A DNA stretch of 64,000 bases, taken from the NCBI GenBank assembly GCA_964635825.1, contig CAZWQJ010000001.1, forward strand, positions 12,404 to 76,403, in the 5' to 3' direction. This stretch comes from an uncultured Victivallales bacterium. GTDB taxonomy: Bacteria; Verrucomicrobiota; Kiritimatiellia; UBA8416; JAIOPI01. The notes under the pieces were generated by a model, which saw nothing but the letters and a program-made list of their open reading frames with translations, was not told the origin of the DNA and did not search any database. Of the stretch, positions 1 to 64,000 are shown in pieces (within the stretch, counting starts at the first letter, position 1; the number at the start of each line of letters is the position of its first letter). The position numbers were made by a program, and so were the translations under genes.

Positions 1-247
1 CACGATCTCCGGCACCAACAACGCCGTGGTGGTGGGCTTTGAGGCGATCCTGGGCGAGCCGGGTTCGGAGGAGCAGGTGCGGTTCTACACGCTGGAAAGC
101 GCCACGGGATTGGCCCGCGCTGCATGGCAGGGCGTGTCCGGCTACACGAATCTGCAGGGCTTGCAGGGTGACGTGCGTGTCACCAACCCCGCGACCCCGG
201 GGCCGACCTTCTATCGCGGTCACGTGTGGCTCGAACCGGTGCCGTGA
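1..247 (+). CDS. 3' end of a secreted protein gene (partial, continues upstream of the window). It ends with the FYR C-terminal module.
   Basis: Open frame from nt 2 to stop at 245-247. Tail ...VRFYTLESATGLARAAWQGVSGYTNLQGLQGDVRVTNPATPGPTFYRGHVWLEPVP matches the C-terminal module found in four other secreted proteins in this window. It is the only convincing + strand coding segment in the first 20 kb. Confidence 0.5.
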   Translation, partial: TISGTNNAVVVGFEAILGEPGSEEQVRFYTLESATGLARAAWQGVSGYTNLQGLQGDVRVTNPATPGPTFYRGHVWLEPVP

Positions 248-935
248 GCGGGGTTCCTCCGTGGTTTCCACTGATTGCCGGCGTTTTTCGCCGTCCTGTC
301 ACGCGCCGTTCGGGCGGAAGGCGGCAAGGGCAAGGCGGCGACGGAAGGATGGGGTGGCAGGCAAGCGGACGTGGCCCCGCGATCCCCGGAATCCGTTCCG
401 CGAAGGAGCATACGCGAAGGCGTTCGACATCATGGCCATGCATCCCGACGGGCTGACGCGCTGAAAGCTGGTTGAGCTTTTGCCATGGCGACGGGCAAAG
501 ACGTCCGCCTCGCCGCCTTTGACGCCCAGGTGCTGCTGAGCGCCCGAGGGGTCACAGGCGAAGGGTTTTGCACATGCCCCGAATCTGCCACCGCCGGCGG
601 GTCTACGCGCGTGGTTCAAATCCCCGTCAGGTTGGCGTGCTGCTGAAACGCACCAACCATGATTAGCCATGCCCGCAAGTGTTTCCACCTGGATCCGGCT
701 GGGCGCGCCATACAAACCCTTGTCGAATCCCCGCCCAAACCGGCAATCCGTTGTCGCTTTCCGACAAGGCTTTGCGACTTCTCGACAATCCTTTGCACGA
801 ATCGCCGCTTTTCGGGGGCGGACGACTCCGGAAGATAATCCGGGAGATAATGCCGTGCGTTGCGGCGGAAAAAGCCAAGCCGGCGTGTTCCATGCCTTTC
901 GTTCCACAAGGCACCCGCGGACGGCATGGGCGATC

Positions 936-2843
936 TCATCCCTTGACCGCGCCCTCGGTCAACCCGCGGACGAACAGCTTCATGGAGAAGACGAATAGCA
1001 GGATGATCGGGATGCTGGCCATGGCGTAGCCGGCCATCAGCGGGCCCCAGAACTTCAGGTATTCGCCGGCCATCCGCAGTAACTGCACCATCACCGGCAA
1101 CTGGTCCCGGTCGCGCATCACAATCAGCGGCAGCACGAACTCGTTCCAGGAGGCGATGAACTGCATGACCCCGACCGTCCCCAGGATGGGCCCAGAAAGC
1201 GGCAGCACCACGTTGCGCAGTTGCTGCAGGTGGCTGGCACCATCGATCTCCGCCGCCTCGTACAGGTCGCCCGGGATGTCCGCCACGAAGTTGCGCAGCA
1301 CGAAGATCGCGAACACCTGGCCGGAGGCGGCCCCTACCAGGATCAACGCGGCAAGCGTGTTGAGGAGGTTCAGGTCGCGGAGCAGACGGAACAGGGGGAC
1401 CAGATTGGCGATCATCGGCATCATCATGAGGATCAGGATGGCATTCCAGAAGAAGCCCGACAGCGGCATCCGCTGCCGGGCAAAGAAGTAGGCGGCCCCG
1501 AGTGCCAGGCAAAGCGTCAGCACCGTGGCGCAGGTGGAGATGAAGATGCTGTTGGAGACGGTCGGCATGACGAGCCTCCAGGCCGCGGCCCAGTTCTCCG
1601 GGTGCAGCGGCTGTGTCAGAACTGCCGGCGCGGCGTAGAACTGCTTGTTCGTCTTGAAGCTGACAATGAGCATCAGGTAGAGGGGCAGAAAAGCGAACGC
1701 CAGGACCGCCCAGATCGTCAGGTGCTTGTTGAGACGCAGCGCGTATCCGCCGAGGGCCCGCAGGCGCAGGCGGGTCGGGGTTGGCAGAGGCGCGGGAAGC
1801 CATGCCCTGCGCCCGGCGAACCCGCGTGCCGCCGATCCCGCCCGACCGTCGGCAATCGCGGGCGCGCGCCGTGCCCGCCGAAGTCGGGGACGGTTCTCGC
1901 TCATGATCCAGGTGAGCAGCTTCTGCAGGGCGATCACAATGATCGTGAGAATGATGCCGACGGCGCAGGCATAGCCCATTTCCTGTTCAATGAACGCCTT
2001 GCGAATCATGAAGAGCGCGGGCACCGTGACCTTGCCGCCGGGGCCCCCGTTCATGCCGGCGAGAGCGAGGATCATGCCGGCGTCCTTGATGGTGTCGATG
2101 ATGACGAAGACCAGGAGCAGGTAGATCGAGCCCATGATCATGGGCAGTTCGATGCGCGTGAACTTGGTCCACCAGTTGACCCCATCGATATCGGCGGCCT
2201 CGTACACGTCCTTGCCGATGCCCTGGAGTTTGGCCAGATGCGTGAGCACCGCGAACGACCCCACCCAGGGGAAACCCCAGACGATGCAGGCAACGAGGAT
2301 CAGGCGCGGATCGCCCAGCCACGCCGGGGATTGCCCCGGCACGAAGATGCCTCCCCAGCCCAGAATCCGGTCGACGTGGACCAGCACGTCAAAGAGGCCG
2401 GTCGCGTACAGGAACCGGTTCAGGTAGCCGGAGGTGGCCTCGAGAAAGAACGAGCGCCAGATCAGGACCACCACCAACCCCGGAATCACCATGGGCACGA
2501 CAAACAACGTCCGGTAGAGGAACTGCAGGCGCAGGCTGCGACAGCGATGGATGCAGACCGCGACCAGCAGGGCCGGGATCATTTTGACCACGTTCCACCC
2601 GCCGAGGATGAAGGCCACTTTGAACGATGCCCAGAACTCGCTCGAGGTCACGAGCCGCTGGTAATTCTCGAACCCCACGAATTCGGAGACATCGGATCCA
2701 TTCCAGCGGAAGAAGCTGTGGAACACGCCGCTCGCCGCCGGATAGTAGAGGAACAGGGCGATGAGCAGCAGCGACGGCAGCACGAAGAGATAGAGATCCC
2801 AGTGGTGCCGGACCTCGCTCCACTTGATGTCGCGGCCCGCCAT
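936..2843 (-). CDS. Fused carbohydrate ABC transporter permease: a MalF/UgpA-like domain and a MalG/UgpE-like domain in one 635-aa polypeptide, joined by an Arg-rich linker.
   Basis: Two complete 6-TM permease halves, each with an EAA loop: EAADIDGVNWWTKFTRIELPMIMGS and EAAEIDGASHLQQLRNVVLPLSGPIL. A linker RPRLRRARRAPAIADGRAGSAARGFAGRR lies between them. Start ATG at 2843 is 3 nt after the stop of the upstream SBP gene. Confidence 0.85.
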   Translation of the reverse strand: MAGRDIKWSEVRHHWDLYLFVLPSLLLIALFLYYPAASGVFHSFFRWNGSDVSEFVGFENYQRLVTSSEFWASFKVAFILGGWNVVKMIPALLVAVCIHRCRSLRLQFLYRTLFVVPMVIPGLVVVLIWRSFFLEATSGYLNRFLYATGLFDVLVHVDRILGWGGIFVPGQSPAWLGDPRLILVACIVWGFPWVGSFAVLTHLAKLQGIGKDVYEAADIDGVNWWTKFTRIELPMIMGSIYLLLVFVIIDTIKDAGMILALAGMNGGPGGKVTVPALFMIRKAFIEQEMGYACAVGIILTIIVIALQKLLTWIMSENRPRLRRARRAPAIADGRAGSAARGFAGRRAWLPAPLPTPTRLRLRALGGYALRLNKHLTIWAVLAFAFLPLYLMLIVSFKTNKQFYAAPAVLTQPLHPENWAAAWRLVMPTVSNSIFISTCATVLTLCLALGAAYFFARQRMPLSGFFWNAILILMMMPMIANLVPLFRLLRDLNLLNTLAALILVGAASGQVFAIFVLRNFVADIPGDLYEAAEIDGASHLQQLRNVVLPLSGPILGTVGVMQFIASWNEFVLPLIVMRDRDQLPVMVQLLRMAGEYLKFWGPLMAGYAMASIPIILLFVFSMKLFVRGLTEGAVKG

Positions 2844-2845
2844 GG

Positions 2846-4549
2846 CTACGGACGCTCCTTTCGCTGCAACCGCTCGCGGACGCGGGCGATCGCCTCGGGC
2901 CCAAATGCATACGGCTCCACCGCGTTCGTCACCGGGCCCAAATCCAACTGCTGTTGCAGCAACGCCGGGCCGAGATCCCGCGTCAGCAGGCGGCTGGTCG
3001 TCATCTGGCGGTACTTCGCCAGCCGCGACGCCGCGGTTGCCCCCTCGGACGCCAGCGCCCGCGCGCGGAAGCCGGCGAGGAACTGCTCGTCGCGGATCAC
3101 CCCGCGCCGGCGGTTACGCTGCATCTCCTCGTACTCAAACTGGCCGTGCTCCCGGTAGAAGGGCTCGAACTCGGCGGCCATCTGCTCATAGCCGATCTGG
3201 TGCACTTGAAACAGGGACACGAGCTGTTGCCACTTGATGATCGTTTCGCCGCCCAACGTCACCGGCATCGCGGCGTAGGTGCCTTCCAGGCGGGGCTCGA
3301 ACGCCTCCAACAAGGGAGCCAGTGAGGTCCCGCTGATCGTGGGAATCCAGCCGATGATCCGGTTGAACTCCTGGTTGCCCTCGCGGCTGCTGAGAAACTG
3401 CAGGAAGTCGATGGCGACCTCCGGATGCTTGGAGGTGCGCGTGATGGCGAAGGGCAGGCCGGCCATCGGGCGCTCGTACGACGGGCCCTCGATGATCGCC
3501 CCGAAGTCCGGGTCATCGGCCGCGGGCACCGGGAAGTCCATGATCCCCAGTTCGAAGCTGCCCCGCGCCTGTTCCTGCAGGCTTCCGGCATCCCAGGTCC
3601 CCGTCGTGATGAACACCGCGCGCTGCTGAGCGAAGAGGAAGACGGCCTCGTCCCGGCCAAGCCCCGTGAAGCCTGGCTGGCATTGGCGGGTCAACTGTTC
3701 CAGCATGCGGAACTTGGCGGCATAGGGAGGAAAGAGCAGGTCTATGCGATCGGTAGTGAGCCCGGCGTAGAACTCGTCATTGCCCACGGTTCCATCGCGA
3801 TTGAAGTCGAGCCGGCGGACGGCGCCGAAGGTGAGCGGGTCGCACATGAACCAGTCCCACATCCCGATGTGATAGCCGGAGCCCGCGATCGGCGTGTACG
3901 GTTGCCCGCGGGCATCGCACTGCTGCTGGATGGTCTCGCAGGCGCGCAGGAACGCGCGATAGTCGTGCGGCGCCTGGTCCAGGCCGGTCAGCCTCTTCAG
4001 CAGGTCCTTGTTATAGAATATTCGCGTCCCGTACTGCGACAGCGGCACCAGCATGTACTCCTGAAGCTCGTCGATGTAGCTGTTGCGCATGGCGTCCTTG
4101 TACGTCGCCCGCCAGGGCGTGCGCTCCAGGTCCGTCCCCTTGTTGTAGGGATTGGGCTGGTTCACGTAGCTGGTCAACGGCATGAAGTACCGGTTGTGAA
4201 AACCCAGCAGCACGTTGTATGGAACGCCGAGCCCCGCCTCGATGATGTCGGGGGCCGTGCCGCCCATCAGTTGCGTGGTCATCCATTGGCCATAGGTGCT
4301 CTCGGGAATCGCGTCCTGGGTGATGAAGACCTCGGGATGGAGCTCCTGGTAGGCGGCCGCCATCTGGTCGAACGCCTCCCGCACGCCCGCTTCCAGTTGC
4401 CAGTGGCCGATGCGCAGGACCACCTTGGTGCCCTCGGGAACCTGCTGGTGCCGGCGCGTGGCGATGGTCACCGTGGCGCCGGCAAACGTCAGCACCACCA
4501 CCAGTACGGGGAATCGCCGGCGCAGAAGATCCCACAGGCGACGGATCAT
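2846..4549 (-). CDS. Extracellular solute-binding protein of a sugar ABC transporter (family 1 SBP), with an N-terminal membrane anchor.
   Basis: 567 aa. N-terminal hydrophobic segment FPVLVVVLTFAGATVTI. Typical length and composition for a sugar SBP. Directly abuts the TPR gene (stop 4546-4548) and the permease gene. Confidence 0.75.
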   Translation of the reverse strand: MIRRLWDLLRRRFPVLVVVLTFAGATVTIATRRHQQVPEGTKVVLRIGHWQLEAGVREAFDQMAAAYQELHPEVFITQDAIPESTYGQWMTTQLMGGTAPDIIEAGLGVPYNVLLGFHNRYFMPLTSYVNQPNPYNKGTDLERTPWRATYKDAMRNSYIDELQEYMLVPLSQYGTRIFYNKDLLKRLTGLDQAPHDYRAFLRACETIQQQCDARGQPYTPIAGSGYHIGMWDWFMCDPLTFGAVRRLDFNRDGTVGNDEFYAGLTTDRIDLLFPPYAAKFRMLEQLTRQCQPGFTGLGRDEAVFLFAQQRAVFITTGTWDAGSLQEQARGSFELGIMDFPVPAADDPDFGAIIEGPSYERPMAGLPFAITRTSKHPEVAIDFLQFLSSREGNQEFNRIIGWIPTISGTSLAPLLEAFEPRLEGTYAAMPVTLGGETIIKWQQLVSLFQVHQIGYEQMAAEFEPFYREHGQFEYEEMQRNRRRGVIRDEQFLAGFRARALASEGATAASRLAKYRQMTTSRLLTRDLGPALLQQQLDLGPVTNAVEPYAFGPEAIARVRERLQRKERP

Positions 4550-5442
4550 GGCGCCACCGCCTTCCGGCTTCCATCCGCCGGGTGGTCACGGAGCTCGGCT
4601 TCCAGTTCATCCATGCGGCGGAGTTCCTGCCGGGCCAGGAAGACGCGCTGCTCCCGCGGGTACTCCGCAATCAGCTTGCGATAGTACTCGCGCGCCAGCT
4701 CGAAATCCTGAGTCTCGAACTCGGCCACCGTCGCGATGCGCCAGTAGGCCCACGACTCATCCTTCACCGGGTTCAGCGGATCGTCCTCGAGTGTCTTCCA
4801 TGACTGGATGGTGGCGGCCAGAAGCTCATCCCGGCGGCCCAGCACCTTGCAGCAGTGCGCCCGCAGTTCATGCGCCGCGCTGCGCCAGGGGCTCGCAGGA
4901 TGCGCCGCGACAAACCGATCGAGCGCCTCCAGCACCGCGCGCGTCCGCTCCGCATCGGGCTGCCGGAGCTGCGCCGCCTGTTGAAAGAGGAAGGCTTCCT
5001 CCCCGGCGGAATGATGGGGAAACCGGTCGATCACGTCTTGGTAGGCGGCTACCAGCACGTCCAGCGCAGGATACTCCCCGCCGACAGGCAGGGCCTTCAT
5101 CCGTGCGAGCGCCAGCGCGCTCCACGCCGCCAAGTCGCTGGTCGGCGCCTGCGCCATGACCTCCCGGTAGAGCGAAGCGGCCTTCTCCGGATCCTCTCCG
5201 GGACGACGCAGGTTCCATGTCGTGGCCAGTCCGTACCGCGCGGCCAGTTGCGTGGGGCTGGACTCCGGCGCGCATGCCAGCGCGTCCTGGAAACTCCGCA
5301 CGGCCGATTGAAATTCGCCTAGGCGGTACTGGTCCCACCCCGTGGCGATAAGCGCTTCCGGCGCCAGCCGGTCCGCCGGTCCGGCGCAGCCCAGCAGCCC
5401 GCAGCACAGGCTGACGCCCCATGTCCGCGCCAACCGTTTCAT
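4546..5442 (-). CDS. TPR-like lipoprotein.
   Basis: Starts MKRLARTWGVSLCCGLLGCAGP, a lipobox L-L-G-C. Helical repeat-rich sequence. ATG at 5442 overlaps the stop of the upstream beta-helix gene by 4 nt (ATGA). The longer 624-aa ORF 4546..6420 is an artefactual N-terminal extension overlapping the beta-helix gene in another frame. Confidence 0.65.
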   Translation of the reverse strand: MKRLARTWGVSLCCGLLGCAGPADRLAPEALIATGWDQYRLGEFQSAVRSFQDALACAPESSPTQLAARYGLATTWNLRRPGEDPEKAASLYREVMAQAPTSDLAAWSALALARMKALPVGGEYPALDVLVAAYQDVIDRFPHHSAGEEAFLFQQAAQLRQPDAERTRAVLEALDRFVAAHPASPWRSAAHELRAHCCKVLGRRDELLAATIQSWKTLEDDPLNPVKDESWAYWRIATVAEFETQDFELAREYYRKLIAEYPREQRVFLARQELRRMDELEAELRDHPADGSRKAVAP

Positions 5443-7121
5443 GGCGGCGGCTCGCGGGGTGGCCCCGCCTCGTGCGCGCCAATGTCGTAGCCTGCACCCG
5501 TGGGTACCGGCAGGCCGAAGAAGTCGTGATCGCAGCGGGCACGGAGCACGCGCGCGGGATCGAGCCCCGCATCGATGGCGGGCGAGCCAGCCTGCAGGCG
5601 GTAGGCGCCGAGTGACGCCAACCGGTTCGGACGCCCCACCGTCCCGCCGCCGCCCGCCGCGGTCAGGTGCGGGTCCGCCAGCAGGCCCACCGGTTCTCCG
5701 GCCAGCATTTCCTGCCCGGTCGCCTGGCGCCAGGCATCGAGGGAGGAGAAGCCCTCCACGTCCACGGTCCCGCCACTGGCCCAGTACAGATTGCCCTGAA
5801 AGCGCGTGATCCCCGCCGGGGTCTTGTTCCAGCTCCACACGAGGGGGTGGTTGTTCGTCGTCACGATGATGTTGTTGAACACGCGCAAACCGGAGGCGTT
5901 GGGCTCCCATGGGGCAAGGAAGGCCGCCCCCACCGAGGTGTAGACGGTGTTGCCGTACACGCTGGCGTCTCGCAGCCCCACCGGTCCCGCCAACGACGAC
6001 AGCGTGATCGCCGCCATGCGCCGCGGGGATCCGGATGCATCGTTCTCGCTCACGTTGTAGCGCACCACGTTGTTCGACCAGGCCTCCGCACCGCTCTGGT
6101 AGAGCAAGTATCCGGCCCCATGATTGTCGTGGGAGTAACAGTACTGGATGACGGAGTCCGTGACGCCCATGTCGAAATCGAACCCGTCTCCGTCCATCTG
6201 CTGCGCCCGGTTGCGATAGGACTCGCAGTGCTGAATCGTCACCCGCTTCGAATGGTAGGCCCAGATGCCGACCGGCCCCGGATGCGCGGGTCCCTGGCCA
6301 CCGTTGTCGTGCGCCACGCAGTGCTCGATAAGCCCGTCTTCCACTCCGCCAAATACGAAACCGCTGCCGGATGGCTTCTTCATCTCGCTCGGGTCGCCGA
6401 GGTTGTGATGGAACCGACAATGTCGCACCACGAAGTCGCGCATGCCGCCCGCCGCCGGCGCGTAGGTCATCCCGCCCCCGTTCAAATTATGATGGAGATC
6501 GCAACCTTCGATCAGCACGTTACTGAATCCGTCGGACGGTCTTTCCCAACTGACCACCTGCAGTCCCTCGAAGAAGCCGGACACGTCGAGGTTGCGGAAC
6601 ACGAGCCTGGAGAATCGCCCCCCCTGCGCCATCGCATTCACGCCAAACGACTTGGGGTTGTTCATGCTCTGGCCCACCAGAATCAGGTTTTCGATCGTGA
6701 CGTCGCCCGCATTGTAGATCGTGACGCCACTCCTGTTGGCCGGAACCACTAGCTTCGCGCGGTTGACGGGATCGGATGTGATGGTGAGCGGCAGGCCGGC
6801 GGTGCCCCCCTTGCCAGGCTGTATGTCGATCCAATCCTGGAAGATAGCGCCAGCGGCCAGCATGATGACATCCCCCGGCCGCGCGCGGCTCAGGGCTGCC
6901 GCCATGGTTCGGAATGCGGTCGCCGGCGTCCGGCCATCGCCGCGGTCGTCCCCGTCAGGGCGGACGTGCATCGTGGGCGTCGGCGGAAGTTCCGCAGCCG
7001 GCGGGGACGGTTCCGCCGGCACACGAGCGGACACAGGCGCACTCGGTTGACGCTTCGTGCAGGACACGAGCCCCAGTGCGCAGGCCAGCGCTACCATCAT
7101 CACAACGCGCACAGGTGCCAT
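5439..7121 (-). CDS. Right-handed parallel beta-helix repeat lipoprotein (polysaccharide lyase/hydrolase-like).
   Basis: Signal peptide plus lipobox MAPVRVVMMVALACALGLVSC. Beta-helix signature blocks CVAHDNGGQGPAHPGPVGIW, DGDGFDFD and IQYCYSHDNHGAGYLLY are shared with three paralogs at 29325, 31675 and 35445. Confidence 0.8.
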   Translation of the reverse strand: MAPVRVVMMVALACALGLVSCTKRQPSAPVSARVPAEPSPPAAELPPTPTMHVRPDGDDRGDGRTPATAFRTMAAALSRARPGDVIMLAAGAIFQDWIDIQPGKGGTAGLPLTITSDPVNRAKLVVPANRSGVTIYNAGDVTIENLILVGQSMNNPKSFGVNAMAQGGRFSRLVFRNLDVSGFFEGLQVVSWERPSDGFSNVLIEGCDLHHNLNGGGMTYAPAAGGMRDFVVRHCRFHHNLGDPSEMKKPSGSGFVFGGVEDGLIEHCVAHDNGGQGPAHPGPVGIWAYHSKRVTIQHCESYRNRAQQMDGDGFDFDMGVTDSVIQYCYSHDNHGAGYLLYQSGAEAWSNNVVRYNVSENDASGSPRRMAAITLSSLAGPVGLRDASVYGNTVYTSVGAAFLAPWEPNASGLRVFNNIIVTTNNHPLVWSWNKTPAGITRFQGNLYWASGGTVDVEGFSSLDAWRQATGQEMLAGEPVGLLADPHLTAAGGGGTVGRPNRLASLGAYRLQAGSPAIDAGLDPARVLRARCDHDFFGLPVPTGAGYDIGAHEAGPPREPPP

Positions 7122-7142
7122 GGTGAATCCCCGTTGATGGAG

Positions 7143-10100
7143 CTACCGCAGTTCGAGGCGGTAGAAACGCCGCGGCCACAGGACCGCATTGGTATCCGTG
7201 TACAAGTAGGTGCCCTCACCGGGCGGCACCTGTGTCGCCAGCCCGATCCAATTCCAAATACTGAAGCCCAGATTCGTGCACGCGTAGACGTCGCAGACCA
7301 TACCACTGGGCCCCGGCAACGCCATTCCAAACGCACCCCCCGGAGCGGTGGCGGCGGCCGCAATCGCGGGCGCGGCCGGGAGCACGATAATTTGCAGATC
7401 GTCGGCTGGCATGTTCCCATGGCCGTCGTCCACCGTCAGGCGCAGCACGTAGGTCCCCGGCAGGCTGAAGACCACCGTGGAGGCGAGCGCGTTCGAGTTT
7501 CCGAAGGTCACCGCGCCGGCGCCACTGAGCTTGGACCAGGCGCTGACGAGTGCATCGCCGTCTCCGTCGGTCGCGCTTCCCGCCAGGTGCGCCACGTCGG
7601 TGACGATGCGCACCTGGTCGGCGCCCGCGCTGATCACCGGCGCCACGTTGATGGCGGTGTTGGTGGTCAGCGCCAGCCACGCCTGGCCCATGCGCTCCCC
7701 GATGGTACGGATGCCGGCGTCGTCGAAATGCAGCGGCGCGTAGTACTGGTTCGTGATCACGTTCAAGCGCACCCCGGCCACCGCGGGCGCTTTGGTCAGT
7801 GCGTGATTAAGTGTCCGTGCCGTCACCCACTCGTGCGACAGCAGGGGCAGATCGGCCGTGTCGATCGTCCGGACGCGCTGCGGATCGTTTGCCGCCGCCG
7901 CGCCCTGGGCATCGCGCACGAGGCTGATGCCATTGGTGCTCCCCGTGTAGTAGATCCCGTAGTTCGAGTTTGTCCATAGGACCTGGTTGGGGAAGTTGGG
8001 GTAGTCGGCGGGATTCTGCCGGGAATCCGGCGGATTCCCGGGGCTGATCTTGGCGATAACGACCGGCAGGTTCGGAACCCCAAAATCCGCGCGGACGCGC
8101 GCAATCAGGTTTGTCAGGTTGGCGTAGTAGTCCGCGGCTCCCGAGGAGATGGCGTCGGACTCGCCCTGCAACCAGAAGAAGCCTGCGATCTCCGCTCCCG
8201 GCTTCTGCTTCAACGCCTCCGCCACCCATTGCTTCATGCCGTTGTAGCATCCGCTCGGGTTGTCGGGGTTCCAGTCGTCGGCCAGGTCCGTGCCGCCGGG
8301 CGCGTACTTGACGATGTTATAGATGCCGGTCGGGTTCGCCGCATGCACGACGTGTGCAACCATGAACTCCGGTCCGTACTCCTGCACCGGCTCGCCCGAA
8401 CTGAAGGACGTCGCATTCGCCCAGGTTTCGCCCGGATTCAGGCCGATGTACCAGAAGCTGGCGGACTTGTTGAAGTCCACCGGGCCGACACGGGTCCAAC
8501 CCGTGTAGCGCTGGCGCCAGTAGGCATACGGGTGCCAACTGCCGCCCGCGTAGGGCACGCCCCGCAGCGCCGCCCCCGCCTTGGACTGGCCATAGCCGGG
8601 CAGCCAGTGCCCGCCCTCATAGCGCGCGCCGTTGGTGGTCGTGGCTGTCGCCCATGTCAGTTGGTTGTAGCCCGGGAAATTCACGTAGACGTAGAGCCCA
8701 TAAGGATCCGGCGTGCCGCCGGGATCGGGCCCACTCGGGATGTTCCCGTCCGTATCGCTGGCGTTTGAATAGAACCCGTACACGTTGGGGATTTCCGCCT
8801 TCTGCCCCGCCGTCAGGTTGGAGGCCGTGTTCGGCGTGCCGTGGCCCTCCATGTTCGACTGTCCCGCAAAGATCAGGATCTTCTCGCCCGTGAACAACCG
8901 GACCGTGATCGGGACATCGCTTGTGACCACGTGGCCTCCAGGCCCGTCGGTCACCCGCAGCCGCAGCACATAGGTTCCGGTGACATTGGTACTGAAGGCC
9001 ACCCACGGAGTCAGCGCATTCGTGTCCGAGAACAGAGCCATGCCCGGGCCGCTCACCTGCGACCACGACACCGCAATCGGATCGCCGTCCGCATCCGCGG
9101 CGACGCCGGCGAGTTGCGTGACCGTGTCCAGGCCGATCGTCTGGCTGGCGCCGGCGCTAACGACCGGCGGCACGTTGGTGCCATCGCGATAGCCCCACAG
9201 CGAGAAGGCATCGACGCCGGTGTACCCCTGCCCCATCGCGAAGCAGGCGGCGGCCCAGAGCGCCCCGGCGGGTGCATTCGTCGCGAAGGCAAACGCCTGC
9301 CACGACCCGTAGTACTGCGTCACACGCGGGGTCATGACATCCTGCCGGACCAGTGCCCCCGCCCCGTTGTACCAGCGCACCTCCGCCAGCACATTGCTCC
9401 CCGGGTTCGACTCCGCGAAAGAGAACTGGTAACGGCGCCCGGCCACGACGGCGGCCCGTCGCGTCGGCGACGTCTCGAGGCTGGTCGTATTCGTGGGCGA
9501 CGGTTGGCCGGGATCCGGCTGCAACGCCGACGCGAACAGGGCCAGCGGGCCGGCATAGGTGGGAGGGTTTCCGCCGCCCGCGGTGTAGATGCTGTTGGAA
9601 ACCGATGTGTACGTGAAGGTGACATCCCACCCGGCCATGCTCGAGTCGGTCGTGGGGCCGCTGGAGGAATCGAGGTAGGCTCCGGGCGAGGCGTCGAAGC
9701 CTGGGTTCGTCAGCAGCAGGTTGGGTGTGGAGTCGAGCACGGTGATCGCCACGTCGTTGCTGGCGCTGGCGGCCCCGGCCGTTACGCCCAGGCGCAGCAC
9801 ATGCGAACCCGCGGCGCTGAAGGTTGCCGAGGCCGTGGGCGAGTTGCCGGGCACATACGCCACGGCCCCCGGCCCGCTCACCGTGGACCATGCATACGTC
9901 AGCGGGCGGTAGTAGTAGTCGAAGCCTGAACCCGCCAACCGCGCACCATCGCCCCGAAAGACCGTCTGCGCATGGCCGGCGCGGACAACGGGCGCCAGGC
10001 CGCCGCCGGCTCCGCCATTGCTGTTGTCCGCCATCGTAATCGAGAACCCGTCCACCTCCGTGTAACCGCGGGTGAACGTGAAGTACGCGGCGACCGAGTC

Positions 10101-10595
10101 GGCATTCGCCGGCGACGAGGCGCCGAACGAAAACCCCTGCCAGCCGGATGCCGCCGTGTAGGTGAATCCGTTGGTGCTCTGGCCCAGGTAGCGGCCCGCG
10201 CTGTCGTACCAGCGCATTCCCGCCACGACACCGCCGCCGCTGGGCTGATAGTGCATCCAGAACGAGAAGGTGCAGACGGTGCCGGGCTGAACCGGCGGCC
10301 GGGTCACCGGATCCGTTTCCAGCCAGAACGTGCCGCTGCTCACCGTCACACCGAACCCGTACGCCCCCGCCTGTGCGGGCGTCGACGGCCACCCCTCATT
10401 CTTGTTCGGGCTGGCGCCGGTCGGACTCGACCAGTAGCACTGCCACCCCGGAACAGAGTTCGTTCCCGGACCGGCGGGATAGCCGACACTGGTGTCGAAA
10501 CCGGGGTTGCTGTTATTCAGAAGGCTGACCGTCGCCGCGTGCGCGCCCACGCCGCACGCCAGCAAGATGCAAACCGCCCGTGTTGCTGTCTTCAT
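7143..10595 (-). CDS. Secreted 1150-aa multidomain carbohydrate esterase of the SASA/DUF303 (sialate-O-acetylesterase-like) family. It has CBM-like and PKD/Ig-like repeat modules and the FYR C-terminal module.
   Basis: Signal peptide MKTATRAVCILLACGVGAHA. SASA motifs ILIFAGQSNMEGHGT and FFWLQGESD. Repeated PKD-like modules (PPVVSAGASQ...WSQVSGPG...LRVTDG) and CBM-like blocks (MRWYDSAG, VRWYNGAG). Ends WPRRFYRLELR. Its ATG at 10593-10595 immediately follows the TGA of the upstream paralog in the same frame. Confidence 0.8.
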   Translation of the reverse strand: MKTATRAVCILLACGVGAHAATVSLLNNSNPGFDTSVGYPAGPGTNSVPGWQCYWSSPTGASPNKNEGWPSTPAQAGAYGFGVTVSSGTFWLETDPVTRPPVQPGTVCTFSFWMHYQPSGGGVVAGMRWYDSAGRYLGQSTNGFTYTAASGWQGFSFGASSPANADSVAAYFTFTRGYTEVDGFSITMADNSNGGAGGGLAPVVRAGHAQTVFRGDGARLAGSGFDYYYRPLTYAWSTVSGPGAVAYVPGNSPTASATFSAAGSHVLRLGVTAGAASASNDVAITVLDSTPNLLLTNPGFDASPGAYLDSSSGPTTDSSMAGWDVTFTYTSVSNSIYTAGGGNPPTYAGPLALFASALQPDPGQPSPTNTTSLETSPTRRAAVVAGRRYQFSFAESNPGSNVLAEVRWYNGAGALVRQDVMTPRVTQYYGSWQAFAFATNAPAGALWAAACFAMGQGYTGVDAFSLWGYRDGTNVPPVVSAGASQTIGLDTVTQLAGVAADADGDPIAVSWSQVSGPGMALFSDTNALTPWVAFSTNVTGTYVLRLRVTDGPGGHVVTSDVPITVRLFTGEKILIFAGQSNMEGHGTPNTASNLTAGQKAEIPNVYGFYSNASDTDGNIPSGPDPGGTPDPYGLYVYVNFPGYNQLTWATATTTNGARYEGGHWLPGYGQSKAGAALRGVPYAGGSWHPYAYWRQRYTGWTRVGPVDFNKSASFWYIGLNPGETWANATSFSSGEPVQEYGPEFMVAHVVHAANPTGIYNIVKYAPGGTDLADDWNPDNPSGCYNGMKQWVAEALKQKPGAEIAGFFWLQGESDAISSGAADYYANLTNLIARVRADFGVPNLPVVIAKISPGNPPDSRQNPADYPNFPNQVLWTNSNYGIYYTGSTNGISLVRDAQGAAAANDPQRVRTIDTADLPLLSHEWVTARTLNHALTKAPAVAGVRLNVITNQYYAPLHFDDAGIRTIGERMGQAWLALTTNTAINVAPVISAGADQVRIVTDVAHLAGSATDGDGDALVSAWSKLSGAGAVTFGNSNALASTVVFSLPGTYVLRLTVDDGHGNMPADDLQIIVLPAAPAIAAAATAPGGAFGMALPGPSGMVCDVYACTNLGFSIWNWIGLATQVPPGEGTYLYTDTNAVLWPRRFYRLELR

Positions 10596-13500
10596 TCACC
10601 GCTTCTGCAGTTTGTAGAACCGGCGCGGCCAGCTCACCGTGTTCGGATCCGTGAACGAGAACTCGCCCGAGGCCGGTGGCGATTGCGTCGCAACGCCGAC
10701 GTAGGTCCAGTTGGTCTGGGTGAGGTCCGGCAAGGCATAGACCTCATACATGGCGTTACTGGAGCCGGAGCCGCTGAATCCGAAGCTGAAACGCCCGCCC
10801 GCCAGCAGACTCGCGCTGTCGATCAGCGGCCGGGTATTGTCGTCGAGACTCAGCCATGCCTGCGCCATCCGCGTGCCAATGGCCTGAATGGCGTCATCGC
10901 CAAAATGCACTGGAGCCCAGTTCGCGTTTGTGACGACGTTGAAGTGAACCGCGTTGTTCCGGACGTCACCGTTCAAGTTGCGGTTGTGTGCGGAGGCCTG
11001 ATGCCACTCGAAGGTCAGCAACCGGAAGTCGTCGGCGTTCACCGTCATGACCCCCGGGATGGTGCTGGCGGCATCCAGCTGGGCCTTTCGGACCTTGTAG
11101 ATGCCGTTCGTGCCTCCGAACCACACGACGCCGTAGTTGCTGTTCGTCCAATACCGTACATCCGGACCTGGGTCTTGCGGGTTGCCGGGATGGATCTGGC
11201 CGATGACCACGGGGAGCGTGGGGACCGCGAAATCGGCGCGCACCCTCCCGATCAGGTTCGTCAGATCCTGGTAGTACCGGCTGCCGGACCCGCAGTCGGA
11301 CTCGCCCTGCAGCCAGAAGAAGCCGGCCAACTGGGCGCCCGGTCGTTCCGCCAGCGCGCACTCCACCCACTCGCTCATTCCCGCATAGCTCCCGCTCTGC
11401 CGATCCGGATTCCAGTTGCCGGCGAGGCTCGTGCCGCCCGGGGCATACTTCACGATCCAGAACTTCTCGTTCGGGCGGCTTCCATGCAGGGTCCACGCCG
11501 CCGTCAGTTCGGGCCCGTAGACCATGTTCGGCTCGCCCGAGGTGAATGTCCACGCATTCGCCCACGGTTCGCCGGGATTGAGACCGGCGGGCCAGTACAG
11601 TAGGTTCGTCGTCCCCTTGGCGATGGTGAAGGGTTTCCGCGTGGGGTCGGTGGGGCTGGTCCGGCTGTACCCCACCCAGTTGGTCTTGAAGAACGCATAG
11701 GGTTGATAGGTTCCGCCGGCCAGGTAGTAGCCGTTGGTGACGCCACCGTAGACGATGTTGGTTTTCATCGAGGCCCAGTGATAGAGGACACCGTCATCGT
11801 AGACACGATCACCTTTGGTTTCCGGCAACCCGCCAATCCAGTCCATCTCGTTGGCGTAGAATCCGTAGACGTTCGTGATCTCGTTGCGCAGATGCGCCGG
11901 CAGATTGGTGATCGTATTCGGCGTTCCGTGGCCTTCCATGTTCGACTGGCCGCAGAAGACCAACACCCGCTCGCCGGTCGGGTTGACGATGTGCACCTTG
12001 ACCTCGCGGGCGAGAACGTGACCGTGCTGGTCGTCCACCGTCAGGCGGAGCACATAGTCGCCTAACGCACCGAAGGACACCCCGGTGCGCAACGCGCCGG
12101 CATTCGCGAAGGTGACGGTGCCGGGCCCGCTGACCTTCGACCAGGCGATCAGCAGCACATCGAGGGGATCGCCGTCCGACGCCAGTCCCGCCAGCACGAT
12201 CGGAGCCCCCATCACACGCGTCATCTCGCCCCCGGCGTAGACCAGCGGAGGTTCATTGCCGGTGGACAGGGAAATCGAGAATGCATCCACCATGCCGAAG
12301 CCGCCCGTCGAGGGATAGTAGACCCCGGCCCATGCCGCATTCGCGGGCGAGACGAACTTGGCGGACGTCGGCGCGTAGTTCGGGTATCCGGCGCCCGTCG
12401 GCACAAACGAGCCGGAACTGATGTACACGCCCGCACTCGTGAACCAGCGGACTTCCGCCTCGCACCCATCGGGCACCGCCGACTGCTGCAGGGCCAGCTT
12501 GTAGACGGATCCCGGCGACGCAATCGGAGCGCGACAGTTGGGTGCGGTCTCGATGCTGACCACTCCACCCGCGTAGCAGTCCATGTACAGCCCATTGTTC
12601 CCGCCGTTGGATTGCAGGCCGACGTTGTTCCCGAGCTTCGGGTTGACCGTCGGAACCGTGAACGTCACCACCCAGCCCGGCATGGAGTAGTCCGTCTGTC
12701 CGGACGATTCGATGTAGATCGGCGCGTTCGTGGCCTCGAAGCCGCAGTTGTACCCCAGCAGATTCCCCAGCGGGTCCAGGTACCCGACATACACATCGCT
12801 GAACACGGAGTACGTTCCGTCCGATGCCGTCAGGCGCAACACATAGGTGCCGATCGTGCTGAGCGTCACGGCGGAGTTCAACGCGTTCGGATTCGCCAGG
12901 GTCGCGCTGCCGGGGCCATCAATGACGGACCAGGTGTACGTGAGCGCATCCCCATTGGGATCGGACACCGCCCCTGCCAGCGTCACCCGGTTGGTGAAGC
13001 CCGCGATCTGCGGGCCGGCATACACCACGGGCGGGTTGTTGGTCCGGATCGCGAAGTTGTCCAGTTCCACATAGCCGGCTACGTCTTTCGCCTGGCCGGA
13101 TGAGTACGAAATGTTCCCGACGGCGTAGTAGTAGGCGGAGGCGGTCGCGGCGCCGGGCGGAGAATACGCATTCAGGTAAAAGGGTTGGAAGTTCCCGCTC
13201 AGGGCATCGGCGTAGAACGAGTTGGTGCTCGCGCCGATCAAGGCGCCCCCGCTGTCATACCAGCGAATGCCTTCCACCTGGGTCTTCATCGCGTACTTCA
13301 TGGCGAAGGAGAGCGTGTAATACGTGTTGGGCGTGACGGGTGCGCGCGCGTCCGGGAGGGTTTCGAGCCACATCGTCCCGGTCGCGCTCAGGCCGAGGGC
13401 ATTGGTGCCGTCGGCCGGACTGGGATAAGCCGTCGCCGAGCCCGCACAGTAGGCGTTGTTGTTCGTGGGCGAATCGCCGTTCGGCTGCGTGAGAACCAGT

Positions 13501-14522
13501 TGCCAGCCGGGGATGGAACTGCTATCCGCAACCGGCCCCGCCACCCACAGGGAGCGCGGCACCGACTCGAACCCGGCGTTGTTTCCCAGCAGGTTTCCGG
13601 AGGTGCTGATGAAGACGTCGCTCGCCACCGTGTAGGTTCCATCCCGGACGGTCAGCCGCAACTGGTAGACCCCGATGGCGCTGAATCCCGTGGCCGTGGT
13701 GTTCAGCGCGCCGGGGCTCGCGAAGTTCACGGTGGCGGGGCCGCTCACCTGCGACCAGGCGTAGGTCAGGGTGTCGCCGTTGGGATCCGTCGCCGAACCC
13801 GCGAGCGAAATGGTGGCGCCCACCGGCTTCACCTGGGTGGCCCCCGCATTGACCACCGGCGGGTTGTTCGTACTCAGGCTGAAGTTGTCCAGTTCCACGT
13901 ACCCGGCCACGAATCGCCCCTGTCCCGACGACCAGGAGATATCGCCAATTCCGTTGTAGTAGGCCGAGGCCTTCGATGCGCCGGCCGGGGCCGTCGCCGT
14001 CACCACGTTGGTTTGCCAGCCCATGGTGGCGGCATACGCATTGGTGCTGCGCCCGACCAAGGTACCGGCGCCGTTGTACCAGCCGATGCCCGCCACCTGG
14101 CTGCGCAGGCCGTAGTTCAGGGCGAACTGCATCGTGTATACCCGGCCGGCGGAGATGGTCGGCCGCGACGCCGCCAGGGTCTCGAGCGACATGGCGCCGG
14201 TGGCGCTGATCCCGAGGGCATTGGTCCCTTCCGCCGCCGGGGTCGCGCGGTACACATTGTTGTTCGTCGGCGCGCTGCCCTGCGCCTGGGTGAAGACGAT
14301 CTGCCAGCCGGGGATGGAGCTGCTGTCGCTGACCGGCCCTGTCACCCACAGAGCGGACGTCACCGACTCAAACCCGGGATCATTCGCCAGCAGGTTCGCC
14401 CCATGCGCGGCGGACCCGACAACGAGCAGTGCCAGCCACGCCGGTCCCAGGCGCGTGCCGATGCGTGCAGCGCCGGAACCTTGTGCGAATCGGATACGTG
14501 ATCCCGTGCGAGCGGCGGGCAT
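10596..14522 (-). CDS. Secreted ~1300-aa SASA-family carbohydrate esterase, a tandem paralog of 7143..10595.
   Basis: Motifs VLVFCGQSNMEGHGT and FFWLQGESD. Same CBM-like and PKD-like modular N-terminus. Ends WPRRFYKLQKR. The ATG at 14522 is preceded by GGAGG at 7-nt spacing. The longest ORF extends to 14540 but lacks an SD. Confidence 0.8.
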   Translation of the reverse strand: MPAARTGSRIRFAQGSGAARIGTRLGPAWLALLVVGSAAHGANLLANDPGFESVTSALWVTGPVSDSSSIPGWQIVFTQAQGSAPTNNNVYRATPAAEGTNALGISATGAMSLETLAASRPTISAGRVYTMQFALNYGLRSQVAGIGWYNGAGTLVGRSTNAYAATMGWQTNVVTATAPAGASKASAYYNGIGDISWSSGQGRFVAGYVELDNFSLSTNNPPVVNAGATQVKPVGATISLAGSATDPNGDTLTYAWSQVSGPATVNFASPGALNTTATGFSAIGVYQLRLTVRDGTYTVASDVFISTSGNLLGNNAGFESVPRSLWVAGPVADSSSIPGWQLVLTQPNGDSPTNNNAYCAGSATAYPSPADGTNALGLSATGTMWLETLPDARAPVTPNTYYTLSFAMKYAMKTQVEGIRWYDSGGALIGASTNSFYADALSGNFQPFYLNAYSPPGAATASAYYYAVGNISYSSGQAKDVAGYVELDNFAIRTNNPPVVYAGPQIAGFTNRVTLAGAVSDPNGDALTYTWSVIDGPGSATLANPNALNSAVTLSTIGTYVLRLTASDGTYSVFSDVYVGYLDPLGNLLGYNCGFEATNAPIYIESSGQTDYSMPGWVVTFTVPTVNPKLGNNVGLQSNGGNNGLYMDCYAGGVVSIETAPNCRAPIASPGSVYKLALQQSAVPDGCEAEVRWFTSAGVYISSGSFVPTGAGYPNYAPTSAKFVSPANAAWAGVYYPSTGGFGMVDAFSISLSTGNEPPLVYAGGEMTRVMGAPIVLAGLASDGDPLDVLLIAWSKVSGPGTVTFANAGALRTGVSFGALGDYVLRLTVDDQHGHVLAREVKVHIVNPTGERVLVFCGQSNMEGHGTPNTITNLPAHLRNEITNVYGFYANEMDWIGGLPETKGDRVYDDGVLYHWASMKTNIVYGGVTNGYYLAGGTYQPYAFFKTNWVGYSRTSPTDPTRKPFTIAKGTTNLLYWPAGLNPGEPWANAWTFTSGEPNMVYGPELTAAWTLHGSRPNEKFWIVKYAPGGTSLAGNWNPDRQSGSYAGMSEWVECALAERPGAQLAGFFWLQGESDCGSGSRYYQDLTNLIGRVRADFAVPTLPVVIGQIHPGNPQDPGPDVRYWTNSNYGVVWFGGTNGIYKVRKAQLDAASTIPGVMTVNADDFRLLTFEWHQASAHNRNLNGDVRNNAVHFNVVTNANWAPVHFGDDAIQAIGTRMAQAWLSLDDNTRPLIDSASLLAGGRFSFGFSGSGSSNAMYEVYALPDLTQTNWTYVGVATQSPPASGEFSFTDPNTVSWPRRFYKLQKR

Positions 14523-14570
14523 GAACAACCTCCAAACCATCTGCCATTCATGCTAGCGCCGGCGGTGCAC

Positions 14571-14598
14571 ACCCGCAATCGTATCACTTTGGTATCAT
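14571..14598 (-). promoter_or_regulatory. Conserved upstream element, copy 1. Plus-strand sequence: acccgcaatcGTATCACTTTGGTATCAT.
   Basis: Lies 49-76 nt upstream of the SASA esterase gene start (14522), in the 14541-14629 intergenic region. Confidence 0.6.
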
Positions 14599-14629
14599 GC
14601 GCCGCAGACGCTCGGATCGCGGGCGCGCG

Positions 14630-17600
14630 TCACTGCAACCGTGCACTGCCGCGGAAGGCGCGTGGCCCCGGGCCATTGGTCACGAGAAGCAGGGGGAACC
14701 CGCTGGCGGGCACATTCGTCAAGCCTGGCAGGCCGCCCCAGCCGCCGGTGAGCAGGTTCGTGGTTTCCTCCAGACGGTAGAAGCGTGAGCGCCCTGCGTG
14801 GTACGTCGCGGTCGCAATGCGGGTGGGGAGCCGGATCCACGCCTGTTCATTAGACCATACCAGGTCGAGCCGGAGGAAGTCGGCCCCGTTCGTGGGATCG
14901 GTGCCGGCGGTGTACTCGGCCCCGTTGGCCAGACCGTCTCCATCCCAATCGTCGTTCGGATCCCCGGCCGGCGCGTTGGTGCTGCCGAAATAGGCGCGCT
15001 CCCAGTTGTCCGGCACCCCATCGCCATCGCCATCGTCAAGGGCAGGCACCCAGTCGGCCACGGTGCCGTACTGGGAGAAAGTGGCCGCATTCATCAGCAT
15101 GGCATACTCGGCCCGGCTCCAGGCGGCCGGGCGCACCACCGCGGAAAGCCTCAACTCATCGAGCCGGCCGGAGAAGGGGCTGCCCCCCCCCTGGCGGCGC
15201 CCCAGGACCGGCGCGAGTGCCGGGCGAAAGTCCGGCACATCGCCCAGTCGCCGGCGCGGGCCGTTGTCGACGCTCCCATACGCCACGCCGTTGCTGAGCA
15301 CGACCGTCACCAGTTGCCACCCATTGGTGCGGTAGGGGTCGATCGCCCAGTCGGCCGTGCCCAGGTTCGCCTGCCACTTGGCCACGCGTGGATTAATATT
15401 CATACTCACGTAGAAATTCATCCCCGTACTCTGCGCGCCGAACGGGGTGCCGCCGTATGTTTCCGCCGCCACGTTCGCCCAGAAGCTGAGGGTGAAGTGG
15501 TTGCGGGCTCCGACGTACCAGGCCAGCGGAACATGAGGATCGACGACGGCATTGGTGTCCGCGAACTGCAGTCCGCCCGCCACCAACCCCGCCGCCGCCA
15601 CCGCACCGGCGTTCGCCACCGCACCGTAGTAGCCCGAAGCATCGACCAGGTCCGGTTCCAGGTGCCAGACCCCGACGAAGTCATCCCGCCAGACTGAGCC
15701 ATCGGTGGTATAGGGCGGCGGCGAGGTGGCCGCCGGGTTTCCCCAGATCGCCCGCAGACAGGCGCCATTTGTGAGCAACGCCAGGCGCACCCAGAACTGC
15801 GAGAACCCATTCGTGTCCCAGCGTTGCGGCTCATAGACCAGCAGTCTTCCCGCATCATCCAGGAACCGCAGGCTGGCCCAACTGCCGCCGACGTCCGCGT
15901 ACGAGAAACCCGCCATGTTGGTACTCACCGACACCAGCACCGGGAACCCGGCAAGGTCGTCGGCCTCCGTGAATCCCGGCAGGCAGATCGACACCTGCCG
16001 GGTCCAGTTGGTGTACGCACTCGTCCGGAACGATCCCGTCGCCGGCGCCCAGGCCATCGGCGTCCCCCGGCGCGCAAAGGCGCGGTACCAGTAGGTCCAA
16101 TTCGGATTCAGCGGCCCCACCCTGGCGGAAAACACTCCCCCGCTTTGCGTGCCACACGTCTCCACATGCGCCCAGCGTTCGGCATTGGTGCCGCCATCTG
16201 CTTCACCCCAACACAGGCCCACATCGGCCACGCCGGCGCCCAGCAGGGTCCCGCGAAGCGTGGCCGCATCCGCGCTGAACTCCTCAACCGGCAGGTTGTC
16301 CACCGCCATGGCATCGATCCGCACCACGCCTGACGTGGCGACCCCGGACGCATCGCGCAGTTCCGCACGCAGCGCGAGCCGTGCCGGTGCTGTTAGCGCA
16401 ACCGAACAGGTGTAGGGCGCGGATGTGGCCGTGCCCAGGAGGTTGGAGCCGTCCAGGAAGGCAACCTGTTCCACCGGACCCGCCACCTGCGATTCATCCA
16501 GCCGCGCACGCAGGATCACCTCGGACGGCACGAAGTAAACCGCACCGGCACGGGGCTCGGACAGCGCCACCTTGGCGCCGGGCAGGCCCGGCGTGGGGAA
16601 AAGGGCCGCCAGCCAGTTGGCGGGGTCATTGCCGCTTTGTCCCGCCCACTGCCGTTGTAGCGACATGCCGGTACCATCCGCTTCCGCCGGCCAGGGATCG
16701 CGATCGAAGTAGAGGACCTCGTCCACGATGACCCAGGAGACGGCTTCGTTCTCCACGTCCGGCAACAGCGGGCGTTCGAGCGCCACGCGTTCCCCGTGGT
16801 TGCCGAGCTGCCCCTGCCAGGGGCCCAGAAGTCGGATCTGGCCGTTCGTGAGCCCGTGCTGCTGAAGGAACGCCCCGCAGGCCGCCGCGTCCGCCGCCGG
16901 GTCGAAACCCACCAGAACCAGCCGCTCCGCCGCCGCCATCACCAGGTTGCTCGGAAACGTGAACGTCACAGCCCCATCCAGCCGCCAGGGGCCCGCTTCC
17001 CCCATCAGAATCACCGCATTCGTTCGCGGGTTCAGCAGCTCGACGAATTCGTCCCGCGTATTATCGTCGGGTTTCGATACCGTGGGCGCAGGGTGGTACA
17101 TGAGCTCGTCGATGACGACATCCTGCAGCGGCAGCCCGTTGGCGCCGCCCGGCGTCCGAAGTTGCGCGTACCACCACGCCCCCCCATCGCCATGGCGCCC
17201 CAGCGAACACTCGTTCTCCTGCGCCTTGTAACGCACGCTGTCGGCCACGCGGTCCGCCGCGGTCCCGGGCAGGTGGGAGAGGTAGAGCGACTCCCCTCCC
17301 TTGTTCAGGCCGAAGCCGGCCGTGATCGGAGCGTGGAATCCGCTGACTTCATCGAACACGCGCCACTCGCCGCCATTCAACGCGGGCGCCGCGGGAAGGG
17401 CCCACTTCTTCAGGTTCGAGGCACTGTCGCTCAGGTACCAGTGCTCGAGGGACACGGGCGCCCCGCCCGCATGGTAGATCTCGATTTGATCGTTGGAATC
17501 GTATTCCGGATGCCCCGCATTCGTGTAGTCCGTGTGCGCGATGATCTCGTTGAGGACCACGTCGCGCGGGGGCGGCGGGTCGGGTTGGCCGGGAGATCCC

Positions 17601-20600
17601 CCGCGAAAGGCGCTCGCCCGCCAGTTGCCGCCGTAGTCCAGCCGGCCGTCGTCCTGGTGCGTCATGGCCAGCGGCACCAGCGAGTGCCCGGCCCCATCCA
17701 CGGACGCGGGCCAGCCACGCCCGTCGCCGTACGTGCAGTCGGCAACGACGGCCTCGTCGCCGCGGCTGACCAGGGTCAGTGAGTCGCCGGCGTTGGCCAG
17801 CGCGCCCGTGTAGACCCCGGCCACCAGCGCGGCGGCCCCGCCGTAGCGGTTGGTGAAGGCGGAGAGGCTGCGCACGAGCACGGCATAGCCATCCGGCGGC
17901 AGCACGGGTGTCGCGGATTCCCGGAAATCGAAGCTGATGCCGCCCATCAGCAGCAACCCGCTGAGGCTCGCGGCGGAGGCGCCGCCGTTGTGGAGCTCCA
18001 GGAATTCCGAGTCGCCGTCGGCCGGGGCGTACATGACCTCGCTGATCGAAAGCGCGCCACCATACGCATTGGTGTACCCAACATAGGTGACGGCATCCAC
18101 CACGACGCCCGCGCGGTTGCGTAATTCAAGCGCCTCGCCGCGCGGCGAAAGGCGTCCCTTGAAGTTGCCCTGCACATAGCGGTTCTCATTCGTGGTGGGA
18201 CTGACCGCACGGCGGCGAAATTCCCGCACCGATGGCGACACGAAGAGGCTCTGGCCGGGAGCCAGCACCGTGCCCGCGTAGAACGTGTGCGACACCCCGC
18301 CGCCCAGCGTCCACCCCGAAATGTCCAGGTCGTACGCATTCGTGTTGATCACTTCGACATACTGCTGATCCTCCGCGCCATTCCCCGGCAGGAACTCGAT
18401 GGCGCCGAAGCGCAGCCGCGCATCGGGCGGCTGGCTGTCGGGAATCTCGCCCCCATTCGCCACACTCAGCGTGGTGCCCAAGTAGTTCCGACGCCCCGGA
18501 AGGTACTGGTCGACGATCCGCACCACGCCCTGGCGCATCGTGTCCCCGTTTCCCCAGGTGCCCCACTTGGCCCGGTCGAGATCGGCATCCGAAATCCCGG
18601 GGTCCGGATCGATCTGCTCCGCCAGCGCCGCCAACCGGGGCTCGAAGTACAGGGCATTGGTGGGCGAGCCGGCCGGCTTCAGGTACTCATCCACCAGCGT
18701 GCGCACCCGCCGCATCACCATCGCCCGCAGCTCGGGATGCTGGTAGACCACCTGGTAGTAGGGGTTGTTCGCAGTTGCGTAGATGATGCTGCTCGCCGTG
18801 TAGATCGTATCGTCGAAGTAGCCGCCGGTCCAGACGTGCCCATACGTCAGGTCCACGTCCTGCGGCAGGATGGTCCAGATGCCGCCCCCATCCGTATCGC
18901 AGTAGAGGTAGTAATTCTTATGACCGTGGTCGGTGTTGTTCACGATCGCCTGCATGGCCAGGTAATGGACCGTGCGGGGCAACTCCGTGTGGTCGTACGC
19001 ATAGCGCATGGCGGCGGCACCGGCGGGATTCGACAGGCCGGCGATCAGGGCCTGCAGGTCGCTGTTGGCTTCATCCCGGCGGGTCTTCTTCTCCACGCCC
19101 ACCATTGCGGACGTCAGGCCGTTGTACAGCTTGTAGAGCGCCCCATCGGGGTCCAGCCCCACGCGGTCCAGGAACACGTCATCCGCGTCCTCCACCATGT
19201 CGGCCACGCTGAAGAAGGCCCCGTTCTGCTGGACCCGCACGGGAAACCCGAAATGCGCGGGGTGCCCCGAGTCCGCAAAGAAGCCGTAGGCCAGCGTGTT
19301 GCGGCACTTCGACTTGTCGGCCCAGTTGGTCAGCAGATCGATGTCCTTGGCGGGCTTGGCTCCTTCCCGGTACGCAAACCGTGCGCCTCGGTTGAAGTCG
19401 AAGTTGTAGCTGCCCTTGATGAAACCCAGCGTGCTTTGCCCGTGCTGGGTCACCTGCACGTTGTCGTAGAAGCGGTCCAGGAACCAGACACTGCAGCGGG
19501 TGCCCAGCGCGGTGTCGGCCGACGACGGGCTCTGAATGAACCAGTGAACCACCGGCAGCCGCGACACGATCGCCGTATCCAGCGCCACCGTCCCGCAGTA
19601 CTGCGGCGAATCGAACGGATCGAGATACGCCGGCAACCGCGTGGACTGGCCATGGCTGTCCACCGCCTCGAAGCGCCAGCGCAGCATCTGACCCGCAGCC
19701 ACGTTCGTCGTCGCCAGCGTTCCGGAGTAGACCCCGTCCCCGCCCGCCGCGTCGCCGTCCACCCCGCTGTCATTCAGGTTCAAAATCGTCTCTCCATCGA
19801 ACATCCGGCGCGAGCAGAGGCGTACGGCGCTCACCGGGTACAGCGTGGCCTCGACGCGCGCGGTCACCACAAGAGACGCGCCCGGCACAAAGGCGGGCGC
19901 ATAGTCTGTCACCGCCCGCAGGCCGGGACCGAGGACGGGAAGTCCGCCGCCATTGATCGATGCGGGTGTGGGTGTGGTGAGGTACGCGGGGGCAAAGGCG
20001 GGCGGATTGGTGCCGACATCGCCCGCCAGCACCGGCGCCATCAGAAGGTCCATGCTGTGCGGCGACACATTCAGGACCTGGATGGCCAGGATGTTGGTTC
20101 CCACCACCAACGGTCCGGAGGGGTTGGCAACCGGGAATATCTCCCATGCAGTCGCGGCGTGCGGTGCGGTCGCGTACGAGTCCCACGCGGGCGTGGTCGG
20201 CGCATTCGTGCGGGCCACCTCCGAGCCATTGATCCAGGCCACGAAGCCGTCGTTGTAGCGCGCCTGAACCTGGAGCGCGCTCACGCCGGACACGGCGTTG
20301 AGCACGAACGGCTGCCGCAGGTAGAGACTGGGCCCGGCCATCTGCGCGCTCACGTCGGTCGCAATGAACGGCTGCGCGTTGGTGGTGGAGTCGAACCCCA
20401 GCCCCGTCGCACCGGCCGACCAACCGCTGTCGTCGAATTCGGGCAGCCGCCAGGAGGTCCCCAGCGCGTCATCCGCGGGCGAGTGGTATCGCGCCGCGGC
20501 CCCCGCGGCGATCACCGGCTCGATGACCGGGTTCAGCACCAGCCCGTAGGCGATGTCCTCCGCCTGGGGGAGATAGGTCGGTGCATACCGCGTGGCGACC

Positions 20601-20983
20601 GTCGTGCCATCCGGTTCCACCAACGCCAGGAACTCGCCGCCGGCGTCGAGCTTGAAGTTCGTGTGCAGCTCGCGACCGGACACGGCGCGGTTCTTGTTGG
20701 AGGCAAACACGATCACGAAGCCCCCACCGGCAAGCGGCGTATCCGGAAACCGCCACTTGGTCAGGTTCCCGCCGGCATCCGTCAGGTACCACCCTGCCAG
20801 ATTCACGGCGCCGGTGGAGGTGTTCTGAATCTCAATCCAATCGGAGTAGGCGCCGTCCTCATCCTGAAGCGTGCTCCCGTTGGACGCCATGAATTCGCTC
20901 AGGACCACCTGCGCCGGCGATGCCGGCCCCAGGCTCAGCGCCAGCGCGGCCGACAAAAGCCAGCGGTGATGTGCCATGCTCAT
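14630..20983 (-). CDS. Giant 2117-aa secreted protein with at least five lamin-tail domains (LTD), a CotH kinase-like domain, a LamG/ConA-like domain, Ca-binding Asp-rich repeats and a C-terminal FYR-type module.
   Basis: Signal peptide MSMAHHRWLLSAALALSLGPASPA. Five LTD signatures (VVLSEFMASNGS...WIEIQNTS...LAGWYLTD, VVLNEIIAHTDY...IEIYHAG, VVIDELMYHP...FVELLNP, LSISEVMYAPADGDSEFLELHNGG, IEFLPGNGAEDQQYVEVINT). CotH-like block HGHKNYYLYCDTDGGGIWTILPQDVDLTYGHVW. LamG-like region. DDGDGDGVPDNWE...DDWDGDGLANGAEY repeats. RFYRLEE...W tail. Confidence 0.8.
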   Translation of the reverse strand: MSMAHHRWLLSAALALSLGPASPAQVVLSEFMASNGSTLQDEDGAYSDWIEIQNTSTGAVNLAGWYLTDAGGNLTKWRFPDTPLAGGGFVIVFASNKNRAVSGRELHTNFKLDAGGEFLALVEPDGTTVATRYAPTYLPQAEDIAYGLVLNPVIEPVIAAGAAARYHSPADDALGTSWRLPEFDDSGWSAGATGLGFDSTTNAQPFIATDVSAQMAGPSLYLRQPFVLNAVSGVSALQVQARYNDGFVAWINGSEVARTNAPTTPAWDSYATAPHAATAWEIFPVANPSGPLVVGTNILAIQVLNVSPHSMDLLMAPVLAGDVGTNPPAFAPAYLTTPTPASINGGGLPVLGPGLRAVTDYAPAFVPGASLVVTARVEATLYPVSAVRLCSRRMFDGETILNLNDSGVDGDAAGGDGVYSGTLATTNVAAGQMLRWRFEAVDSHGQSTRLPAYLDPFDSPQYCGTVALDTAIVSRLPVVHWFIQSPSSADTALGTRCSVWFLDRFYDNVQVTQHGQSTLGFIKGSYNFDFNRGARFAYREGAKPAKDIDLLTNWADKSKCRNTLAYGFFADSGHPAHFGFPVRVQQNGAFFSVADMVEDADDVFLDRVGLDPDGALYKLYNGLTSAMVGVEKKTRRDEANSDLQALIAGLSNPAGAAAMRYAYDHTELPRTVHYLAMQAIVNNTDHGHKNYYLYCDTDGGGIWTILPQDVDLTYGHVWTGGYFDDTIYTASSIIYATANNPYYQVVYQHPELRAMVMRRVRTLVDEYLKPAGSPTNALYFEPRLAALAEQIDPDPGISDADLDRAKWGTWGNGDTMRQGVVRIVDQYLPGRRNYLGTTLSVANGGEIPDSQPPDARLRFGAIEFLPGNGAEDQQYVEVINTNAYDLDISGWTLGGGVSHTFYAGTVLAPGQSLFVSPSVREFRRRAVSPTTNENRYVQGNFKGRLSPRGEALELRNRAGVVVDAVTYVGYTNAYGGALSISEVMYAPADGDSEFLELHNGGASAASLSGLLLMGGISFDFRESATPVLPPDGYAVLVRSLSAFTNRYGGAAALVAGVYTGALANAGDSLTLVSRGDEAVVADCTYGDGRGWPASVDGAGHSLVPLAMTHQDDGRLDYGGNWRASAFRGGSPGQPDPPPPRDVVLNEIIAHTDYTNAGHPEYDSNDQIEIYHAGGAPVSLEHWYLSDSASNLKKWALPAAPALNGGEWRVFDEVSGFHAPITAGFGLNKGGESLYLSHLPGTAADRVADSVRYKAQENECSLGRHGDGGAWWYAQLRTPGGANGLPLQDVVIDELMYHPAPTVSKPDDNTRDEFVELLNPRTNAVILMGEAGPWRLDGAVTFTFPSNLVMAAAERLVLVGFDPAADAAACGAFLQQHGLTNGQIRLLGPWQGQLGNHGERVALERPLLPDVENEAVSWVIVDEVLYFDRDPWPAEADGTGMSLQRQWAGQSGNDPANWLAALFPTPGLPGAKVALSEPRAGAVYFVPSEVILRARLDESQVAGPVEQVAFLDGSNLLGTATSAPYTCSVALTAPARLALRAELRDASGVATSGVVRIDAMAVDNLPVEEFSADAATLRGTLLGAGVADVGLCWGEADGGTNAERWAHVETCGTQSGGVFSARVGPLNPNWTYWYRAFARRGTPMAWAPATGSFRTSAYTNWTRQVSICLPGFTEADDLAGFPVLVSVSTNMAGFSYADVGGSWASLRFLDDAGRLLVYEPQRWDTNGFSQFWVRLALLTNGACLRAIWGNPAATSPPPYTTDGSVWRDDFVGVWHLEPDLVDASGYYGAVANAGAVAAAGLVAGGLQFADTNAVVDPHVPLAWYVGARNHFTLSFWANVAAETYGGTPFGAQSTGMNFYVSMNINPRVAKWQANLGTADWAIDPYRTNGWQLVTVVLSNGVAYGSVDNGPRRRLGDVPDFRPALAPVLGRRQGGGSPFSGRLDELRLSAVVRPAAWSRAEYAMLMNAATFSQYGTVADWVPALDDGDGDGVPDNWERAYFGSTNAPAGDPNDDWDGDGLANGAEYTAGTDPTNGADFLRLDLVWSNEQAWIRLPTRIATATYHAGRSRFYRLEETTNLLTGGWGGLPGLTNVPASGFPLLLVTNGPGPRAFRGSARLQ

Positions 20984-21077
20984 GCCGCGTTCCCCACCCT
21001 TCTGCTATTGTAGCAAGCGGACGGAGAAGATGCCACGCCGGCACGGCGCGCACGCCGTTCGCACTCGGACACGGCGG

Positions 21078-22592
21078 TTACGCCGTCAGGCCGCTGCGCA
21101 GGGCGTGGTAGACTTCGTTGTTGCGAAGGTTCTGCTGAAACTCGCGCAGGGTGGTTCTTTTGTCGATGATCGCCAGCTCGATGTCGGCCATGCCGGCGAA
21201 GTCCTCGATCATCTCGGTGGTCACGGCCTGGCTGAAGCCGGTGTGATGCGCCCCGCCCGCATGGATCCAGGCCGCACAGGCATCCTCGAAATTCGGCCGG
21301 CACTGCCAGACCGCCCGCGCCACCGGCAGCTTCGGCATCGCCTGCTCCGGCGCCACGCAGTCTACTTCGTTCACCAGCAGGCGGAACCGGTTGCCGAGAT
21401 CGATCAACGACGCGTTCAGCGCGGCGCCCGCCGGCGTGCCGAACACCAGCCGCGCCGGATCGGCCTTGCCACCGATCCCCAACGGGTGCACCTGCAGCGA
21501 CGCCCGGCCGTCGGCGATGGACGGACAGATCTCCAGCATGTGCGAGCCAAGAACACATGGCCCGGCGGGGTTCAAGTGGTACGTGTAGTCCTCCATGAAC
21601 GATGTGCCGCCCGCCAGTCCGCTGGCCATGACCTTCAATGCCCGCACCAGCGCCGCCGTCTTCCAATCGCCCTCGGCCGCAAAGCCGTAGCCATCCGCCA
21701 TCAAGCGCTGCGGGGCCAGCCCGGGCAACTGCACCAGGCCATGCAGGTCCTCGAAGGTGGTCGTGAAGCCCTTGAACCCACCATCGGACAGGAACGCCCG
21801 CATCCCCAGCTCGATTCGCGCCGTTTCGCGGACGGACTTGTGGCGCTTGCCGCCCCGGCGCAGGTCGGCGGCAACGTCGTAGACGGCCTCGTACGTGTCG
21901 CACAGCGCGCCGATCTCCTTGTCCGACACCGCCCGGACTCGGTTCGCGAGGTCGCCGACCCCGTAGCCGTTGACGGAGAACCCGAACTTGATCTGCGCGG
22001 CCACCTTGTCGCCTTCGGTCACCGCCACGTCCCGCATGTTGTCGCCAAAGCGGCAGAACTTCGCGCCCTGCCAATCCGCCCACGCGGCCGCGGCCCGCGC
22101 CCACGCCCCCAGCTTCGCCTGCACCGCCTCGTCCTGCCAGAACCCGACCACAACCTTACGGTTCTTGCGCAGGCGGGACCAGATGAAGCCGTGCTCGCGG
22201 TCGCCGTGCGCGGCCTGGTTCATGTTCATGAAGTCCATGTCGATGGTGGACCAGGGGATGTCGCGGTTGTACTGCGTGTGCAGGTGGGCAACGGGCTTGC
22301 GCAGTTGCTTCAGCCCGTTGATCCACATCTTCGAGGGCGAGAAGGTGTGGCACCAGGTGATCAGGCCGACACAGCGGGGCGCGTTGTTGGCCGCCATGCA
22401 CAGCGCCGTGATGGCGTCGGGCGAGACAAGCACGGGCTTGAACACGACCTTCACCGGCATCGCCGGGGCCCCGTTGAGCGTCCGCGCGATTTCCTGCGAG
22501 TGCCGGGCCACCGCCTTGAGCGTCTCCGGGCCATACAGATGCTGGCTGCCGGTGACGAACCAGACTTCATTCGACTTCAGATTGATCTTCAT
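21078..22592 (-). CDS. araA: L-arabinose isomerase.
   Basis: 505 aa. Near-colinear with E. coli AraA: [25 protein letters not shown]..., [62 protein letters not shown]. The listed 646-aa ORF is an upstream extension; the real start is MKINLK at 22592. Confidence 0.95.
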
Positions 22593-22596
22593 GGCG

Positions 22597-23901
22597 TTAG
22601 TCCCCTGGTTGTGGCGATGGCCGCAGATAGTACTGATTTCCCCAGCAAAAGTCTTCCTTGAGCAGAAACCCGTATCCGCCGTGGAAGTGTCCGCCTCCAT
22701 CGAGATACTGCCCCACGGCCTTTTGCAGAGAGGTTCGGCGCGGCACATCGCGGATGTCGGTGACGCCCCAGCCGAAGACGCGCGCGTAGATCTGCTGGTT
22801 GTCGCCCTGAAGTCCCGGGTACAGATACAGCTCGCGCTGCAGACGAACAATGTTGGACTCCGGCGCCAGCATCGTCTGGAGGCGCGAGTCCAGGAGCCAC
22901 GATGCCGTCCAGAAACCGCGGAAGCGGAGGTCCGGGAAGTACCGCGGGAACACCTCCAGCGCGCGGCGGAACGAGTCCCCGCAATCCTCGAACGCCAGGC
23001 GCCCGCCCGCCGAGACATGGAAGGTCAGCATGGGGTCGTCGGGTGCCAATGCCGGCTCCCACTCGTCGAGCGCGAGCGACCGCCGCCGCCGGCTCGCCAG
23101 CCCCGTGGCGTGCACCGGATGGCCGACGACGGCGCGATCCGTCATGTCCAGTGTGCTGGTCCACGCTCCATCCGGGTTGCCGCACCGCTCGCACCAGGCA
23201 TGGCCATCGGAGCCATACCGGATGCCCGCTTCCGCAAGTGCCAGCACCTCGCGCCGCTCCTTGTGGCGGTAGGCGCGCAGCCGCCCGGGGAACGTGCTGG
23301 CGCTGAACTGCAGCCGGCCGAGTTGCAGCAGCTTCCCCTGCCAGTGCTTGCACAACCAGCGCGCAATCCACGGCGTGATGCCCCAGCGCTGAAAACGGTT
23401 GTAGTAGAGATCCGTCTCCATCCACAGCCGCAGATCCGAAACCGTGTCGCGGACGATGTCGGCGGGAATGCCGAGGCGGCGGTATGTCGCCTTCATTTCC
23501 GGCACGACGGCGAGCATGACGAGGACGTTGAGCAGCCCCGCCTCCGGCCCCAGGTAGTCATCCAGCGGCGGCCACTGTTCCTCCCACGACTGGACCAGCG
23601 TGGGGTCGTGCAGCATCCGATGCCGGCAGTACCAGAAGAAGGCGACCAGCTCCGCGTCCGCCGCCACACGACCGGCGAACGCGACCAGTTCCTGAATCAT
23701 AGGTTCGGTCAGGAACACATCCTGTCCGGCTTGCGACACGTAAGCCGGCGCAAGAAAGGCCAACCCCTGTGCGGGAGGATCGTCCATGGCCGCGTCCCAG
23801 GCCGTACAAAGCGCCCTGCCGGCATCGGAAATCCGCAGCTTGCCCGCGACCTGCTCCAGATCAGTGAAGCAGCAGTCCTTCGCATCCACGATCGCGTCCA
23901 T
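22597..23901 (-). CDS. Conserved hypothetical cytoplasmic protein (434 aa, function unknown). Its stop is 4 nt upstream of araA.
   Basis: Long ORF with non-repetitive composition. It lies immediately downstream of one copy of the conserved upstream element (23962-23978). No catalytic motif recognised by eye. Confidence 0.6.
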
Positions 23902-23961
23902 GAATCTCCACGTCGGGGTTCAGCGTGTGTCACGGCGAATCGTAGTGCCCGCCACCGCCAA

Positions 23962-23978
23962 TGGCAACGCGATCACAT
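23962..23978 (-). promoter_or_regulatory. Conserved upstream element, copy 5 (most degenerate): GATCACATTGATATCAT.
   Basis: Lies 61-77 nt upstream of the start (23901) of the hypothetical-araA operon, in the region divergent from the RAYT gene. Confidence 0.45.
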
Positions 23979-24203
23979 TGATATCATTCCCATCCGGACA
24001 CCAACTTACCGGCCACATACAGTCGCCCATCCATGCACCCCGCGCGACCCGAATTGCGTGCGCCATGGACGGTCAAGATGCATCTGTTATGCTTGCGCAA
24101 CGTTCTTGACAGATCACCGGTGGAAGAATCAGCAGACGTTGGCCAAGGTCAAGGGGATCGTTCTGGTGAGCCACGCGCAAGTTGCGGAAGCCGAGGTGGG
24201 CCC

Positions 24204-25187
24204 ATGAATGCACCATCCTCCATATCCTTGGCGCCACGGCATGCCGCGGCGCCACTGAAAGCACGCAAACACTTGCGCATGCAGGGCTGGGATTTCACCA
24301 GCCCCGGCTGGTATTTCCTCACCATCTGCACCAAGAGCATGCGCTCCGAGTTCGGCACTGTTGTAAACGGCCGCATGACCCTGAACGACGCCGGCCGCCT
24401 TGCCGACCAGTTCTGGCGCGAGATCCATGAGCACTTCCCGCGCGCCGTCGTGGACGAACACGTCGTAATGCCCAACCATGTGCATGGCTTGCTGCACCTC
24501 ACGCCAGACGGCTGGACCATCAATGGCCTCACGGCACGCCGTGAAGCGTTCGGCAGACCGGTCGCCGGCTCCGTGCCCACCATCGTGCGCTCGTACAAAG
24601 GCGCCGTCACGCGTGCGCTGGGCTGCAACCCCTGGCATCGCCGATTCTACGAGGTCCGGGCGCGCGACGAGCGGGCGCGGTTCAACATCCGCAACTACAT
24701 CCGCCGCAACCCTGAGAATTTCGATGCCGTCATGAATGGAGGCGAACCGCAATGCCTGGGCAACAAGGCGTTGTTGAACATGCCCAAGGTCGGGTTCCTG
24801 GCCTCGCGCGGGCAGGCAAGTCTGCATGGCAACCTGCCAATCAAACCCGGCGAGGCCATTGTTTCGGGCTTTCTCTCGCCTATGGAGCGCGCCGTATTCC
24901 GGGCCGGGCTGGCCCACAAACGCCCCATGATTTGGATCTTGCCGGCAGGGCTCGACGCCATCCATGGCAGCACGGCATGCCGTGCTGCTATCGAGGAGGG
25001 CTGGTTGCTTGTGCTCTCACCCTTCGACATTGCCCTCGAAGCCCCCAACGCTCGCCGCGCGGTGTGGTGCAACCAGTACGTGCTCGCTCACTGCAACCGC
25101 GCGGTGGTGGGCCACCTCAACCCCGACGGCATGCTCGCCTGCATCCTCCACGAGGCCGACCCCAACACAGAGGTCACCCACCTATGA
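24204..25187 (+). CDS. REP-associated tyrosine transposase-like HuH (Y1) domain fused to a C-terminal DprA/SMF-like Rossmann (SLOG) domain.
   Basis: N-terminal half shows RAYT/IS200-like blocks: GWDFTSPGWYFLTICT, HuH motif MPNHVHGLLHL, SYKGAVTRALG, WHRRFYEVRARDE...NYIRRNPENF. C-terminal ~150 aa align to the DprA Rossmann core: VGFLASRGQASLHG (~vGsRkaSxyG), EAIVSGFLSPMERAVFRAGLA...IWILPAGLDAIHG (~vvSGlAxGIDaaAHxgAL...tiAVLGtGLDviYP), then ...NARRAVWCNQYVL...VVGHLNPDGMLACILHEA. SD-like GAGGTGGG lies upstream of the ATG at 24204. It is the only complete + strand gene. Confidence 0.75.
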   Translation: MNAPSSISLAPRHAAAPLKARKHLRMQGWDFTSPGWYFLTICTKSMRSEFGTVVNGRMTLNDAGRLADQFWREIHEHFPRAVVDEHVVMPNHVHGLLHLTPDGWTINGLTARREAFGRPVAGSVPTIVRSYKGAVTRALGCNPWHRRFYEVRARDERARFNIRNYIRRNPENFDAVMNGGEPQCLGNKALLNMPKVGFLASRGQASLHGNLPIKPGEAIVSGFLSPMERAVFRAGLAHKRPMIWILPAGLDAIHGSTACRAAIEEGWLLVLSPFDIALEAPNARRAVWCNQYVLAHCNRAVVGHLNPDGMLACILHEADPNTEVTHL

Positions 25188-25283
25188 CCGCCATATCCAA
25201 AGCAGCAAGACCGGCATCGCACCGGAAGCGTTCCTGACCGACCTGCTTGAACTGCTCATCTTCGTGACAGAAAGACAATGCCC

Positions 25284-28200
25284 TCAGCGCACGCTCATCA
25301 GCAGGCCCGTGTTGGGCAGGAAGGTTGTCAGCGCGGTCAACGTAATGGATGCCGGCCCGTAGTCGATCGCGAAGGCGTAGCCATCGGCCGTGAACACGGC
25401 CCCATCGGGCAGATTACGAAACCGGGTGCCACTGATGGGGCCTGACACAATGGTGTAGAGCTGCCCGTGCCGCATCTCCGTCCCCCGCCGCACATGCACG
25501 GCGAGCGCCACCGCGTCCTGGCCAAACGCAAACGCATTTCCGCCGAGGACGCGCAACTGGTCATGCCCCAGCATCGCGGCGCCCGCCGTCGGGCCCCGAA
25601 TGTCCACGTCCAGAACGGAGTTGGTCTCCATGGTGACGTGGTTGGAGACGGTGAACCGGCCCGTTGCGCTTGCGCCGCCGGGCGCCAGGGTGCCGCCACC
25701 GTACACGATCACGGGGCGGGCCACCGTCCCCGAGCCACCCAGCGTGGCGCCATGGCCAACCGAGAAAGTTCCCTCCGCTGCCTCATGCATGCCGTCGACC
25801 AACAGGGTGCCCCCGGACACGGTCGTGTCGCCACGATGCGCGCTGGCGCCCACCAGTGTCTGCGTGCCCGTGCCAACCTTGATGACCACCAGGTCCTGCC
25901 CCGAATTCAGCAACGCCCCGGAAAACGACCCGCTCCCGCCGCCGGCTCCCAGTGTCAGAACGGGCACCCAGCCATCCGCGTCGAGCGTACCTGCCCCCGT
26001 GAGAGCACCCACGGTAAGCGCGTTCGGCGCCACGGACAGGGCCGGCATCGTGACCGTCGCACCGGCCGCAATGTGGAGCACGGCCTTGTTGGCGCTCCAG
26101 TCGGGCGTCGCCGCCGCATCGCCAGCGGTCGCCGCAAAGGTCCCTGCCAGGACCTCCATCCGGCCACCATCCATGGCGAACGTGAGTTGGGCGTGGTCGT
26201 TCCCCGCGTCGAACCTGCCACCGCCGGATTTCACCAGGGTCCCGCGGCCGCTCAGCACCGCGCTCCGCTCCGGGGTGTAGTTCCGCGTGGCGCTGCGAAA
26301 CTCCATCACGGCATTGCTGCCGATGACGAAGCCTCCGGCGGGCATCCACGCATCGGGGCTCTCTAACAGCAGGAGCCCGTCCAGGATTCGCCCGGTTCCG
26401 GAAAGGGTGTTGGCTCCGGAAAGCGTGAGCGTGCCTCCCCCGGTCTTCGTGAATCCGTTGGCGCCGGCCAGCGCGGACGCGATGGTGGCATCGTGCCTCG
26501 CAACAACGCTCGGGGACGTGCCGGCGAGAGCGATGGTGCCGCCCGCCAGCGTGTAGGCGCCCTCACGGGGCGGCTCGAACACGATGCCGCTCGCGATCAC
26601 GGAGTCAACGTGGACCGTGGCGGCCGCTCCGCTGCCCGCGCCAAAGACCGCCACGTTGTTGGTGGTGTTCGGCCAGGCGATGTCCGTCGTGTCCGTCCAG
26701 AAGTTCCGGTTGGTTCTATTCCACCCGGCCCCCGCGCCATCCTGCGGTCCGGCCGCGTTCGTGTCGGCATCATAGTGCAACGTCACGGCATCCCACGGAG
26801 GCACGGCGGTGGCCATGAAGAGGACCGGGCTGCCGGTCAACCCGGCTGCCGCCGCCGATACCGTGTAGGCGCCGAGGCCGTCTCCGAGTGTCGGGATGCT
26901 TGAGGCATGGCCGTCTTCGCTGGTCACGGTATTGGTCACGCTGAGCGCCTGCCCCGTCGCACCAACCGGCGTGGTGACAAACACGAAATCCACAGAAACT
27001 CCGGGCACGCCGTTCGCGTAGGCATCCAGGGCCGCCACGACAAGTGGGCCGGGCAGCGCCGTCTCCGGAGTTCCGAATTGGCGATCGCCGGCCGTGGCCG
27101 CCAGGGCGATGGCGGCCGCCGGGACAATCACCACCCGCTGCGTCGCGTCCGCCACGAAGGCGGCGTGTGCCCGCAGAGTCGCCGCACCAGCCCGGGTGTC
27201 CGTATAGGTGAACCGGGCGACACTCTCGCCAAGCGGGATACGGACGAATGCCGGGTCAAAGACCATCGTTCCGCTCGAATCGCTGGACAAGCCCACGACG
27301 AGGTCGGGATCTGACGTGACCGGCATGCCACGCTCGTCCTGGCGTTGCACCGTGATCATGGCGGAGACCACGCCGGCGGTCGCAACCGCCGGAGCGGTCG
27401 TGAACGCGAGAGACTTCGCGGTCAGGCCCGAAACCGTGTAGACCACATCGATCGACTGCACGCCGTAGACGATGGTTGGCGCCCCATGGATGTTCGCGTC
27501 CACGGCACCCACCTTCAGGCCGCCGGCAATCCCGTGGCTCGCAGGCGTCAGGCCCGCATCGGCGTAGAAGCGAAACATGCGGCCCGTGTAGGTGCCCGTC
27601 ACCGGAGTCCCGGCCAGCGCGAGGTCCACCGCGTTGTCGTTCAGCGCCAGATCGCCCGAGGCGTAGTTCCAGAAGTCCACGCTTGTCGGGGCTCCCCCGC
27701 CGGCATCCAGTGTAAAGCGGAACGCCGCTCCTTCCTCCATCGTCACGTACGGTTCGCCCAAGGCGCCGCCGTCGAGTTTCAGCGAGGTGCCGGGGCCGTC
27801 GCCGGGCGCGATCATGCCGCCGGCGTGTACGGTGAGCGGCCCCGCAATCCGGATCCGCCCGCTGCCGCCCAGGACACCGCTGCGCCTGATGTGGTAGGGC
27901 CCCCAGATGCTGGTGGAGACATGCGCCCCGTTCACCAGCAGCGTCCCCGCATTGACCGTCGTTGGGCCACCCCACGTGCCGGTCGCGCCGGAAAGCGTCA
28001 GCACCCCCAATCCGCTCTTGGTCAGGGCGGTGGATGACCAGTCCAGCAGGGGCGTCTCAATCCGAAGCACGTCGTCCGGGTGGTCGCAACGGATGACGAA
28101 GTCCCCGCTGCCCCCCCATGTGCCCTCCAGCCCCGTTCCGCCACGGATCACAGCGACGCCGCCTCCCGTCTTCAGGATCGCCCCCGTGTTTACGCCGCCG

Positions 28201-29306
28201 TCCTTGTTGCAGCGCAGTGTGTGACCATCGGCGATCGTCACCATGTTCGTGGCCCCCAGGCGCAAGGACGCGATCTTCTCGGTGGTGGCGCCCGTGACGC
28301 AGCCCGAGATCCCCAGATCCACATCCTTGCCGACGGCGCCCGCGGACGCGAAGCTCGCGACGCTGTTGGTGATGCCGATGGCATTGGCATCGGCGGCGTA
28401 GTTGAGTTCCCGCACATAGCCATTGGTGTCGTACGCGGCGAAGGACGCGCCGTTGAAGAACGTGTACTGGTCGAGGCGCCGCGCGGTGGCCGGCCGGGCC
28501 GTAAAGGAAATCGCGGCGTCCGTTCCGTTGGTCCCCGGCGCCCCGCTGATCGCGTAGTTCACCGTCGTGTAGCGAGCCGGCGCGCGGGAGGCGAAGCTCA
28601 GACGCGCGGCGTGCGGCGCCGTCCGCGCGAGTTCCACAGTTCCCTCGCCCGCGGTCGACGTCAGCGCCCCCAGCGATAGCGCCCTGACGCCCGCCGCGGT
28701 CGTGTTGCCGTAGCGGAACGTCGCGGTCTCGCCGAAGGTCAAGGCGGAGTTCGTATGCAGGGCGCCGCCCGCTCCCGCATCCACTTCAACCGTCCCGCCA
28801 CACAGCTCAAGGGTGCCCTCATCGCCGTTCGCGCCACGAAGGGCGAGCATCCCCGCCCCGGCCTTGGTCAGGCCGAAGCCCGGCCCGACGATCGCGCCCC
28901 CCAGCGTGAGGGCGCCGCCGTCAACCGTGATCGTCCGGCCGGCTGACAGCACCACGTCGGCATTCACCACGACGGAGGCAACCCCCGTGCCGACGGCGAT
29001 GTTCCCGCCCAGGGTCATGCCGTTTCCGCCGATGACAAACGCGCCCGCCGCGTCGCCAAAGGTCAGGCCTGAGAATTCCGTGGCCGCGGCGAGATCGTTG
29101 TAGAGATGAACGCCGCTGCCGCCCGCCGCCCCGAAGAACAGCGCGTCATTCGCGACCGGCGCGCCCACCGGCGACCAGTTCGCGCCCGTGCTCCAGTTGG
29201 TGTCCGTGTTGCCGACCCAGAGCTTGTCGGCCGCCATCGCCGATCCACGCATCCAGACGGTGCCGACAAACACCACACGAAACACGAAACGGCGCGTGTC
29301 TTTCAT
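25284..29306 (-). CDS. 1340-aa secreted PATR (autotransporter-associated beta-strand repeat) surface protein with a C-terminal GLLMSVR module.
   Basis: Signal peptide MKDTRRFVFRVVFVGTVWMRGSAMA. N-terminal W-x-G...NW...A motif typical of PATR proteins. Many repeats of G.G.L.K.G.GTLTLSG.N. Ends ...ADGYAFAIDYGPASITLTALTTFLPNTGLLMSVR. Confidence 0.8.
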   Translation of the reverse strand: MKDTRRFVFRVVFVGTVWMRGSAMAADKLWVGNTDTNWSTGANWSPVGAPVANDALFFGAAGGSGVHLYNDLAAATEFSGLTFGDAAGAFVIGGNGMTLGGNIAVGTGVASVVVNADVVLSAGRTITVDGGALTLGGAIVGPGFGLTKAGAGMLALRGANGDEGTLELCGGTVEVDAGAGGALHTNSALTFGETATFRYGNTTAAGVRALSLGALTSTAGEGTVELARTAPHAARLSFASRAPARYTTVNYAISGAPGTNGTDAAISFTARPATARRLDQYTFFNGASFAAYDTNGYVRELNYAADANAIGITNSVASFASAGAVGKDVDLGISGCVTGATTEKIASLRLGATNMVTIADGHTLRCNKDGGVNTGAILKTGGGVAVIRGGTGLEGTWGGSGDFVIRCDHPDDVLRIETPLLDWSSTALTKSGLGVLTLSGATGTWGGPTTVNAGTLLVNGAHVSTSIWGPYHIRRSGVLGGSGRIRIAGPLTVHAGGMIAPGDGPGTSLKLDGGALGEPYVTMEEGAAFRFTLDAGGGAPTSVDFWNYASGDLALNDNAVDLALAGTPVTGTYTGRMFRFYADAGLTPASHGIAGGLKVGAVDANIHGAPTIVYGVQSIDVVYTVSGLTAKSLAFTTAPAVATAGVVSAMITVQRQDERGMPVTSDPDLVVGLSSDSSGTMVFDPAFVRIPLGESVARFTYTDTRAGAATLRAHAAFVADATQRVVIVPAAAIALAATAGDRQFGTPETALPGPLVVAALDAYANGVPGVSVDFVFVTTPVGATGQALSVTNTVTSEDGHASSIPTLGDGLGAYTVSAAAAGLTGSPVLFMATAVPPWDAVTLHYDADTNAAGPQDGAGAGWNRTNRNFWTDTTDIAWPNTTNNVAVFGAGSGAAATVHVDSVIASGIVFEPPREGAYTLAGGTIALAGTSPSVVARHDATIASALAGANGFTKTGGGTLTLSGANTLSGTGRILDGLLLLESPDAWMPAGGFVIGSNAVMEFRSATRNYTPERSAVLSGRGTLVKSGGGRFDAGNDHAQLTFAMDGGRMEVLAGTFAATAGDAAATPDWSANKAVLHIAAGATVTMPALSVAPNALTVGALTGAGTLDADGWVPVLTLGAGGGSGSFSGALLNSGQDLVVIKVGTGTQTLVGASAHRGDTTVSGGTLLVDGMHEAAEGTFSVGHGATLGGSGTVARPVIVYGGGTLAPGGASATGRFTVSNHVTMETNSVLDVDIRGPTAGAAMLGHDQLRVLGGNAFAFGQDAVALAVHVRRGTEMRHGQLYTIVSGPISGTRFRNLPDGAVFTADGYAFAIDYGPASITLTALTTFLPNTGLLMSVR

Positions 29307-29324
29307 GACGGCCAGCCTCGCTCT

Positions 29325-31667
29325 TCAGAAGCCCCAGCGTACCCGGTAGAAGCCGCCATGCGTGGCGGCATTGGTGGGCGTCATCGCCAACAACCCATTT
29401 GTTCCGGCCACCGGTTCCGGGCCGGTCAGTGTCTCCCACGAAGCCGTTGGCGCCATTGCCGCCGTGAACTCCACCCAATACCGGCCCACATTCGTCCCCG
29501 GCCAGGCCAACGTTAGTCCGCCGGCACCCCAGTGAAGACCCGCTATCACGGGCGGCGGCGCGGAGACGAGCTCGGCAGCGCCCACGTCCAGTCCTCCGAG
29601 CTGCGGAACCGCGGTGCCGAAAAAATCGCTTGGGCCTGGCGTCAGTCCAAACAGCGCCGCCAGATCCAACCCGGCATCGATGAGCGGCGAGTTCGTCCTC
29701 GGCTGGTAGACCGCAAGCGTCTGCAGCGCCCGCGGGTTGCCGTTTGTTCCGGCGCTGCCCGCCAACGTGAGCAGCGGATCGGCACAGAAGCCCACGTTGG
29801 TGCCGTTGAGCGTCTCCTGTCCTGTTGCCGCACGCCAGGCATCGAGCGATGCGTAGCCGGCGATGCGGTGCGTGGCGCCGCCGGTCCAGTAGCAGTTTCC
29901 CTGAAAGCGCGCCTGCTGAGGCGTCGGCGAGCTCGCGGGCGACTGGGCCCACCACATCAGCGCATTCGTGCCCCCGGCCCAGAACACGTTGTTCCGCAGC
30001 GCGACACCCACCATGTTGCCGATGTAGAACCCAACCACGGGGCTGACGCGGCTGTAGATCGTGTTGCCGTAGACGTGGCTGTTCATCAGGGCCGCCGCGG
30101 CGCCGCCCGAGTAGAAGTGCAGCGCCCCCATCCGTCCGCCATAGGCGTCGTTCTCGCTGATGTTGTAGCGCACGACGTTGTTGGTCCACCAGTGTCCGGC
30201 AACACCATCCGTGTTCAGCAAGTACCCCGCGCCGAAGTTGTCGTGCGCATAACAGTACTGGATCGTCGAGTCGGTGGTGTTCAGGTCCAGGTCGAAGCCG
30301 TCCCCGTCCTGATTCGTGGCCCGTGTGTTGTAGGCCTCGCAGGATTGAATGGTGATCCGCCTGCAGTGGTAGGTCATGAAGCCGACCGGCCCGGCATCCG
30401 CCGGACCCGCGCCTCCATTATCGTGGGCCACGCAGCGCTCGACCACGCCGTCGACGGTGCCGCCAAGCACCAGGCCGAACCCGGACGGGTCGAACCAGGC
30501 GGCGGGATCCCCAGGGTTGTGGCTGAAGACGCTGTCCCGCACGACGATGTTGCTGACCCCTCCAATGGACGTGGCGGAGGTCTCGAAGCCCGCGTGCAGA
30601 TTGTAGTACCCCACGCAGTTCTCCACCCGCACATCGGAGCAGACACTTCCCGCGCCGGCGGCATAGATGTGGAAGCCCTCGCGAAAACCGGACACCGCCA
30701 CATGGCGCAGGGTCAACCCCGCGACCGTCCCGCCGCTGACGCCCGCCGCCACGCCCTCCTGCGTCGTGAACGCCGTCCCCATCCCGACGACGACCAGGTT
30801 CTCCAGCGTGATGTGCCCCACGTTATAGAGCAAAACGCCCGGTTGCTGCGCATTGGTCTGCACGAGGGTCGCCCGATTCGTGGGGTCGGACGTGAGCACC
30901 ACGGGATACCCTGCGGCACCGCCCGTCCCGATGCTGACGTTCTCCCGGAACACCGCGCCCCCCTGCAGATGAATCGTCACCCCCGGCGCCACCGCCTGCG
31001 ACGCCCGCGCCAGCGTCCGCCATGGCTGCCCCAACGTGCCGGCGTTGGTGTCGTTGCCGCTGGAGCTCACGTAGTAATCCACTTGCGAATAGGTGTTGCT
31101 GCCGTCCCCGGAGCCCGGCTCGAGCACAACCTTGTCCAGCGCCAGCGGCCCGACATTGAGCGTGAAGGAAGCCGCCGCGGTCACCGCACTCGCCGGGGCA
31201 TTCGTCCGGAACTGAAACGATTGAAACTGCGGCGACAAGCCGTCGACACTGGGCGCGAACGTGTCCTGCCCCAGTAGCGTTCCCGCCTGGTCGTACCAGC
31301 GGATCCCGGCGCGGAAACCGCTCGCCGGGTAGTCCGCCAGAAACGACAGCGTGTACAGGTGGCCCCCCGCCACGGGGGCACGCGCATCGACGCTCGTTTG
31401 CAGCGAAAGCGGTCCGCCGGCCGCATAGAGATAGCGCGCGCCGTCAATGCCGGTGGCCGGGGACAGCGTGTAGAGCCCGGCGTAGTCGAAGACCCCGCCG
31501 CTCGTGAAGCTGATGGCCCAGCCCGGAATCGGGATCCAGGCGGAGGTTTCGTCCACGTAGCCGTTGGTCGGGGTCTCGAAGCTCGTGTTGACGGTCAGCA
31601 GATTCGCAGCCCTGGCGCCGCTCACCGCGAGTAGCAGCATCAGCAAGACCGTCTTCCCGTTTGTCAT
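29325..31667 (-). CDS. Secreted 780-aa protein: N-terminal CBM-like domain, parallel beta-helix domain, and the FYR C-terminal module.
   Basis: Start MTNGKTVLLMLLLAVSGARA at 31667. The longer ORF to 31823 would overlap the upstream gene's end. Has the CBM-like IRWYDQAG block shared with the SASA proteins. Beta-helix blocks CVAHDNGGAGPADAGPVGFM and IQYCYAHDNFGAGYLL. Tail ...YWVEFTAAMAPTASWETLTGPEP...GGFYRVRWGF. Confidence 0.8.
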   Translation of the reverse strand: MTNGKTVLLMLLLAVSGARAANLLTVNTSFETPTNGYVDETSAWIPIPGWAISFTSGGVFDYAGLYTLSPATGIDGARYLYAAGGPLSLQTSVDARAPVAGGHLYTLSFLADYPASGFRAGIRWYDQAGTLLGQDTFAPSVDGLSPQFQSFQFRTNAPASAVTAAASFTLNVGPLALDKVVLEPGSGDGSNTYSQVDYYVSSSGNDTNAGTLGQPWRTLARASQAVAPGVTIHLQGGAVFRENVSIGTGGAAGYPVVLTSDPTNRATLVQTNAQQPGVLLYNVGHITLENLVVVGMGTAFTTQEGVAAGVSGGTVAGLTLRHVAVSGFREGFHIYAAGAGSVCSDVRVENCVGYYNLHAGFETSATSIGGVSNIVVRDSVFSHNPGDPAAWFDPSGFGLVLGGTVDGVVERCVAHDNGGAGPADAGPVGFMTYHCRRITIQSCEAYNTRATNQDGDGFDLDLNTTDSTIQYCYAHDNFGAGYLLNTDGVAGHWWTNNVVRYNISENDAYGGRMGALHFYSGGAAAALMNSHVYGNTIYSRVSPVVGFYIGNMVGVALRNNVFWAGGTNALMWWAQSPASSPTPQQARFQGNCYWTGGATHRIAGYASLDAWRAATGQETLNGTNVGFCADPLLTLAGSAGTNGNPRALQTLAVYQPRTNSPLIDAGLDLAALFGLTPGPSDFFGTAVPQLGGLDVGAAELVSAPPPVIAGLHWGAGGLTLAWPGTNVGRYWVEFTAAMAPTASWETLTGPEPVAGTNGLLAMTPTNAATHGGFYRVRWGF

Positions 31668-31674
31668 GGAGAGC

Positions 31675-33249
31675 TCACGGCGCACGACCGGTTCGGCCCG
31701 GAACCGCCCCGCGGAATTCCACGGCGCCCATGTCACGACCGCGCAACTGTGGAACCGGCGTGCCAAAGAAGTCGGTGGCGCCGGGATCCACACCGAGGCA
31801 CGTGCGGAGGTTAAGCCCGGCATCGATCACCGGAGAACCACGCTGCGGGTGGACGGCGCTGGGGACTGCCCCGCGGGCCGCTTGCAGCCGAGGATCGGCG
31901 CTGACTCCGAGGCCCTTGCCATCGAGCGTTTCCTGGCCGGTGCCCCGCCGCCAGGCGTTAAGGCTGTCATAGCCGGCGATGGCGCAGGCCCCGCCGCCGG
32001 CCCAATAGGTATTATTCTGAAAGCGCACCTGCGTCGCCGCCGGCGAGCCCTCCAGGACCGGCCTGCCGGCCGCCGTCACGAACACGTTGTTCCCGAGCCA
32101 CAGGTTCTCGATCGTTTCGTACTCGTGGCACCAGACGGCGGGGCTGACGCGGCTCAGGATGGTGTTGTGGTAGACGTGGCTGTCCCGTAGCGGGGCAGAG
32201 CCGGCGGGCGAGTACACATGCAGCCCGCCCATCTTGCCGCCGATGCCGTCGTTCTCGCTGATGCAGTAGCGAAACGTGTTGTTGGTCCATGCGCCGGTCG
32301 TGCCGTCCGTACTCAGCAGGAAGCCCGCGCCGAAGTTGTCGTGCGCATAGCAGTACTGAATCCGCGAGTCGCAGGTGTTCAAGTCGAGATCGAAACCGTC
32401 GCCGTCCATGTGGATGGCCTGGGTCCGATACGCCTCGCAGTGCTGAACGACAATTCGCCGGCTGTTGTAAACCATAAAGCCCACCGGCCCCGCCCGCGCC
32501 GCCCCCTGGCCTCCGTTGTCATGCGCCACGCAGCGCTCGATCAAACCGTCTACGGCATGCGAGAGCGAAACGCCGAACCCGGAGGGGCGAGCCTCCAGCT
32601 CCGGGTCGCCAAGGTTGTAGGCGAAGACGCAGTCGCGCAACACGATGTTGCTGATGCCTCCGACGGCGTCGGCGTACGTTTCGATGCCGGCATTCCGGTT
32701 CTGGCTGGCGGCGCACTTCTCGATCAACACGTCGTCGATCCCGTTCGCGGCGCCCCCCGCGGCGTACAGGTGAAACCCCTGGCGGAATCCCGACACATCG
32801 AGGTTGCGGAACGTCAGCCCGGCATAGCGACCTGCATCGGCGCCGAGGGCGATCCCTTCCTTGTCCGTCGCTCGCGCCCCGCTGCCCACCACCACGAGAT
32901 TCTCGATGATGAGGTGGCCCGCGTTGTAGATCAACAGCCCCGGCTGCGAGGCGTCCGCTTGCCTCACGGTGGCACGCCTGACCGGGTCCGAGGTCAGGGT
33001 GACCGGTCGCCGCACCTCCCCGCCGGTCCCCATGTACACATTCTCGTTGAACGTGGCGCCCGCCTGCAGATGGACCGTGTCTCCCGGAGCGGCGCGGCTC
33101 AGCGCCCCGGAGATGCTTCGCCACGGCCGTCCGGCACTGCCGGTGTTCGAATCGACGCCATCGGGGCTGACGTAGTAGTCAGCACCAACGGCCGGGATCG
33201 CCACGAGCAACAACAACCGTGGAAGCACGTGCTCCATCCAGCTCCCCAT
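31675..33249 (-). CDS. Parallel beta-helix repeat protein (paralog of 5439..7121).
   Basis: Start MGSWMEHVLPRLLLLVAIPAVGADYYVSPDG (signal peptide). Blocks CVAHDNGGQGAARAGPVGFM, DGDGFDLD and IQYCYAHDNFGAGFLL. Confidence 0.75.
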   Translation of the reverse strand: MGSWMEHVLPRLLLLVAIPAVGADYYVSPDGVDSNTGSAGRPWRSISGALSRAAPGDTVHLQAGATFNENVYMGTGGEVRRPVTLTSDPVRRATVRQADASQPGLLIYNAGHLIIENLVVVGSGARATDKEGIALGADAGRYAGLTFRNLDVSGFRQGFHLYAAGGAANGIDDVLIEKCAASQNRNAGIETYADAVGGISNIVLRDCVFAYNLGDPELEARPSGFGVSLSHAVDGLIERCVAHDNGGQGAARAGPVGFMVYNSRRIVVQHCEAYRTQAIHMDGDGFDLDLNTCDSRIQYCYAHDNFGAGFLLSTDGTTGAWTNNTFRYCISENDGIGGKMGGLHVYSPAGSAPLRDSHVYHNTILSRVSPAVWCHEYETIENLWLGNNVFVTAAGRPVLEGSPAATQVRFQNNTYWAGGGACAIAGYDSLNAWRRGTGQETLDGKGLGVSADPRLQAARGAVPSAVHPQRGSPVIDAGLNLRTCLGVDPGATDFFGTPVPQLRGRDMGAVEFRGAVPGRTGRAP

Positions 33250-33397
33250 GCGAACGGCCTCCGTCGCCGGCGACTCTACTTCGCCGTCGCGCTGGCCTGG
33301 TTCGAGTTCGGGCTCTCGCCGCCCGCGTTGACTATGGCCACGTCCTCCCATATCGCCAACAATCCGGGCTCCAGTTTACCGCGCGCGGTCACCCCCT

Positions 33398-33421
33398 GCA
33401 AAACGATCACTGTGGTATCAC
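33398..33421 (-). promoter_or_regulatory. Conserved upstream element, copy 2: CAAAACGATCACTGTGGTATCAC.
   Basis: Lies immediately after the stop of 33424..34716 and ~150 nt upstream of the beta-helix gene start (33249). Shares the extended flank ACCCCCTgCAAAAC with copy 3. Confidence 0.55.
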
Positions 33422-33423
33422 AT

Positions 33424-34716
33424 TCAGGGTATTGGCTGAATCCGGATGGTGTGGGTGACGGGAACGAAGGCGCGGCGGATCTGCGCAAGAAGCTCCGCAC
33501 GCCGGGCCTCGGCTTCCGCCAGTCCGGCGGCAGCGTCCTTCTGTTCCCGCTCCCAGCCGTGCCAAACCTCATGCGCTTCGATGGCTTGCTTCTGGGCGAT
33601 CAGATCCTCGACCCGATGGAAGACGGCCGAGAACGGGTTCTGATGGAAATCCGCGGCCAGGTTGACGCCCCGCTCCAGTTGCTCGCGCGTGTAGACGTGC
33701 CACTCTTCGAGCATGGCCGAGTGGTTCATCCAGTCGATCCGGTAACGCGGGGCCGTGGCGCCGGTCACCTTGAGGATCAGGCGGTTCAAGTCCCGGTCGA
33801 ACGGCACCAGCGTCAGGCCGGAGCGCACGGACCAGTCCTTGTCGGGCACGCCGCGTGCGCAGAAGGGGTACCGCGTGCTCACGAACCCATAGACGTCTTC
33901 CCTCGCAATGGGTGTGAAGGCGTGCCCCCCCTCACCGGTCCCCGTCCTGGCGGCCAGATCGATCGTCAGCGACCCCAGGTTTCCGTCGAACCCGAGTGTG
34001 CGCAGCCATCCATGCGCCAGCACCACGTGCCCGGCCCAGGACGGATGGACGCCATCGTCGAGGCCGCACACCGCGTAGTCGCGCCCGTAGCGGTGCTCGG
34101 ACTCCAGCCGCGCGCGGTACAGGTTCCAGAAGTGGTCGCAGAACGGCAGCCCCTGCGCCTGCGCCAGCGCGGCGGCCTCGTTGCGGATCGCGAGCAGGGT
34201 GCCGTTGATGCCGTCCAGCGTGCACCCGCACTCGGCGATGAACGGCCACGGCGGGAGCCGGCCGATGCAGGTCACGGAACCCATCACGACGCGCGCGCCG
34301 GCGGCCTGTAGGTTCTGCACCACCACCGCCATGGCCGTGCGGAACCGCTCGACCGCCGCCGTGTTGTGATTCAGATAGCCGGAATCGTTCATGCCGTAAC
34401 CCAGCGTGGCCACGGTGGGACGGTAATTCAGGCATTCCGTCTCGATTCGCTTCAAGAAGCCCTCGGCGGTCTCCCCGCACTTGCCGATGTTGCGAACCTC
34501 CACGTTGAGCTCGGGCGCGCAGACGGCCAGATACGTTTCGAGCATCAGCGCATAGCGCCGCGCCTCGGTGATGGAGGCTCCGACCAGCAGCAACCGATCG
34601 CCCCGCTGAAGCGCAAAGGGCTCTTGCGGCGGAAGCAGCACTTCAGGGTGGAACTGCGCGAAGAAGGCATCGTGCAGCCTGGCGTCGTCGGCGGGTGAAT
34701 TCGTCACGTCATTCAT
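33424..34716 (-). CDS. SGNH/GDSL-family hydrolase (acetylesterase-like). No signal peptide.
   Basis: Block I LLLVGASITE (a GDS-type motif) and block III GYGMNDSG. 430 aa with a C-terminal extension. Confidence 0.7.
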   Translation of the reverse strand: MNDVTNSPADDARLHDAFFAQFHPEVLLPPQEPFALQRGDRLLLVGASITEARRYALMLETYLAVCAPELNVEVRNIGKCGETAEGFLKRIETECLNYRPTVATLGYGMNDSGYLNHNTAAVERFRTAMAVVVQNLQAAGARVVMGSVTCIGRLPPWPFIAECGCTLDGINGTLLAIRNEAAALAQAQGLPFCDHFWNLYRARLESEHRYGRDYAVCGLDDGVHPSWAGHVVLAHGWLRTLGFDGNLGSLTIDLAARTGTGEGGHAFTPIAREDVYGFVSTRYPFCARGVPDKDWSVRSGLTLVPFDRDLNRLILKVTGATAPRYRIDWMNHSAMLEEWHVYTREQLERGVNLAADFHQNPFSAVFHRVEDLIAQKQAIEAHEVWHGWEREQKDAAAGLAEAEARRAELLAQIRRAFVPVTHTIRIQPIP

Positions 34717-34743
34717 TAAGCGGGCCTTTCCCCATCACACCTC

Positions 34744-35448
34744 TCATGCTGTCTGCCGCGCCACGGCCTCCAGCACCGTCACAGCCTCCAGCCAGGCGCG
34801 CTGGCCGGCAATCCAATCGATCAGGCGCTGGTGTTCGGCGGCCTCCATGAAGTTGTTGTGCGTGCCGGCGCCGACACCGTGCCCTGCCGCCACGATCCAG
34901 GAGCCAGCTCGCTCGCGCATGCCGACCAGGATGGGAATGAGGTCGTCGGCGCGCCGGCCATCCATGATCAGCGCCGGCACGACAAACGGCGCCGGGCCCG
35001 TCAGCGGGATGCGCGTATGTCCCGCCCGCACCACCGTGAACAGGTCGCGGACATCCTCCAGGAACGACACCCCCTCCCCAGGCCCGCACGTGGTGTCCCC
35101 GCAGGTTGCCCCGTAGCTGCGTTCCGTGCGGCCATCGATCAGGTGCAGGACGCGGTTCGCCATCAGCAACTCGTCGCGAACGCGGGCGCGGTCGTACTCC
35201 TCCAGTCGATACGGCGGCTTCCAATCCCATTGCGGCCGGGTGCGGCAGGGATGCCAGCAGGAGTGGTTCCCCAGCTCGTGGCCCGCCGCCGCAACGGCGC
35301 GCCAGCCTTCAAGCCATTGGTGCAGATCATCACGCGCGGCGGGCACGTAGAACGTCCCACGTATGCCGCGCTCCGCCAACGCCGGGGCCACCAGCTCCCG
35401 GTGCACCGGCAAGGCGTCATCGTAGGTCAGACAGATCAGAGCCTTCAT
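34744..35448 (-). CDS. Polysaccharide deacetylase (CE4 NodB-fold). No signal peptide.
   Basis: MKALICLTYDDA (TFDDG-type motif 1) and GHELGNHSCWH (motif 2). ATG at 35448 overlaps the upstream stop (ATGA). Confidence 0.8.
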   Translation of the reverse strand: MKALICLTYDDALPVHRELVAPALAERGIRGTFYVPAARDDLHQWLEGWRAVAAAGHELGNHSCWHPCRTRPQWDWKPPYRLEEYDRARVRDELLMANRVLHLIDGRTERSYGATCGDTTCGPGEGVSFLEDVRDLFTVVRAGHTRIPLTGPAPFVVPALIMDGRRADDLIPILVGMRERAGSWIVAAGHGVGAGTHNNFMEAAEHQRLIDWIAGQRAWLEAVTVLEAVARQTA

Positions 35449-36830
35449 AGCGGCTCCAACGCACCCGCGGCACCGACCACCGGCTGGTCGGCGCATGGCT
35501 CGCCGGGGTCGGCGAAGTGCTGCCCGTCGCCCCGCACGCGGGCGTTAAAGGCATCGAACGATGTGACGACCTGGCCGTCGAAATCGAAGCGGGCTTCACC
35601 GCCCGCACGCCAGAATTGGTTGTTCTGAAAGCGATTCTCCTGGACCGCGGATTCCCATTTGACGAGGGGCGTGTCGTCCAAGGCGTCGACAACAAAGAGG
35701 TTGTTGGCGATGTGGTTGCCGCGGTTCTCATCCACAAACCGGAGACTCGCCCCTCCTCGCCGCGTGATCACCGTGTTGTTGTGGACCTTGAAATTCGAGG
35801 CCTGCCAGAACTCGATGCCGCCGTAGCCGTTGGCCAGGCCGTCGTTGATCGACACGTTGAATCGTCCGATGTTGCCTTCGCACGGGAACTGCTCCGGGTT
35901 CCAGGTGCAGAACAGGAACCCCGCCCCGGCGTTGTCGTGGGCGTAGTTGTACTGCAGCGTGCAGTCCTTGCACCCGCCATCGATGTCAAACCCGCCGCCA
36001 TCCTTGTTGCGCCCGCCGGTTTGGTTTTGAAAAGACTCGCAATGCTGGATGACCACATTGCGCGCGAAGCAGACCCAGATTCCAACGGGCGAGTGATCGA
36101 TCGTGGGATCCGGGCTCACGCCCAGGCCGGTGCGCCACGCCCTGCAGTACTCCACGACCCCGTTGTTTGAGCAGAACGGAACGACGCCATCGCCGCCGAT
36201 GTCGTGAACCTGGCACCGTGCAATCCGGAAGCGCTCGAAGTAGGCCGTGCGGTCGCCCGCGCCGCCGTCGGCGTCAAATTGGATGCCGCAACTGCTGTCG
36301 TGGACTACGCAATTCTCGATGACGGAGTCGAAGTAGACGGCGTGGGGCGGTCCCTCGGCATGGAGGAAGATCCCCGGTCCGCTGGTGTCATGGATCAGGC
36401 AGTCCGCGATGCACAGGCGCTCGCATGCATCCGCCTGGCTGACATGGATTCCACAGGTCCCGCCCTTGATACGGCGGTTCGGGTTCTTGTGGTTCGTACT
36501 GGTGAGTTCCAGTCCGGATATCCGCCACTGGCTGATGGACGACGCGGCGCTAATCGCATGGTTCTCCAGCCCGTGGATGATCGGCCTTGATCCTTGCGCA
36601 TAGGTCGCCAGCATGATCGGCGCCGCGACGGACCCCCGCCCCCGCAACGTCAGGCCGCCATGAAAGACCGATCCGCGCTTCAGCAGAAGTTGGTCTCCGG
36701 GGCCGTACTCCCGCACCGACGCTCTCTGCAGCGTTTTCCATGCACGTTCGGGCGAACAGCCGTCCTCGGAGTCCGAGCCCGCTTCCGCATCCACGTAGTA
36801 CGCCTTCGCCGGCGCAACCGCTGCGGTCAT
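35445..36830 (-). CDS. Parallel beta-helix repeat protein (cytoplasmic paralog).
   Basis: Start MTAAVAPAKAYYVDAEAGSD at 36830, forming an ATGA overlap with the upstream SGNH gene stop. Repeated beta-helix rungs (CVVHDSSCGIQFDADGG, YNYAHDNAGAGFLF). The longer ORF to 37511 is an artefact. Confidence 0.75.
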   Translation of the reverse strand: MTAAVAPAKAYYVDAEAGSDSEDGCSPERAWKTLQRASVREYGPGDQLLLKRGSVFHGGLTLRGRGSVAAPIMLATYAQGSRPIIHGLENHAISAASSISQWRISGLELTSTNHKNPNRRIKGGTCGIHVSQADACERLCIADCLIHDTSGPGIFLHAEGPPHAVYFDSVIENCVVHDSSCGIQFDADGGAGDRTAYFERFRIARCQVHDIGGDGVVPFCSNNGVVEYCRAWRTGLGVSPDPTIDHSPVGIWVCFARNVVIQHCESFQNQTGGRNKDGGGFDIDGGCKDCTLQYNYAHDNAGAGFLFCTWNPEQFPCEGNIGRFNVSINDGLANGYGGIEFWQASNFKVHNNTVITRRGGASLRFVDENRGNHIANNLFVVDALDDTPLVKWESAVQENRFQNNQFWRAGGEARFDFDGQVVTSFDAFNARVRGDGQHFADPGEPCADQPVVGAAGALEPL

Positions 36831-37732
36831 GACGCCGGCCTCTCCGACGTGCGCGCGGAGGGCGCGGCGGCGGTTCGTTGACTCACCGCGTGGGCGGTCT
36901 CGCGCAACAAGGCGGCATAGCCGGCATCCACGCCGGCCGGGACGAACGTCACCGCCCGCGCGTCCTGCCCGGTCAGGACGTCGAACCAGACGCAGCCGGT
37001 CAGATAGCATCCGGCGGCATTGAGGTGGTTGGTGTCGAGGCGCAATTCCGGGATGCCGTCGGCGCTGTCGTTGAAGATCCAGTACCAGCCGATGGAGAGC
37101 GAGTGTTCCTGCTTCGGCAGCGCCGGCGCTTCCGCATGCTGGTAGTCGAAGTCCGGGTCCGGCCACGCGAACGTCCGCCCTGGAAGCCGCCGGACCGCCT
37201 GGATCGCCTCCCCGGTCGGGATCACCCGGCAGCCCAGTTCGGTGGCAAAATGTGCGAAGTTGGCCTCGATGCGTGCGAACATGGACTCCGAGGTCAGGCC
37301 ATTGTCGATCAGGTAGGAGGCGTCCTCCCGGTAGGCCCACGTCTGGTGCAGCACCACCTCCGCCTGTGGTGCCCGCTCCCGCACGAGCCCGTGCAAGAGC
37401 CCGAGGTACGGCTGATAGCTTTCCCGCCGCGGCGCCACGAGACTGGCATGATTGATGGTGACGAAATCCCAGGGTACCGCCACCAGGGCGTCCTGCAGAT
37501 TCACCATGCACGGCCCGCCATCCGCGTTCACGCGCAGCATGTAGATCTTCTGTTCCGGATGCTTGCGCGTGTACTCGGCAAGATTCCAGTGCTTCTTCAG
37601 CGAGCAGCCTCCGAGGTTCGCGCGGCCGATTTCGAAACGCACGTGCCCCTCGCTCGCGGCGATGTCGCTCAGATAGGTCAGCGGGGTGTCGGCAAGGCTG
37701 TTGCCGATCGTAAGCAGGCGGATGGTCTTCAT
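36827..37732 (-). CDS. SGNH-like hydrolase of the DUF4886 type. No signal peptide.
   Basis: Starts MKTIRLLTIGNSLADTPLTYLSD, the IGNS(F/L) block typical of this SGNH-related family. 301 aa. Real start at 37732 inside the 455-aa ORF. Confidence 0.65.
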   Translation of the reverse strand: MKTIRLLTIGNSLADTPLTYLSDIAASEGHVRFEIGRANLGGCSLKKHWNLAEYTRKHPEQKIYMLRVNADGGPCMVNLQDALVAVPWDFVTINHASLVAPRRESYQPYLGLLHGLVRERAPQAEVVLHQTWAYREDASYLIDNGLTSESMFARIEANFAHFATELGCRVIPTGEAIQAVRRLPGRTFAWPDPDFDYQHAEAPALPKQEHSLSIGWYWIFNDSADGIPELRLDTNHLNAAGCYLTGCVWFDVLTGQDARAVTFVPAGVDAGYAALLRETAHAVSQRTAAAPSARTSERPAS

Positions 37733-37772
37733 GCGGGTCCCCGTTGGGTGTGGTTCTGTCGGGTCGGGTTCT

Positions 37773-40700
37773 TCAGCATTCCAACTCCTCCCCGGCCCGC
37801 AGCGGGCGCAGCCACAGACGGAAGCGATAGCAGCTGGGGGGCAGGCGGTATTCGGGATGCACATTGCGGCTCCAGCCCGTGTCGCCGCCAACGCCCATGT
37901 GAAAGCCATCGAGATGCAGCTCGGTCTCGTCGCGCAACCGCAGATCCGCAAGGTTCGGGCAGGCAGCCAGATCCTCCGTCCGTACCGGGAGCGCCGAACA
38001 GTGCAGGAACGGCTCGCCCTGGAAGAGAAGCCCGCCAGCCGCGCCCGTGAGCGCGCCGCGCCGCACGTCGCAGCGCAGCCCGCACTCCTGGGGATAGACA
38101 TAGGGGGTGAGCAGGTCGCGCACATGCGCGCGATGCAGGCCGACAAGCGCGCTCTCCCCACGATCCGGGTAGTTCTCGTGCGGCCCTCGGCCATACCAGA
38201 TCAGCTCACGGTTGGCGGAATGGAGTGAACATACCAACCCCACTCGTGGGAACGATTCAACCGGCGCCGCAACCTCCATCCGGACGTCGCCGATCATCCA
38301 TCCATCGCCGCCGATGGTCCATTCCTGCCAGACCTGCACGCGTGCCGCGCAGCCGTTGCGCTCCAATGCGCCTTCAACCCGTACCCGGGCATGAGCAGAA
38401 TCGATGCGATCAACGGCAACCCGCCCCGGCGTCCACACCAGCCGGTCGAGCCCGCAAGCCGCCCAGTCCCAGGCATACCCGAAATCTCCCTCCGCCCGGT
38501 CGATGTCGGTCGGGGCCCGCATCACGGTCGGCAACAGCGGCCGCGACAAAAGCGCCCGGCCCTCGATCGTCAGTTGGGAGACGCCACCGCATGCCGGATC
38601 GACGAGGACGCTGGAACCTGCGCCGTCGAACCGCCAGGCTCCATCAACCATGGACATCGACAACGGTGTTGTCGCCGACGGCGTGACGTCGCGGGGGGCT
38701 GGGATGACCGGGTACGCGAACTGTTCCCGGCACAACTCATGACCGGCATCGGCCCAGTCCGTGGCGGCCGCGAGCACGAAGCCCACATCCAGAAAGCGTT
38801 CGGCACCGGTCGCCGGCGGTCGTGTGGGCAGCGGCAGCACGACCTCGCCTTCTTCGCCGGGCCCGAGGTCCGGCAGCGCGCAATGCCCCTCGGCAAGCAG
38901 GCGGCCCTCTTCGTGGACGCTCCAGCGGCACTGCAAATGGGAAAGGCGCAGGAACTGGTGCCGGTTCTGAACCCGGATCTGCCCGGCGGCCAGTCCCTCC
39001 TCCGCGGCCATCGCACGCACCGGGGACTGCTGTTGCTTGAGCTCCCACGCGCCGGGATGCGGAACGAGGTCCGGCCCCACGACGCCGTTCAGGCACATGC
39101 GTTCCACGCCGGCCTGCTCCCAACGCGGCTCGCCGTATCGCCAACGCACGCCGTTGATCGCGGTGGGCTCGTCGCATTCGAGCGCCTTGTCGCGCCAATC
39201 CCAGACGAAGCCCCCCTGGAATCGCGGGTGGGCCTGTATCCGGTCCCAGTACTTGCAGGCGTTGCCGGTCGAGTTGCCCTTGGCATAGGCGTACTCGCAC
39301 AGGATTAACGGCCGGTTGTCGCCGGCGTCTGCCAGAAACTCGTCGATCCAGGCAAAGGACGGATACATCGGGGCCACGATATCGCTGACAAAGGCGGGCG
39401 GGCGCCCGTTCTCGTATTGCACGGGCCGCGTGGGATCGCAGGCCCGGACCCAGTTCGCCATCGCCGCGTGGCTCGGCCCCCAGTGGGACTCGTTGCCGAG
39501 GGACCAGCCGATGACACACGGGTGGTTGCGGTCGCGCAGGACCATCCGTATCGCGCGCTCGAGATAGGCCGGCGCCCACAGCGGATCGCGCGAGGTCAAC
39601 GCCTCGATCCCATGCGTCTCCAGATTCGCTTCGTCGAGCACATACATTCCCAACTCGTCGCACAGATCGTACCACTCCTCCGCATCCGGATAGTGACAGG
39701 TGCGCACCGCATTGAAGTTCAGGCGCTTCATCGCCACCAGATCCTCGCGCATGTCTTCACGCGTCACGGCACGCCCGCGCCGCGGATGGAATTCGTGGCG
39801 GTTGACGCCGCGCACGACAAGCCGCTCGCCGTTGATCCGCACCACCCCGTCGACAATCTCGATCTGGCGGATGCCGAACGAGGTCCGCTCCCAGTCCATG
39901 GCCAGGCCATCCGGGTTACGCAGTTCCAGCAGCAGCGTGTACAGGTTCGGCGTCTCGGCCGTCCACGCCAGCGCGTCCGGCACCACCAGTTCCGCGGCGG
40001 CGCTGAACGCCTCCTCATGCAGGCGCGGATCCGCTTCTCCATACATCGGGCTGCGCGTGGCGATGTCCGCCACGGCGGTGGCGACGTCCTCACCGTCGGG
40101 GGTCACAAGGGTCATGGCCACCCGCCAACCTTCCGCCGCGGGGAAGATGACCTGGCCGTTCTCGCGCATGCCGGCCGGCCCGGGCATCCGGTTCGTCCAG
40201 GCGCGCACCAGAACCGAGGCGGCGCGCGAGGTCCTGTCGAGCCGCGTCTGCACCGACCAGTCGCGCAGGTGCACCTCCGGCTTGGCAAACAGGCGCACGC
40301 TGCGCTGGATGCCCGACAGGTGCCAGTAGTCCTGCTTCTCCAGGTAGGCGGAGGCACCCCAACGGCACACCTTGACGGCAAGCAGATTCGTCCCCGGCTC
40401 CACAACATCGGTGATCTCGAAGGCGGCGGGGAGCTTGCTGTCGGTCGACCAGCCGATCTCGTGACCATTCACCCAGAACTGAAACGCGGAATCGACCGAG
40501 CCGAACTCGATGAAGATCCGACGCCCCCACCACGCCGGCGGAATCGCGAACGCGGTGCGATAGCATCCGGTCGGGTTTTCGGCAGGCGCCCGCGGCGGAT
40601 CGGCCGGGAACGGATAGGCCTTGTTGCAGTAAAGCGCCTCGCCATGCCCATGGAGTTCCCAGTTGGCCGGAACCGGAATTCGCGCCCAGCTCGCACTGTC

Positions 40701-41054
40701 GAACCCGGGGGCCTCGAAGCCCGGCGGACAGGCGCCGGGCCGCGGCGCCAGGAAGAACGCCCAGAGCCCATCGAGTCGGCGTTGCCATGGCGATGCGGTA
40801 CCGGCGCGGGCATCGCCGGCGCTGGCACAGGCCTGCCAGGGGGCGTGCATCAGCTCGCGGTTGCGCTCGATCGCTCGCGGATCGTCCCACGGTGCGCCGG
40901 GGCCGCGGGGTTCCGCCACCGCCGCCGGGACGAGCCCCGAAGCAGGCGACGCTTCCGGTGGCACGGGCGCGACCACGGGACTCAAGGCGGTGGCGGCGGC
41001 ACGGCGTGCTCCTGGCATCGAACTCTCGCGTCTCGTGGTTGCCTTCGATTTCAT
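37773..41054 (-). CDS. Glycoside hydrolase family 2 beta-galactosidase (LacZ-like, with C-terminal domain 5).
   Basis: Colinear with LacZ: [18 protein letters not shown] (~WENPGVTQLNRLAAHPPF), [36 protein letters not shown], acid/base region, ~1090 aa. N-terminal ~50-aa extension. The start could be a downstream Met. Confidence 0.9.
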   Translation of the reverse strand: [1093 protein letters not shown]

Positions 41055-41064
41055 GCGGGGTGGC

Positions 41065-44000
41065 TCAGCGGACGACCATCAATACGCCGCCCCCACCCGC
41101 CGCGGTCGCGGTGAGCGTGATGGCTCTTCCGGCATGGTCATAGTGGATCAGGAAGGCGTAGTCTCCCGTCTTCACCGTGCGCCCCTCCGGCAAGCCCTGG
41201 AACTGCGTCCCGCTGAAATCGCCGGACACAATCGTGAACACCTGCCCAACCTGCACACCGGCGCCGTTTGGCACGCGCACGTTCAGTGCGGCGGTCCCCT
41301 CGCCCAGCGCGAAACGGCGCCCCGGGGCAATCAGCACCTGATCGTATCCGTTGGCGGCCGAGCCGCCGCCCGGTCCCTGGATATCGATATCCAGCGTCGA
41401 GCCGGCCAGCATCGTCACGTCGTTCAGCACGCTGAGCGAACCGGTCCCGCCGACGCCGCCGGGGGCGAGTGTCCCCGCATTCGTGATGGTCCCGCTGACG
41501 GTCACGGAGCCGCCAAACGTCGCGTTGGACGAAACCGCGACGGACGGGGACGCCAGCGCGTAGCGAACGAAGAGCGTGCCACCGGCCACCACCGTGGGGC
41601 CAAGATACTGGCTGATGCCGGCGAGCGTCTGCGTCCCCGATCCCACCTTGGTCAAGGCCACGCCGCCGCCGGTCCCATCCAGCAGCCCGTTGAAGGTGCC
41701 GGAGCCGTTATTCACGCCCACGGTCAGCACCGCTGGCTGGCGCGTCTGCGCCGACTGCCACTGGCACTGCACGGTCCCCAGCCCCGTGAGCGCGTCCACC
41801 CACATGTAACCGAACTGCCAGTGCGCCAGCTTCACCAGCGCTCCAGCGGCGATGTGCATGGAAGCCTTGTTGCTGCCGAACGCGCGCGGCGCTTCCGGAA
41901 TCCAGGGAAATCCGTTCTCCTCGCCACTGTCGTAATCGTGGAAGAGCGTTCCGTCCTGGATGTCCAGCAGGCCCCCGGACATGGCGTACTGGAAGTAGGC
42001 GTAGTGCGTGCAATCCCAGTCGAACGGGTCCGCCCCGCCACCGCAGAACCAGCGGCTCTCGTAATCGAACCCGCGCGGACCACTCTTCACGTAGGTACCG
42101 TTTCCCGTCAGCACGACCCGCTTGCGGATGATCTTATAGTCGCGCGTCACGGTGCTGAGTTCGACAACCGCATTGCTGCTCACATGGATGTTGGTGACGG
42201 ACAGTACGTCGAGGTCCCGCAGCACGACGCGCCCTTCCTCAATGGCCAGGACGCCGGAGAAGGCGTTGAACCCCGTGCCGGAGAAGGTCACGCTTCCCGG
42301 GCCGCGCTTCGTGAGGCCCTGGCTGCCCGACATCACCGCCGTGATCGTGCCATTGGTGTTGGCGGTGACAACCGACGGACCACTCACCGGGCTGCCCACC
42401 AGGGAGAGCGTGCCGCCGGCCAGCGTGTACTCGCCCGCGCCGGTCGGATCGAAACGCAGATCCTGCGCCAGCACGCTGCCTACACTCACCGTGCCCGCCG
42501 TGCCCTGGCCTCCGCCGAAGATTGCGAGCGCGTACCCGTTCGGCCAGGCGATGTTGTTGGTGTCCGCCCAGAAGTTCACATTGGTCGCGTTCCACCCGGC
42601 TCCGGCGCCGTCCTGTGGGCCGTACACGCCGGTGTTCGCATCGTAGATACCCCAGGTCCCGTCCCAAGGCGCGCGGGCGGTGGCGGTGAACGTCACCGGC
42701 GCCAGCGCCCCCGCACTGGCGCTCACCGTGTAGGTCCCGATCGCATCCCCCAGCGTCAGCGTGGTCGCCGCGAGCCCGAGCCCGTCGGAGATGGCGTTGG
42801 TAACGCCGAGTGACTGACCCGTGGCGCCGGGCGGCGTGGAGGCAATCGCGAAGCCGACCGTGACTCCCGGCACCGAATTCGTGAAGGCGTCGATCACCGA
42901 CACGACCAGCGGGTTGAGCAACGTCTGTCCCGCCAGTCGGCTCTGGTTGTTGCCCGCGCTCACCTGCAGGCGCGCGGCGGGCCCTGGGTTGACCGTGAAG
43001 GCGCCACTGGTCCCTGGCGTCATCGGGTCGCCGCCGGTGCCGCTCAGCGCCAGCACCACCCCGCTCTCGGCCCGCGTATAGGTGACGCCGGTGATGGTCG
43101 TGGTGTTGCCTCCCGCCGGAATCGTGCCCGCCAGGGTGCCGCTCAGCGCCCCGGTACCGGTGTGCAAGGTCAGCGCAACCGACGTATTCGTCGTGACCGC
43201 CAGCGGCTGGTTCAGCGCGTTCTGCGCCCGCACGACCACGCTGAACCCCAGGCCCGCCGTGGGGTTGGACCCGCCGTTCACAAAGAGAATCGCCAGCCGC
43301 CCGGCTCCGGTCGCGGTGAAGTGCACGGGACTGCCCGCCAGTCCAGTCCCGACGGCCGACACGGCATAGAGCCCGGGCTTGTCCCCCAGGGTGAGCGTGG
43401 CCGAGGCCTGTCCATTGGCGGCAGTGAAGACGTTGGTCGCGCTCAACGCCTGGCCGGCCGCCCCGCCCGGCGCGCCATCAAGGGTGAACGCGACCGGATA
43501 ACCCGGCACCGCATTGCCGTTCGCATCCCGCACCGTCACCACCATCGGACTCGCCAACGCCGTGGCCACCGTATTCGTCTGGGCGTCTCCCGTGGTCAGC
43601 GTCAGAGAGGAGGCTGGCCCGGGGTCAACGGTGAACGCCGCGCTATCTCCGGCCAGCATGAAGTCGCCGGCGGTTTGCGAGGCCATCAGTCGCACGCCGC
43701 TCTCGGCCTTCGTGTACGTCAGGCCGCTGACCGTGACGGCATTGCTGCCCGCCGGGATGGTCCCCGAGAGGGTGCCGCCCAGCACGCCGGCACCGGTCTT
43801 GAGGCTCAGCGCAAAGGACGTGTCCTGCGAAACCGGCGCCAGTTGGCCACCTCCATCGGCAGCCCCCACCAGAATGCCAAATGGCGCACCCGCAACCGGA
43901 TTCGTGCCGCCGTTCACAGACACGATCACGAGGTGGGGCGGAAGGTCCAGCGTGATGGTCTGCGCGTTGTAGTGCACCAACGCCGCGCCGGCCGGCTCCA

Positions 44001-47000
44001 CCCGCACCCCGCGGAAGGTTCCAACGATGCCGCCGCTCGCCCGCGCAACCTGCACGATCGGCGCCCCGAATACATCTCCCGTCAGCCCGGTGATATCCAC
44101 GACGAGTTCAAGTCCCGCGCAGCGGAAGACCGCGCCCGTATTCGCGAGGTTGACCAGGTCCGGCACGCTGCTCGGCGCCCGGATCCGCAGCGTCGTGTTC
44201 GTGGCGATGCTGGGAGCGGTGGCGCTGAGCAGGGTCAGCGTGCCGCTGTCCCCCGTCAGCGTCGGTTGCAGCGTGCCGCCGCTCTGCATGACCACCGCCC
44301 CGCCAAGCGTACCCCGCCCTCCCAGCGTCGCGTTCGTCTTCACCGTCAGCGAACCGGCACATGCCGTGTGGTCTCCATCCACCAGCAACACGCCGCCATT
44401 GATGGTGGTGGCGCCGGAGTAGTAATTCGTTCCGCTCAGGATCTGCGTGCCGGTGCCGTTCTTCGTGAACGCCAGGGACTGCCCGCTCGAGTTCGTTATC
44501 ACCCCCGCGAACGTGCCGGAGCCGTCGTTCGCGCCAACCGTGAACGCACCACCAAAGCCGGTGATGATGAGCTGCCCCGTGCCGGTGAGCGCATCCACCG
44601 TGAAGTTGTTGCCCGCCACCGATTGCGCCGACATCGTGACCCGCGCACCCGCCTCAATGTTCAGTGCCGCCCGGTTGTTCACCCAGTTGGGCGCCGCACC
44701 GGCCGTGCTCGCCGTGGCCGCAAACGTCCCAGCCTGGACATCGACCACTCCGCCCGTCATGGCGAAGGTCAACATGCCGGCTCCGCTGCCCGCGTTGAAC
44801 GTGCCGGCGCCCGATTTCGCCAACGTCCCTCCACCGCCGATCGTCGCCCCGTTCGCGGGTGTGTAGGTGCCCGTGTTGTTGAACTCGAGCGTCGCGCCGA
44901 CATCGATCGTGATCCCCGCGGCCGGCATCCAACTGCCGTAGTTGTTCAGGAGCAACCGCCCAGCCCCCATGCGCGCGCTTCCGCTGACGCTGTTGCCACC
45001 CGACAGCGTCAGGTCCGCTCCGCCGGCTTTCGTCAGCCCGGCCGTTCCCGCCAGCGCAGACTGGATGACGGCCGCACTGTTGGCCGTGAGCGTGGGCGCG
45101 GCACCAACGAGCGTGATGGTCCCGTTCGTCAGGGCGTACGCGCCCGATCCCGGCGGGTTGAACACGAGCCCATTCGCGTTCACCGTCCCAACCGTCACCA
45201 GCCCGGCGGCGCCAGTCCCTGCGCCGAAAACAGCCACATTCGTCGTCCCGTTCGGCCACGCGATGTTGCGGACGCCGTTCCAGAAATTGGAGCTCGCCGT
45301 ATTCCAGCCCGTACCGGTGCCGTCCTGCGCGCCCGGTGTACCGGTGTCGGCGTCATACGTCGCGGTCATGCCATCCCAGGGCGGCACCGCCATGGCCAGG
45401 AACGTCACCGGGCTGCCGCTCAACCCCGCCGCACTCGCCACGACGGCGTACGTGCCCGTGGCGTTGCCCAGTGTCAGCGTGCTCGACGCCTGCCCGCTCC
45501 CCGTCGTCGTGGCGTTCGTGCTGCTCAACGCCTGTCCCGTCGCGCCCGGCGGCGTCGCGGCAATCGCATACGCCACGTCGACGCCCGGCACCGCGTTGGT
45601 GTGCGCGTCCGTCACCGTCACCACCAAGGGCCCGAGCACCGTCCCCGCACCCCCGGTCTGGTTGTTGCCGGACGTCATGGCCAGCGCGGCGGCCGCCCCC
45701 GCATCGACGGTGAAGGCCGCACTCGTGCCGGCAGACAACGCATCGCCGCTCGTGCGCGTCGCCGTCAACACCACGCCGCTCTCGGCCTTCGTGTAGGTGA
45801 CGCCGGAAATGGAAACGGAATTGCTGCCGTTGGTGATGGTGCCCGTGAGCGTCCCGCCCAGCGTTCCGCTGCCCGCCGAGCGGCTGAGCACAACCGCCGT
45901 ATCGGACAGCACATGGCGCGGTACCCCGCCCGCATCCTGAGCCTGAACGACGACGCCAAAGCCGGTGCCCGCGCTCGGATTCGATCCACCGTTCACCAGC
46001 GTGATCGCCAGCGTCGTCGGCGGAATGGACGCGCCGGTGGCATTAAACGTCACCGGGCTGCCGCTGAGCCCGGCCGCACTCGCCGCCACCGTGTAGGCCC
46101 CCGTCACGCTGCCGATCGTTAACAGGCTCGATGCATGGCCATTCGCCAGCGTCGTCGCGTTGGTGAAGCTGAGCGATTGCCCCGTCGCCCCGGGCGGCGT
46201 GCCCGTGATCGCATAGGCAACCGCCGTACCGGACACCGGATTCGTGTGCGCATCCGTCACCGTCACCACAAACGGACTCGCCAGCGCCGTCAGCACGTCG
46301 CCGACCTGGCCATTTCCCGAGGTCAGCGAAAGCGTGGCGGGATCCCCCGCGACCACGGTAAACGCCGCACTGTCACCCGCCGCCAGCAAGTCCCCACTCG
46401 TCCGTGTGGCAGTGATGACCACGTTGGACTCGGCCTTGGTGTACGTCACGCTGCTGACGGTCACCTCGCTGGTGCCCGCGGCAATGGTGCCGTTCGTGGT
46501 TCCGCCCAGGGCGCCGCTGCCGCTCTTGAGAGTCAGCGCGAAGGCCGTATCCGCCGCCACGTTGGTCGCCCCGCTCAGCCCATCCTGCGCCTGCACCACC
46601 ACGCTGAACCCCACGCCGGAAACCGCATTCGTGCCGCCGTTCACGGACACGATCGCCAGGTTCGCGGCTTTGATCAGATCGACGGTGACGTTCGTAGGCG
46701 AGTACGCGAGCGTCGCCCGATACGAGCCCACCACGTTGGTGGTGTTGAACTTGCCGGCAACCCCGATCGCATTGGCCGTTTGCACGATCGTCGCACCCAT
46801 GACGTTGTTGGAGAGCGCCGTCGCGTCAAGGACCAGGTTGAGCGAGTTGCACCCGAAGACCGGCGTCGCGCTGCTCAAGGCCACCCTGTCCGTCGCACCG
46901 TCCGTCGCCCGGATCTTCAGCGTGGCGTATGCGCCGAATGTCGGCGCGGTATCGCTGGATAGTGTCAGGGTGCCGGGTGTACCCGACATCGTTGGCTGGA

Positions 47001-48129
47001 TCGTGCCGCCAGCGCTCACCGTCACGGCGCCATGGATCGTGCCCGATCCCCCGAGGGTACCTGTGCCCGCCACCGTGACCGCGCTGTTTGCTGGGAGCGA
47101 GCCGGGACTGTTCACCAGCAGCACGCCATTGCTGACCGTCGTCGAGCCGCCCAGCGTGTTGGTTCCGGAAAGCACCCAGGTGCCGGTGCCGTTCTTGATC
47201 AGCGACAGGGTGTTCCCGGAAATGGCGCCGGAAATCTTGCCGATCCCAGCCGTCGATCCCTGCAGTTGAAGTTGCTTGGCGCTGACAACCCCGGTCGCCA
47301 GTCCAACACTCCCCGACAACTCCAGTGTCCCGCCGGCGCCGGATTGGTCGAGAATGGACATGCTGCCCGGAAATGAGGCCGCCCCGTAGATCTTGATCGT
47401 GCGGTCCGTCGTTTCGCCGGCGCCGGTATACAGCACCTTGCCCGCGCTGCCCCCGAGGGTGCCCAGCGTGATGGTGCCGTTCGCCACCGTCGTGGGCCTG
47501 CCCAGGTTGCTGCTGGCGACAGGGGCGGAAACACGGTTCATCGACGCAACGCTCAGGGTACCCGGCCCACCGCTCGTGCCGCCGATCGTCACCGGACCGT
47601 CGAAGGTGTTCGCGCCTGACAAGACCAACGATCCCACGCCGGTGGTAATCAACCCTCGCCCCGCCGTTCCGCTGACAACGCCGCCGAGCGTCAGCGAACC
47701 GCTACCGAGCGTGACGGTCCGCGTCCCCGAGAGCGCTACATCGAGATTGACGGATTCCGCCACAACTCCCGTGCCGACGCTGATGTCGCCACCCAGCGTG
47801 ATCCCGTTGCCAAGGATGGTGTAGGCGTCGGCGCCGTTGTTGAACGCGATGCCGGCCACGGTGGTGCCGGCCGTGTCGTTCGTCAGCGTGGCGCCGCTGG
47901 CCCCGGCCGCGCCAAACGTGGGTGTATTCGTGGCGCCGAGCACACCTTCATTCCAGTTGGCGGCGGTGCCCCAAAGTGCATCGCCACCGTTGCCGTTCCA
48001 CGTCCGCGTGGCCGCCCGCGCCGCCCCGGCCGCCACCGCCAACCACACCGCTGCCCCAACCCGCACGCACGCGCGGACATGTGTTCGGCTCTTGGTTGCC
48101 CCCCTGCTTTCCATCCTATCCTCCGCCAC
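41065..48129 (-). CDS. 2354-aa secreted PATR surface protein with four large tandem Ig-like (BIG/invasin-like) modules and a C-terminal VLMVVR module.
   Basis: Signal peptide ...VRVGAAVWLAVAAGAARAATRTWNGNGGDALWGTAANWN. Numerous PATR repeats. ~230-aa modules repeated four times: VNGGTN...TYTKAESxVV...TSGNxQ...VVTVTDAHTN...AAGLSGSPVTF. Ends GDYAFLIHYDHAGRAITLTATAAGGGGVLMVVR. Confidence 0.8.
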   Translation of the reverse strand: MAEDRMESRGATKSRTHVRACVRVGAAVWLAVAAGAARAATRTWNGNGGDALWGTAANWNEGVLGATNTPTFGAAGASGATLTNDTAGTTVAGIAFNNGADAYTILGNGITLGGDISVGTGVVAESVNLDVALSGTRTVTLGSGSLTLGGVVSGTAGRGLITTGVGSLVLSGANTFDGPVTIGGTSGGPGTLSVASMNRVSAPVASSNLGRPTTVANGTITLGTLGGSAGKVLYTGAGETTDRTIKIYGAASFPGSMSILDQSGAGGTLELSGSVGLATGVVSAKQLQLQGSTAGIGKISGAISGNTLSLIKNGTGTWVLSGTNTLGGSTTVSNGVLLVNSPGSLPANSAVTVAGTGTLGGSGTIHGAVTVSAGGTIQPTMSGTPGTLTLSSDTAPTFGAYATLKIRATDGATDRVALSSATPVFGCNSLNLVLDATALSNNVMGATIVQTANAIGVAGKFNTTNVVGSYRATLAYSPTNVTVDLIKAANLAIVSVNGGTNAVSGVGFSVVVQAQDGLSGATNVAADTAFALTLKSGSGALGGTTNGTIAAGTSEVTVSSVTYTKAESNVVITATRTSGDLLAAGDSAAFTVVAGDPATLSLTSGNGQVGDVLTALASPFVVTVTDAHTNPVSGTAVAYAITGTPPGATGQSLSFTNATTLANGHASSLLTIGSVTGAYTVAASAAGLSGSPVTFNATGASIPPTTLAITLVNGGSNPSAGTGFGVVVQAQDAGGVPRHVLSDTAVVLSRSAGSGTLGGTLTGTITNGSNSVSISGVTYTKAESGVVLTATRTSGDALSAGTSAAFTVDAGAAAALAMTSGNNQTGGAGTVLGPLVVTVTDAHTNAVPGVDVAYAIAATPPGATGQALSSTNATTTGSGQASSTLTLGNATGTYAVVASAAGLSGSPVTFLAMAVPPWDGMTATYDADTGTPGAQDGTGTGWNTASSNFWNGVRNIAWPNGTTNVAVFGAGTGAAGLVTVGTVNANGLVFNPPGSGAYALTNGTITLVGAAPTLTANSAAVIQSALAGTAGLTKAGGADLTLSGGNSVSGSARMGAGRLLLNNYGSWMPAAGITIDVGATLEFNNTGTYTPANGATIGGGGTLAKSGAGTFNAGSGAGMLTFAMTGGVVDVQAGTFAATASTAGAAPNWVNNRAALNIEAGARVTMSAQSVAGNNFTVDALTGTGQLIITGFGGAFTVGANDGSGTFAGVITNSSGQSLAFTKNGTGTQILSGTNYYSGATTINGGVLLVDGDHTACAGSLTVKTNATLGGRGTLGGAVVMQSGGTLQPTLTGDSGTLTLLSATAPSIATNTTLRIRAPSSVPDLVNLANTGAVFRCAGLELVVDITGLTGDVFGAPIVQVARASGGIVGTFRGVRVEPAGAALVHYNAQTITLDLPPHLVIVSVNGGTNPVAGAPFGILVGAADGGGQLAPVSQDTSFALSLKTGAGVLGGTLSGTIPAGSNAVTVSGLTYTKAESGVRLMASQTAGDFMLAGDSAAFTVDPGPASSLTLTTGDAQTNTVATALASPMVVTVRDANGNAVPGYPVAFTLDGAPGGAAGQALSATNVFTAANGQASATLTLGDKPGLYAVSAVGTGLAGSPVHFTATGAGRLAILFVNGGSNPTAGLGFSVVVRAQNALNQPLAVTTNTSVALTLHTGTGALSGTLAGTIPAGGNTTTITGVTYTRAESGVVLALSGTGGDPMTPGTSGAFTVNPGPAARLQVSAGNNQSRLAGQTLLNPLVVSVIDAFTNSVPGVTVGFAIASTPPGATGQSLGVTNAISDGLGLAATTLTLGDAIGTYTVSASAGALAPVTFTATARAPWDGTWGIYDANTGVYGPQDGAGAGWNATNVNFWADTNNIAWPNGYALAIFGGGQGTAGTVSVGSVLAQDLRFDPTGAGEYTLAGGTLSLVGSPVSGPSVVTANTNGTITAVMSGSQGLTKRGPGSVTFSGTGFNAFSGVLAIEEGRVVLRDLDVLSVTNIHVSSNAVVELSTVTRDYKIIRKRVVLTGNGTYVKSGPRGFDYESRWFCGGGADPFDWDCTHYAYFQYAMSGGLLDIQDGTLFHDYDSGEENGFPWIPEAPRAFGSNKASMHIAAGALVKLAHWQFGYMWVDALTGLGTVQCQWQSAQTRQPAVLTVGVNNGSGTFNGLLDGTGGGVALTKVGSGTQTLAGISQYLGPTVVAGGTLFVRYALASPSVAVSSNATFGGSVTVSGTITNAGTLAPGGVGGTGSLSVLNDVTMLAGSTLDIDIQGPGGGSAANGYDQVLIAPGRRFALGEGTAALNVRVPNGAGVQVGQVFTIVSGDFSGTQFQGLPEGRTVKTGDYAFLIHYDHAGRAITLTATAAGGGGVLMVVR

Positions 48130-48144
48130 CCGCTCACTCCGTCG

Positions 48145-49866
48145 CTATCGCACGCTCATCAGCAGGCCGGTACTGTTGAACCCCGCCGATCGCGACGTGA
48201 GCACCACATTCCAGCCGCCCCCGTAGCTGATCACGAAGCGGTAAGGCCCCACGGCAATCTCCGCTCCTTCCGGCAGGTTGTGAAATGTCTCGCCCGTCAC
48301 GGCGCCGGAAACGATGGTCAGGGGTTGACCGTACGGAATGTTCACCCCGGCCGGCACCCGCACATTGAGCGTGATGACGCTGCCGCCGAGCTGCAGCGTC
48401 TTCCCTGGCATCACCACCAACTGATCGTATCCGCCCTCCGCCGCGCCCGCCGTCGTGCCGCGGATGTCGATGTCCAGCGTCGTCCCGCCGTTCATGAACA
48501 CGTTTTCCACGCCGAAGCGCCCTGTGGCTCCAATACCACCCGGCGCCAGCGTGCCGCCCGCCGCCACCGTCACCAGCGTGGTCAGGGCACCCACCCCGCC
48601 CAGGGTCGCTTTGTTCGCCACGTAGTACCACCCGCCTGCCGCATTGGTCGTGTGGTGCGCCCCGTTCACCAACAGCGTTCCCGCATTGACCGTCGTCGAA
48701 CCAAGATACGTATTCGTCGCGGCATTCAGGCTCCAGGTGCCGGCGCCGTCCTTGATCAGATTGCCGGACCCGCCGAACATGGCGTTCAGGGCGCCGTTCC
48801 CCGCCCCCGACAGCGTCAGATTGTGGCCATGGTCATGGATCACGTCCCAGCGGTTGGTGCCCGGAGGCGGAGTGCCCACGTTGAATACCTGCGGCCCGCT
48901 CGACTCGAGGGTCGCACCCGCCGGACCGATGGCGATCTGCCGGTCCAGGCGCCCTGCATCGCGGTTCCACCCGTTGTAACGCAGCGTGCCGCCGTCCAGC
49001 GTCAGGCTGGCTTCGAACCCAAGCTGCCCCAGCCCGAACCCGGCCTGCCCCCGCTGGTCGCCCCACGCATTCACCTCGAGCACCGCGCCTGTGCTCACCA
49101 GCACGGCCGGCGTCGTGCTCCACCCCAGGTCGCTGTACAACCCACCGTAGCCGTAGCCCTGCACCGCCAGCGTCCCAAATTCCACCCGCGTGTCGCCGGT
49201 GTACGTGTTGGTGACCGTCAGTTCCAGCGTGCCAAGCCCTTCTTTCGTGAGACTCGAACGCAACCAGTTCGTCCCACCGTCCGGATACGTCTCGTCCCGC
49301 AAGGGCGCCATCACCGTGAAGTCCGAGTCCGCGTTGCCCGTGACCTCATCCACCCAGAAGGTCGTGCTGGTTGCCAGATTCACGAAGTTGTGGTCCACCT
49401 CCGTGCGGCTCGTGATGCGGGACCCGGCCGGATTCGTGCCGACCACATAGACGTCGTGCGGCAACGAGAGCGCGCCGAAGTTGTTCAAATGGAACAGGCG
49501 ATTCATGAAGATCGTGCCGCCGTTTGTGAACGTCAGCAGGCGGGGCTGGTTCATGTAGGCGTAGTCGCTGCTCTGCAAGGTGCCGCTCTCGCCGACGTAC
49601 AATAGGAGCCGCTGCTGCTCGTTGTTGGTCGTCGCGATGACCGTACCGCTGTAGATCCGCGCGGCATCGAAGCTCTCGGATCTCGGGTAGGAATTCGTGG
49701 GCAGCAGTGAGCCGGTCAGATGCCAATTGGTCGTCGAGGTCCAGGAGTTGCTCACGCTCCCGTCCCACGTGTAGTCCGCATACTCGGACCGGCCGAGATG
49801 GGATGTCGCCACCGCCACCATGGCGACAGCAACCGCAGTCCGCCGCCATCCACGTCCTGTGTTCAT
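48145..49866 (-). CDS. 573-aa secreted PATR protein with the GLLMSVR C-terminal module.
   Basis: Preferred start MNTGRGWRRTAVAVAMVAVATSHLG at 49866: a signal peptide, with AGGGGG 8 nt upstream. The longest ORF extends to 50109 with a non-protein-like N-terminus. Ends ...VGPYRFVISYGGGWNVVLTSRSAGFNSTGLLMSVR. Paralogous N-terminal half with 50160..51308. Confidence 0.7.
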   Translation of the reverse strand: MNTGRGWRRTAVAVAMVAVATSHLGRSEYADYTWDGSVSNSWTSTTNWHLTGSLLPTNSYPRSESFDAARIYSGTVIATTNNEQQRLLLYVGESGTLQSSDYAYMNQPRLLTFTNGGTIFMNRLFHLNNFGALSLPHDVYVVGTNPAGSRITSRTEVDHNFVNLATSTTFWVDEVTGNADSDFTVMAPLRDETYPDGGTNWLRSSLTKEGLGTLELTVTNTYTGDTRVEFGTLAVQGYGYGGLYSDLGWSTTPAVLVSTGAVLEVNAWGDQRGQAGFGLGQLGFEASLTLDGGTLRYNGWNRDAGRLDRQIAIGPAGATLESSGPQVFNVGTPPPGTNRWDVIHDHGHNLTLSGAGNGALNAMFGGSGNLIKDGAGTWSLNAATNTYLGSTTVNAGTLLVNGAHHTTNAAGGWYYVANKATLGGVGALTTLVTVAAGGTLAPGGIGATGRFGVENVFMNGGTTLDIDIRGTTAGAAEGGYDQLVVMPGKTLQLGGSVITLNVRVPAGVNIPYGQPLTIVSGAVTGETFHNLPEGAEIAVGPYRFVISYGGGWNVVLTSRSAGFNSTGLLMSVR

Positions 49867-49882
49867 CGTCCGGCGCCCCCTG

Positions 49883-50030
49883 TTGATTCCTGCAGTAGTG
49901 CGTACCGTACCCGGACCGTCCACCATCGAAGGCTGGGGGGCAACCTTCATCACGCGGTACTGGGCGTACAGCGGGTTTCCTCGCTGCGGGATCAATCCCG
50001 GATCGCGGAACGCACTACTGCAGGAATCAA
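49883..50030 (-). promoter_or_regulatory. Perfect 20-bp inverted repeat, TTGATTCCTGCAGTAGTGCG (49883-49902) and CGCACTACTGCAGGAATCAA (50011-50030), enclosing 108 nt in the 5' leader of the PATR gene 48145..49866.
   Basis: The 3' arm of the predicted stem ends 16 nt before the ATG, directly abutting the GGGGG Shine-Dalgarno. The enclosed 108 nt contain a small hairpin, CGGGATCAATCCCG. Confidence 0.5.
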
Positions 50031-50137
50031 CGCAAGCCTTCTCCATTCCTTCGCGTCCCGTACGCCCCATCCCTGCACAACAACGGACCGCCCCGGAACG
50101 GCGATACATGAAATCTACCGCAAGCCGGCCACCCCCT

Positions 50138-50160
50138 CAAAACTATCAGTTTGGTATCAT
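50138..50160 (-). promoter_or_regulatory. Conserved upstream element, copy 3: CAAAACTATCAGTTTGGTATCAT.
   Basis: Overlaps the stop codon of 50160..51308. Lies upstream of the PATR operon 48145..49866 and 41065..48129. Confidence 0.6.
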
Positions 50161-51308
50161 CATTGGCCGGCGGTCGCGGCGGACACCAGCAGCGTGACGG
50201 CGGTCGGGGTGAGCTTCACCTCCCAACTCAGGCCCGGCGCCAGCACGGGCAAATTGGTGGCTGCGAACGCGCCGGTCACCTCCGCCCCCGTCAGGATGGT
50301 GAATCGATCACCAGCGACCGGCGCGTAACCGCGTGTCCGGACCGTCAGCGTCCCCCCGAGCGCGACCGCTCCGCTCGCCGCCAGGACGTCATACCCGCTC
50401 GCCGGCGTAGTCCCGAGAATATCCACCTCCAGAGTTCCCCCGGCATTCTGAGTGTAGCGCTTCTGGATGGAGAGCCGCCCGGCCCCGTCGCCAGGGCCGA
50501 CGATTCCATCCGAAACCACCTCGCCGCCGATGGTCCCATCCCCGCACAGCGTGGCACCGGAGGCCACCGTCACGCCGCCGGCCCCAAGCGAACCGCGAAC
50601 CAACAGGGCTCCCGCGCGAACGGTCGTGGTCCCGCTGTATGCGTTCGCGGCCGCCAGTTCCAGCGTTCCCGGCCCGTCCTTCACCAAGCTCGCCGGAACC
50701 CACGTCGTCCCCTGCCCCAAATCGGCGCCATCCGCCAGCGGCGCCGCGATCCTCAGATCCGGCTTCGCGTCGCCGGTCAGGTCGTAAACCTGCAACGTCG
50801 CCGTCGCCGGCAGATTGATGAAGTTGTGTTCGGTCGCTCCCCTCGCTTCGATCAAGGCCGGCTGCCAGTGCCGCCCGGTGACCCAAACCGTGGCCGGCAG
50901 CAGCAGCGCGCCGTAGTTGTTGTAGTGTGCATTGCGGACGAGCGCGAGCGCGCCGCCGCCGGAGAACGTCAGCAACGCCGGTTGTCCCATGTAGTTCATT
51001 TCGTTGCACGCCACCGTGCCATTGGTGCCGATGATGAGGAACAGCCCCTTCACCTGGTCCTTGTGATCGCAGGTTGCCGTGCCGCTGTACACGCAGGCAA
51101 TGTCACCGGGCACCGGCGCCGGGCCGTTCCACCCGACCGCGGTCCCGTCGCCCCAGGTGCTCGTCCCCCCGTTCCATGTCAGGCTGGCCGCCGCGGCCAA
51201 CTGGACACCCAGGGCGGCCATCCACACACCAACCCAACACCCCACAACCCGCATTGCCCGGAACGCGTACGGACGTGAATGGCTTGTCATGCGACTATTC
51301 TCCTGCAT
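50160..51308 (-). CDS. 382-aa secreted PATR protein (paralog of 48145..49866, lacking the LLMSVR tail).
   Basis: Signal-like MRVVGCWVGVWMAALGVQLAAAASLTWNGGTSTWGDG. PATR repeats (KDGPGTLELAAANAYSGTTTVRAGALLV). Its stop codon overlaps a copy of the conserved upstream element. Confidence 0.7.
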   Translation of the reverse strand: MQENSRMTSHSRPYAFRAMRVVGCWVGVWMAALGVQLAAAASLTWNGGTSTWGDGTAVGWNGPAPVPGDIACVYSGTATCDHKDQVKGLFLIIGTNGTVACNEMNYMGQPALLTFSGGGALALVRNAHYNNYGALLLPATVWVTGRHWQPALIEARGATEHNFINLPATATLQVYDLTGDAKPDLRIAAPLADGADLGQGTTWVPASLVKDGPGTLELAAANAYSGTTTVRAGALLVRGSLGAGGVTVASGATLCGDGTIGGEVVSDGIVGPGDGAGRLSIQKRYTQNAGGTLEVDILGTTPASGYDVLAASGAVALGGTLTVRTRGYAPVAGDRFTILTGAEVTGAFAATNLPVLAPGLSWEVKLTPTAVTLLVSAATAGQ

Positions 51309-51318
51309 GTCGAATTCC

Positions 51319-54300
51319 CTACTCGAACGTGATAATGGTCGTCAGCGGCAGCAACACGGTGAAGACCGCACTCCCCGACTGGCCTGCGCCCGTCACGATG
51401 AACGATTGCGCGCCACCGGTCACGGACGGTGTCACGCTGACACCTGACAACACGCCCGCCGTGAAGGCCCCCGAGGTGCCCGTGATCCCGGCCGTGCCGC
51501 TGTAGGTCACTGTGCCGCCGAAACCGGTGACGGTGTTGTTGAACGCATCCTGCGCCGTCAGCATGATGCCGGTGATGGGCGTGCCCGCCCGCTGCGGCGA
51601 CGCGATCGCCGAAATGGCAAAGTGGTCCAGCGGCCCGGGCGTGTAGCTGACGACCGACGCCGACGCCCCCACCGCCGTCCCCACCGCGGTCCCATTCATC
51701 GTGGCCACGAACGTCCCCGCCCCCGTCGCCGTCGGCGCCGTCACGGTCGCCGTGTACGTCCCGTCGCCATTGTCCGTCGTGGCGCCGACAGTGCCCGTCC
51801 CCGATTGCTTCGCAATCACCACGGTCTCGCCGCCGGCGGTCACGTTGACGTCATGGATATCCCGCCCCTGAACGGTGAGGACCGCCGTGCTGACCCCATC
51901 CGCCGCGATCAACGCCGGCGCCGCCGAGACGGTCGAATGCGCCGCATCCGCCGCAGACAGATCGAGGGTGATTGTGCCGCCGGCCGCGTTGTAGCTCACC
52001 GTGCCTCGGTAGCTCGTGTTCCCGATCACGGTGACGCTGCGGAACGCGCCACTGACGCCGCCGTTGCCGTGAGCCGAGGCGTCGACGATCGTCGCTCCCG
52101 CTATCGTGCCGCTGAGACCGGTCGTGTCGATAACCAAGTCCAGGTTGCCGCACGCGAAGGTGGCCGCGCCGTTGCTCAGGAGCACCTTGTCCGCGTAGGC
52201 GGTGCCCGTGATCGTCGTCGCACGGATGCGCAGGCTGCTGGCCGCGCCAAATGCGGGTGCGGTGGCGCTCGACAGCGTGAGCGTTCCAGGCTGCCCCGAC
52301 AGCGTGGGCTGAAGCGTGCTGCCGGCGCTGAATGCGACGGGGTTGGCGACCGTGCCGTTGCCGCCCAGCGTGCCACCACGGCGAACGGTCATGGTGCCGC
52401 CATCAAAGTTGTACGTGCCCGTGTTGAACAGCACAGCCCCCGCGTTGATGGTGAAGCTGTTGTAGCCGCCGCTGCCCGTGGTACCGCCGCTCAACACCAC
52501 CGTCCCCGGCCCGGCTTTCACGTAGTAGGCCGTGTAGGCACGCAATGCGGACCCGATCTCCAGCGCATTCGCCGTGTTCCACTGCTGGATGTAGACCGTG
52601 CCCAGATACCCCGCCTGCAGCGTGCCCCCGGCGATCCGGCTGAGGTTGTTCCCGACGTTCGGACTCACGAGGATGCCGCCGTTGCTGCCGTCGCCCACCG
52701 TGCACGTCCCCGACAAGGTCAGCGTCCGCGCCGCGGCCGCGTGGAAGCGCAGGCTCTCGCACGTCGCACCGGACACGGAGTTGTCGGCCGTCACATTCAC
52801 GTTGTTGCCCGACGCCCAGGTGTTGTTGACGTAACCCGCGTACGCCGTCACAGCGGTGTCGCTCGCCGAGGCCGCCGTCGCGGCCCAGTCCGTACCCGCC
52901 ACCGTCGCCCAGCCGCCCAGGATCCCCGAACTCTTGTTGGCCGTATCGCTGTCTGCCAGGCTCGCCACACCGAAGTCCACCGTCCCGCCATTGCTGGTGG
53001 AAACCCCGTTCATCCGCAGCGTGGCGGAGCCGCCGGATCGCACCACGCGATTCGCCCCGGACCCGAGTTGCGCCGAACCCACTGCCTCGGTGTGGGAGCC
53101 GCCGGCGAGGGTCAGCGCCGTGCCGTTCAGCGTCAGCGTCGAGGCGTCCGCCAGCTTCGAGCTATTCTGGTTTGCGAAATCCAGCGTGAACGCCCCGTCG
53201 CTGACGGTTGTGGCCCCGCTATACGTGTTCGCGCCCGACAGCACGAGCGTACCCGCGCCGGCCTTGGTCAGCCCCGCCGAACCCGCGATCGCCGCGCTGA
53301 TCGTTACGGCCTTCGTCCCTCCCAGCGCGTTCACCGTGAGCGTCGGCGTGCCGCCCGCCAGGGTCACCGTGTTGGCGGCGTTGCCGTCGTTGTCCAGGGT
53401 CCAGCCCGCCGCCGTGTTGGTGTCTACATCACCAAAGGCGAGGTCCTCGACGGTCACGGGAACGTCCACATGCACGGTGTTGTCCGCGGTCAGGTTTAGT
53501 GTGCCAAAGTACGCCGTGCGACCGGATCCGTAAGCCACATTGCCACCGCTCCAGTTGCCGGTGGCCATCCAGCTGCCGCCGCTGCCGGTGCGCGTCCAGG
53601 TGCCATCGCTCGTCGCCGGCACGCCGTACGCCGTGAACGTCACCGGACTGCCGCTCAGCCCCGCCGCCGTCGCCGTCACCGTGTAGGTCCCCAACTTGTC
53701 CCCCAGCGTCAGCGTGCTCGCGGCCTGCCCATTGCCCCCCGTCTGCGGACTCGACGCGCTGAGCGATTGCCCCACCGCACCGCCCGGAACCGTGCCGATC
53801 GCGATGCTCACCGTCGTCCCGCTCACCGGGTTGCCATGCTCGTCCGTCACCGTCACCACAAGCGGGCTGGCCAGCGCCGTGCTCATCGTCGTGCTCTGGT
53901 TGTTGCCCGATGTCAACGCCATGGCGTGCGCCGCGCCGGCGTTCACCGTGGTAATGGTCGCGGAACCGTTGTGACTGGAGCCATCCGTGACCGTGATCGT
54001 CTTCCCGCTGCCGGCGCTGGTCGCGGTCACACTCGGGCTGCTCAGCACCCCGCCCGAGAATGCGGCCGAAGTTCCCGTAACCCCCGCCGTGCCCCCGTAC
54101 GTCACGGTGCCCGCAAACGCGTTCGGCCCCGTGCTGCACGCGTTACCGTAGGCGTCCTTGGCCGTGATGCTCGTGAGCGCAAACGGCGTCCCCGCCGTCG
54201 CTGAGGCCACCGTCGCGGGTGCAATCGTGAACTGGCTCACCGGCCCCGGGTTGATGGTCGTGATCGTGGCGCTGCCGGTGTGACCAGCCCCGTCGTTCAT

Positions 54301-57018
54301 CGTGATGGTCAGACTGCTGCCCGCGTTCGTGGGCGTTACCGAGGCATTGCAGATGCCGCTCGCGAAGGCCGGCGACGCCCCCGTCACACCCGCCGTGCCG
54401 CCGAAGGTCACGGTGGCGCCGGTGTAGTCGGTCACCGTGCTGCCGCCGCCATTCTTGGCCGTGATCGTAATCGCCACCGGCGTGCCCGCCGTCTGCGGCG
54501 AGCCGATCGCATCGATGTCGAAGTGGTCCACGGCACCCACTAGCGTGATGACGCACTGCGACGCACCCACCGCCGTCCCCACCGCCGTGCCGCCCAGCGT
54601 CGCCGTCACCGTCGCGCTGCCGGACCCGACCGAAGAAGGCGCCGTCCATGTGGCCGTGTACGTCCCGTCGCCGTTGTCCGTGGCGCTGCCCACGGATCCC
54701 TCGGTCGCGCTGAAGACCACGGCGTCGCCGCCGATGCCGCGGTTGTTGTCGCTCGCGTCGCGCGCCGTCACCGTCACCGCGAGCGTGCTCACGCCACCCG
54801 CGCTCTTGACCGCCGTCACCGGATTGAGGGTGGAATGCGCGGCGTTCACCGCTCCGACCAGATCCAGCGTGATCGTGCCGGCGGCCGTGTTGTAGTGCAC
54901 CGTCGCCTCGTAGGACCCGCCATTCTGCAGCGTGACGCTGTGGAAGGTGCCGCTGACCCCGCCATTGCCATGCGCCGACGCGTCGACGATCGTCTTCCCC
55001 GCAAACCCGCCTGAAAGACCCGCCGCATCGATCACCAGGTCCACGTTGCCACAGGCAAACGCCGCGCCGGCGTGGCTCAGCACCACCTTGTCCGGCGTGC
55101 TCGACGGCGCGCGAATCTTCAACGTGCTGTAGGCGCCAAAGGCGGGCGACGAGGAACTCGCGAGGGTCAGCGCCGCGGCCGCGCCGGAGAGCGACGGCTG
55201 GATCGTCCCGCCGGCGTCCACCGTCACCGCATCCCTGTACGTCCCGTTGCCGCCCATGATGGCGCCGCTGCGAACGGTCAGCGGCCCGTTGTAGTAGCTG
55301 CTGGTGTTGAACAGCACCGCGCCCTGGTTGATGCGGAACCCATTGTAGTAATCGTACAGATCGGGAGCCCCGCCGCTGAGCAGCAGCGTTCCAGGCCCCG
55401 TCTTGACGTAGGTGATTTGGTTGTTGTTGAGCGCGCTGGCAATCTGCAGCACGTTGGCGGTGTTCCACTGCTGCAGATAGACGGCGGAGTCGGTGGTGCC
55501 CAGATCGCTGCCGCTGATGAGGCAGAGGTTGTTGCCGACTGCCGGCGTCACAAGGATGCCGCCCGCCGTGGAACTCGAACCGGCCCCCAGACTGCAGCGC
55601 CCCGTAAGCGTCAGCGTATAGGCGCCGGCGCTGTTGAACCGCAGCGTGTTGGGTGACGCCGCGCCGATCGTCTGGCTACTGACGATGTCGACATTCTGCC
55701 CGGCATAGTTCGCCGCCGTGTCGCCGCCGCTGGTTGAGGGATAGTACGTCGCCAGCGCCGTCACCGGCGTGTCGCCGGCCGAGGACGCCGTCACCGCCCA
55801 GTCCGCGCCCGCCACCGTCGCCCAGCCGCCCACGATCCCGTAGCCGTTGTTCGCGGTGTCGCTTTCCGCGATGCCCGCCGCGCCGAAGTCCACCGTGGCA
55901 TCGCCGCTCACCGCCAGCGCATTCAGCCGCAGCACGCTGCCCCCACTCGACCGCGTCACGGCACTCGCCCCGGCGTTGACCGTGAGGCCGTTGACGACTT
56001 CGGTGTACGTCCCGCCGCTCAGATCCAGCGTCGCCCGCGTCAGGCTCAACGCCGATCCCGATGCCAGCTTCGCGTTGTTCTGGCTCGCGTAGTCCAGCCG
56101 CAGCGTGCCCGCATGTACCGCCGCCGCGCCGCTTAACGTGTTGGCTCCGGCCAGCACCAGCGTGCCCGCGCCGGCCTTGGTCAAGCCTGCCGAGCCCCCC
56201 ACCGCCGCGCTGATGGTCGCGCTCATCGTCCCGCCCAGCGCGTTCACCGTGACCGTCGGCGTCGTCCCCGCCAGCGTCACCGTGTTCGCGGCGTTGCCGT
56301 TGTTGTCCAGCGTCCACCCCGCTGCCGTGGCCGTGGCGGCATCGCCAAAGGTCAGGCTGCCGATCGTCACCGGCTGATTCAGGTGAACCGTGTTATCCGC
56401 CGTCAGGTCCAGCGTGCTGAAGTCCGCCGTGCTGCCGGAGCCGTACGCGATGGCGCTTGCGCTCCAGTTCCCGGCCGTGAACCAGTCCCCGCCACTCGCC
56501 GTCTGCGTCCAGGTCCCGCTCGCGGACGCCGGCACCGCATACGCCGTGAACGTCACCGGGCTGCCGCTCAACCCCGCCGCCGTCGCCGTCACCGTGTACA
56601 TCCCCAACTTGTCGCCCAGCGTCAATCGGCTGGACGCCTGCCCGTTTGCGCCGGTCGTCGGGGCGGCAGCGCTCAGCGCCTGCCCCGACGCCCCGCCGGG
56701 CACCGTGTCGATCGCGTAGTTCACCGTCGTGCCGCTCACCGGGTTGCCATAGACATCCGTGACCGTCGCCACAAACGACGAACCCAACTGCGCGCCCGTG
56801 GTGCCGTTCTGGTTGTTGCCCGAGGTCAGGGCGATGGCGTGGGCCGACGCGGAACTCACCGTCGTGATCGTGGCCGAACCCGTATGGCCGGAGCCGTCAT
56901 CCACCGTGATCGTCTTGCCGCTGCCCGCGCTCGTTGCCGTCACGCTCGGGCTGCTCAACACGCCCGCCGAGAACGCGGCCGAGGTTCCCGTCATCCCCGC
57001 CGTCCCACCGTACGTCAC
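51319..57018 (-). CDS. C-terminal 1899 codons of the same giant PATR gene. Open frame with no credible own start or signal peptide.
   Basis: Same reading frame as 57115..62790: both ORF 3' coordinates are 0 mod 3. The 'M' at 57018 is a GTG inside continuous repeat sequence. Translation through 57019-57114 gives ATAGTPFALTSITAKDVYGNACDSGANEFTGTVTYGGTAG, which continues the repeat seamlessly. Confidence 0.6.
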   Translation of the reverse strand: MTYGGTAGMTGTSAAFSAGVLSSPSVTATSAGSGKTITVDDGSGHTGSATITTVSSASAHAIALTSGNNQNGTTGAQLGSSFVATVTDVYGNPVSGTTVNYAIDTVPGGASGQALSAAAPTTGANGQASSRLTLGDKLGMYTVTATAAGLSGSPVTFTAYAVPASASGTWTQTASGGDWFTAGNWSASAIAYGSGSTADFSTLDLTADNTVHLNQPVTIGSLTFGDAATATAAGWTLDNNGNAANTVTLAGTTPTVTVNALGGTMSATISAAVGGSAGLTKAGAGTLVLAGANTLSGAAAVHAGTLRLDYASQNNAKLASGSALSLTRATLDLSGGTYTEVVNGLTVNAGASAVTRSSGGSVLRLNALAVSGDATVDFGAAGIAESDTANNGYGIVGGWATVAGADWAVTASSAGDTPVTALATYYPSTSGGDTAANYAGQNVDIVSSQTIGAASPNTLRFNSAGAYTLTLTGRCSLGAGSSSTAGGILVTPAVGNNLCLISGSDLGTTDSAVYLQQWNTANVLQIASALNNNQITYVKTGPGTLLLSGGAPDLYDYYNGFRINQGAVLFNTSSYYNGPLTVRSGAIMGGNGTYRDAVTVDAGGTIQPSLSGAAAALTLASSSSPAFGAYSTLKIRAPSSTPDKVVLSHAGAAFACGNVDLVIDAAGLSGGFAGKTIVDASAHGNGGVSGTFHSVTLQNGGSYEATVHYNTAAGTITLDLVGAVNAAHSTLNPVTAVKSAGGVSTLAVTVTARDASDNNRGIGGDAVVFSATEGSVGSATDNGDGTYTATWTAPSSVGSGSATVTATLGGTAVGTAVGASQCVITLVGAVDHFDIDAIGSPQTAGTPVAITITAKNGGGSTVTDYTGATVTFGGTAGVTGASPAFASGICNASVTPTNAGSSLTITMNDGAGHTGSATITTINPGPVSQFTIAPATVASATAGTPFALTSITAKDAYGNACSTGPNAFAGTVTYGGTAGVTGTSAAFSGGVLSSPSVTATSAGSGKTITVTDGSSHNGSATITTVNAGAAHAMALTSGNNQSTTMSTALASPLVVTVTDEHGNPVSGTTVSIAIGTVPGGAVGQSLSASSPQTGGNGQAASTLTLGDKLGTYTVTATAAGLSGSPVTFTAYGVPATSDGTWTRTGSGGSWMATGNWSGGNVAYGSGRTAYFGTLNLTADNTVHVDVPVTVEDLAFGDVDTNTAAGWTLDNDGNAANTVTLAGGTPTLTVNALGGTKAVTISAAIAGSAGLTKAGAGTLVLSGANTYSGATTVSDGAFTLDFANQNSSKLADASTLTLNGTALTLAGGSHTEAVGSAQLGSGANRVVRSGGSATLRMNGVSTSNGGTVDFGVASLADSDTANKSSGILGGWATVAGTDWAATAASASDTAVTAYAGYVNNTWASGNNVNVTADNSVSGATCESLRFHAAAARTLTLSGTCTVGDGSNGGILVSPNVGNNLSRIAGGTLQAGYLGTVYIQQWNTANALEIGSALRAYTAYYVKAGPGTVVLSGGTTGSGGYNSFTINAGAVLFNTGTYNFDGGTMTVRRGGTLGGNGTVANPVAFSAGSTLQPTLSGQPGTLTLSSATAPAFGAASSLRIRATTITGTAYADKVLLSNGAATFACGNLDLVIDTTGLSGTIAGATIVDASAHGNGGVSGAFRSVTVIGNTSYRGTVSYNAAGGTITLDLSAADAAHSTVSAAPALIAADGVSTAVLTVQGRDIHDVNVTAGGETVVIAKQSGTGTVGATTDNGDGTYTATVTAPTATGAGTFVATMNGTAVGTAVGASASVVSYTPGPLDHFAISAIASPQRAGTPITGIMLTAQDAFNNTVTGFGGTVTYSGTAGITGTSGAFTAGVLSGVSVTPSVTGGAQSFIVTGAGQSGSAVFTVLLPLTTIITFE

Positions 57019-59930
57019 CGTGCCCGTGAACTCATTCGCGCCCGAGTCGCAGGCGTTGCCATAAACGTCCTTCGCCGTGATGCTCGTCAGCGCAAACGGC
57101 GTCCCCGCCGTGGCCTAGGCGACGGGATTCGGCGCGATCGTGAACTGGCTGACCGGCCCTGGCCGGATCAGGCCGATCGTCACCGACCCCGTGTGCTCCA
57201 CCGGCGTCGCGCCGTCGCTGACCGTGACATGCAGGCTCATCCCCGCCACAGTAGGTGTCACGCTGGCATTGCACACGCCGGCGAGGAACAGCGGCGAGGT
57301 GCCGGTCACGCCCGCGTCACCGCCGAACACGACCGTCAGGCCTGTGTAGTCGGTCACCGTCGCGTTGCTCGCGTTCTTGGCCGTGATTGTGATGGCAATG
57401 GGCGTCCCGGCCGTCTGCGGCGACGCGATCGCGTCGATGTCGAAATGATCCACCGCCGGCACAAGCGTGATCACGCATTCGTCCGCGCCCACGGCCGTGC
57501 CCACCGCCGTGCCGCCCAGAGTGGCCGTGACCGTCGCGCTGCCCGCCCCCACCGACGACGGCGCCGTCCACGTCGCCGTGTAGGTTCCGTCGCCGTGATC
57601 GGTCGTCGCGCCCATCGATCCCGCCGTCGCGTCGAAGACCACCGTGTCGCCGCCGCTGCTGCGCGGGTTGCCGTCGGCGTCGCGCGCCTGCACGGTCACC
57701 ACCTGCGTGATGGTGCCGTCCGCCGCCTTCGTCGCCGTGGCCGGGCTGAGCGTCGAATGCGCGGCCTCCGCGGCACCGGCGAGATCCAGCGTGATCGTGC
57801 CCGCGGCGGTGTTGTAATGCAGCGTCGCCTGGTACGTTCCGATTACGGTCATCGTGTGGAACGTCCCTCCGACGCCGCCGCTGCCGTGCGCCGACGCGTC
57901 CACAATCGTCGCCCCCGTGCATCCGCTGCTGAGCCCGGTGGTGTCGATCACCAGGTCCACGTTGCCGCAGGCAAACGTCGCGCCGCTGTTGCTCAGCACC
58001 ACCTTGTCCGGCGTGCTCGCCGGCGCGCGGATCTTCAGCGTGGCGTAAGCACCAAAGGACGGCGAGGTGGAACTCGCGAGTGTCAGCGTCGCGGACGCAC
58101 CGGCAAGCGATGGCTGCATCGTGCCCCCGGCGTTCACCGTCACGTCGTCCATGTAGGTCCCGCTGCCACCTAGGGTGCCGCCGTCGCGCACCGTCAGCGG
58201 CCCGTTGTAGTAGCTGCCGGCGTTGAACAGGATCGCGCCTTGATTGATCCAGAATCCGTTGTAGTAATCGTAACCGCTCGGCGCGCCGCCCGAGAGCACC
58301 ACCGTGCCGGGGCCCGTCTTCACATAGTGGTGCTGGGCGTTGTCGAGCGCGCTTTCAATTTCCAGCACATTCGCCGTGTTCCACTGCTGCAGGTACACCG
58401 CGCGCTGGTAGCCCGCGGAGAGCGTCGCACCGGCGATCTTGCTCAAGTAGTTCCCCACCGCCGGCGTCACCAGAATGCCGCCCACCACGGCGGCATCGCC
58501 GGCGCCCAACGTGCAGGTCCCGGTCAGCGTCAGGGTGTAGGCTCCCGCGCTGTTGAACCGCAGCGTGTTGGGATGCGCCGCGCCGATCGTCTGGCTGCTG
58601 ACGATGTCGGCGTTCTTGTTGTTGTAGTTCGCGGCGGTATCGCCACCGCTGCTGGACGGGTAGTAGGTCGCCAGCGCGGTGACGGGGGTGTCGCCTGCCG
58701 AGGACGCGGTCACCGCCCAGTCCGCTCCCGCCACCGTGGCCCAGCCGCCGAGGATGTTGTAGGCGTTGTTCGCGGTGTCGCTGTCCGCGATGCCGGCCGC
58801 GCCAACGTCCACCGTGGCGTAACCGCTTTCGGTCAGCGCATTCAGCCTCAGCACGCTGCCGCCGCCCGTGCGCGTCACCGCGCAAGCCCCACCGCTGACC
58901 GTCACCCCGTTGACCGCCTCCGTGTGCGATCCGCCACTGAGGTCCAGCGTGGCCCGCGTCAGCGTCAAGGCGGAGCCGGACGCCAGCTTGGCATTGTTCT
59001 GGCCGGTGTAGTCCAACCGCAGCGTGCCCGCGTTGACCGCCGCCGCCCCGCTGAACGTGTTCGCGCCCGCCAGCACGAGCGTGCCCGCGCCCGCCTTGGT
59101 CAAGCCGGCCGCCCCCCCCACCGCCGCGTTGACGGTCACCGCTTTCGTCCCGCCCAACCCGCCCACCGTGATCGTGGGCGTCGTCCCTGCCAGCGTGATG
59201 ATGTTGGCCGCGTTCCCGTTGTCGTCCAGCGTCCACCCCGCCGCCGTGCCCGTGGCCGTGTCGCCGAACGCCACACTGTTGATCGTCAGCGGAAAGTCGA
59301 GGTGCACCGTGTTGTCCCCCGTCAGATCCAGCGTGCTGAAGTTCGCCGTCCGCGTGGACCCGTACGCCACCATACCGCCGCTCCAGTTGCCAGGCGTGCC
59401 CCAGTTGCCGCCGCTGGTCGACTGCGTCCACGTCCCGTTATTGGAAGCCGGCACGGCCGCCGCCGTGAACGTCACGGGACTGCCGCTCAGCCCCGCCGCC
59501 GTCGCCGTCACCGTGTAGGTCCCCGCCACGTTGCCCAGTGTCAGCGTGCTCGACGCCTGCCCGCTGCCGGCCGTCGTCGGGCCGGTGGCGCTCAAGCCTT
59601 GACCGGACGCGCCGCCCGGGACCGCGCCAATCGCGAAGGTCACGGTCGTGCCGCTGACCGGGTTCCCGTAGCCATCCGTCACCGTCACCACAAACGGGCT
59701 CGCCAGCGCCGCGCTCAGGCTTCCGCTCTGGTTGTTCCCCGACGTGTAGGCGATGGCCGCCGCCGTGGTCGCCGAGACCGTCACGGACAACCGGTCGCTG
59801 CCACTGGAACTGATCGAACCGTCCGAGACACTGATCGTCGCCGATTCGGCCTTGTACAGCGTCATCACCCCGTTGTTGCCACTGGAGACCGTGGCCACGC
59901 CGCTGCCGAACGTGATCGGCGTCGCCGTTT
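51319..59930 (-). repeat. Three tandem ~2.9-kb (about 970-codon) repeat units inside the giant PATR gene. Units are approximately 57115-59930, 54202-57114 and 51319-54201.
   Basis: Protein segments such as AGLTKAGAGTLVLAGANTFSGAAAVNAGTLRLDY..., GGWATVAGADWAVTASSAGDTPVTALATYYPS... and PGGASGQ.LSA..PTTG.NGQASS.LTLG recur three times with ~80-90% identity. Antisense shadow ORFs recur with a 2913-2919 nt offset. Confidence 0.75.
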
Positions 59931-62790
59931 GGAATGCGACCACCGCGCCACCGCTATCCTTGACCGTCGGATCCGTCACCGGGTTGGACGAACTGCCGGC
60001 GCCCGAGAACGTCAGGTTCTTCGACCCGGCATAGGCCGGATCCGTGTTGCCATAGGGATCTTTCGCCGTGATCGTCAGGTTCTGGCCAACCCCGGCCGTT
60101 TGCGTGCCGCTGCCCGTGATCGCCAGTTTGACCGCCGTCGCCGGGCCGACCGTCAGGCTCAGCCCCGAGGCGCCCGTGCCGCTGGAACTCGATTTACCGC
60201 CGTTGTCCGTCAGATGCACCGTGACCGGCCCTTCCGCCTTCTTCGGCACCAACGCCCCGCCGGCCGTGCACACGCCATCCAGGAACGTGAGCGTCTCCAC
60301 CGTGCCGAAATTCTGCGCCGCCCCGTTCTTGTCCGTCACGGTCGGATGGCTCCCGTCCGGTGAATCCGCCAGCCCGCTGAAGGTGACGTTCACGTCGCCG
60401 TCGTAATCCATCGTGTTGCCATCGCCACTCAGCGCGGTGATGGTCAGGCTCTGGCTGGCGCCCGCGGTCTGCGTGGCGCTGCCCTCGATCTTGTAGGCGC
60501 TCGGACCGGTACTGACCGTCAGGTTCACGGACCCACCGCTGACCGCGATGATCGCGGTCCCGCCGGCGGCGATCCCCGATCCCGTCACATTCACCGTGTA
60601 CGACGGCGACCCCGCCTGGTTGATCGTCCCGCCCGCCACCTCGATCAGCCGGTACGTCCCACTGCCCAGCGGCGTGCCGCCCGCGTTGTTGACCGTAAAG
60701 GCGTTGTTGTTCAGCGTAAGCGCACCCTGCGAGATGCAGAGCGAGGGATGCGTGGTGTCGCCGCTGAACCCGGTCGGCGTGAACTTCAGGTTGACCGGCC
60801 GGCTGCCCAGGCTGACGGTCGTGTTCCCTTTGATCGTCGCGGCGGTGGTCCCGGCGCTGGTGCCGGTGCCTCGCGCGTCCAGCGTGGCGCTGGTTCCAAG
60901 CGTGTAAGTGGCCGCCGCTGCGGACACATCCAGGGTGCCGCCCGCCTCAATTCGGACATCCGACCCCGCCGGCAGCGCGCAGCTCGCGCCCGAGAGCGCC
61001 AGCGTCCCGGAACTCAGCGTCGTCGTCCCGCTGTAGGCCTCGGTCCCGTTATAGCTCAGTGTCAGCGTCCCGCTGCCCAGCTTCGTCAGCCCACCGGACT
61101 GAGTGGACGTCAGTTGGGTGGCGAACGTAATGCTCTCGCCCGCCGTGTCGATCTTGATGGCACTCGCGCTGGTGCCCGAGGCAATCCGCGATGACGGATC
61201 CCACGCCGCGCTGGCCGCACTGAACTGCAGCGTGCCGCCTCCGAACACGATATTGCCGCTCGCGCCTAGGGGGCCATCGGTCGTGCCGTTCTGCGCCCGT
61301 CCCGCATTGAGCACCCCATCATTGATCGTCGTGCCGCCCGTGTACGTACTCGCGCCGGACAGCGTCCATGTGCCGCTGCCGGACTTGATCACCGCGGTCT
61401 TGTTGCCGCTGGAGTTGTTGACAATCGCCGCGTTGATCTCGCCCGTGCCCGCCGTCGAGCCCTTCAGCGTCAAATCCTTGCTCCCGGCGCCCCCCGCCGT
61501 AAACGCGCTCGTGAATTTCAGCAGCCCCGAGCCGGACTGATCCAGCGTCGCGCTTCCGCTCGTGCCCGCCAGGTTGATCACCCGGTCGCTCGTCTCGCCC
61601 GCCCCCGTGTACACCAGCGTCCCCGCCGTCGTGGAGTTGCCGAGCGCAATCGTGCCGTTCCCAGAGGTGGTTGGCTTCCCAAGACTGCTGCTGGTGTTGG
61701 GACTAAGGCTGCCGCTGGTGATGTAGTTCAGCGACGCCACGCTCAGCGTGCCCTCGTTGACCTTCGTGGGCCCGGTGTAAACGTTGGCGCCCGACAAGGT
61801 CCACGTGCCGCTGCCGCTCTTGGTGATGCCGCTGCCGGAGGACCCGGCGCCGATCGCACCGCTGATTTCGCCATACCCCGTGCCGGTTAGGGCGATGTGT
61901 ATCGTGTTGCCGTACGAGTAGGAAACCGCGCCCGTGAACTTCAGCGGCGAACCGGATGTCGTGGTGCCCGATGCCTCAATGCCGGCGGCGGCCGCACTCA
62001 GATATCCCCCGATCTTCAGCAGCCGGTCGCTCGTTTCCCCCGCACCGGTGTACTTCAGAAGGCCTGCCGCCGTCCCGCCGGAGGAACCAATGTTGATCGT
62101 CCCATTTGCCGAACTCGTCGGGTGACCAAGGTTGCTGCTCGCACTCCCACTCACGCTGTTGACCGTAGTCACGCTCAGCGTCGCCGCGCTCGACAGGGAT
62201 GTGCCGCCGGAGACCGTCACCGGTCCGTCAAACGTGTTCGCGCCGGACATGACCGTCGTTGCGCTGGACCCACCTACCGTCACGCCCCGCCCCGACGTCC
62301 CCCCGTCGCTGATCGTCCCCCCCAACGTCAGCGTCCCGCTGCTGACCGTGAACGTCCGCGTCGCCGACAGGATCATGTCGACGTTGATGTTCTCCGCCGT
62401 GATTCCCGTGCCGACGGTGATGTTGCCGCCGAGCGTGATGCGGTTGCCGGAGATCGTGTACGAGGCGGCGCTGTTGTTGAACGCGATGGCCGTGGCGCTC
62501 GCTAAGTTGATGTCGGCGGTCAGGTTGTTGTTGAGGCTGGTCCCGCTCGAGCCGGCCGCGCCGAAAACCAGGTTGTCGCCACCCACCGGCGCCGTGCCGC
62601 CCCAGTTGGCGCCGGTGTTCCAGTTGACATCGTTGTTGCCGCTCCAGGTCTTGGCGGCCGCCAGCGCCTCGCCCGCCGTCAGTAGCGGCAGCGCCACCAG
62701 CAGGGCCAGCACCAAAACGCCACCCCTCGACCGCATGACCGGACACCGTGCCGCGTCATGGGCCTTGACCCAATCGTTGCGTGCTTGCAT
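57115..62790 (-). CDS. N-terminal 1891 codons of a giant PATR surface-protein gene, terminated by an in-frame TAG at 57115-57117.
   Basis: Signal peptide MRSRGGVLVLALLVALPLLTAGEALAAAKTWSGNNDVNWNTGANW. An alternative ATG at 62736 is likely the true start. PATR repeats throughout. The last ~940 aa form repeat unit 1 of the 2.9-kb tandem repeat. Confidence 0.75.
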   Translation of the reverse strand: MQARNDWVKAHDAARCPVMRSRGGVLVLALLVALPLLTAGEALAAAKTWSGNNDVNWNTGANWGGTAPVGGDNLVFGAAGSSGTSLNNNLTADINLASATAIAFNNSAASYTISGNRITLGGNITVGTGITAENINVDMILSATRTFTVSSGTLTLGGTISDGGTSGRGVTVGGSSATTVMSGANTFDGPVTVSGGTSLSSAATLSVTTVNSVSGSASSNLGHPTSSANGTINIGSSGGTAAGLLKYTGAGETSDRLLKIGGYLSAAAAGIEASGTTTSGSPLKFTGAVSYSYGNTIHIALTGTGYGEISGAIGAGSSGSGITKSGSGTWTLSGANVYTGPTKVNEGTLSVASLNYITSGSLSPNTSSSLGKPTTSGNGTIALGNSTTAGTLVYTGAGETSDRVINLAGTSGSATLDQSGSGLLKFTSAFTAGGAGSKDLTLKGSTAGTGEINAAIVNNSSGNKTAVIKSGSGTWTLSGASTYTGGTTINDGVLNAGRAQNGTTDGPLGASGNIVFGGGTLQFSAASAAWDPSSRIASGTSASAIKIDTAGESITFATQLTSTQSGGLTKLGSGTLTLSYNGTEAYSGTTTLSSGTLALSGASCALPAGSDVRIEAGGTLDVSAAAATYTLGTSATLDARGTGTSAGTTAATIKGNTTVSLGSRPVNLKFTPTGFSGDTTHPSLCISQGALTLNNNAFTVNNAGGTPLGSGTYRLIEVAGGTINQAGSPSYTVNVTGSGIAAGGTAIIAVSGGSVNLTVSTGPSAYKIEGSATQTAGASQSLTITALSGDGNTMDYDGDVNVTFSGLADSPDGSHPTVTDKNGAAQNFGTVETLTFLDGVCTAGGALVPKKAEGPVTVHLTDNGGKSSSSGTGASGLSLTVGPATAVKLAITGSGTQTAGVGQNLTITAKDPYGNTDPAYAGSKNLTFSGAGSSSNPVTDPTVKDSGGAVVAFQTATPITFGSGVATVSSGNNGVMTLYKAESATISVSDGSISSSGSDRLSVTVSATTAAAIAYTSGNNQSGSLSAALASPFVVTVTDGYGNPVSGTTVTFAIGAVPGGASGQGLSATGPTTAGSGQASSTLTLGNVAGTYTVTATAAGLSGSPVTFTAAAVPASNNGTWTQSTSGGNWGTPGNWSGGMVAYGSTRTANFSTLDLTGDNTVHLDFPLTINSVAFGDTATGTAAGWTLDDNGNAANIITLAGTTPTITVGGLGGTKAVTVNAAVGGAAGLTKAGAGTLVLAGANTFSGAAAVNAGTLRLDYTGQNNAKLASGSALTLTRATLDLSGGSHTEAVNGVTVSGGACAVTRTGGGSVLRLNALTESGYATVDVGAAGIADSDTANNAYNILGGWATVAGADWAVTASSAGDTPVTALATYYPSSSGGDTAANYNNKNADIVSSQTIGAAHPNTLRFNSAGAYTLTLTGTCTLGAGDAAVVGGILVTPAVGNYLSKIAGATLSAGYQRAVYLQQWNTANVLEIESALDNAQHHYVKTGPGTVVLSGGAPSGYDYYNGFWINQGAILFNAGSYYNGPLTVRDGGTLGGSGTYMDDVTVNAGGTMQPSLAGASATLTLASSTSPSFGAYATLKIRAPASTPDKVVLSNSGATFACGNVDLVIDTTGLSSGCTGATIVDASAHGSGGVGGTFHTMTVIGTYQATLHYNTAAGTITLDLAGAAEAAHSTLSPATATKAADGTITQVVTVQARDADGNPRSSGGDTVVFDATAGSMGATTDHGDGTYTATWTAPSSVGAGSATVTATLGGTAVGTAVGADECVITLVPAVDHFDIDAIASPQTAGTPIAITITAKNASNATVTDYTGLTVVFGGDAGVTGTSPLFLAGVCNASVTPTVAGMSLHVTVSDGATPVEHTGSVTIGLIRPGPVSQFTIAPNPVA

Positions 62791-62908
62791 GCACCCCTCC
62801 CGACAGGCTACCCCGGCTTGCCGCTACGACCGCTTGCGCAGATTCCCCCGAATCCTCATGCGCCCCCAATACATCATCGGAATGGTACCGGAGCGTGTCC
62901 AGACCTCG

Positions 62909-62931
62909 CAAAACTATCACTTTGGTATCAT
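62909..62931 (-). promoter_or_regulatory. Conserved upstream element, copy 4: CAAAACTATCACTTTGGTATCAT.
   Basis: Lies in the divergent intergenic region between the giant PATR gene (start 62790/62736) and the GntR-type regulator gene (start 62986). Confidence 0.6.
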
Positions 62932-62985
62932 GACGCGCTTCCCACCCTTGCAAAATGCGCGCATGGGTCGCATGCTGCTGGCCGC

Positions 62986-64000
62986 ATGAGCATGATTCGC
63001 ACGCCGCACGCCCTGCCGCCGCTGGCGCCGCACGCCGCGGAGTTCCTGCGCCTGGCGCAGACCCGCACCCAGACCGCCGCGCTGCTTGACCTTCTGCGCC
63101 GCATCGCCCGTGACGCCCGCCGCGGCGACCGCCAGCGCTTCTACCCCGCCCGCGCCGTGGGCGACGCCTTCCGCGTTCCCCTGCCAACCGTGCTCCGCGT
63201 CTTTGCCGAACTGGAGAAGGAGGGCATCCTGCTGCGCGTCCGCGGGTCCGGCACCCTGCTCCAGCCGCGCCAGGCCAAACCATCCGCCTCCGTCCGCGGC
63301 GTCGTCGGGCTGCCCCTCTGGCAATACGGCTACTGCAACCTCACAGATTGGCGCCTCTTCGTGGCGGCCCTCTCGGACGCCCTGCGCCATCGCGGCTACG
63401 TCGCGGACCTCATCTTCTTCCAGTCCGGCGAACAGCCCCGCCTGCTGGATCAGTTGATGGCGCACCACCTCGACTGGATCGTCTGGTTCAAACCGCGGCA
63501 GGAGCACAGTATGATCGCGCAGATGCTAGCCGATCGCGGCGTGCACACCGCGGTCGTCATGCAGCGCTACGTCAACCTCTCCCTCCCCTCCTACCATCTG
63601 CGCTTCGATAACGCCATCCGCCGCGCCTTCGCGGCCTGGCGGCGCGACGGAATCCGCTCGGTCGTCGTCGCCCAACCCTGGCCCCTGGATCCGGACTCCG
63701 AGTGGCCGAGCTGGCTGCGCTGGCGCCTGAAGGAGGCGCGCATGGACTGCCATTTCGAGTTCCTGCCCGACTGGCAGCACTTCCCGACACTCTGCGCGCA
63801 CCTTACACGCCGCGCGACCAGCGGCATCTGGCTACCGGATGACTGGTTTGGCGGCTTTGCCTCTGAGGACCACGCCAGGCGCATGGCGAACCTCCTCCAG
63901 CGCAAGCGGGTGCTCATCGGGGGGCGCCTTGAAATGCCCGCCGTCTACCTGGCGGGCTGCCGGATCGATGCCACGGTCCAGGACTGGCCGGCGATCACGT
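62986..64000 (+). CDS. GntR-family HTH transcriptional regulator fused to a LacI/periplasmic-binding-protein-type sugar-binding domain (AraR-like architecture). Partial, runs off the window end.
   Basis: Starts MSMIRTPHALPPLAP at 62986. GntR wHTH block FYPARAVGDAFRVPLPTVLRVFAELEKEGILLRVRGSGTLL. A PBP-like C-terminal region follows. Open to nt 64000 without a stop. It is divergent from the giant PATR gene, and the shared intergenic region holds a copy of the conserved element. Confidence 0.8.
   Translation, partial: MSMIRTPHALPPLAPHAAEFLRLAQTRTQTAALLDLLRRIARDARRGDRQRFYPARAVGDAFRVPLPTVLRVFAELEKEGILLRVRGSGTLLQPRQAKPSASVRGVVGLPLWQYGYCNLTDWRLFVAALSDALRHRGYVADLIFFQSGEQPRLLDQLMAHHLDWIVWFKPRQEHSMIAQMLADRGVHTAVVMQRYVNLSLPSYHLRFDNAIRRAFAAWRRDGIRSVVVAQPWPLDPDSEWPSWLRWRLKEARMDCHFEFLPDWQHFPTLCAHLTRRATSGIWLPDDWFGGFASEDHARRMANLLQRKRVLIGGRLEMPAVYLAGCRIDATVQDWPAIT

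Follow-up and report, generated by a model that had tools for sequence, protein, structure and literature searches.

Five proteins encoded in the 64-kb window, by which we mean the whole stretch of DNA that was analysed, end in a similar C-terminal tail, and this raises the question whether the tails are homologous and what such a shared protein end contributes to otherwise unrelated carriers. The initial annotation had assigned the module a length of about 55 residues and placed it at 7143-7310; in the SASA esterase gene 7143-10595 on the minus strand, this range covers the final 55 codons plus stop. Translation confirmed all five tails at the positions claimed, and two subfamily HMMs, both built solely from outside sequences, matched all five and show them to be homologous (Table 1). 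The subfamily-1 HMM (113 sequences, all from outside the window) was searched against the 760 six-frame ORFs of the window and detected the tails of SASA esterase 1 (ORF 7146-10595; 61.4 bits, 3e-18), SASA esterase 2 (ORF 10599-14540; 53.7 bits, 8e-16), the beta-helix protein (ORF 29328-31823; 39.2 bits, 3e-11) and the partial plus-strand gene (27.6 bits, 1e-7); the LTD-CotH tail reached only 7.6 bits with a domain E-value of 0.19. Using the HMM of the sister subfamily 2 (17 outside sequences), we obtained 70 bits (5e-21) for the partial gene, 33 bits (2e-9) for the LTD-CotH tail and 17.2 bits (1.5e-4) for the beta-helix protein. Both profiles are linked to each other by hhalign with a probability of 97.8% (E 1.2e-12). 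Judged by these scores, the likeness of the five tails is far above chance. A sixth copy was not found among the six-frame ORFs of the window with either HMM. A word-indexed protein search returned 3 matches from the five tails, and more with two outside sequences added and a looser E-value, all of them short fragments only.

Table 1. Module copies and neighbouring features in the window (end, last residues before the stop codon).
Feature	Position	Strand	Details
Module of the partial gene	2..244	+	gene cut by window start, stop codon 245-247; subfamily 2; end ...TFYRGHVWLEPVP
Module of SASA esterase 1	7146..7385	-	gene 7143-10595, residues ~1071-1150; subfamily 1; end ...YTDTNAVLWPRRFYRLELR
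DNA motif match in the SASA esterase 1 module	7159-7202	-	degenerate DNA motif scan
Module of SASA esterase 2	10599..10838	-	gene 10596-14540, residues ~1235-1314; subfamily 1; end ...FTDPNTVSWPRRFYKLQKR
Module of the LTD-CotH-LamG giant protein	14633..14878	-	gene 14630-20983, C-terminus; subfamily 2
TSP3 repeat of bacterial type, immediately preceding the LTD-CotH module	14888..14947	-	Pfam TSP3_bac, residues 2013-2032, 3e-6
Module of the CBM-like/right-handed beta-helix protein	29328..29570	-	C-terminus; both subfamily HMMs; end ...THGGFYRVRWGF

Two of the carriers need a comment. In the LTD-CotH module, strands 2 and 3 are separated by a long loop, and the final motif is degenerate (RAFRGSARLQ before the stop); a TSP3 repeat such as the one in front of it usually introduces the modules of subfamily 2 (D.DGDG...EY..GTDPTN....F.R), and the same arrangement is present in P0060, P0272, P0275-P0280, P0282, P0288 and P0289. 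The gene of the beta-helix protein spans 29325-31667 by the public gene call and the longest ORF reaches 31823; the identical public protein P0154 sets the start at Met53.

The domain behind these tails is larger than first described. Both the HMM span and the AlphaFold2 model indicate about 78-82 residues instead of 55, with two further beta-strands upstream of the former start, and the consensus reads G.f.L.l.G.pG.tY.vE.tTNL....W.pl.T.t....G.fqFTDtNA.n.pqRFYRLk..P followed by the stop. AlphaFold2 predicted six strands for the SASA esterase 1 module (pLDDT 91.4), and a second model again contained six (pLDDT 85.8). According to these models, the tail is predicted to be a complete, independently folding and non-catalytic domain with the fold of a six-stranded FN3-like beta-sandwich. 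The suggested resemblance to FN3 applies to the modelled fold but does not extend to the sequence: canonical fn3 (Pfam PF00041) matched neither the five tails nor consensus-like members, hhalign between the module and the canonical FN3 domains of the same proteins gave a probability of 0.1%, and the fn3 matches in carriers fall on a separate N-terminal domain. In comparison to Fibronectin type III the module is predicted to have one strand fewer (six versus seven, ABE / C'CFG) and keeps to the C-terminal block, and the conserved Trp, which had been taken for the FN3 B-strand Trp, sits on the fourth strand instead. A Foldseek search of the PDB with the module model returned nothing at E<=1e-3. 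By sequence, no PDB relative was significant; the best match, 4zy9 (glucanase/chitosanase), covers 53 profile positions only at E 0.01, and membership in CBM32/discoidin was rejected on this basis. Mean-field covariation for strand pairing was dominated by gap artefacts in a first run, and the second run amounted to only 40 effective sequences, which is too few.

As previously proposed, the proteins stop at the last strand: the chain ends 2-7 residues past the sixth strand in the model and in the genomic matches, so that a seventh strand is predicted to be missing. This end is what an incomplete Ig-like fold would look like, in which the terminal copy without the seventh (G) strand takes one from an outer-membrane anchor or from another subunit as its partner. 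Chaperone-usher and type V pilins work by strand complementation of this type. The six strands in both models fit the idea, and the Pro-rich segment that comes after RFYRL.. could provide a pseudo-G strand in cis within arrays. However, the isolated domain folds in AlphaFold2 with a pLDDT of 91, so that no missing strand is evidently needed; furthermore, neither an usher or a chaperone nor a donor-strand motif was seen, and no assembly genes occur among the Pfam matches of the window ORFs. We consider this explanation highly improbable.

The position of the module within the protein is almost invariant. Of the 118 genomic matches listed, 115 reach the stop codon 2-7 residues beyond RFYR, and the remaining three carry one further module copy after RFYR. 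Similarly, no more than 6 residues follow the last copy in 138 of 145 top hits (best of 10,360; the top-150 list over-represents multi-copy proteins). No other C-terminal element was ever found after the module in the top hits and in the genomic matches listed, and the module therefore cannot coexist with an anchor that itself must be C-terminal. This near-constant place at the protein end suggests that we are probably dealing with a surface-anchoring or sorting module. Nevertheless, back-to-back arrays occur as well, in which 2-10 copies of the module follow each other at a distance of about 1 residue. The internal copies match the last one in consensus and in per-column conservation. This counts against a pure "free C-terminus" export signal. 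The copies inside one protein are only about 50% identical, indicating that the arrays do not simply stem from recent duplication with too little time for divergence. The initial interpretation as a C-terminal signal is therefore in line with the extreme position, but in its simple form it is weakened by the equally conserved tandem copies.

Outside the window the module is widespread. The profile search matched 10,360 cluster representatives at E<=1e-3, and a degenerate DNA motif, which over-represents subfamily 1, matched at least 117 genomic loci, labelled Verrucomicrobiota nearly throughout among the matches listed. The same DNA motif had zero matches among 2.9 million viral contigs, and nothing thus hints at a use by phages. 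For the window itself, an origin from Verrucomicrobiota is inferred from its PATR-rich gene content and from the distribution of the family; genes identical to those of the window lie on metagenome contigs only. Whole-library scans with Pfam and NCBIfam revealed no family covering the module, neither in the five window proteins (E<=0.1) nor in consensus-like members (E<=1). These libraries include the profiles of the T9SS CTD (Pfam Por_Secre_tail PF18962, TIGR04183 and TIGR04131), and membership in that family was rejected by profile; the NCBIfam sorting-signal models were likewise unmatched. In the published literature we found no description of the module. By these searches, the family is very large, centred on Verrucomicrobiota and uncatalogued in the Pfam and NCBIfam copies searched. 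The module is neither a well-characterised domain that always occurs internally nor restricted to recent paralogs, given the 10,360 representatives.

The carriers are indeed unrelated, as had been assumed for the window. Judged by a crude measure of hydrophobicity, 71 of the 89 complete ORFs begin with a signal-peptide-like N-terminus; all four complete carriers of the window have one too, and the partner domains found with Pfam include fn3, Kelch, RCC1, Ig, DUF4082, kumamolisin, LTD, FG-GAP, apiosidase, SASA and beta-helix. Two further beta-helix enzymes of the window (5442-7121 and 31675-33351) are exported and lack the module; exported enzymes thus do not generally require it. The statement that no PATR protein carries the module is valid inside the window but not elsewhere, where the same PATR-type end segment leads into the module in P0008 and P0002; in the window this segment precedes a short GLLMSVR tail before the stop, so that both tails are positionally equivalent. 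In small proteins composed of a signal peptide, FN3 and the module, the sole conserved neighbour is an adjacent two-component system, which is uninformative with regard to secretion.

A conserved C-terminal beta-sandwich is the export signal of the T9SS, as described in PMC4804311 and PMC11285876. By analogy, the module might be an outer-membrane export or sorting signal, whereby a lineage-specific machinery recognises the terminal beta-sandwich, moves periplasmic cargo across the outer membrane and possibly cleaves off the module and attaches the cargo to the surface. In the T9SS, the host encodes the machinery and PorU removes the CTD. The very strict position rule, the fact that the module never precedes another C-terminal element, the unrelated cargo with signal peptides and the lineage-restricted distribution are all what such a machine would predict or at least accommodate, and the module of about 80 residues, an Ig-like beta-sandwich at the extreme C-terminus, falls into the same size class as the T9SS CTDs, which likewise sit on many unrelated proteins with signal peptides and belong to one lineage. 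Against this stand the common tandem arrays of 2-10 equally conserved copies, whereas the T9SS CTD is a single copy, and the lack of any Pfam or NCBIfam match over the module. By fold, too, membership in the T9SS CTD was rejected, since six predicted strands face a seven-strand 3+4 Ig-like sandwich in PMC11285876. Moreover, the T9SS is described for Bacteroidota in PMC10994853, whereas the module carriers are labelled Verrucomicrobiota. On balance we regard an export or sorting signal as somewhat unlikely, although it is the main rival of our preferred reading. It seems unlikely to us that a pathway specific for Verrucomicrobiota/PVC uses the module as its recognition domain to bring Sec-exported proteins across or onto the outer membrane, which would make the module a functional counterpart of the T9SS CTD.

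Sorting signals of another type, namely PEP-CTERM, LPXTG, GlyGly-CTERM and MYXO-CTERM, consist of a motif, a hydrophobic helix and a basic cluster within approximately 25-35 residues (Haft, bioRxiv 10.1101/2023.06.07.544157). The module shares with them the same protein end and the occurrence on many unrelated surface proteins, but it is a soluble beta-sandwich of 80 residues; the tails are predicted to be all-beta and contain no hydrophobic helix, and a transmembrane-type sorting signal was rejected.

The generic FN3/Ig sandwich fold also fits an ordinary FN3-like spacer, a stalk or a substrate-binding (CBM-like) domain without any role in targeting, in which case the C-terminal bias would result from duplication or shuffling of modules at the 3' end. 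The back-to-back arrays resemble other bacterial Ig-like rods, the carriers include glycan-active enzymes, a class in which CBMs often stand at the C-terminus, and the non-significant local CBM32/discoidin resemblance mentioned above (E 0.01) points in the same direction. However, spacers are not normally limited to the last block of the protein in more than 95% of cases, the high conservation including the polar loop motifs extends across unrelated carriers and across orders, and many carriers are not enzymes at all (signal peptide plus FN3 plus module, Kelch and RCC1 proteins). We think that such a role is quite doubtful.

Our preferred reading, to which we assign a probability of roughly 40%, is that of a non-catalytic C-terminal surface-anchoring or docking module. 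Like dockerin, SLH, GW and choline-binding repeats, the module is conserved, non-catalytic, present on many unrelated exported proteins, usually terminal and often repeated, which in those systems serves avidity; the fold, however, is different, and those systems are mainly Gram-positive. The arrays, the conserved internal copies and the identity of about 50% within proteins are sequence features that speak for binding rather than for an export signal. Once the protein has been exported by Sec, the module would anchor or dock it non-covalently at the surface by binding to a component of the cell envelope or to a dedicated receptor, and the N-terminal enzyme or adhesin part would stay displayed on the cell. 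If FN3 topology is taken as a guide, the polar conserved loops (NG turn, TTNL, TDTNA) may form the candidate binding site at the pole opposite to both chain ends, and tandem copies might add avidity or reach. In the window, the module would hold the two SASA esterases, the beta-helix enzyme and the LTD-CotH protein at the surface, beside a glycan-degradation gene cluster. Two points speak against anchoring: binding alone needs no placement within 7 residues of the protein end, a strictness that is more typical of sorting signals, and the window encodes the above-mentioned exported beta-helix enzymes without the module.

Soil, peat, freshwater and the gut all harbour abundant Verrucomicrobiota, and it is poorly understood how these bacteria display or release their many glycan-degrading enzymes and their giant adhesin-like proteins. 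With its occurrence on more than 10,000 protein clusters, the module is an immediately usable annotation marker, a predictor of extracytoplasmic and probably surface-associated proteins, and a handle for finding the partner, be it a receptor, a translocon or an envelope ligand. If the module only represents a structural FN3-like repeat, the gain would be a new domain family and a cleaner annotation of its carriers. If it belongs to an export pathway, the number of carriers would define the surface and secreted proteome of the lineage, and phylogenetic profiling against the module would expose the machinery.

Translation of the five genes confirmed the tails at the positions and in the wording of the initial annotation (see table), and 7143-7310 corresponds to the stop plus the last 55 codons of the SASA esterase 1 gene. 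The protein bodies are indeed unrelated, with Pfam assigning SASA and PKD domains, LTD, CotH, Laminin_G_3 and TSP3 domains, or Beta_helix, and the tails themselves matched no family in Pfam and NCBIfam scans. All four complete carriers have a signal-peptide-like N-terminus. For the beta-helix protein an identical public gene call puts the start at Met53 (MTNGKTVLLMLLLAVSGARA, at 31667); the longest ORF begins 52 codons 5' of this start, and a signal peptide is found only from Met53. The public start of SASA esterase 1 lies 10 codons inside the ATG ORF. As two further beta-helix proteins of the window (5442-7121, 31675-33351) lack this C-terminal FYR module, it is not universal among exported enzymes.

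Module-bearing genes, short PATR tails and adhesin-like genes of the window. C-terminal ends are translations, directly followed by the stop; HMM columns give bits and E-values.
Feature	Position	Strand	C-terminal end	Subfamily-1 HMM	Subfamily-2 HMM
SASA esterase 1	7143-10595	-	...YTDTNAVLWPRRFYRLELR	61.4, 3e-18	not significant
SASA esterase 2	10596-14540	-	...FTDPNTVSWPRRFYKLQKR	53.7, 8e-16	not significant
LTD-CotH-LamG giant	14630-20983	-	...RSRFYRLEETTNLLTGGW...RAFRGSARLQ	7.6 (domain E-value 0.19)	33, 2e-9
Beta-helix protein	29325-31823	-	...RYWVEFTAAMAPTASWETL...GGFYRVRWGF	39.2, 3e-11	17, 1.5e-4
Partial gene cut by window start	ends at 247	+	...RFYTLESATGLARAAWQGV...TFYRGHVWLEPVP	27.6, 1e-7	70, 5e-21
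PATR protein tail	25284-25307	-	G(L/V)LM(S/V)VR after F.(N/G)LPEG...F.I.Y...
PATR protein tail	41065-41088	-	G(L/V)LM(S/V)VR after F.(N/G)LPEG...F.I.Y...
PATR protein tail	48145-48168	-	G(L/V)LM(S/V)VR after F.(N/G)LPEG...F.I.Y...
Giant PATR / Big_1 / invasin-D3 adhesin-like genes (~22 kb)	41065-62823

Two HMMs, one for each branch of the family (113 sequences for subfamily 1 and 17 for subfamily 2), were trained on outside sequences gathered by profile searches, without any window sequence, and run against the full set of 760 six-frame ORFs from the window. After the five carriers the next-best ORF reached E 0.11 with the subfamily-1 HMM, and neither HMM revealed a further module copy in these ORFs. 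The two subfamily profiles align over their last 48 columns with an hhalign probability of 97.8% (E 1.2e-12). The HMM matches in combination with this link therefore show that all five tails are homologous and belong to two subfamilies. Subfamily 2 is usually preceded by TSP3-type repeats, contains a long G.GY.GL loop and terminates with ...RFYRLKVRLQ before the stop.

The length of ~55 residues proposed initially has to be revised, as the HMM matches start about 25 residues earlier and define a unit of 78-82 residues. An AlphaFold2 model of the SASA esterase 1 tail (54-sequence alignment, mean pLDDT 91.4, pTM 0.78) contains six strands (residues 8-11, 17-23, 29-34, 45-50, 56-62 and 72-77), and the model of the LTD-CotH tail (pLDDT 85.8) has the same strand order, with strands 2 and 3 joined by a long loop. 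The conserved Trp opens the fourth strand and is not on the FN3 B strand as first suggested. The final, sixth strand is formed by RFYRL; judged from strand order, the module may comprise FN3 strands A-F and lack G. A donor-strand mechanism appears very improbable.

According to these models the fold is FN3-like and the module a conserved, independently folding, non-catalytic beta-sandwich. It is predicted to have one strand fewer than FN3 and also fails the FN3 sequence test: Pfam fn3 never matches it, and hhalign gives 0.1% for the module profile against FN3 domains of the same proteins. Many small carriers have a true FN3 domain immediately before the module. Consensus-like members matched nothing over the module in Pfam and NCBIfam, Foldseek found no structural relative in the PDB at E<=1e-3, and among PDB sequences no relative was detected, the best match (E 0.01) covering part of a CBM32 module. 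We consider it rather improbable that the module serves as a generic spacer or in a CBM-like role.

Profile searches with the tails uncovered a large family beyond the window: a seven-sequence profile retrieved 10,360 proteins at E<=1e-3 (384 of them at E<=1e-10) from 1.84 billion cluster representatives, many with 2-10 matched stretches. With this number the module is not confined to recent paralogs. Nor is it a well-characterised, always internal domain, since no Pfam or NCBIfam family covers it and the last copy lies <=6 residues from the protein end in 138 of 145 top hits re-detected by HMM. For a position-independent census we used a DNA motif for [F/Y]TDTNA-x5-RFYR, which matched once in the window (0 expected by chance), in at least 117 stretches of one-genome-per-species contigs and nowhere in 2.9 million viral contigs. 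Among the matches listed, a stop codon follows 2-7 residues past RFYR in 115 of 118, and one more module copy follows in the other three.

The record titles among the matches listed are overwhelmingly Verrucomicrobiota (Limisphaerales, Pedosphaera, "Verrucomicrobiae/-iia", subdivision 3), with a few Akkermansia, Kiritimatiellia or Phycisphaerales and, unexpectedly, Bifidobacteriaceae, Acidoferrum, Limnocylindria and Binatia. Twelve loci (L003, L010, L039, L062, L066, L067, L097, L100, L109, L111, L115, L116) come from third-party co-assembled MAGs labelled "uncultured Bifidobacteriaceae" or "Bifidobacterium", whose carriers are of almost the same type as the proteins in Verrucomicrobiae MAGs. 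These labels are probably erroneous, and Acidoferrum, Limnocylindria and Binatia are likewise doubtful assignments. By a crude measure, 71 of 89 complete ORFs among the matches listed have a signal-peptide-like hydrophobic N-terminus, and the partner Pfam domains of 82 carriers are diverse (Kelch, Rax2, RCC1, Ig, DUF4082, pro-kumamolisin, LTD, MBG, FG-GAP, apiosidase). The module is thus mainly restricted to Verrucomicrobiota/PVC and forms the last block of exported proteins of many kinds. The partner fn3 (37 of the 82) mostly reflects one ~178-residue family of signal peptide, canonical FN3 and one module, which is very common in Limisphaerales-type MAGs (34 loci in L006-L117, e.g. L009:5846-6379). 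A response regulator neighbours this gene in 28 of the 34 loci, mostly on the opposite strand, and a kinase-like ~530-residue ORF recurs at 12.

In tandem arrays consecutive copies are separated by a median of 1 residue, and the FYR motif is kept in 202 of 239 internal copies. Consensus and per-column conservation are the same in internal and terminal copies, and the score advantage of the last copy is only 3 bits, despite an HMM trained on terminal copies; selection therefore acts equally on internal copies. The median identity is 50% within versus 29% between proteins, and only 11% of within-protein pairs are at >=80%, so the arrays are mostly not recent duplications. Pro ends the chain in 55% of carriers, matching the Pro-rich junction between copies.

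That no PATR protein (autotransporter-associated beta-strand repeat) has the module is true for the window, where the short tail is found instead. Elsewhere (carriers P0002, P0004, P0008, P0023 and P0039) the conserved PATR-type end segment, F.NLPEG...F.I.Y.G....V.LT, is followed by the module. As both follow the same segment, module and short tail occupy the same position, a small supporting point for anchoring or docking and export alike. The short tail resembles none of the sorting signals considered, and the module is not a transmembrane-type sorting signal. The LTD-CotH protein (14633-20983, minus strand), which ends in the module, has a sub-threshold NCBIfam "choice-of-anchor X" match at residues 401-426 (19.3 bits, cutoff 25); choice-of-anchor proteins are generally known for carrying, at their end, the sorting signal typical of their own lineage.

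The N-terminal halves of 7146-10595, 10599-14540 and 29328-31667 (minus strand) share a repeated ~170-residue unit (two, three and one copies), which starts with (A/G)NLL.N.GFE...(I/M)PGW, includes (I/V)RWY(D/N).(A/G)G and is followed by a PKD domain after each copy in both esterases. No Pfam family matched above threshold (weak HpiC1-like match in SASA esterase 2, E 1e-4), and the unit probably represents a carbohydrate-binding-type module not yet described. Judged by gene content, the window (1-64000) reads as a glycan-utilisation-like cluster: Pfam matches include an ABC permease, a solute-binding protein, a TPR protein, beta-helix proteins and the two SASA esterases, while further genes called publicly on the identical contig encode a GDSL lipase, a polysaccharide deacetylase, DUF4886, a GH2 beta-galactosidase and an L-arabinose isomerase.

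Pfam (2025 copy) and NCBIfam (2026) hold no model covering the module, and we found no description in the literature and no relative among solved structures. We infer a C-terminal targeting domain that is specific to its lineage and has an Ig/FN3-like fold. An anchoring or docking function is our tentative preference (probability about 0.4): the carrier would be retained by its module at the cell envelope or at a receptor, in the way that dockerins, GW modules and choline-binding repeats work elsewhere, and with FN3 topology the conserved polar loop motifs NG, TTNL and TDTNA would lie together at the pole opposite the two termini. An export signal recalling the T9SS CTD, a domain described as a conserved beta-sandwich that signals export from the C-terminus (PMC4804311) and as having a seven-stranded (3+4) Ig-like fold (PMC11285876), would account for the lineage restriction and for chain ends <=7 residues after the last strand, and the likeness extends to place, size and cargo logic. 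However, profile match, strand count and single-copy rule fail, the T9SS belongs to another phylum, Bacteroidota (PMC10994853), and internal copies are as conserved as the terminal one, which makes this reading somewhat unlikely. Equal conservation of internal copies, multivalent arrays and polar loop motifs fit a binding module better than an export signal. The module may still have an ordinary structural role. Its family is large, clean and useful, and brings the surface display of Verrucomicrobiota within reach of testing.

Follow-up and report, generated by a model that had tools for sequence, protein, structure and literature searches.

AraR of Bacillus subtilis belongs to a GntR subfamily and combines a GntR-type winged helix with a LacI/GalR-type sugar-binding domain (PMC3592433, PMC4494728). 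A similar combination is predicted for W, a regulator encoded in the 64,000-nucleotide stretch of DNA analysed here (the window). The arabinose regulon of AraR resembles the one proposed for W in that it covers several sugar and polysaccharide promoters, including that of araA, and in that the regulator gene adjoins its targets. AraR binds a palindrome of 16 bp, ATTTGTACGTACAAAT, in which the TNG cores are inverted relative to each other (PMC3592433), whereas the element found in the window is a direct repeat. AraR sites also vary in position and overlap the promoter, whereas this element is fixed just upstream of the -35 hexamer. The proteins differ as well, as the C-terminus of W has no Pfam Peripla_BP match and its winged helix falls under the GntR gathering score.

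Direct repeats of TGGTAT-like units are bound by other GntR-family factors, such as NanR (TGGTATAW), NagQ (TGGTATT) and GabR (ATACCA) (PMC4494728). In these systems, as proposed for W with its GntR-like winged helix, a GntR winged helix recognises repeated TGGTAT/ATACCA-like units in direct orientation (PMC4494728). Their C-terminal domains, however, are of the FadR, HutC or MocR type, whereas W is predicted to have a LacI fold, and the proximal repeat of the element is not TGGTAT. NanR recognizes three adjacent hexamers and the GabR repeats are separated by 34 bp, both unlike the arrangement described here.

The Pho box and other OmpR/PhoB-family response-regulator sites match the element in geometry, with two hexamer or heptamer direct repeats at an 11-bp period, on one DNA face and near the -35 region. 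The Pho-box consensus is CTGTCAT-N4-CTGTCAY, whereas the core of the element is TGATAY/TGATMS and CTGTCAT occurs in none of the copies. The Pho box replaces the -35 hexamer and lies about 10 bp upstream of the -10, whereas the element ends 2 bp upstream of TTGnnn. A response regulator and phosphate genes belong to the Pho system; here a one-component GntR-like factor is linked, and the window holds no pst or pho gene. The likeness to Pho boxes that a first-pass annotation of this DNA had drawn thus extends to the 11-bp, two-repeat geometry and not to sequence, position or gene set.

In the LysR-type arrangement, the regulator is divergent from its target, and the site lies against the target -35 and overlaps the regulator 5' region. 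The W locus is organized in the same way, which predicts autoregulation in addition to target control, although the protein families are unrelated and no T-N11-A dyad is present. UP elements have an A/T-rich, degenerate consensus, are factor-independent and serve strong housekeeping promoters, whereas the element has conserved G and C positions. REP and mobile repeats carry hairpins or terminal inverted repeats and occur in both orientations, whereas the element has neither feature and occurs in one orientation.

A tandem-repeat element at five predicted promoters

The 22-nt minus-strand form of the element, TGATAYCANNNTGATNNNNTTG, has five matches in the window at up to two mismatches, compared with 0.03 expected, and shuffled sequences never reached five. 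The pattern GATCASWTTGRTATCA, at the same tolerance, recovers the same five window matches and no others (0.06 expected). On the minus strand, the core reads TGATA[C/T] followed by TGAT[A/C][C/G], which form direct repeats at an 11-bp period, and this TGATAC-N5-TGATAG type of architecture is present in 5/5 copies. The distal repeat corresponds to TGGTATCA on the plus strand and TGATACCA on the minus strand. Similarity between copies is limited to about 28 nt, and no dyad symmetry was detected within the element. All five copies share one orientation, and all are intergenic and upstream of minus-strand genes, with core-to-ATG distances, based on revised start codons, of about 53, 63, 149, 271 and 172 nt for copies 1 to 5.

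The first-pass annotation had already described five equally oriented copies, their two repeats with 11-bp periodicity and their location upstream of minus-strand gene starts, and these observations hold. Its placement of copy 2 at 23962-23978 was off by about 9 nt and missed the distal repeat; the corrected core is 23965-23986. It had also reported a 5' flank common to three copies, CCCCCT(C/G)CAAAAC, of which CAAAAC does recur in three, while CCCCCT is found only in copies 3 and 4. This flank is the -35 hexamer (TTG) together with the first bases of the spacer.

Downstream of each copy come TTGnnn, a gap of 17-18 bp and TAnnnT; the minus strand of the window has no other instance of this pattern (the frequency of TAnnnT is 0.0018 per position). 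The five copies appear to head sigma-70-type promoters, predicted from hexamers that are pattern matches and agree with the core consensus at 7-9 of 12 positions. The first-pass annotation had not noted these hexamers, which follow every copy at a constant distance. Their presence identifies the element as an upstream promoter-proximal site at about -54 to -38, with the repeats at about -54 to -49 and -43 to -38 relative to the predicted start. The proximal repeat ends 2 bp from the -35, and an intact TTG -35 lies downstream of the repeats. In the same promoters, the information content of the element exceeds that of the -35 and -10 hexamers. A strict sigma-70 scan with a cut-off of 9/12 did not call the five promoters, because their scores were below it.

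Promoter 1 (14550-14597, minus strand; core 14576-14597) carries the repeats TGATAC/TGATAC at 14581-14597, the -35 TTGCGG (14573-14578), a 17-bp spacer and the -10 TAGCAT (14550-14555). Its putative transcription unit comprises two SASA esterase genes, a beta-helix gene, a TPR gene and ABC transporter genes, and the first gene starts with an ATG at 14522, preceded by a GGAGG ribosome-binding site. Promoter 2 (23939-23986, minus strand; core 23965-23986) has the repeats TGATAT/TGATCG at 23970-23986 and the hexamers TTGCCA (23962-23967) and TACGAT (23939-23944), separated by 17 bp. The unit predicted behind it consists of a NAT_N/GNAT_C gene (ATG 23901), araA and the gene for an LTD/CotH giant protein. 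In promoter 3 (33373-33420, minus strand; core 33399-33420), the repeats TGATAC/TGATCG at 33404-33420 precede TTGCAG (33396-33401), a 17-bp spacer and TAAACT (33373-33378). Two Pel9A-like beta-helix genes and a gene for a 1340-aa PATR protein probably follow, with a likely start codon at 33249 or 33237.

Promoter 4 (50112-50159, minus strand; core 50138-50159) contains TGATAC/TGATAG at 50143-50159, immediately following the stop codon (TGA) of the gene upstream, as well as TTGAGG (50135-50140) and, after 17 bp, TAGATT (50112-50117). Its presumed unit holds a PATR gene, whose start is probably at 49866, together with a PATR giant of 2354 aa, GH2, DUF4886 and CE4 deacetylase genes, a beta-helix gene and a GDSL esterase gene. 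Promoter 5 (62882-62930, minus strand; core 62909-62930) has TGATAC/TGATAG at 62914-62930, TTGCGA (62906-62911), an 18-bp spacer and TACCAT (62882-62887). It is divergent from the gene for W and is predicted to serve the genes for two giant PATR proteins (about 1900 aa) and for a PATR protein of 382 aa, with a likely start at 62736. At this site the strict sigma-70 scan offers TGGACA-17-GATGAT; TTGCGA-18-TACCAT was preferred, as its register matches that of the remaining sites. A search with PATR protein K returned distant homologues only, and look-ups of the giant PATR gene with two alternative start codons, meant to reach beyond the window, gave no match.

The element is absent at the plus-strand genes J and W. 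In a close relative (L068), a sigma-70-like sequence at 7647, TTGGTG-17-TACGAT, lies 38 nt upstream of a 770-aa gene without the repeats. The spacers of promoters 1, 3 and 4 have a GGGGGTG(A/G)CCG-like sequence in common. Given this likeness, the fixed geometry inside the window could in part result from copying of a promoter cassette.

Four other promoter assignments were considered and rejected. A sigma-54 promoter would require GG/GC at -24/-12, which is lacking in the sequence, and the Bacteroidetes-type -33/-7 pattern TAnnTTTG fits just two copies. The proximal repeat does not qualify as an extended -10, as its key A position is C in copies 2 and 3, and an ECF-type promoter has the wrong spacing.

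Beyond the window, promoter 3 is conserved whole in the close relative L066 (from 11279) and promoter 5 in the close relatives L068-L070. An exact-pattern scan with TGATACCAMASTGATMNNNTTG yielded 17 scattered single matches in a 596-billion-base genome collection and 43 single matches in JGI metagenomes, all seemingly due to chance or to unrelated elements, and none in a relative. The motif was not found at the loci of two NAT-gene homologues (L062 and L063, about 70% identity). These loci have a GC content of 57-60% and LacI regulators and come from different organisms, and are uninformative for the motif. The DNA of this lineage that was covered amounts to about 85 kb, and statements on regulon size and on motif-free housekeeping promoters refer to that amount.

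Regulator W and the repeats beside its relatives

The gene for W (62986-64000, plus strand), the proposed binder of the repeats, is cut by the end of the window, and a full-length homologue, P0086, has 376 aa and is 98% identical to W. An AlphaFold2 model of W (pLDDT 77) consists of a winged helix, with three helices and a beta-hairpin wing, and an alpha/beta domain, connected by a flexible linker of low pLDDT (residues 93-120). W alone matches Pfam GntR with an E-value of 0.0098 and 16 bits, under the 27-bit cut-off, whereas 44 of 60 family members match at E <= 0.01, with a best value of 9e-7; NCBIfam also gave weak GntR-family matches to W. The top Foldseek matches were CelR, CcpA, MalR, LacI, Cra and the AraR effector domain 3tb6 (probability 1.0, E 1e-9 to 1e-7), while Pfam Peripla_BP models had no match in these 60 members' C-terminal domains. 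As judged from the model, the C-terminal domain is of the LacI/periplasmic-binding-protein type I sugar-binding type, at fold level only. W is therefore modelled as a weakly matching GntR-like winged helix joined to a LacI-type sugar-binding fold, an AraR-like chimeric architecture. An exhaustive profile search found 733 representatives of the family. The subfamily comprises about 265-730 clusters at 50% identity. To our knowledge, this subfamily is uncharacterised and no member has been studied.

In four other lineages of the W family (six genes including W), a tandem repeat with an 11-bp period lies against a -35-like hexamer in the divergent intergenic region. A position weight matrix built solely from the five window sites was scored at 285,814 control positions, none of which exceeded 18.0 apart from the window sites themselves and the L066 orthologue. 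In L074 (56% identity to W), L076 (42%) and L071 (34%), the top match of the matrix lies in the divergent region beside the W homologue and in the same orientation, with scores of 25.5, 18.3 and 18.0, respectively. In L078 (30% identity), TTCTGA-N5-TTCTGA adjoins TTGGCA-16-TATCCT. Independent confirmation came from a second site in L071, TTCTGTTCGGC-TTCTGTATGGA-TTGAGG-17-TAATGT, which was found first; the divergent gene then proved to be another W-family paralogue (hhalign E 3e-65). The L071 and L078 sites are diverged, and one has a gap 1 nt longer. Repeat spacing and orientation to the -35 are invariant in 5/5 window sites and in 4/5 sites of other lineages, so that 9/10 independent sites keep them when the orthologues L066 and L068 are left out of the count. 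The architecture is the same beside W homologues in other lineages, where the spacers are unrelated.

The sequence of the repeat also varies with the protein encoded next to it. The recognition helices PLPTVLRVF and PMSIVLRVF are paired with TGAT(A/C)CCAAA, HQTTVVRVF and HQTAAVRIF with TGAACAC...TGATG, and PVPSVSLAY with TTCTGT. As read from these sequences, the repeat co-varies with the recognition helix of the adjacent W-family protein and not with phylogeny only.

Binding model and alternative explanations

The motif, the promoter geometry, the fold of W and the way in which W-family genes occur and vary together with the repeat point to the element as the operator of the divergently encoded W. 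This is the best explanation and has a probability of roughly three in four. The regulon-operator reading of the first-pass annotation is supported by the promoter geometry and by the tandem repeats beside W homologues. Of the two candidate binders it had named, the GntR/AraR-like regulator at 62986 fits by its fold and by the matching repeats in the divergent promoter regions of its homologues. Two DNA-binding domains of W would occupy the two TGATA(C/G) repeats head-to-tail, and the 11-bp distance would place both repeats on one DNA face. In LacI-type dimers, the DNA-binding domains are usually related by two-fold symmetry, so head-to-tail docking of W would need the flexible linker. W would then sit directly against the -35 of the five predicted promoters, and a sugar released from the substrate of the island may alter its occupancy. 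In this way, W would bring five transcription units with a total of about 62 kb under common control, with esterases, pectate-lyase-like beta-helix proteins, GH2, araA, the ABC transporter and giant PATR surface proteins as targets. Autoregulation of W is likely, as the operator in relatives begins 0-30 nt from the start codon of the regulator itself.

The sign of control is a closer question, and activation through contact with RNA polymerase is slightly favoured over repression because spacing and orientation to the -35 are fixed across sites. It is nevertheless quite possible that W, bound at the same sites, is a sugar-relieved repressor that blocks RNA polymerase at the -35. AraR and most GntR-family sugar regulators repress (PMC3592433, PMC4494728). 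With only 2 bp between the proximal repeat and the -35, a protein docked there could mask sigma region 4, and the core hexamers, at 7-9/12, are reasonable on their own. Repressor operators usually differ in position between targets, whereas the constancy seen in nine of the ten independent sites is what activators in contact with RNA polymerase typically show, and the site leaves the -35 to +1 region free. The presence of araA in transcription unit 2 is only suggestive of arabinose-relieved repression.

OmpR/PhoB-family sites classically consist of a hexamer-N5-hexamer direct repeat with an 11-bp period by the -35, and this geometry is confirmed here. A response regulator of that family encoded elsewhere, with W as a mere neighbour, is nonetheless an improbable binder, even though it was the other candidate of the first-pass annotation. 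The repeat is TGATAC and not CTGTCAT, it lies upstream of an intact TTG instead of in its place, and the window contains no response-regulator or phosphate-related gene. Moreover, across five lineages the repeat accompanies W-family genes and changes along with their recognition helix, which an unlinked regulator leaves unexplained.

UP subsites, proximal and distal, occupy -38 to -59, and the repeats fall on these positions. In addition, all recognisable minus-strand promoters of the sigma-70-like kind in the window have the element, as expected of a lineage-specific, UP-element-like promoter component contacted by the alpha subunit of RNA polymerase, with no dedicated regulator. This explanation is very unlikely, as the element is richer in information than the -35 and -10 and keeps G and C positions, and as neither the sigma-70-like promoter at L068 7647 nor the plus-strand genes J and W have it. 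Its sequence follows the adjacent W-family protein and not phylogeny alone, and the motif is absent from the loci of more distant relatives, while the genome and metagenome scans gave nothing beyond chance-like matches.

A scattered repeat of mobile or REP-like type, possibly moved by J (24204-25187, plus strand), which lies beside copy 2 and weakly resembles REP-associated tyrosine transposases (E 7.6e-9, below the curated cut-off), or a copied promoter cassette without a binder of its own, as the extra spacer likeness of promoters 1, 3 and 4 might suggest, is the least credible proposal, given that the copies lack hairpin potential (fold z-scores -0.6 to +0.9), that no terminal inverted repeats, named beforehand as the mark of such an element, were found around them, that similarity stops after about 28 nt, that no Rfam family matched, that orientation is single and the relation to gene starts fixed, and that the same architecture recurs with unrelated spacers at W homologues in other lineages.

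Implications for glycan-foraging loci

No principle of gene regulation is overturned by these results, and the proposed regulon is sound but fairly ordinary. By its sequence features, W, as an AraR-like GntR chimera with a proposed direct-repeat operator and a fixed promoter geometry, is most likely a variant within a known kind of regulator. A broader generalization is tentative: the W subfamily might consist of one-component activators that, in the manner of response regulators, dock head-to-tail on tandem repeats set at a constant spacing from the -35. In this uncultured and probably verrucomicrobial organism, W might then be the master switch that links giant PATR surface proteins with glycan-degrading enzymes throughout the 62-kb island.

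In uncultured Verrucomicrobia-like polysaccharide degraders, the switching of large glycan-foraging loci is almost unstudied. The 376-aa regulator and its 17-bp tandem operator provide a testable pair, with five promoters predicted at single-base resolution. The arrangement suggests shared regulation of CAZymes, a sugar transporter and the giant, adhesin-like PATR proteins. For this GntR-like subfamily of a few hundred members, operators may be predictable from the divergent promoter beside each gene, which would be useful for regulon reconstruction in metagenome-assembled genomes.

Tandem-repeat elements at predicted promoters

A tandem-repeat element occurs five times in the window and is a real, well-defined predicted regulatory element. 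With up to two mismatches, the plus-strand pattern GATCASWTTGRTATCA matches exactly five sites (0.06 expected), and the conserved minus-strand core, TGATAYCANNNTGATNNNNTTG, matches the same five alone (0.03 expected), a count reached in no shuffle. The cores lie on the minus strand at 14576-14597 (copy 1), 23965-23986 (copy 2), 33399-33420 (copy 3), 50138-50159 (copy 4) and 62909-62930 (copy 5), and a position weight matrix (PWM) scan of the window found no weaker additional copies. The five copies and common orientation described in the first-pass annotation are thus borne out; its element at copy 2 is real, but was placed about 9 nt off.

The window has a GC content of 64-70%, and its genes are nearly all coded on the minus strand. 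By Pfam, they encode SASA, GDSL and CE4 esterases or deacetylases, Pel9A-like beta-helix proteins, GH2, L-arabinose isomerase, a NAT_N/GNAT_C protein, an LTD/CotH giant protein, a sugar ABC transporter and six PATR (autotransporter-associated repeat) proteins, the longest of them 2354 aa. This abundance of PATR genes, together with one distant homologue labelled Verrucomicrobiota, makes that phylum the probable affiliation of the source, an uncultured organism represented by metagenome contigs alone. Start codons were revised from gene calls and signal peptides, and a seeming 262-nt gap at 37.5-37.8 kb is a DUF4886 gene. The copies all occupy narrow gaps between genes, and copies 3 and 4 start 0-3 nt from the stop codon of the upstream gene. 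We infer five transcription units, each headed by one copy; the regulon operator proposed earlier is supported. In a close relative (L066, 11364-13508), an extra gene for a 714-aa Pel9A-like beta-helix/fn3 protein separates promoter 3 from the orthologue of the gene that follows it first in the window (window about 33250-33400), so gene content behind a conserved promoter differs among strains.

Every copy closes with TTG, the opening of a hexamer; after this come 17 or 18 bp of spacer and a TAnnnT hexamer. On the minus strand, the -35 hexamer, spacer and -10 hexamer read TTGCGG-17-TAGCAT at site 1, TTGCCA-17-TACGAT at site 2, TTGCAG-17-TAAACT at site 3, TTGAGG-17-TAGATT at site 4 and TTGCGA-18-TACCAT at site 5; what had been described as a common 5' flank is really the -35 hexamer together with the first bases of the spacer. 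Per position, TAnnnT occurs with a frequency of 0.0018, and TTGnnn-N17/18-TAnnnT occurs once on the plus strand, within a gene, and five times on the whole minus strand. Since all five of the latter are at the copies, these are predicted to be sigma-70-type promoters, with repeats at about -54 to -49 and -43 to -38. Predicted promoters 1 and 2 have leaders of 25-35 nt, with GGAGG or GGAGA and then ATG. The leader of promoter 4 (about 220 nt) begins with a GC-rich hairpin followed by CCGTTGTTGT (50087-50105, minus strand), right after the predicted -10 hexamer; it might act as an attenuator, but terminator-like matches in the region are not in excess over shuffles (9 observed, 9.1 expected). 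The minus-strand spacers of promoters 1, 3 and 4 (14556-14572, 33379-33395 and 50118-50134) have in common a GGGGGTG(A/G)CCG-like sequence outside the operator, which suggests that these promoters are copies of a cassette of about 45 nt spread within the island.

The W family and its linked repeats

W (62986..64000, plus strand, running past the window end) is the sole regulator gene in the window and diverges from copy 5. Its AlphaFold2 model (pLDDT 77) has a winged helix and then an alpha/beta domain, for which LacI-family regulators and the effector domain of AraR are the top PDB matches; at fold level, W is thus modelled as an AraR-like chimera. A word-based search yielded 6 relatives and an exhaustive profile search 733 representatives, of which 265 have E <= 1e-30 and are nearly all full-length (about 370 aa). 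The Pfam GntR model matches 44 of 60 family members, with W itself below threshold, and Peripla_BP models match 0 of 60.

The flanking DNA of W homologues, close relatives at 98% identity among them, was scored with a PWM built from the five window sites only. In three other lineages, the best match lies in the intergenic DNA divergent from the W homologue and points away from it: L074 (56% identity to W; TGATCCCAAACTGATCTATTTGCAA-18-TAAGAT; PWM 25.5), L076 (42%; TGAACACAAAATGATGCTTTTGTGG-18-TATGGT; 18.3) and L071 (34%; TGATACGATTCTGTTTGGTTTGCAA; 18.0). Leaving aside the five window sites and their orthologue in L066, none of 285,814 control positions exceeded L071's score. At L078 (30%), an exact TTCTGA-N5-TTCTGA repeat adjoins TTGGCA-16-TATCCT, with a gap 1 nt longer. 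A second L071 site, TTCTGTTCGGC-TTCTGTATGGA-TTGAGG-17-TAATGT, was spotted before its divergent gene was identified as a W-family paralogue (hhalign probability 100, E 3e-65), and so independently confirms the rule. The repeat also co-varies with the recognition helix: PLPTVLRVF or PMSIVLRVF accompanies TGAT(A/C)CCAAA, HQTTVVRVF or HQTAAVRIF accompanies TGAACAC...TGATG, and PVPSVSLAY accompanies TTCTGT. Fold and linkage together support the AraR-like candidate binder named in the first-pass annotation. Sites 3 and 5 are kept, with substitutions at non-core positions only, in close relatives whose 90-98% identical proteins make them too alike for real footprinting.

The L071 locus has its two W-family paralogues tail-to-tail (6773-9064), each facing outward to its own tandem-repeat promoter. 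It also holds a classical GntR + Peripla_BP_3 regulator (13237-14328), and its N_methyl/SBP_bac_10 (DUF1559-like) genes are of a type characteristic of the Planctomycetes-Verrucomicrobia group.

Mode of action and competing explanations

In the proposed mechanism, W would dock head-to-tail on the tandem repeats, on one DNA face, and its sugar response would control the five promoters. Nine of ten independent sites (close-relative orthologues L066 and L068 left out) share one spacing and one orientation with respect to the -35, a fixed geometry expected of a bound factor touching RNA polymerase; activation through such contact is therefore favoured, at about 55:45. Repression by W is a serious alternative, being the usual mode of sugar-sensing GntR and LacI regulators (PMC3592433, PMC4494728). 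Autoregulation is also predicted, since in relatives the operator starts 0-30 nt from the regulator start codon, so that regulator transcription would begin in or beyond it.

The element is probably not a general, UP-like promoter part. In a close relative, a 770-aa gene is preceded at 38 nt by a sigma-70-like promoter (TTGGTG-17-TACGAT) without repeats, and the element is absent from J and W, the genes on the plus strand. Its information content exceeds that of the core hexamers, and its sequence tracks the adjacent regulator. A REP or mobile repeat is rejected despite the weak RAYT-like gene J beside copy 2, because the element has no hairpin potential in a fold test and no Rfam match, and likeness among copies is confined to about 28 nt.

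J (24204-25187, plus strand) diverges from copy 2. It is similar over residues 35-170 to REP-associated tyrosine transposases (HVHGLL and YIRRNP motifs; NCBIfam NF047646, E 7.6e-9, under the cut-off), and this part is joined to a C-terminal half of about 150 aa that carries no annotation; Pfam has no match in J.

Scans of the genome collection and JGI metagenomes gave chance-like matches only. An unrelated conserved tandem repeat, gTGATACCAcaGTGATACCAttg, lies directly upstream of small ORFs beginning MAMTLRLT (ribbon-helix-helix antitoxin-like) in high-GC loci, two of them actinobacterial (Austwickia, L003 83-104; Leifsonia, L011 5123-5144), the others being the metagenome contigs L026, L027, L028, L029, L031, L035 and L058; it probably serves a toxin-antitoxin or RHH family as its autoregulatory operator. 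The scan pattern also matches a conserved coding start, ATGAAATCTGATACCAAACTGATAAATTTGCTCCGCACAGCG (MKSDTKLINLLRTAIEST...), at about 40% GC in L001, L007, L010, L020, L022, L030, L033, L039 and L042, the named genome-collection loci being Desulfobacula; this protein-coding coincidence was rejected as a regulatory element.

Relation to known systems

AraR has an architecture in common with W, but its operator is the palindrome ATTTGTACGTACAAAT (PMC3592433), unlike the direct repeat here. Direct-repeat operators are used by NanR (TGGTATAW), NagQ (TGGTATT) and GabR (ATACCA) (PMC4494728), the same style as here, where the distal repeat reads TGGTATCA on the plus strand; their C-terminal domains differ from W's. 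The Pho-box likeness drawn earlier holds for repeat geometry, whereas sequence, position and gene set differ.

On the plus strand, the distal repeat reads TGGTATCAT at copy 5 (62922-62930) and TGATATCAT at copy 2 (23978-23986), near-consensus extended -10 elements directed at W and J, respectively. If these are functional, bound W would block divergent promoters toward W and J, and at copies 1, 3 and 4 the equivalent reading would yield antisense transcripts. The element is useful and testable, and no surprise for a specialist. As judged from sequence, W belongs to an uncharacterised GntR-like/LacI-fold subfamily with putative direct-repeat operators at fixed promoter geometry.

Follow-up and report, generated by a model that had tools for sequence, protein, structure and literature searches.

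To our knowledge, RAYTs (TnpA_REP proteins) stand alone among domesticated prokaryotic transposases in maintaining a population of short repeats. Their route to cellular single-stranded DNA (ssDNA) and the purpose of REP sequences are standing questions (PMC6006769; PMC8266576). The most closely related group described so far is TnpA_Y1 subclass 2.4 (Bertels group 4), defined by Quentin, Siguier, Chandler, and Fichant (2018; PMC6006769). It shows the class 2 signature Y---NP and the subclass motifs NH[IFV]H, WQ, and YIxNNP (Table 1 of PMC6006769), and its hallmark is a REP sequence inserted in frame in the RAYT gene, in the variable insertion between beta3 and alphaC (PMC6006769). Escherichia coli TnpA_REP (PDB 4ER8; subclass 2.2), which has been characterized biochemically, recognizes a folded single-stranded REP hairpin together with its 5' tetranucleotide (PMC8266576). 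DprA proteins contain two ssDNA-binding motifs: Motif 1, G-S/T/A-R, in a loop that follows the first strand, and motif 2, F/L/Y-x-x-R-N/D (PMC3950713). We found no published description of a DprA-like domain fused to a RAYT, in agreement with what the first-pass annotation of this DNA had supposed. The text of the subclass 2.4 study (PMC6006769) contains no occurrence of DprA or Smf, nor of Verrucomicrobia or Lentisphaer-, and the fusion analyzed here was found in PVC phyla. In-frame REPs in a RAYT gene have already been published for subclass 2.4 (PMC6006769).

The fusion is encoded by a complete ORF at 24204..25187 on the plus strand of the 64-kb stretch of DNA that was analyzed (the window), which specifies 327 aa plus a stop codon. 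The first-pass annotation had proposed that this single ORF joins a RAYT-type HuH domain to a DprA/Smf-like Rossmann domain, and the ORF itself, its homologs, and fold and profile links of both halves all agree with this proposal. The peptide blocks on which it was based are all present (GWYFLTICT, NHVHGLLHL, SYKGAV, WHRRFYEVRARDE, NYIRRNPENF, IVSGFLSP...ILPAGLD, RRAVWCNQYV, and DGMLACIL). A putative Shine-Dalgarno-like sequence, GAGGTGG (24193..24199, plus strand), lies 4 nt 5' of the ATG at 24204. The ORF list also offers an in-frame ATG at 24033 that would lengthen the protein, but this start is disfavored: It has no Shine-Dalgarno-like sequence and orthologs begin near 24204. The 327-aa form is thus favored because of the GAGGTGG at 24193–24199.

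Scanning Pfam with the full protein or with either half yielded no significant match, and a phmmer search of PDB with the single sequence gave no match at all; therefore, profiles and structure prediction were needed to characterize both domains. The HuH/Y1 (RAYT, TnpA_REP-like) catalytic domain comprises aa 27–175 (24282..24728, plus strand). It matches NCBIfam NF047646 (REP_Tyr_transpos) with an E-value of 1.5e-9 over aa 35–170. The score of 37.9 bits is below the cutoff of 80, and non-fused relatives of subclass 2.4 type also miss it (58 bits), indicating that the model is narrower than the family. In a profile comparison with PDB sequences, E. coli TnpA_REP (4er8) was matched at 1.2e-3, with HuH, WQxRF, and YIxxNP aligned, and ISDra2 TnpA was detected as well. 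Foldseek returned 4er8 as the best HuH fold match (E = 3e-6, target TM-score 0.57), followed by 2xm3 (4e-6), with ISDra2 and IS608 TnpA at 4e-6 to 1e-4. The strands and helices predicted by AF2 follow the expected order. The HuH motif, H92-V93-H94 in PNHVHG (24477..24485, plus strand), aligns with that of 4er8. The Tyr motif, Y165-I-R-R-N169-P170 (24696..24713, plus strand), carries the class 2 signature Y---NP and aligns with YIYINP of E. coli TnpA_REP. H92, H94, W144, Y165, and N169 do not vary in alignments A1 (34 sequences) and A3 (13 sequences), the latter with identities of only approximately 30%. Both histidines of the HuH motif are intact, as are the catalytic Tyr and the Asn of the metal site.

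The C-terminal part, aa 183–327 (24750..25184, plus strand), corresponds to a truncated DprA-like domain (mini-DprA, a SLOG-type Rossmann domain), as suggested by Foldseek, a PDB profile search, PADLOC, and an indirect link to PF02481. When modeled separately, it reached a pLDDT of 80 and a pTM of 0.80. The only structures found by Foldseek below E = 0.01 were ShosA (6.6e-6) and DprA proteins (HpDprA, 4.3e-4; SpDprA, 4.8e-4; RpDprA within 9.8e-3), with TM-scores of 0.63–0.69; the next, unrelated matches had E-values above 0.3. The sole match of the C-domain profile in PDB was 3uqz, which is Streptococcus pneumoniae DprA, and the PADLOC PsyrA profile matched the C domain with an E-value of 1.7e-5. 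The C domain of the window did not match PF02481 (DNA_processg_A) directly, and the best of 18 orthologs reached E = 0.053. However, the two are linked transitively via three stand-alone mini-DprA relatives (P0161, P0168, and P0233), and two of these intermediates exceed the Pfam gathering threshold (P0161, 34.3 vs. 29.6 bits; P0233, 42.6 bits). The first-pass annotation would have been contradicted by a C-terminal half lacking any such profile match; instead, this half shows significant DprA-type links in both fold and profile. With approximately 145 aa, the domain is shorter than the full DprA domain (approximately 205 aa), and neither a SAM nor a winged-helix domain was found by Pfam scan or AF2. 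Its relatives align to approximately positions 34–173 of the 212 in PF02481, a coverage from which a RecA-interaction surface should not be assumed.

Both ssDNA-binding motifs of DprA have recognizable equivalents. A200-S201-R202 (24801..24809, plus strand) aligns with VGSR of S. pneumoniae DprA (motif 1). The Gly of DprA is Ala here, S201 is invariant in all clades and in stand-alone relatives, and R202 is invariant in the window's clade and variable in the deep clade. The motif 2 equivalent in alignment A4, which includes mini-DprA proteins, is A286-V-W-C289-N290 (25059..25073, plus strand). N290 is invariant in A1, A3, and A4, whereas a conserved Cys289 takes the place of DprA Arg143, so that the sequence departs from F/L/Y-x-x-R-N/D and one of the two key arginines of the ssDNA pocket is lost; mini-DprA proteins carry x-x-R-N there (A4). 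The entry motif GN..LL is invariant. Based on these models and alignments, the C-terminal fold is DprA-like, with the pocket Ser and Asn conserved; the ssDNA pocket may nevertheless be altered because Cys289 replaces the Arg143 equivalent and R202 is not conserved in the deep clade. For a truncated domain with one pocket arginine replaced, the term recombination-mediator-like loader used in the first-pass annotation is an overstatement.

This replacement also bears on another reading, in which the C domain is a dimerization or regulatory SLOG-type module that controls the HuH nuclease through sensing of a small ligand or nucleotide, rather than an ssDNA-binding or RecA-loading module. DprA dimerizes via its Rossmann domain (PMC3950713), and the C domain might possibly force the dimeric, trans-active-site arrangement of IS200/IS605 TnpA. 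The invariant Cys at the Arg143 equivalent, the variation of R202 in the deep clade, and the truncation relative to PF02481 would all fit such a role, as would weaker fold matches to ligand-binding SLOG-type or related Rossmann proteins (YpsA, MoCo carrier, LOG-like, and DNPH1). However, these ligand-binding relatives have E-values above 0.3 and only DprA and ShosA fall below 0.01; the pocket Ser and Asn and the GN..LL motif are invariant; and the nearest solved structures, DprA and ShosA, all bind ssDNA experimentally. We therefore consider a dimerization or regulatory module to be the less probable reading, albeit one with an appreciable chance of being correct.

A frameshift or split gene, which had been named as a possible refutation of the fusion, was not observed. 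The identical 327-aa protein occurs on three contigs, including a JGI and NCBI metagenome contig and a Logan assembly from a different run. A database search yielded 439 homologs, and among 120 listed, nearly all are full length (approximately 300–335 aa); a second deep clade contributes at least 303 further full-length fusions. Residues on either side of the domain junction are invariant in alignments including A1 and A3. The dN/dS values are 0.14–0.22 for the N-terminal and 0.09–0.30 to DprA is due to chance, could draw on the lack of a direct Pfam match for the C-terminal half. It is already refuted, with a negligible residual probability, by the identical ORF in independent assemblies, several hundred full-length orthologs in two deep clades, the invariant junction, and a structural match specific to DprA/ShosA whose transitive link passes the Pfam threshold.

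Orthologs of the fusion were found, by the hundreds and in full length, in Verrucomicrobiota, Lentisphaerota, and Kiritimatiellota, the PVC lineages sampled. Thus, it is not peculiar to one genome but represents a large family conserved over these lineages, whose members already carry database names such as RayT, transposase, or hypothetical protein. Candidate fusions outside PVC were rejected: In four loci from the candidate phyla radiation (Gracilibacteria, Parcubacteria, and Peribacteria) and Spirochaetota (L042, L059, L062, and L067), tblastn matches reached aa 197–225, but the ORFs end after approximately 190–230 aa.

Although the first-pass annotation was literally correct that no REP hairpins are obvious in the flanks, three REP-type hairpins with the core CACGGCATGCCGTG are present in frame within the fusion gene itself, in surface loops or tails, none of them assigned to a strand. 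The first copy, TGGCGCCACGGCATGCCGCGGCGCCA (24229..24254; inverted repeat I24, core match), lies in the disordered N-terminal tail at aa 9–17 (PRHAAAP), where pLDDT is below 50 for aa 1–28. It folds as ssDNA with −11.4 kcal/mol (z −2.4), and orthologs have perfect 22–34-nt palindromes at this position. The second copy (24520..24546) consists of the foot ATGG followed by CCT-CACGGCACGCCGTG; it is degenerate, with one mismatch to the core and a stem of only 6 bp, and falls at aa 106–114, within a loop (aa 105–116, pLDDT below 50) that follows the HuH strand. The third copy, TCCATGGCAGCACGGCA/TGCCGTGCTGCTATCGA (24961..24994; inverted repeat I8), is read in frame in the DprA-like domain at aa 253–264 (HGSTACRAAIE) and includes a 22-nt perfect core palindrome at 24967–24988. 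Its ssDNA fold has −12.7 kcal/mol (z −3.0), and its arm length was reached in 3 of 5000 codon shuffles of the gene. All three core matches in the window are in this gene, against 0.44 expected by chance window-wide, and no REP copy was detected in the remaining approximately 63 kb, including the region downstream of the gene. A 24-nt inverted repeat with 83% identity flanks the gene (23705–23728/25218–25241) but was attributed to chance or coding coincidence; the left arm is part of the coding sequence of the neighboring GNAT-like gene, and the repeat was not seen in orthologs.

The same pattern was observed in orthologs, which have perfect 20–34-nt palindromes at the same loop positions, enriched approximately 160-fold over flanks. 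Perfect palindromes of at least 20 nt number 19 in 14.9 kb of gene sequence (14 of 15 genes) and 2 in 249 kb of flanks. The hairpins combine a 3-nt variable lower stem and a CACGG-CATG-CCGTG top with a foot of 4 nt, [A/G]T[A/G][G/C], whose distance is fixed. The covariation score was 0.332, compared with 0.14 in shuffles (none of 500 reached 0.332) and at most 0.138 in slid controls, and compensatory stem changes occur at orthologous copy 3 sites. Base pairing of the REPs is maintained by such changes. The three palindrome positions recur over deep clades and the palindrome sequences differ. The hairpin top also forms the center of GTAGGGG-CACGGCATGCCGTG-CCCCTAC, a canonical double-foot REP that is widespread. 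When metagenomes were scanned with the 14-nt core, a fusion gene was missing from the vicinity of 134 of 135 sites, and the scan was saturated by this unrelated canonical REP from other organisms; such a scan therefore informs on relatedness and not on copy number in the host.

Four orthologs (L006, L007, L008, and L209) have one REP at codons ~4–17 and a second in the same orientation 20–40 nt past the stop codon. With these and the three in-gene copies, the seeming absence of a cognate REP substrate in the first-pass annotation does not hold. On the other hand, no extragenic copy was found in the 249 kb of ortholog flanks beyond approximately 1.3 kb downstream of the gene, and none in the window. 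The sequences covered thus give no sign of the dispersed REPs that are the hallmark of an active RAYT. The REPs at both ends could also be the left and right end hairpins of a still autonomous IS200/IS605-like mobile element, and the position of the gene does differ among genomes and one MAG contains two paralogs (L009 and L012). But the window has a single copy without a downstream REP, and samples of four different origins (L002–L005) have the same protein in the same context. The two paralogs are each approximately 50–55% identical to the query and differ in their palindromes, and thus are diverged and not recent copies. In addition, RAYTs, unlike insertion sequences, typically show a vertical pattern and few copies (PMC5581495; PMC6006769), which makes an autonomous element very improbable.

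In the window, the neighbors of the gene are unrelated and all on the minus strand (GNAT-like and AraA genes upstream, PATR and pectate-lyase-like genes downstream), and no conserved neighbor was found across the window, L002–L005, L206, L207, and L209. The solitary position noted at first was therefore borne out, and it fits a domesticated, RAYT-like lifestyle. Neighbors are housekeeping or CAZyme genes in the window, L002, and L206; two orthologs lie in defense-type neighborhoods, one adjoining hsdM and AbiEii (L207) and the other between SNF2 helicase and DUF1156/DUF499 genes (L209).

Stand-alone mini-DprA proteins of approximately 150 aa (e.g., P0161, P0168, and P0174) match the C-domain profile with E-values of 1e-13 to 1e-21. 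They share the length and motif set of the C domain but are unfused, keep the canonical R-N of motif 2, and score above or close to the PF02481 threshold. Their partners vary and include an OLD-like ATPase, DUF488, a radical SAM protein, or none; one shows translational coupling to an OLD/GajA-like ATPase-TOPRIM nuclease, and in one subgroup a Y1_Tnp gene is adjacent. An unfused cassette of Y1_Tnp, OLD-like ATPase, and mini-DprA occurs in two genomic contexts and is an independent link of a Y1 enzyme with a mini-DprA.

The coupling to an OLD/GajA-like nuclease, the two defense-type neighborhoods, and the fact that the C domain is closest, in fold and profile, to ShosA and PsyrA, which are DprA-like antitoxins of anti-phage systems, might point to a conflict or defense component instead of a REP-maintenance enzyme. 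A DprA-like domain would then sense ssDNA that is foreign or damaged, with an HuH nuclease as the effector and hairpins as incidental passengers. Mobile and domesticated transposase genes are, however, commonly found in defense islands anyway. Considering also that the fusion has no conserved partner gene, that housekeeping or CAZyme genes surround it in the window, L002, and L206, and that its REP hairpins, which are specific, covary, and have RAYT-type feet, connect it with REP biology, a role in defense seems distinctly improbable.

Comparison with subclass 2.4 revealed many shared features, including the HuH sequence NHVH, a W-Q motif that most orthologs keep and that reads W-H in the window, an in-frame REP in the beta3-alphaC insertion (copy 2, in the low-confidence loop at aa 105–116), low copy number, and double-foot REPs. 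The Y motif, YIRRNP (family consensus YIRxNP), is close but not identical to YIxNNP. The nearest non-fused relatives (33–44% identity) are ORFs of approximately 190–230 aa in Nostoc, Chloroflexota, Nitrospira, and Bacteroidota, phyla listed for this subclass, and several of them (L018, L021, and L026) hold a canonical REP in frame in this loop, where its translation is GTACRAPT or GARHAVPL. On the other hand, subclass 2.4 proteins are core-only with a median of 194 aa, and the fusion is longer (327 aa) because of the added DprA-like domain of approximately 145 aa. Its REPs are also found in the N-terminal tail and within the added domain, and the foot in the window's clade is mostly AT[AG]N instead of GT[AG]G. 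Judging from motifs and relatives, the fusion is best filed as a derived variant beside subclass 2.4 and not as a plain member, because of its conserved 145-aa C-terminal domain.

E. coli TnpA_REP shares the fold, the HuH motif, the Tyr on the Y---NP helix, and the conserved W, but it has a short C-terminal tail that contacts GTAG, where the fusion has a linker and a whole Rossmann domain. Its REPs are bulged, extragenic, and highly repeated, whereas the palindromes of the fusion are perfect and mostly intragenic. The C domain shares with DprA/Smf (PF02481; 3UQZ, 4LJL/4LJR), ShosA, and PsyrA the Rossmann fold (TM-scores 0.63–0.69), the entry motif GN..LL...K.(A/G)(F/V).(A/G)S(R), the SG(F/L)xxxx(E/D) loop, and the pocket Asn. 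It differs from DprA in its size of approximately 145 aa without SAM or winged-helix domains, the Arg-to-Cys change in motif 2, and its sub-threshold Pfam score.

Cleavage and rejoining of hairpin-linked ssDNA via a 5'-phosphotyrosine have been shown for E. coli TnpA_REP and IS200/IS605 TnpA. By analogy, the N-terminal domain of the fusion would bind the folded single-stranded REP hairpin and its foot, and would cleave and rejoin adjacent ssDNA through a 5'-phosphotyrosine on Y165, with the metal held by H92, H94, and N169. The DprA-like domain would add a second, sequence-independent ssDNA-binding pocket, possibly together with dimerization or RecA contact, and would hold or deliver the ssDNA substrate, for example lagging-strand template or gapped DNA. 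The in-gene REPs may most simply be cognate elements inserted or retained at the only permissive places, which would make the gene its own REPtron. A reasonable hypothesis, which we consider probable, is that the protein is a domesticated RAYT (TnpA_REP), closest to subclass 2.4, that acquired a C-terminal truncated DprA-like Rossmann domain, which as an ssDNA-binding module would assist the HuH domain in hairpin-specific cleavage and joining of ssDNA.

A bolder proposal is that the DprA-like domain creates a new RAYT mechanism, in which the HuH domain nicks at a REP and the mini-DprA hands the tethered or adjacent ssDNA to RecA, so that REP-bounded DNA would be moved or repaired by homologous recombination and not by cut-and-paste. 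The in-gene hairpins would then be functional cis sites (e.g., for autoregulation or self-targeted nicking) rather than passive insertions, and the unfused Y1_Tnp/OLD-like/mini-DprA cassette would be the ancestral multi-protein version. We regard this proposal as doubtful, giving it a small chance. The covalent joining of a RAYT core to a DprA-type ssDNA-binding module suggests, in a testable way, how the substrate might be captured and how RAYTs might be linked to RecA-dependent recombination. In addition, the mini-DprA module, alone or with other nucleases, widens the range of DprA-like proteins beyond transformation and the antitoxins ShosA and PsyrA.

In-frame REPs in three loops, one of them in the acquired domain, extend the feature published for subclass 2.4. 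Rickettsia palindromic elements, reportedly described by Ogata et al. in 2000, are said to be in-frame palindromes tolerated in protein surface loops. Unlike these, the insertions studied here reside in a gene for an enzyme family that processes such hairpins, and occupy the same three positions in deep clades with divergent palindrome sequences. Since positions are conserved and sequences turn over, the family provides a natural system in which hairpins as tolerated passengers may be distinguished from cis-acting sites. A further near-palindromic codon run, at the FLASRG motif of two orthologs (L207 and L209), is probably a coding coincidence because L-A-S-R-G-(K/E) codons are self-complementary.

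The gene at 24204-25187 on the plus strand is an uninterrupted open reading frame of 327 codons, whose product joins an N-terminal HuH domain of the REP-associated tyrosine transposase (RAYT) type to a DprA-like Rossmann domain (aa 183-327). All peptide blocks quoted by the first-pass annotation, which had proposed this fusion from the sequence, were found in this frame. The frame is open in the 5' direction as far as an ATG at 24033; the ATG at 24204 is preceded, at a distance of 4 nt, by a Shine-Dalgarno-like GAGGTGG, and in the protein alignment the ortholog starts are equivalent to 24204. Both sides are occupied by minus-strand genes, which encode a NAT_N/GNAT_C protein, L-arabinose isomerase and a CotH/LTD giant protein upstream, and a PATR-repeat protein, two Pel9A-like beta-helix proteins, a GDSL lipase and a polysaccharide deacetylase downstream. 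The G+C content of the fusion gene (0.60-0.65) is slightly lower than that of its flanks (0.67-0.70). The other long credible ORFs in the window (1-64000) are apparently all on the minus strand, and comprise giant secreted or repeat proteins, CAZyme-like genes and AraA. A 24-nt inverted repeat bracketing the gene (23705-23728 and 25218-25241, 83% complementary) was judged to have arisen by chance, because its left arm lies within the adjacent GNAT-like coding sequence.

A Pfam scan of the N-terminal domain gave no significant match, and the NCBIfam model REP_Tyr_transpos matched aa 35-170 with an E-value of 1.5e-9, which is under its curated cutoff. A profile of 34 orthologs matched E. coli TnpA_REP (4er8) and ISDra2 transposases; in the alignment with 4er8, PNHVHG stands opposite PEHMHC, and vWQrRFyd...YIreNP opposite IWQPRFWE...YIYINP. 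The AlphaFold model (pLDDT 77.6) matched 4er8 with an E-value of 3e-6, as well as the structures of ISDra2, IS608 and IS200 TnpA. Class 2 (TnpA_REP) of the TnpA_Y1 family is defined by a Y---NP signature (PMC6006769). Judging from its motif set (NHVH, W[QH] and YIRxNP), the domain appears to be closest to subclass 2.4 of that classification (PMC6006769), and its nearest non-fused relatives, which were found in Nostoc, Chloroflexota, Nitrospira and Bacteroidota, again point to this subclass.

For the C-terminal domain, a single-sequence search yielded only a marginal match to TIGR00732 (E = 0.16). Apart from transposases, the sole PDB match of the ortholog profile was Streptococcus pneumoniae DprA (3uqz), and a profile of the C-terminal domain alone recovered 3uqz as its single PDB match at E-values up to 10. 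The aligned blocks are GN..LL.(F/L)PKV(A/G).(V/L)(G/A)SR, (V/I)SG(L/F)...(I/M)(D/E) and the strand preceding GLD. When the C-terminal half was modeled separately (pLDDT 80, pTM 0.80), Foldseek matched it to ShosA (6.6e-6) and to the DprA proteins of Helicobacter pylori, S. pneumoniae and R. palustris (TM 0.63-0.69), and no other structure matched this model at E < 0.3. The PADLOC model of PsyrA, a DprA-like antitoxin, matched aa 185-303 (1.7e-5). When 1.84 billion representatives were searched exhaustively with a profile, 886 relatives were detected, including stand-alone proteins of ~150 aa that exceed or come near the threshold of Pfam DNA_processg_A; two of these, P0161 and P0233, scored 34.3 and 42.6 bits against a threshold of 29.6. 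Given the 3uqz, Foldseek, PsyrA and P0161/P0233 results, the possibility that this half lacks any DprA/SLOG profile match does not hold, and its earlier reading as DprA-like is borne out. The domain is a shortened DprA (mini-DprA) corresponding to Pfam positions ~34-173 of 212. The complex of H. pylori DprA defines two single-stranded DNA (ssDNA) motifs, G-S/T/A-R and F/L/Y-x-x-R-N/D (PMC3950713). The equivalent of the first is A200-S201-R202 in the window protein, and the second aligns to A-V-W-C289-N290, in which the Asn is retained and an invariant Cys takes the place of the Arg.

We found that the two halves are conserved as one protein. Three contigs, each from an independent data set, encode the identical 327-aa protein. 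A search of 5.8 billion proteins revealed 439 homologs, and of the 120 listed, nearly all are 300-335 aa long with a query coverage of 92-100%. In GTDB (one genome per species), full-length matches are confined to metagenome-assembled genomes (MAGs) of the PVC group (Verrucomicrobiota, Victivallales/Lentisphaerales, Pontiellaceae and Tichowtungia), and in other phyla the match is limited to residues ~21-170, with ORFs that stop after ~190-230 aa. A second deep clade of at least 303 members, whose named members are Kiritimatiellae, has the same architecture at ~30% identity to the window protein. Residues H92, H94, W144, Y165 and N169 in the N-terminal half and G186, S201, F223, E228, N290 and G309 in the C-terminal half are invariant across both clades, and dN/dS values against five orthologs are 0.14-0.22 and 0.09-0.30 for the N- and C-terminal domains, respectively. 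Thus, the independent identical calls, the full-length homologs, and the invariant residues and low dN/dS of both halves argue against two genes separated by a frameshift, and the claim of a single-ORF fusion stands. One MAG (CAZITJ01) has two paralogous fusion genes, at loci L009 (55% identity to the query) and L012 (52%).

The first-pass annotation had seen no obvious REP hairpins in the flanks. Indeed, the window contains no REP copy outside the fusion gene, but three copies within the gene had been missed. Within the 64-kb window, the 12-mer ACGGCATGCCGT, with one mismatch allowed, has three matches (0.44 expected by chance), all of them inside this gene. Copy 1 (24229-24254, aa 9-17) lies in the N-terminal tail, copy 2 (~24520-24546, aa 106-114) in the loop after the HuH strand, and copy 3 (24961-24994, aa 253-264) within the DprA-like domain. 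Copies 1 and 2 coincide with segments of pLDDT < 50 in the AlphaFold model (aa 1-28 and 105-116), and all three sites are hypervariable regions of the protein alignment in which the translated palindrome reads PRHAV or TACR. Upon ssDNA folding, copies 1 and 3 are stable; copy 2 is decayed, with a stem of 6 bp left.

At the same three positions, and sometimes also directly past the stop codon, orthologs (loci L002, L006-L016, L034, L206, L207 and L209) contain perfect 20-34-nt palindromes. Across 15 loci, 14.9 kb of gene sequence contained 19 perfect palindromes of 20 nt or longer (in 14 of the 15 genes) versus two in 249 kb of flanks, a ~160-fold enrichment. The hairpin geometry is fixed: a foot [A/G]T[A/G][G/C], three variable nucleotides, CACGG-CATG-CCGTG and three complementary nucleotides, with a mirrored foot at the other end in some copies. 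Stem positions pair in 81% of cells across 32 copies, and the ortholog hairpins show compensatory changes; for example, pair 12-29 is AU in 8, GC in 8, CG in 6 and UA in 5 copies. The covariation score was 0.332, a value that 0 of 500 shuffles reached; it compares with 0.14 for shuffled data and no more than 0.138 after sliding of the partner. Farther orthologs have other palindromes at the same positions, such as GGGTCGGCAATTGCCGACCC and CGGGTTTGGCATGCCAAACCCG. The paralogs at L009 and L012 also differ in their palindromes (GAACGGGCTTGGAATTCCAAGCCCGTTC and GGATTTGATGCATCAAATCC, respectively), reminiscent of the published rule that every RAYT is paired with a REP family of its own. In the protein P0077 (L206, 6722-6851), three REP cores are exactly 54 nt apart (centers 6732, 6786 and 6840) and encode an 18-aa tandem peptide repeat (TACRDATEVEFRGIFRSL...) within the DprA-like domain. 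Similar multi-copy inserts are present in P0053, P0072, P0010 and P0081, and inserts of this type suggest local in-frame tandem amplification of REP units. The codons of FLASRG(E/K) are also near-palindromic in several orthologs (L209, 8578-8599; L207, 8622-8639), which is probably a coding coincidence.

Scanning metagenomes for the 14-nt core detected 135 sites, 134 of which have no fusion gene nearby. Most read GTAGGGG-CACGGCATGCCGTG-CCCCTAC, and many are on unrelated contigs (L086-L205). This element is a widespread canonical double-foot REP, with exactly the geometry of the fusion-gene hairpins. One locus (L197) has five copies in 1.2 kb. In stand-alone RAYTs of Dehalococcoidia, Anaerolineae and Nitrospira (L018, L021 and L026), the canonical REP lies in frame in the beta3-alphaC loop and is translated as GTACRAPT or GARHAVPL. 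In-gene REPs have already been published (Quentin et al., PMC6006769); compared with these, the fusion family adds sites in the N-terminal tail and in a loop of the acquired DprA-like domain, and its insertions recur at equivalent positions in deep clades. Considering that the window has no extragenic copy and that extragenic copies in orthologs lie within ~1.3 kb downstream, an actively spreading REP system is argued against. The in-gene hairpins are most simply explained as cognate REPs kept at the sole permissive sites.

The fusion thus combines an intact HuH/Y/N catalytic set and fold, hairpins of the cognate type and a DprA-like fold with a partly conserved pocket. By analogy with E. coli TnpA_REP and IS200/IS605 TnpA (PMC8266576, PMC6006769), the N-terminal domain would recognize the folded single-stranded REP together with its foot, and would cleave and rejoin ssDNA via a phosphotyrosine on Y165. 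Binding of ssDNA is experimentally established for DprA (PMC3950713) and ShosA, and the C-terminal domain would similarly bind the adjacent ssDNA and may contribute to dimerization or RecA contact.

Database labels of fusion proteins are RayT, transposase or hypothetical, and the C-terminal half has no domain call. Full texts searched for RAYT, TnpA_REP or Y1 transposase together with DprA, Smf, SLOG or DprA-like contained no account of such a fusion, and the first-pass annotation had likewise been aware of none; the reference classification of the family (PMC6006769) mentions neither DprA nor the PVC phyla. The fusion is a RAYT lineage with a so far unannotated mini-DprA domain. Neither the enzyme class nor the occurrence of REPs inside genes is new, but the fusion family offers a testable entry point to the way in which RAYTs interact with ssDNA.

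No conserved neighbor of the fusion gene was found across the window and the ortholog loci compared. The orthologs at L207 and L209 have defense-type neighborhoods. At L207 (3443-7787) the fusion gene directly follows hsdM, and DUF6088/AbiEii is inserted in the type I restriction-modification locus. At L209/L210 (4144-16981) it lies between a giant HTH/SNF2-helicase protein and a kinase, followed further along by a 1381-aa DUF1156 protein with a Y1_Tnp Pfam match, a Schlafen/AlbA_2 protein and DUF499. A stand-alone mini-DprA, P0174, belongs to a three-gene cassette found in two different contexts (L211, 1859-4471; L212, 1747-4359; L213). The cassette encodes a 149-aa Y1_Tnp protein of subclass 1.2 type (YIINQQEHH), a 525-aa AAA_21/OLD/GajA-like ATPase-TOPRIM protein (PADLOC matches to Old, AriA and GajA) and the 156-aa mini-DprA, whose start overlaps the upstream gene. 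This cassette may represent the fusion architecture in unfused form or a defense-like module; together with the fusion, it means that the partnership of Y1 and mini-DprA is seen twice independently. The mini-DprA module is also promiscuous: it stands alone among CAZyme genes at L217; at L220 (3640-4468) it overlaps a DUF488 gene, at the end of the latter, with DNA methylases and an integrase close by; and P0236 (439 aa) joins it to a radical SAM domain. The locus L042 has a stand-alone RAYT with a type I methylase-like ORF immediately behind it in the same frame.

Follow-up and report, generated by a model that had tools for sequence, protein, structure and literature searches.

A 150-bp palindromic element in the non-coding leader of a PATR protein gene from an uncultured Victivallales bacterium

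The stretch of DNA analysed here as a whole, which we call the window, comprises 64,000 nucleotides of one contig from an uncultured Victivallales bacterium. It has about 67% G+C and carries almost all of its genes on the minus strand. Its main component is an array of very large PATR/Big_1/Invasin_D3 surface-protein genes. The window also encodes a GH2 beta-galactosidase, beta-helix proteins, SASA esterases, a GDSL lipase, a deacetylase, AraA and an ABC transporter. No recombinase or transposase domains were found in the window, and the gene list for about 8 kb beyond its start contains LTD/CotH and rhamnosidase genes only, with no recombinase. One PATR/Big_1/Invasin_D3 gene of about 3798 aa, called as a single gene in assembly L001, falls into two ORFs (1891 and 1899 aa) in the window because of an in-frame TAG at 57115-57117 (minus strand), where L001 has TCG (2705-2707). 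A nonsense polymorphism and a sequencing error are the two possible causes.

The element described below lies between two PATR genes of the array. On the minus strand, the stop codon TGA of the upstream PATR gene (50162-50160) is followed by a conserved box, a promoter-like pair, about 74 nt of leader, the first arm of an inverted repeat, 98 nt, the second arm and AGGGGG. The features are listed in this order, with the basis of each assignment in brackets.

50143..50160, minus strand: conserved 18-nt box ATGATACCAAACTGATAG, overlapping the upstream PATR stop codon (sequence, two strains)
50112..50140, minus strand: promoter-like TTGAGG (50140-50135), 17-nt spacer and TAGATT (50117-50112) (sequence; inference)
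50032..50105, minus strand: upstream part of the leader, non-coding, divergent between strains (strain alignment)
50006..50031, minus strand: left (5') arm GTTGATTCCTGCAGTAGTGCGTTCCG (sequence, repeat search)
49908..50005, minus strand: interior, 98 nt (predicted fold, promoter/terminator scan)
49882..49907, minus strand: right (3') arm CGGTACGCACTACTGCAGGAATCAAC (repeat search, strain comparison)
49876..49881, minus strand: AGGGGG, Shine-Dalgarno-like, adjoining the 3' arm, 9 nt before ATG 49866 (sequence; inference)
48145..49866, minus strand: gene of a PATR (autotransporter-associated beta-strand repeat) protein, 573 aa from ATG 49866 (Pfam, ORF)

The PATR assignment of the downstream gene comes from Pfam (PF12951, E=3e-14), and the N-terminus of the 573-aa protein resembles a signal peptide (MNTGRGWRRTAVAVAMVAVATSHLGRSEYA). 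We consider ATG 49866 a better start than ATG 49821, because AGGGGG stands 9 nt upstream of it and the substitutions between strains follow a codon-like pattern. Public gene calls (P0001/P0121, 558 aa) begin at ATG 49821, 15 codons further downstream, and a start there deprives the likely signal peptide of its positively charged n-region. The 3' arm had been described in the sequence-only reading as ending at the Shine-Dalgarno sequence of ATG 49866, which holds: the arm stops at 49882 and AGGGGG occupies the next positions, 49881-49876.

The reading frame of the gene is also open from ATG 50109, and a start there would place the repeat inside coding sequence. We rejected this start after comparison with a second strain of the same species (L006/L007/L017, Logan runs SRR27007084/78/80), which loses both the ATG and the frame. 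The ATG itself is replaced in that strain, +1 and -1 indels between it and the repeat scramble the frame, and the translated segment between the indels is unrelated. Moreover, ATG 50109 sits 2 nt past the -10-like hexamer TAGATT. We assign the repeat to a 5' leader about 240 nt long, transcribed from a putative promoter, and its position between the conserved upstream box and the start codon is as originally described.

Outside its own species, we found no relatives above 53% identity of the PATR gene or of its upstream neighbour. The upstream 382-aa PATR gene has a single distant homologue, L008:1291-2822 (53% identity), which is followed by two genes with prepilin-type N-methyl domains and lacks the present leader and gene. 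Since the downstream context in L008 differs, the arrangement of the locus is species-specific.

The box has the consensus ATGATACCAAA[C/G]TGATA[G/C] and occurs three times in the window against 0 expected, at 50143-50160, 62914-62931 and 14581-14598 (minus strand). Each copy is positioned 2-4 nt upstream of a TTGnnn-17/18-TAnnnT pair and before large surface-protein or esterase genes. In the second strain the box at our locus is identical and the promoter-like pair is kept, while the flanks of the box are divergent. A strict sigma-70 consensus scan did not call the TTGAGG-17-TAGATT pair. The box probably serves a small regulon as operator plus promoter. The three box-associated leaders have only the box and the -35/-10 pair in common. 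Nothing downstream of these aligns, hence the paralogous leaders are uninformative as a test for an insertion. An ORF on the plus strand (62986-64000) diverges from the box promoter of the 62790 gene and runs past the window end. It gave no Pfam match over its 338 aa and is a candidate regulator of the box.

A repeat search of the window delimited an inverted-repeat element of 150 bp (49882-50031) with 26-nt arms at 49882-49907 and 50006-50031. The arms are complementary at 25 of 26 positions (96%) and pair through a perfect 22-nt core, one T/T mismatch (U.U in RNA) and 3 further pairs. The perfect 20-bp inverted repeat on which the sequence-only reading was built is therefore real and stronger than claimed, while the 108 nt given as the distance between its 20-bp arms becomes 98 nt between the extended ones. 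The 20-mer TTGATTCCTGCAGTAGTGCG matches the window at exactly two places, 49883-49902 (+) and 50011-50030 (-). No further match was found in the 64 kb at up to 3 mismatches, and 100 dinucleotide shuffles gave 0 matches, so that a 20/20 match is indeed beyond chance in a sequence of this length. Among inverted repeats no more than 500 nt apart, these arms are the longest and cleanest of the entire 64 kb, the next-best being 74-94% complementary or at most 18 nt long. The 22-nt arm core has about 45% G+C compared with 67% for the genome, a value taken from the window composition. The 150-bp unit is thus a discrete palindromic element, present in one copy as far as searched, which lies in a non-coding leader and is inherited stably in two strains.

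RNA structure prediction, proposed earlier as a check, returned a very stable stem at -85 to -93 kcal/mol. The 150-nt element alone has a predicted folding energy of -85.4 kcal/mol. The 181-nt stretch 49860-50040 reaches -93 kcal/mol (z = -6.65), an energy matched by 0 of 200 shuffles. As expected of a palindrome, the opposite strand is predicted to be almost as stable. In the predicted fold, the 22 perfect pairs are followed by the U.U mismatch, 3 pairs, about 13 imperfect pairs inward and a tip of three hairpins. It contains a near-perfect double-stranded stem of at least about 20 bp, which is a trait of RNase III-processed hairpins. The two other box-associated leaders have ordinary structure (z = +0.8 and +1.1).

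The more specific RNA-level roles suggested for the stem fared less well. Control of translation by a thermosensor or a riboregulator is not supported, because the Shine-Dalgarno sequence is not inside the stem and its predicted pairing depends on the strain. In the window strain GGGG is predicted to pair with GCUU of the flanking leader, and this pairing is lost in L006, where the flank differs. An RNA thermometer masking the Shine-Dalgarno sequence lacks support for the same reasons, as the predicted accessibility of this sequence is not conserved between the strains. No U-tract follows the stem, the sequence there being AGGGGGCGCC, which speaks against an intrinsic terminator and against the attenuator that had also been considered. 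A terminator scan near the element gave only an unrelated weak site at 50105-50087. Known RNA families (riboswitch, leader, sRNA) were rejected on the Rfam covariance models, which gave no match at gathering score in the window and only noise in 49700-50300 (E >= 0.38, at most 19 bits), and a search for tRNA or tmRNA found none.

The second strain is about 92.8-92.9% identical to the window over 16.5 kb. The element differs between the strains at 4 of 150 positions (2.7%), whereas in the leader just upstream (50032-50135) 26 of 105 alignment columns differ (about 25%, indels included). The change-over falls at the outer edge of the left arm: the last difference is 1 nt outside the arm and the next 27 nt are identical. 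Relative to the window-strain fold, two of the four substitutions are at unpaired positions, one turns a G-C pair of the long stem into G-U, and one is a U to C change at a paired position whose partner was not checked. The G-U pair results from C49885 being T in L006, which adds a mismatch between the arms. All four substitutions would be compatible with the predicted fold of the window strain, and we estimate the chance of this at about 7%. The inner predicted folds differ between the strains.

Purifying selection on the element is not proven by this comparison. Its 2.7% is far below the 25% of the adjacent leader and the regional 14%, but it is indistinguishable from the divergence at local four-fold sites. 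In the first kb of the downstream gene (49000-49999), 6 of 164 four-fold sites differ (3.7%) against 14% overall, and at the end of the upstream gene the value is 17%. Because the local four-fold divergence is equally low, the conservation of the element is inseparable from a low-divergence (recombination) tract, and the low divergence may reflect such a tract rather than constraint. That the upstream end of the tract coincides with the arm edge is notable. From 38142 to 54682, divergence between the window and L006 is mosaic, with four-fold values of 2.5%-47% per 500 nt and a peak at 42000-43500, inside a 2354-aa PATR gene. The mosaic pattern points to an adhesin array in which recombination or diversifying exchange is frequent.

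The arms also coincide with breaks in the assemblies. When the 16 ends of eight full-length contigs were mapped over about 13 kb, three fell in the 52 nt of the arms, where about 0.06 were expected. These breaks come from three samples and are the end of L011 at 50012 and the starts of L004 and L005 at 50026 and 49891, respectively. Contig L003 begins at 50277, exactly where a different inverted repeat, with 11-nt arms (50267-50277 / 50316-50326), has its edge. The short-read assemblies thus seem to be broken by inverted repeats. True heterogeneity is no more likely a cause of the breaks in the arms than fold-back chimeras or a loss of coverage related to the hairpin.

Three explanations compete with a role of the element in the mRNA of the downstream gene. 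The one raised by the sequence-only reading is a relic or low-copy MITE which landed in the leader, with arms that served as transposase-binding terminal repeats and without a selected regulatory role. Its geometric part stands, since terminal inverted repeats around a short non-coding core, as in MITEs, are present. A length of 150 bp, 26-bp near-perfect terminal repeats and the lack of coding capacity fit bacterial MITEs (PMC2649163; PMC10969869). A+T is more frequent in the arms than in the genome, comparison of the strains shows a sharp outer boundary, and the leader is about 150 nt longer than at the paralogous promoter 62931. However, the search for other copies of the 20-mer, which had been proposed as a check, found none. 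A second copy of arm or interior was seen neither in the 64 kb of the window, with up to 3 mismatches allowed, nor in about 37 kb of three other loci (L008, L013, L014). Neither the 20-mer nor a gapped 12+12 core occurs in 185,579 GTDB species-representative genomes, a set from which the own species is absent, and the JGI metagenome collection, plasmids and phages gave no copy either. As the collections scanned exclude the organism itself, whose own DNA was covered over about 72 kb, these searches make only very high copy numbers (hundreds) unlikely. The flanks GGCTTGC (before GTTGATT at the outer end of the left arm) and AGGGGGC (after AATCAAC at that of the right arm) show no direct duplication of a target site. 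The element is at the same site in both strains with no empty site, and Pfam found no transposase in the window. We consider this origin without function unlikely. A REP-like intercistronic hairpin, which would act as a 3' exonuclease barrier or insulator for the upstream PATR transcript (gene end 50160) and not in the leader of the downstream gene, appears to us very improbable. Such a role would suit a very stable hairpin without a U-tract, 129 nt past the upstream stop in a same-strand gene array, and the tight packing of the genes makes read-through from upstream plausible. On the other hand, the box and promoter-like sequence between the upstream stop and the hairpin argue for a separate transcript start, and other tight junctions (48129/48145, 51308/51319) have no such hairpin. 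The element resembles REP, BIME and ERIC sequences as a stable intergenic hairpin without a U-tract between same-strand genes, provided that it is transcribed. Those, however, are multi-copy families with shorter stems, whereas this element is solitary and its stem, near-perfect over 26 bp, closes a structured loop of 98 nt.

The remaining alternative is an invertible switch of the Clostridioides difficile cwpV/flgB type, in which a recombinase would flip the 98-bp segment in the 5' UTR and one orientation would silence the surface-protein gene after transcription initiation. Inverted repeats around a short segment upstream of a gene, the arrangement of invertons, are present here, the arms are compositionally distinct and the gene product is adhesin-like and at the surface. 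At cwpV of C. difficile, 21-bp inverted repeats enclose 195 bp between promoter and ORF, the gene product being a cell-wall protein (PMC2784873), and at flgB 21-bp inverted repeats enclose 154 bp in the 5' UTR (PMC5386303). Geometry and position at our locus match both of these RecV-dependent switches: in each case imperfect repeats of about 21-26 bp flank a short segment that belongs to the 5' UTR of a gene for a surface structure and follows the promoter (PMC2784873; PMC5386303). The three of 16 contig ends within the arms, from three samples, could come from graph branching at an inversion. Against this, all 10 assemblies with the interior show the same orientation, in 10 samples and two strains 7% apart. 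The count was made at assembly level, as in the flgB paper, on the window, L001, L002, L003, L004, L010, L012, L006, L007 and L017; nine of the 10 cover the whole element and L004 begins inside the left arm. An inverted allele, whose junction would read ...GGCTTGC-GTTGATTCCTGCAGTAGTGCGT-ACCGTACCCGGACC..., was sought through the product of the antisense ORF (49720-50328, plus strand), for which there is no protein on record. The breaks at 50012, 50026 and 49891 are off the branch points 50010 and 49903 that, by our reasoning, a clean inversion bubble would have. A consensus scan and inspection found no promoter- or terminator-like asymmetry in the interior on either strand, although host promoter rules may differ. 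By inspection, the arms have no internal dyad symmetry, which speaks against 26-bp sites of the hix/gix type, and in L006 they carry an extra mismatch. Pfam found no recombinase in the window ORFs or in the gene list for about 8 kb beyond the window start. Inverton recombinases can be remotely encoded, RecV being an example. The present segment thus differs from cwpV and flgB in its length of only 98 bp, its single orientation in 10 assemblies, the lack of a nearby recombinase and the lack of a recognisable orientation-specific terminator. On balance, we find an inverton improbable. It is slightly more doubtful still that the locus is a cwpV/flgB-like phase switch of 98 bp with a strong bias to one orientation and a remote recombinase, of which the arm breaks in three samples would be the footprint of minority inverted molecules. 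Two further classes were set aside on inspection. An integron attC site does not fit, as it would need the opposite order of the GTTRRRY/RYYYAAC-like ends and a cassette array is missing, and no reverse transcriptase for a retron or DGR is nearby.

We tentatively favour the explanation that the element is a transcribed leader hairpin which would act as a double-stranded-RNA processing or stability site, by analogy with Correia elements; it is the best of the candidates rather than a probable one. It is favoured because the repeat is beyond chance, the fold is stable, the site is non-coding, a box and promoter-like pair lie upstream, and the element differs at 4/150 positions against 26/105 in the adjacent leader. 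Several points count against it. To our knowledge, functional RNA helices rarely have 22 perfect Watson-Crick pairs. The promoter is putative, and the strict sigma-70 scan did not call it. The collections searched also contain no homologous element elsewhere that would allow covariation to be tested.

In the proposed mechanism, transcription would start near 50105 from the box-associated promoter or enter by read-through from the upstream gene. The arms would pair in the mRNA into a 26-bp stem (22 perfect Watson-Crick pairs), continued inward by imperfect pairs. Perfect double-stranded RNA of two helical turns is a classical RNase III substrate and, as the stem is of this kind, post-transcriptional action is most likely. 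Cleavage by RNase III, or its protective binding, in the stem would separate the gene from the upstream leader or operon. The resulting mRNA would have its 5' end a few nt before the Shine-Dalgarno sequence, which would set mRNA stability and translation efficiency. What the sequences themselves show is the repeat, its single occurrence as far as searched, its non-coding position, its presence in near-identical form in two strains and the predicted fold, while transcription through it, RNase III action and any effect on expression are what we infer. As for the origin of the element, the perfect and A+T-richer arms together with the sharp outer boundary point to an event at the DNA level, probably a mobile-element relic or a local inverted duplication, over slow selection of a stem at the RNA level.

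The closest known parallel is found in the Correia elements of Neisseria (CREE/NEMIS), which have 26-bp repeats and a total length of about 105-157 bp. Those that lie between a promoter and a gene are included in the mRNA, where RNase III binds or cleaves them (PMC2649163). Our element shares with them the 26-bp terminal inverted repeats, a similar length, the non-coding nature and the position in a 5' leader (PMC2649163). Unlike them, it has no sequence similarity to Correia elements and is single-copy as searched, against at least 100 copies in Neisseria. It also lacks a TA/CA target duplication, a match to an IHF site in the interior (by inspection) and presence/absence polymorphism between the two strains. 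We therefore class the element as one that would work like a Correia-type leader hairpin and as a member of neither the MITE nor the inverton family, since for the former no second copy was found in the sequences searched, no target duplication and no polymorphism between the two strains, and for the latter no second orientation in the 10 assemblies and no recombinase within about 72 kb.

Whichever explanation applies, it is of a known class, and the finding concerns a single locus of a single species. In practical terms, the repeat breaks short-read assemblies in its arms, which is relevant when such loci are interpreted. If the element were a true switch, its 98-bp segment would be among the smallest known, and flipping would extend UTR-embedded phase switches to an uncultured high-G+C lineage. 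Should it serve as a processing or stability signal, it would be a case of a single palindromic insertion rewiring the expression of one gene of a large adhesin-like array, outside the well-studied pathogens.
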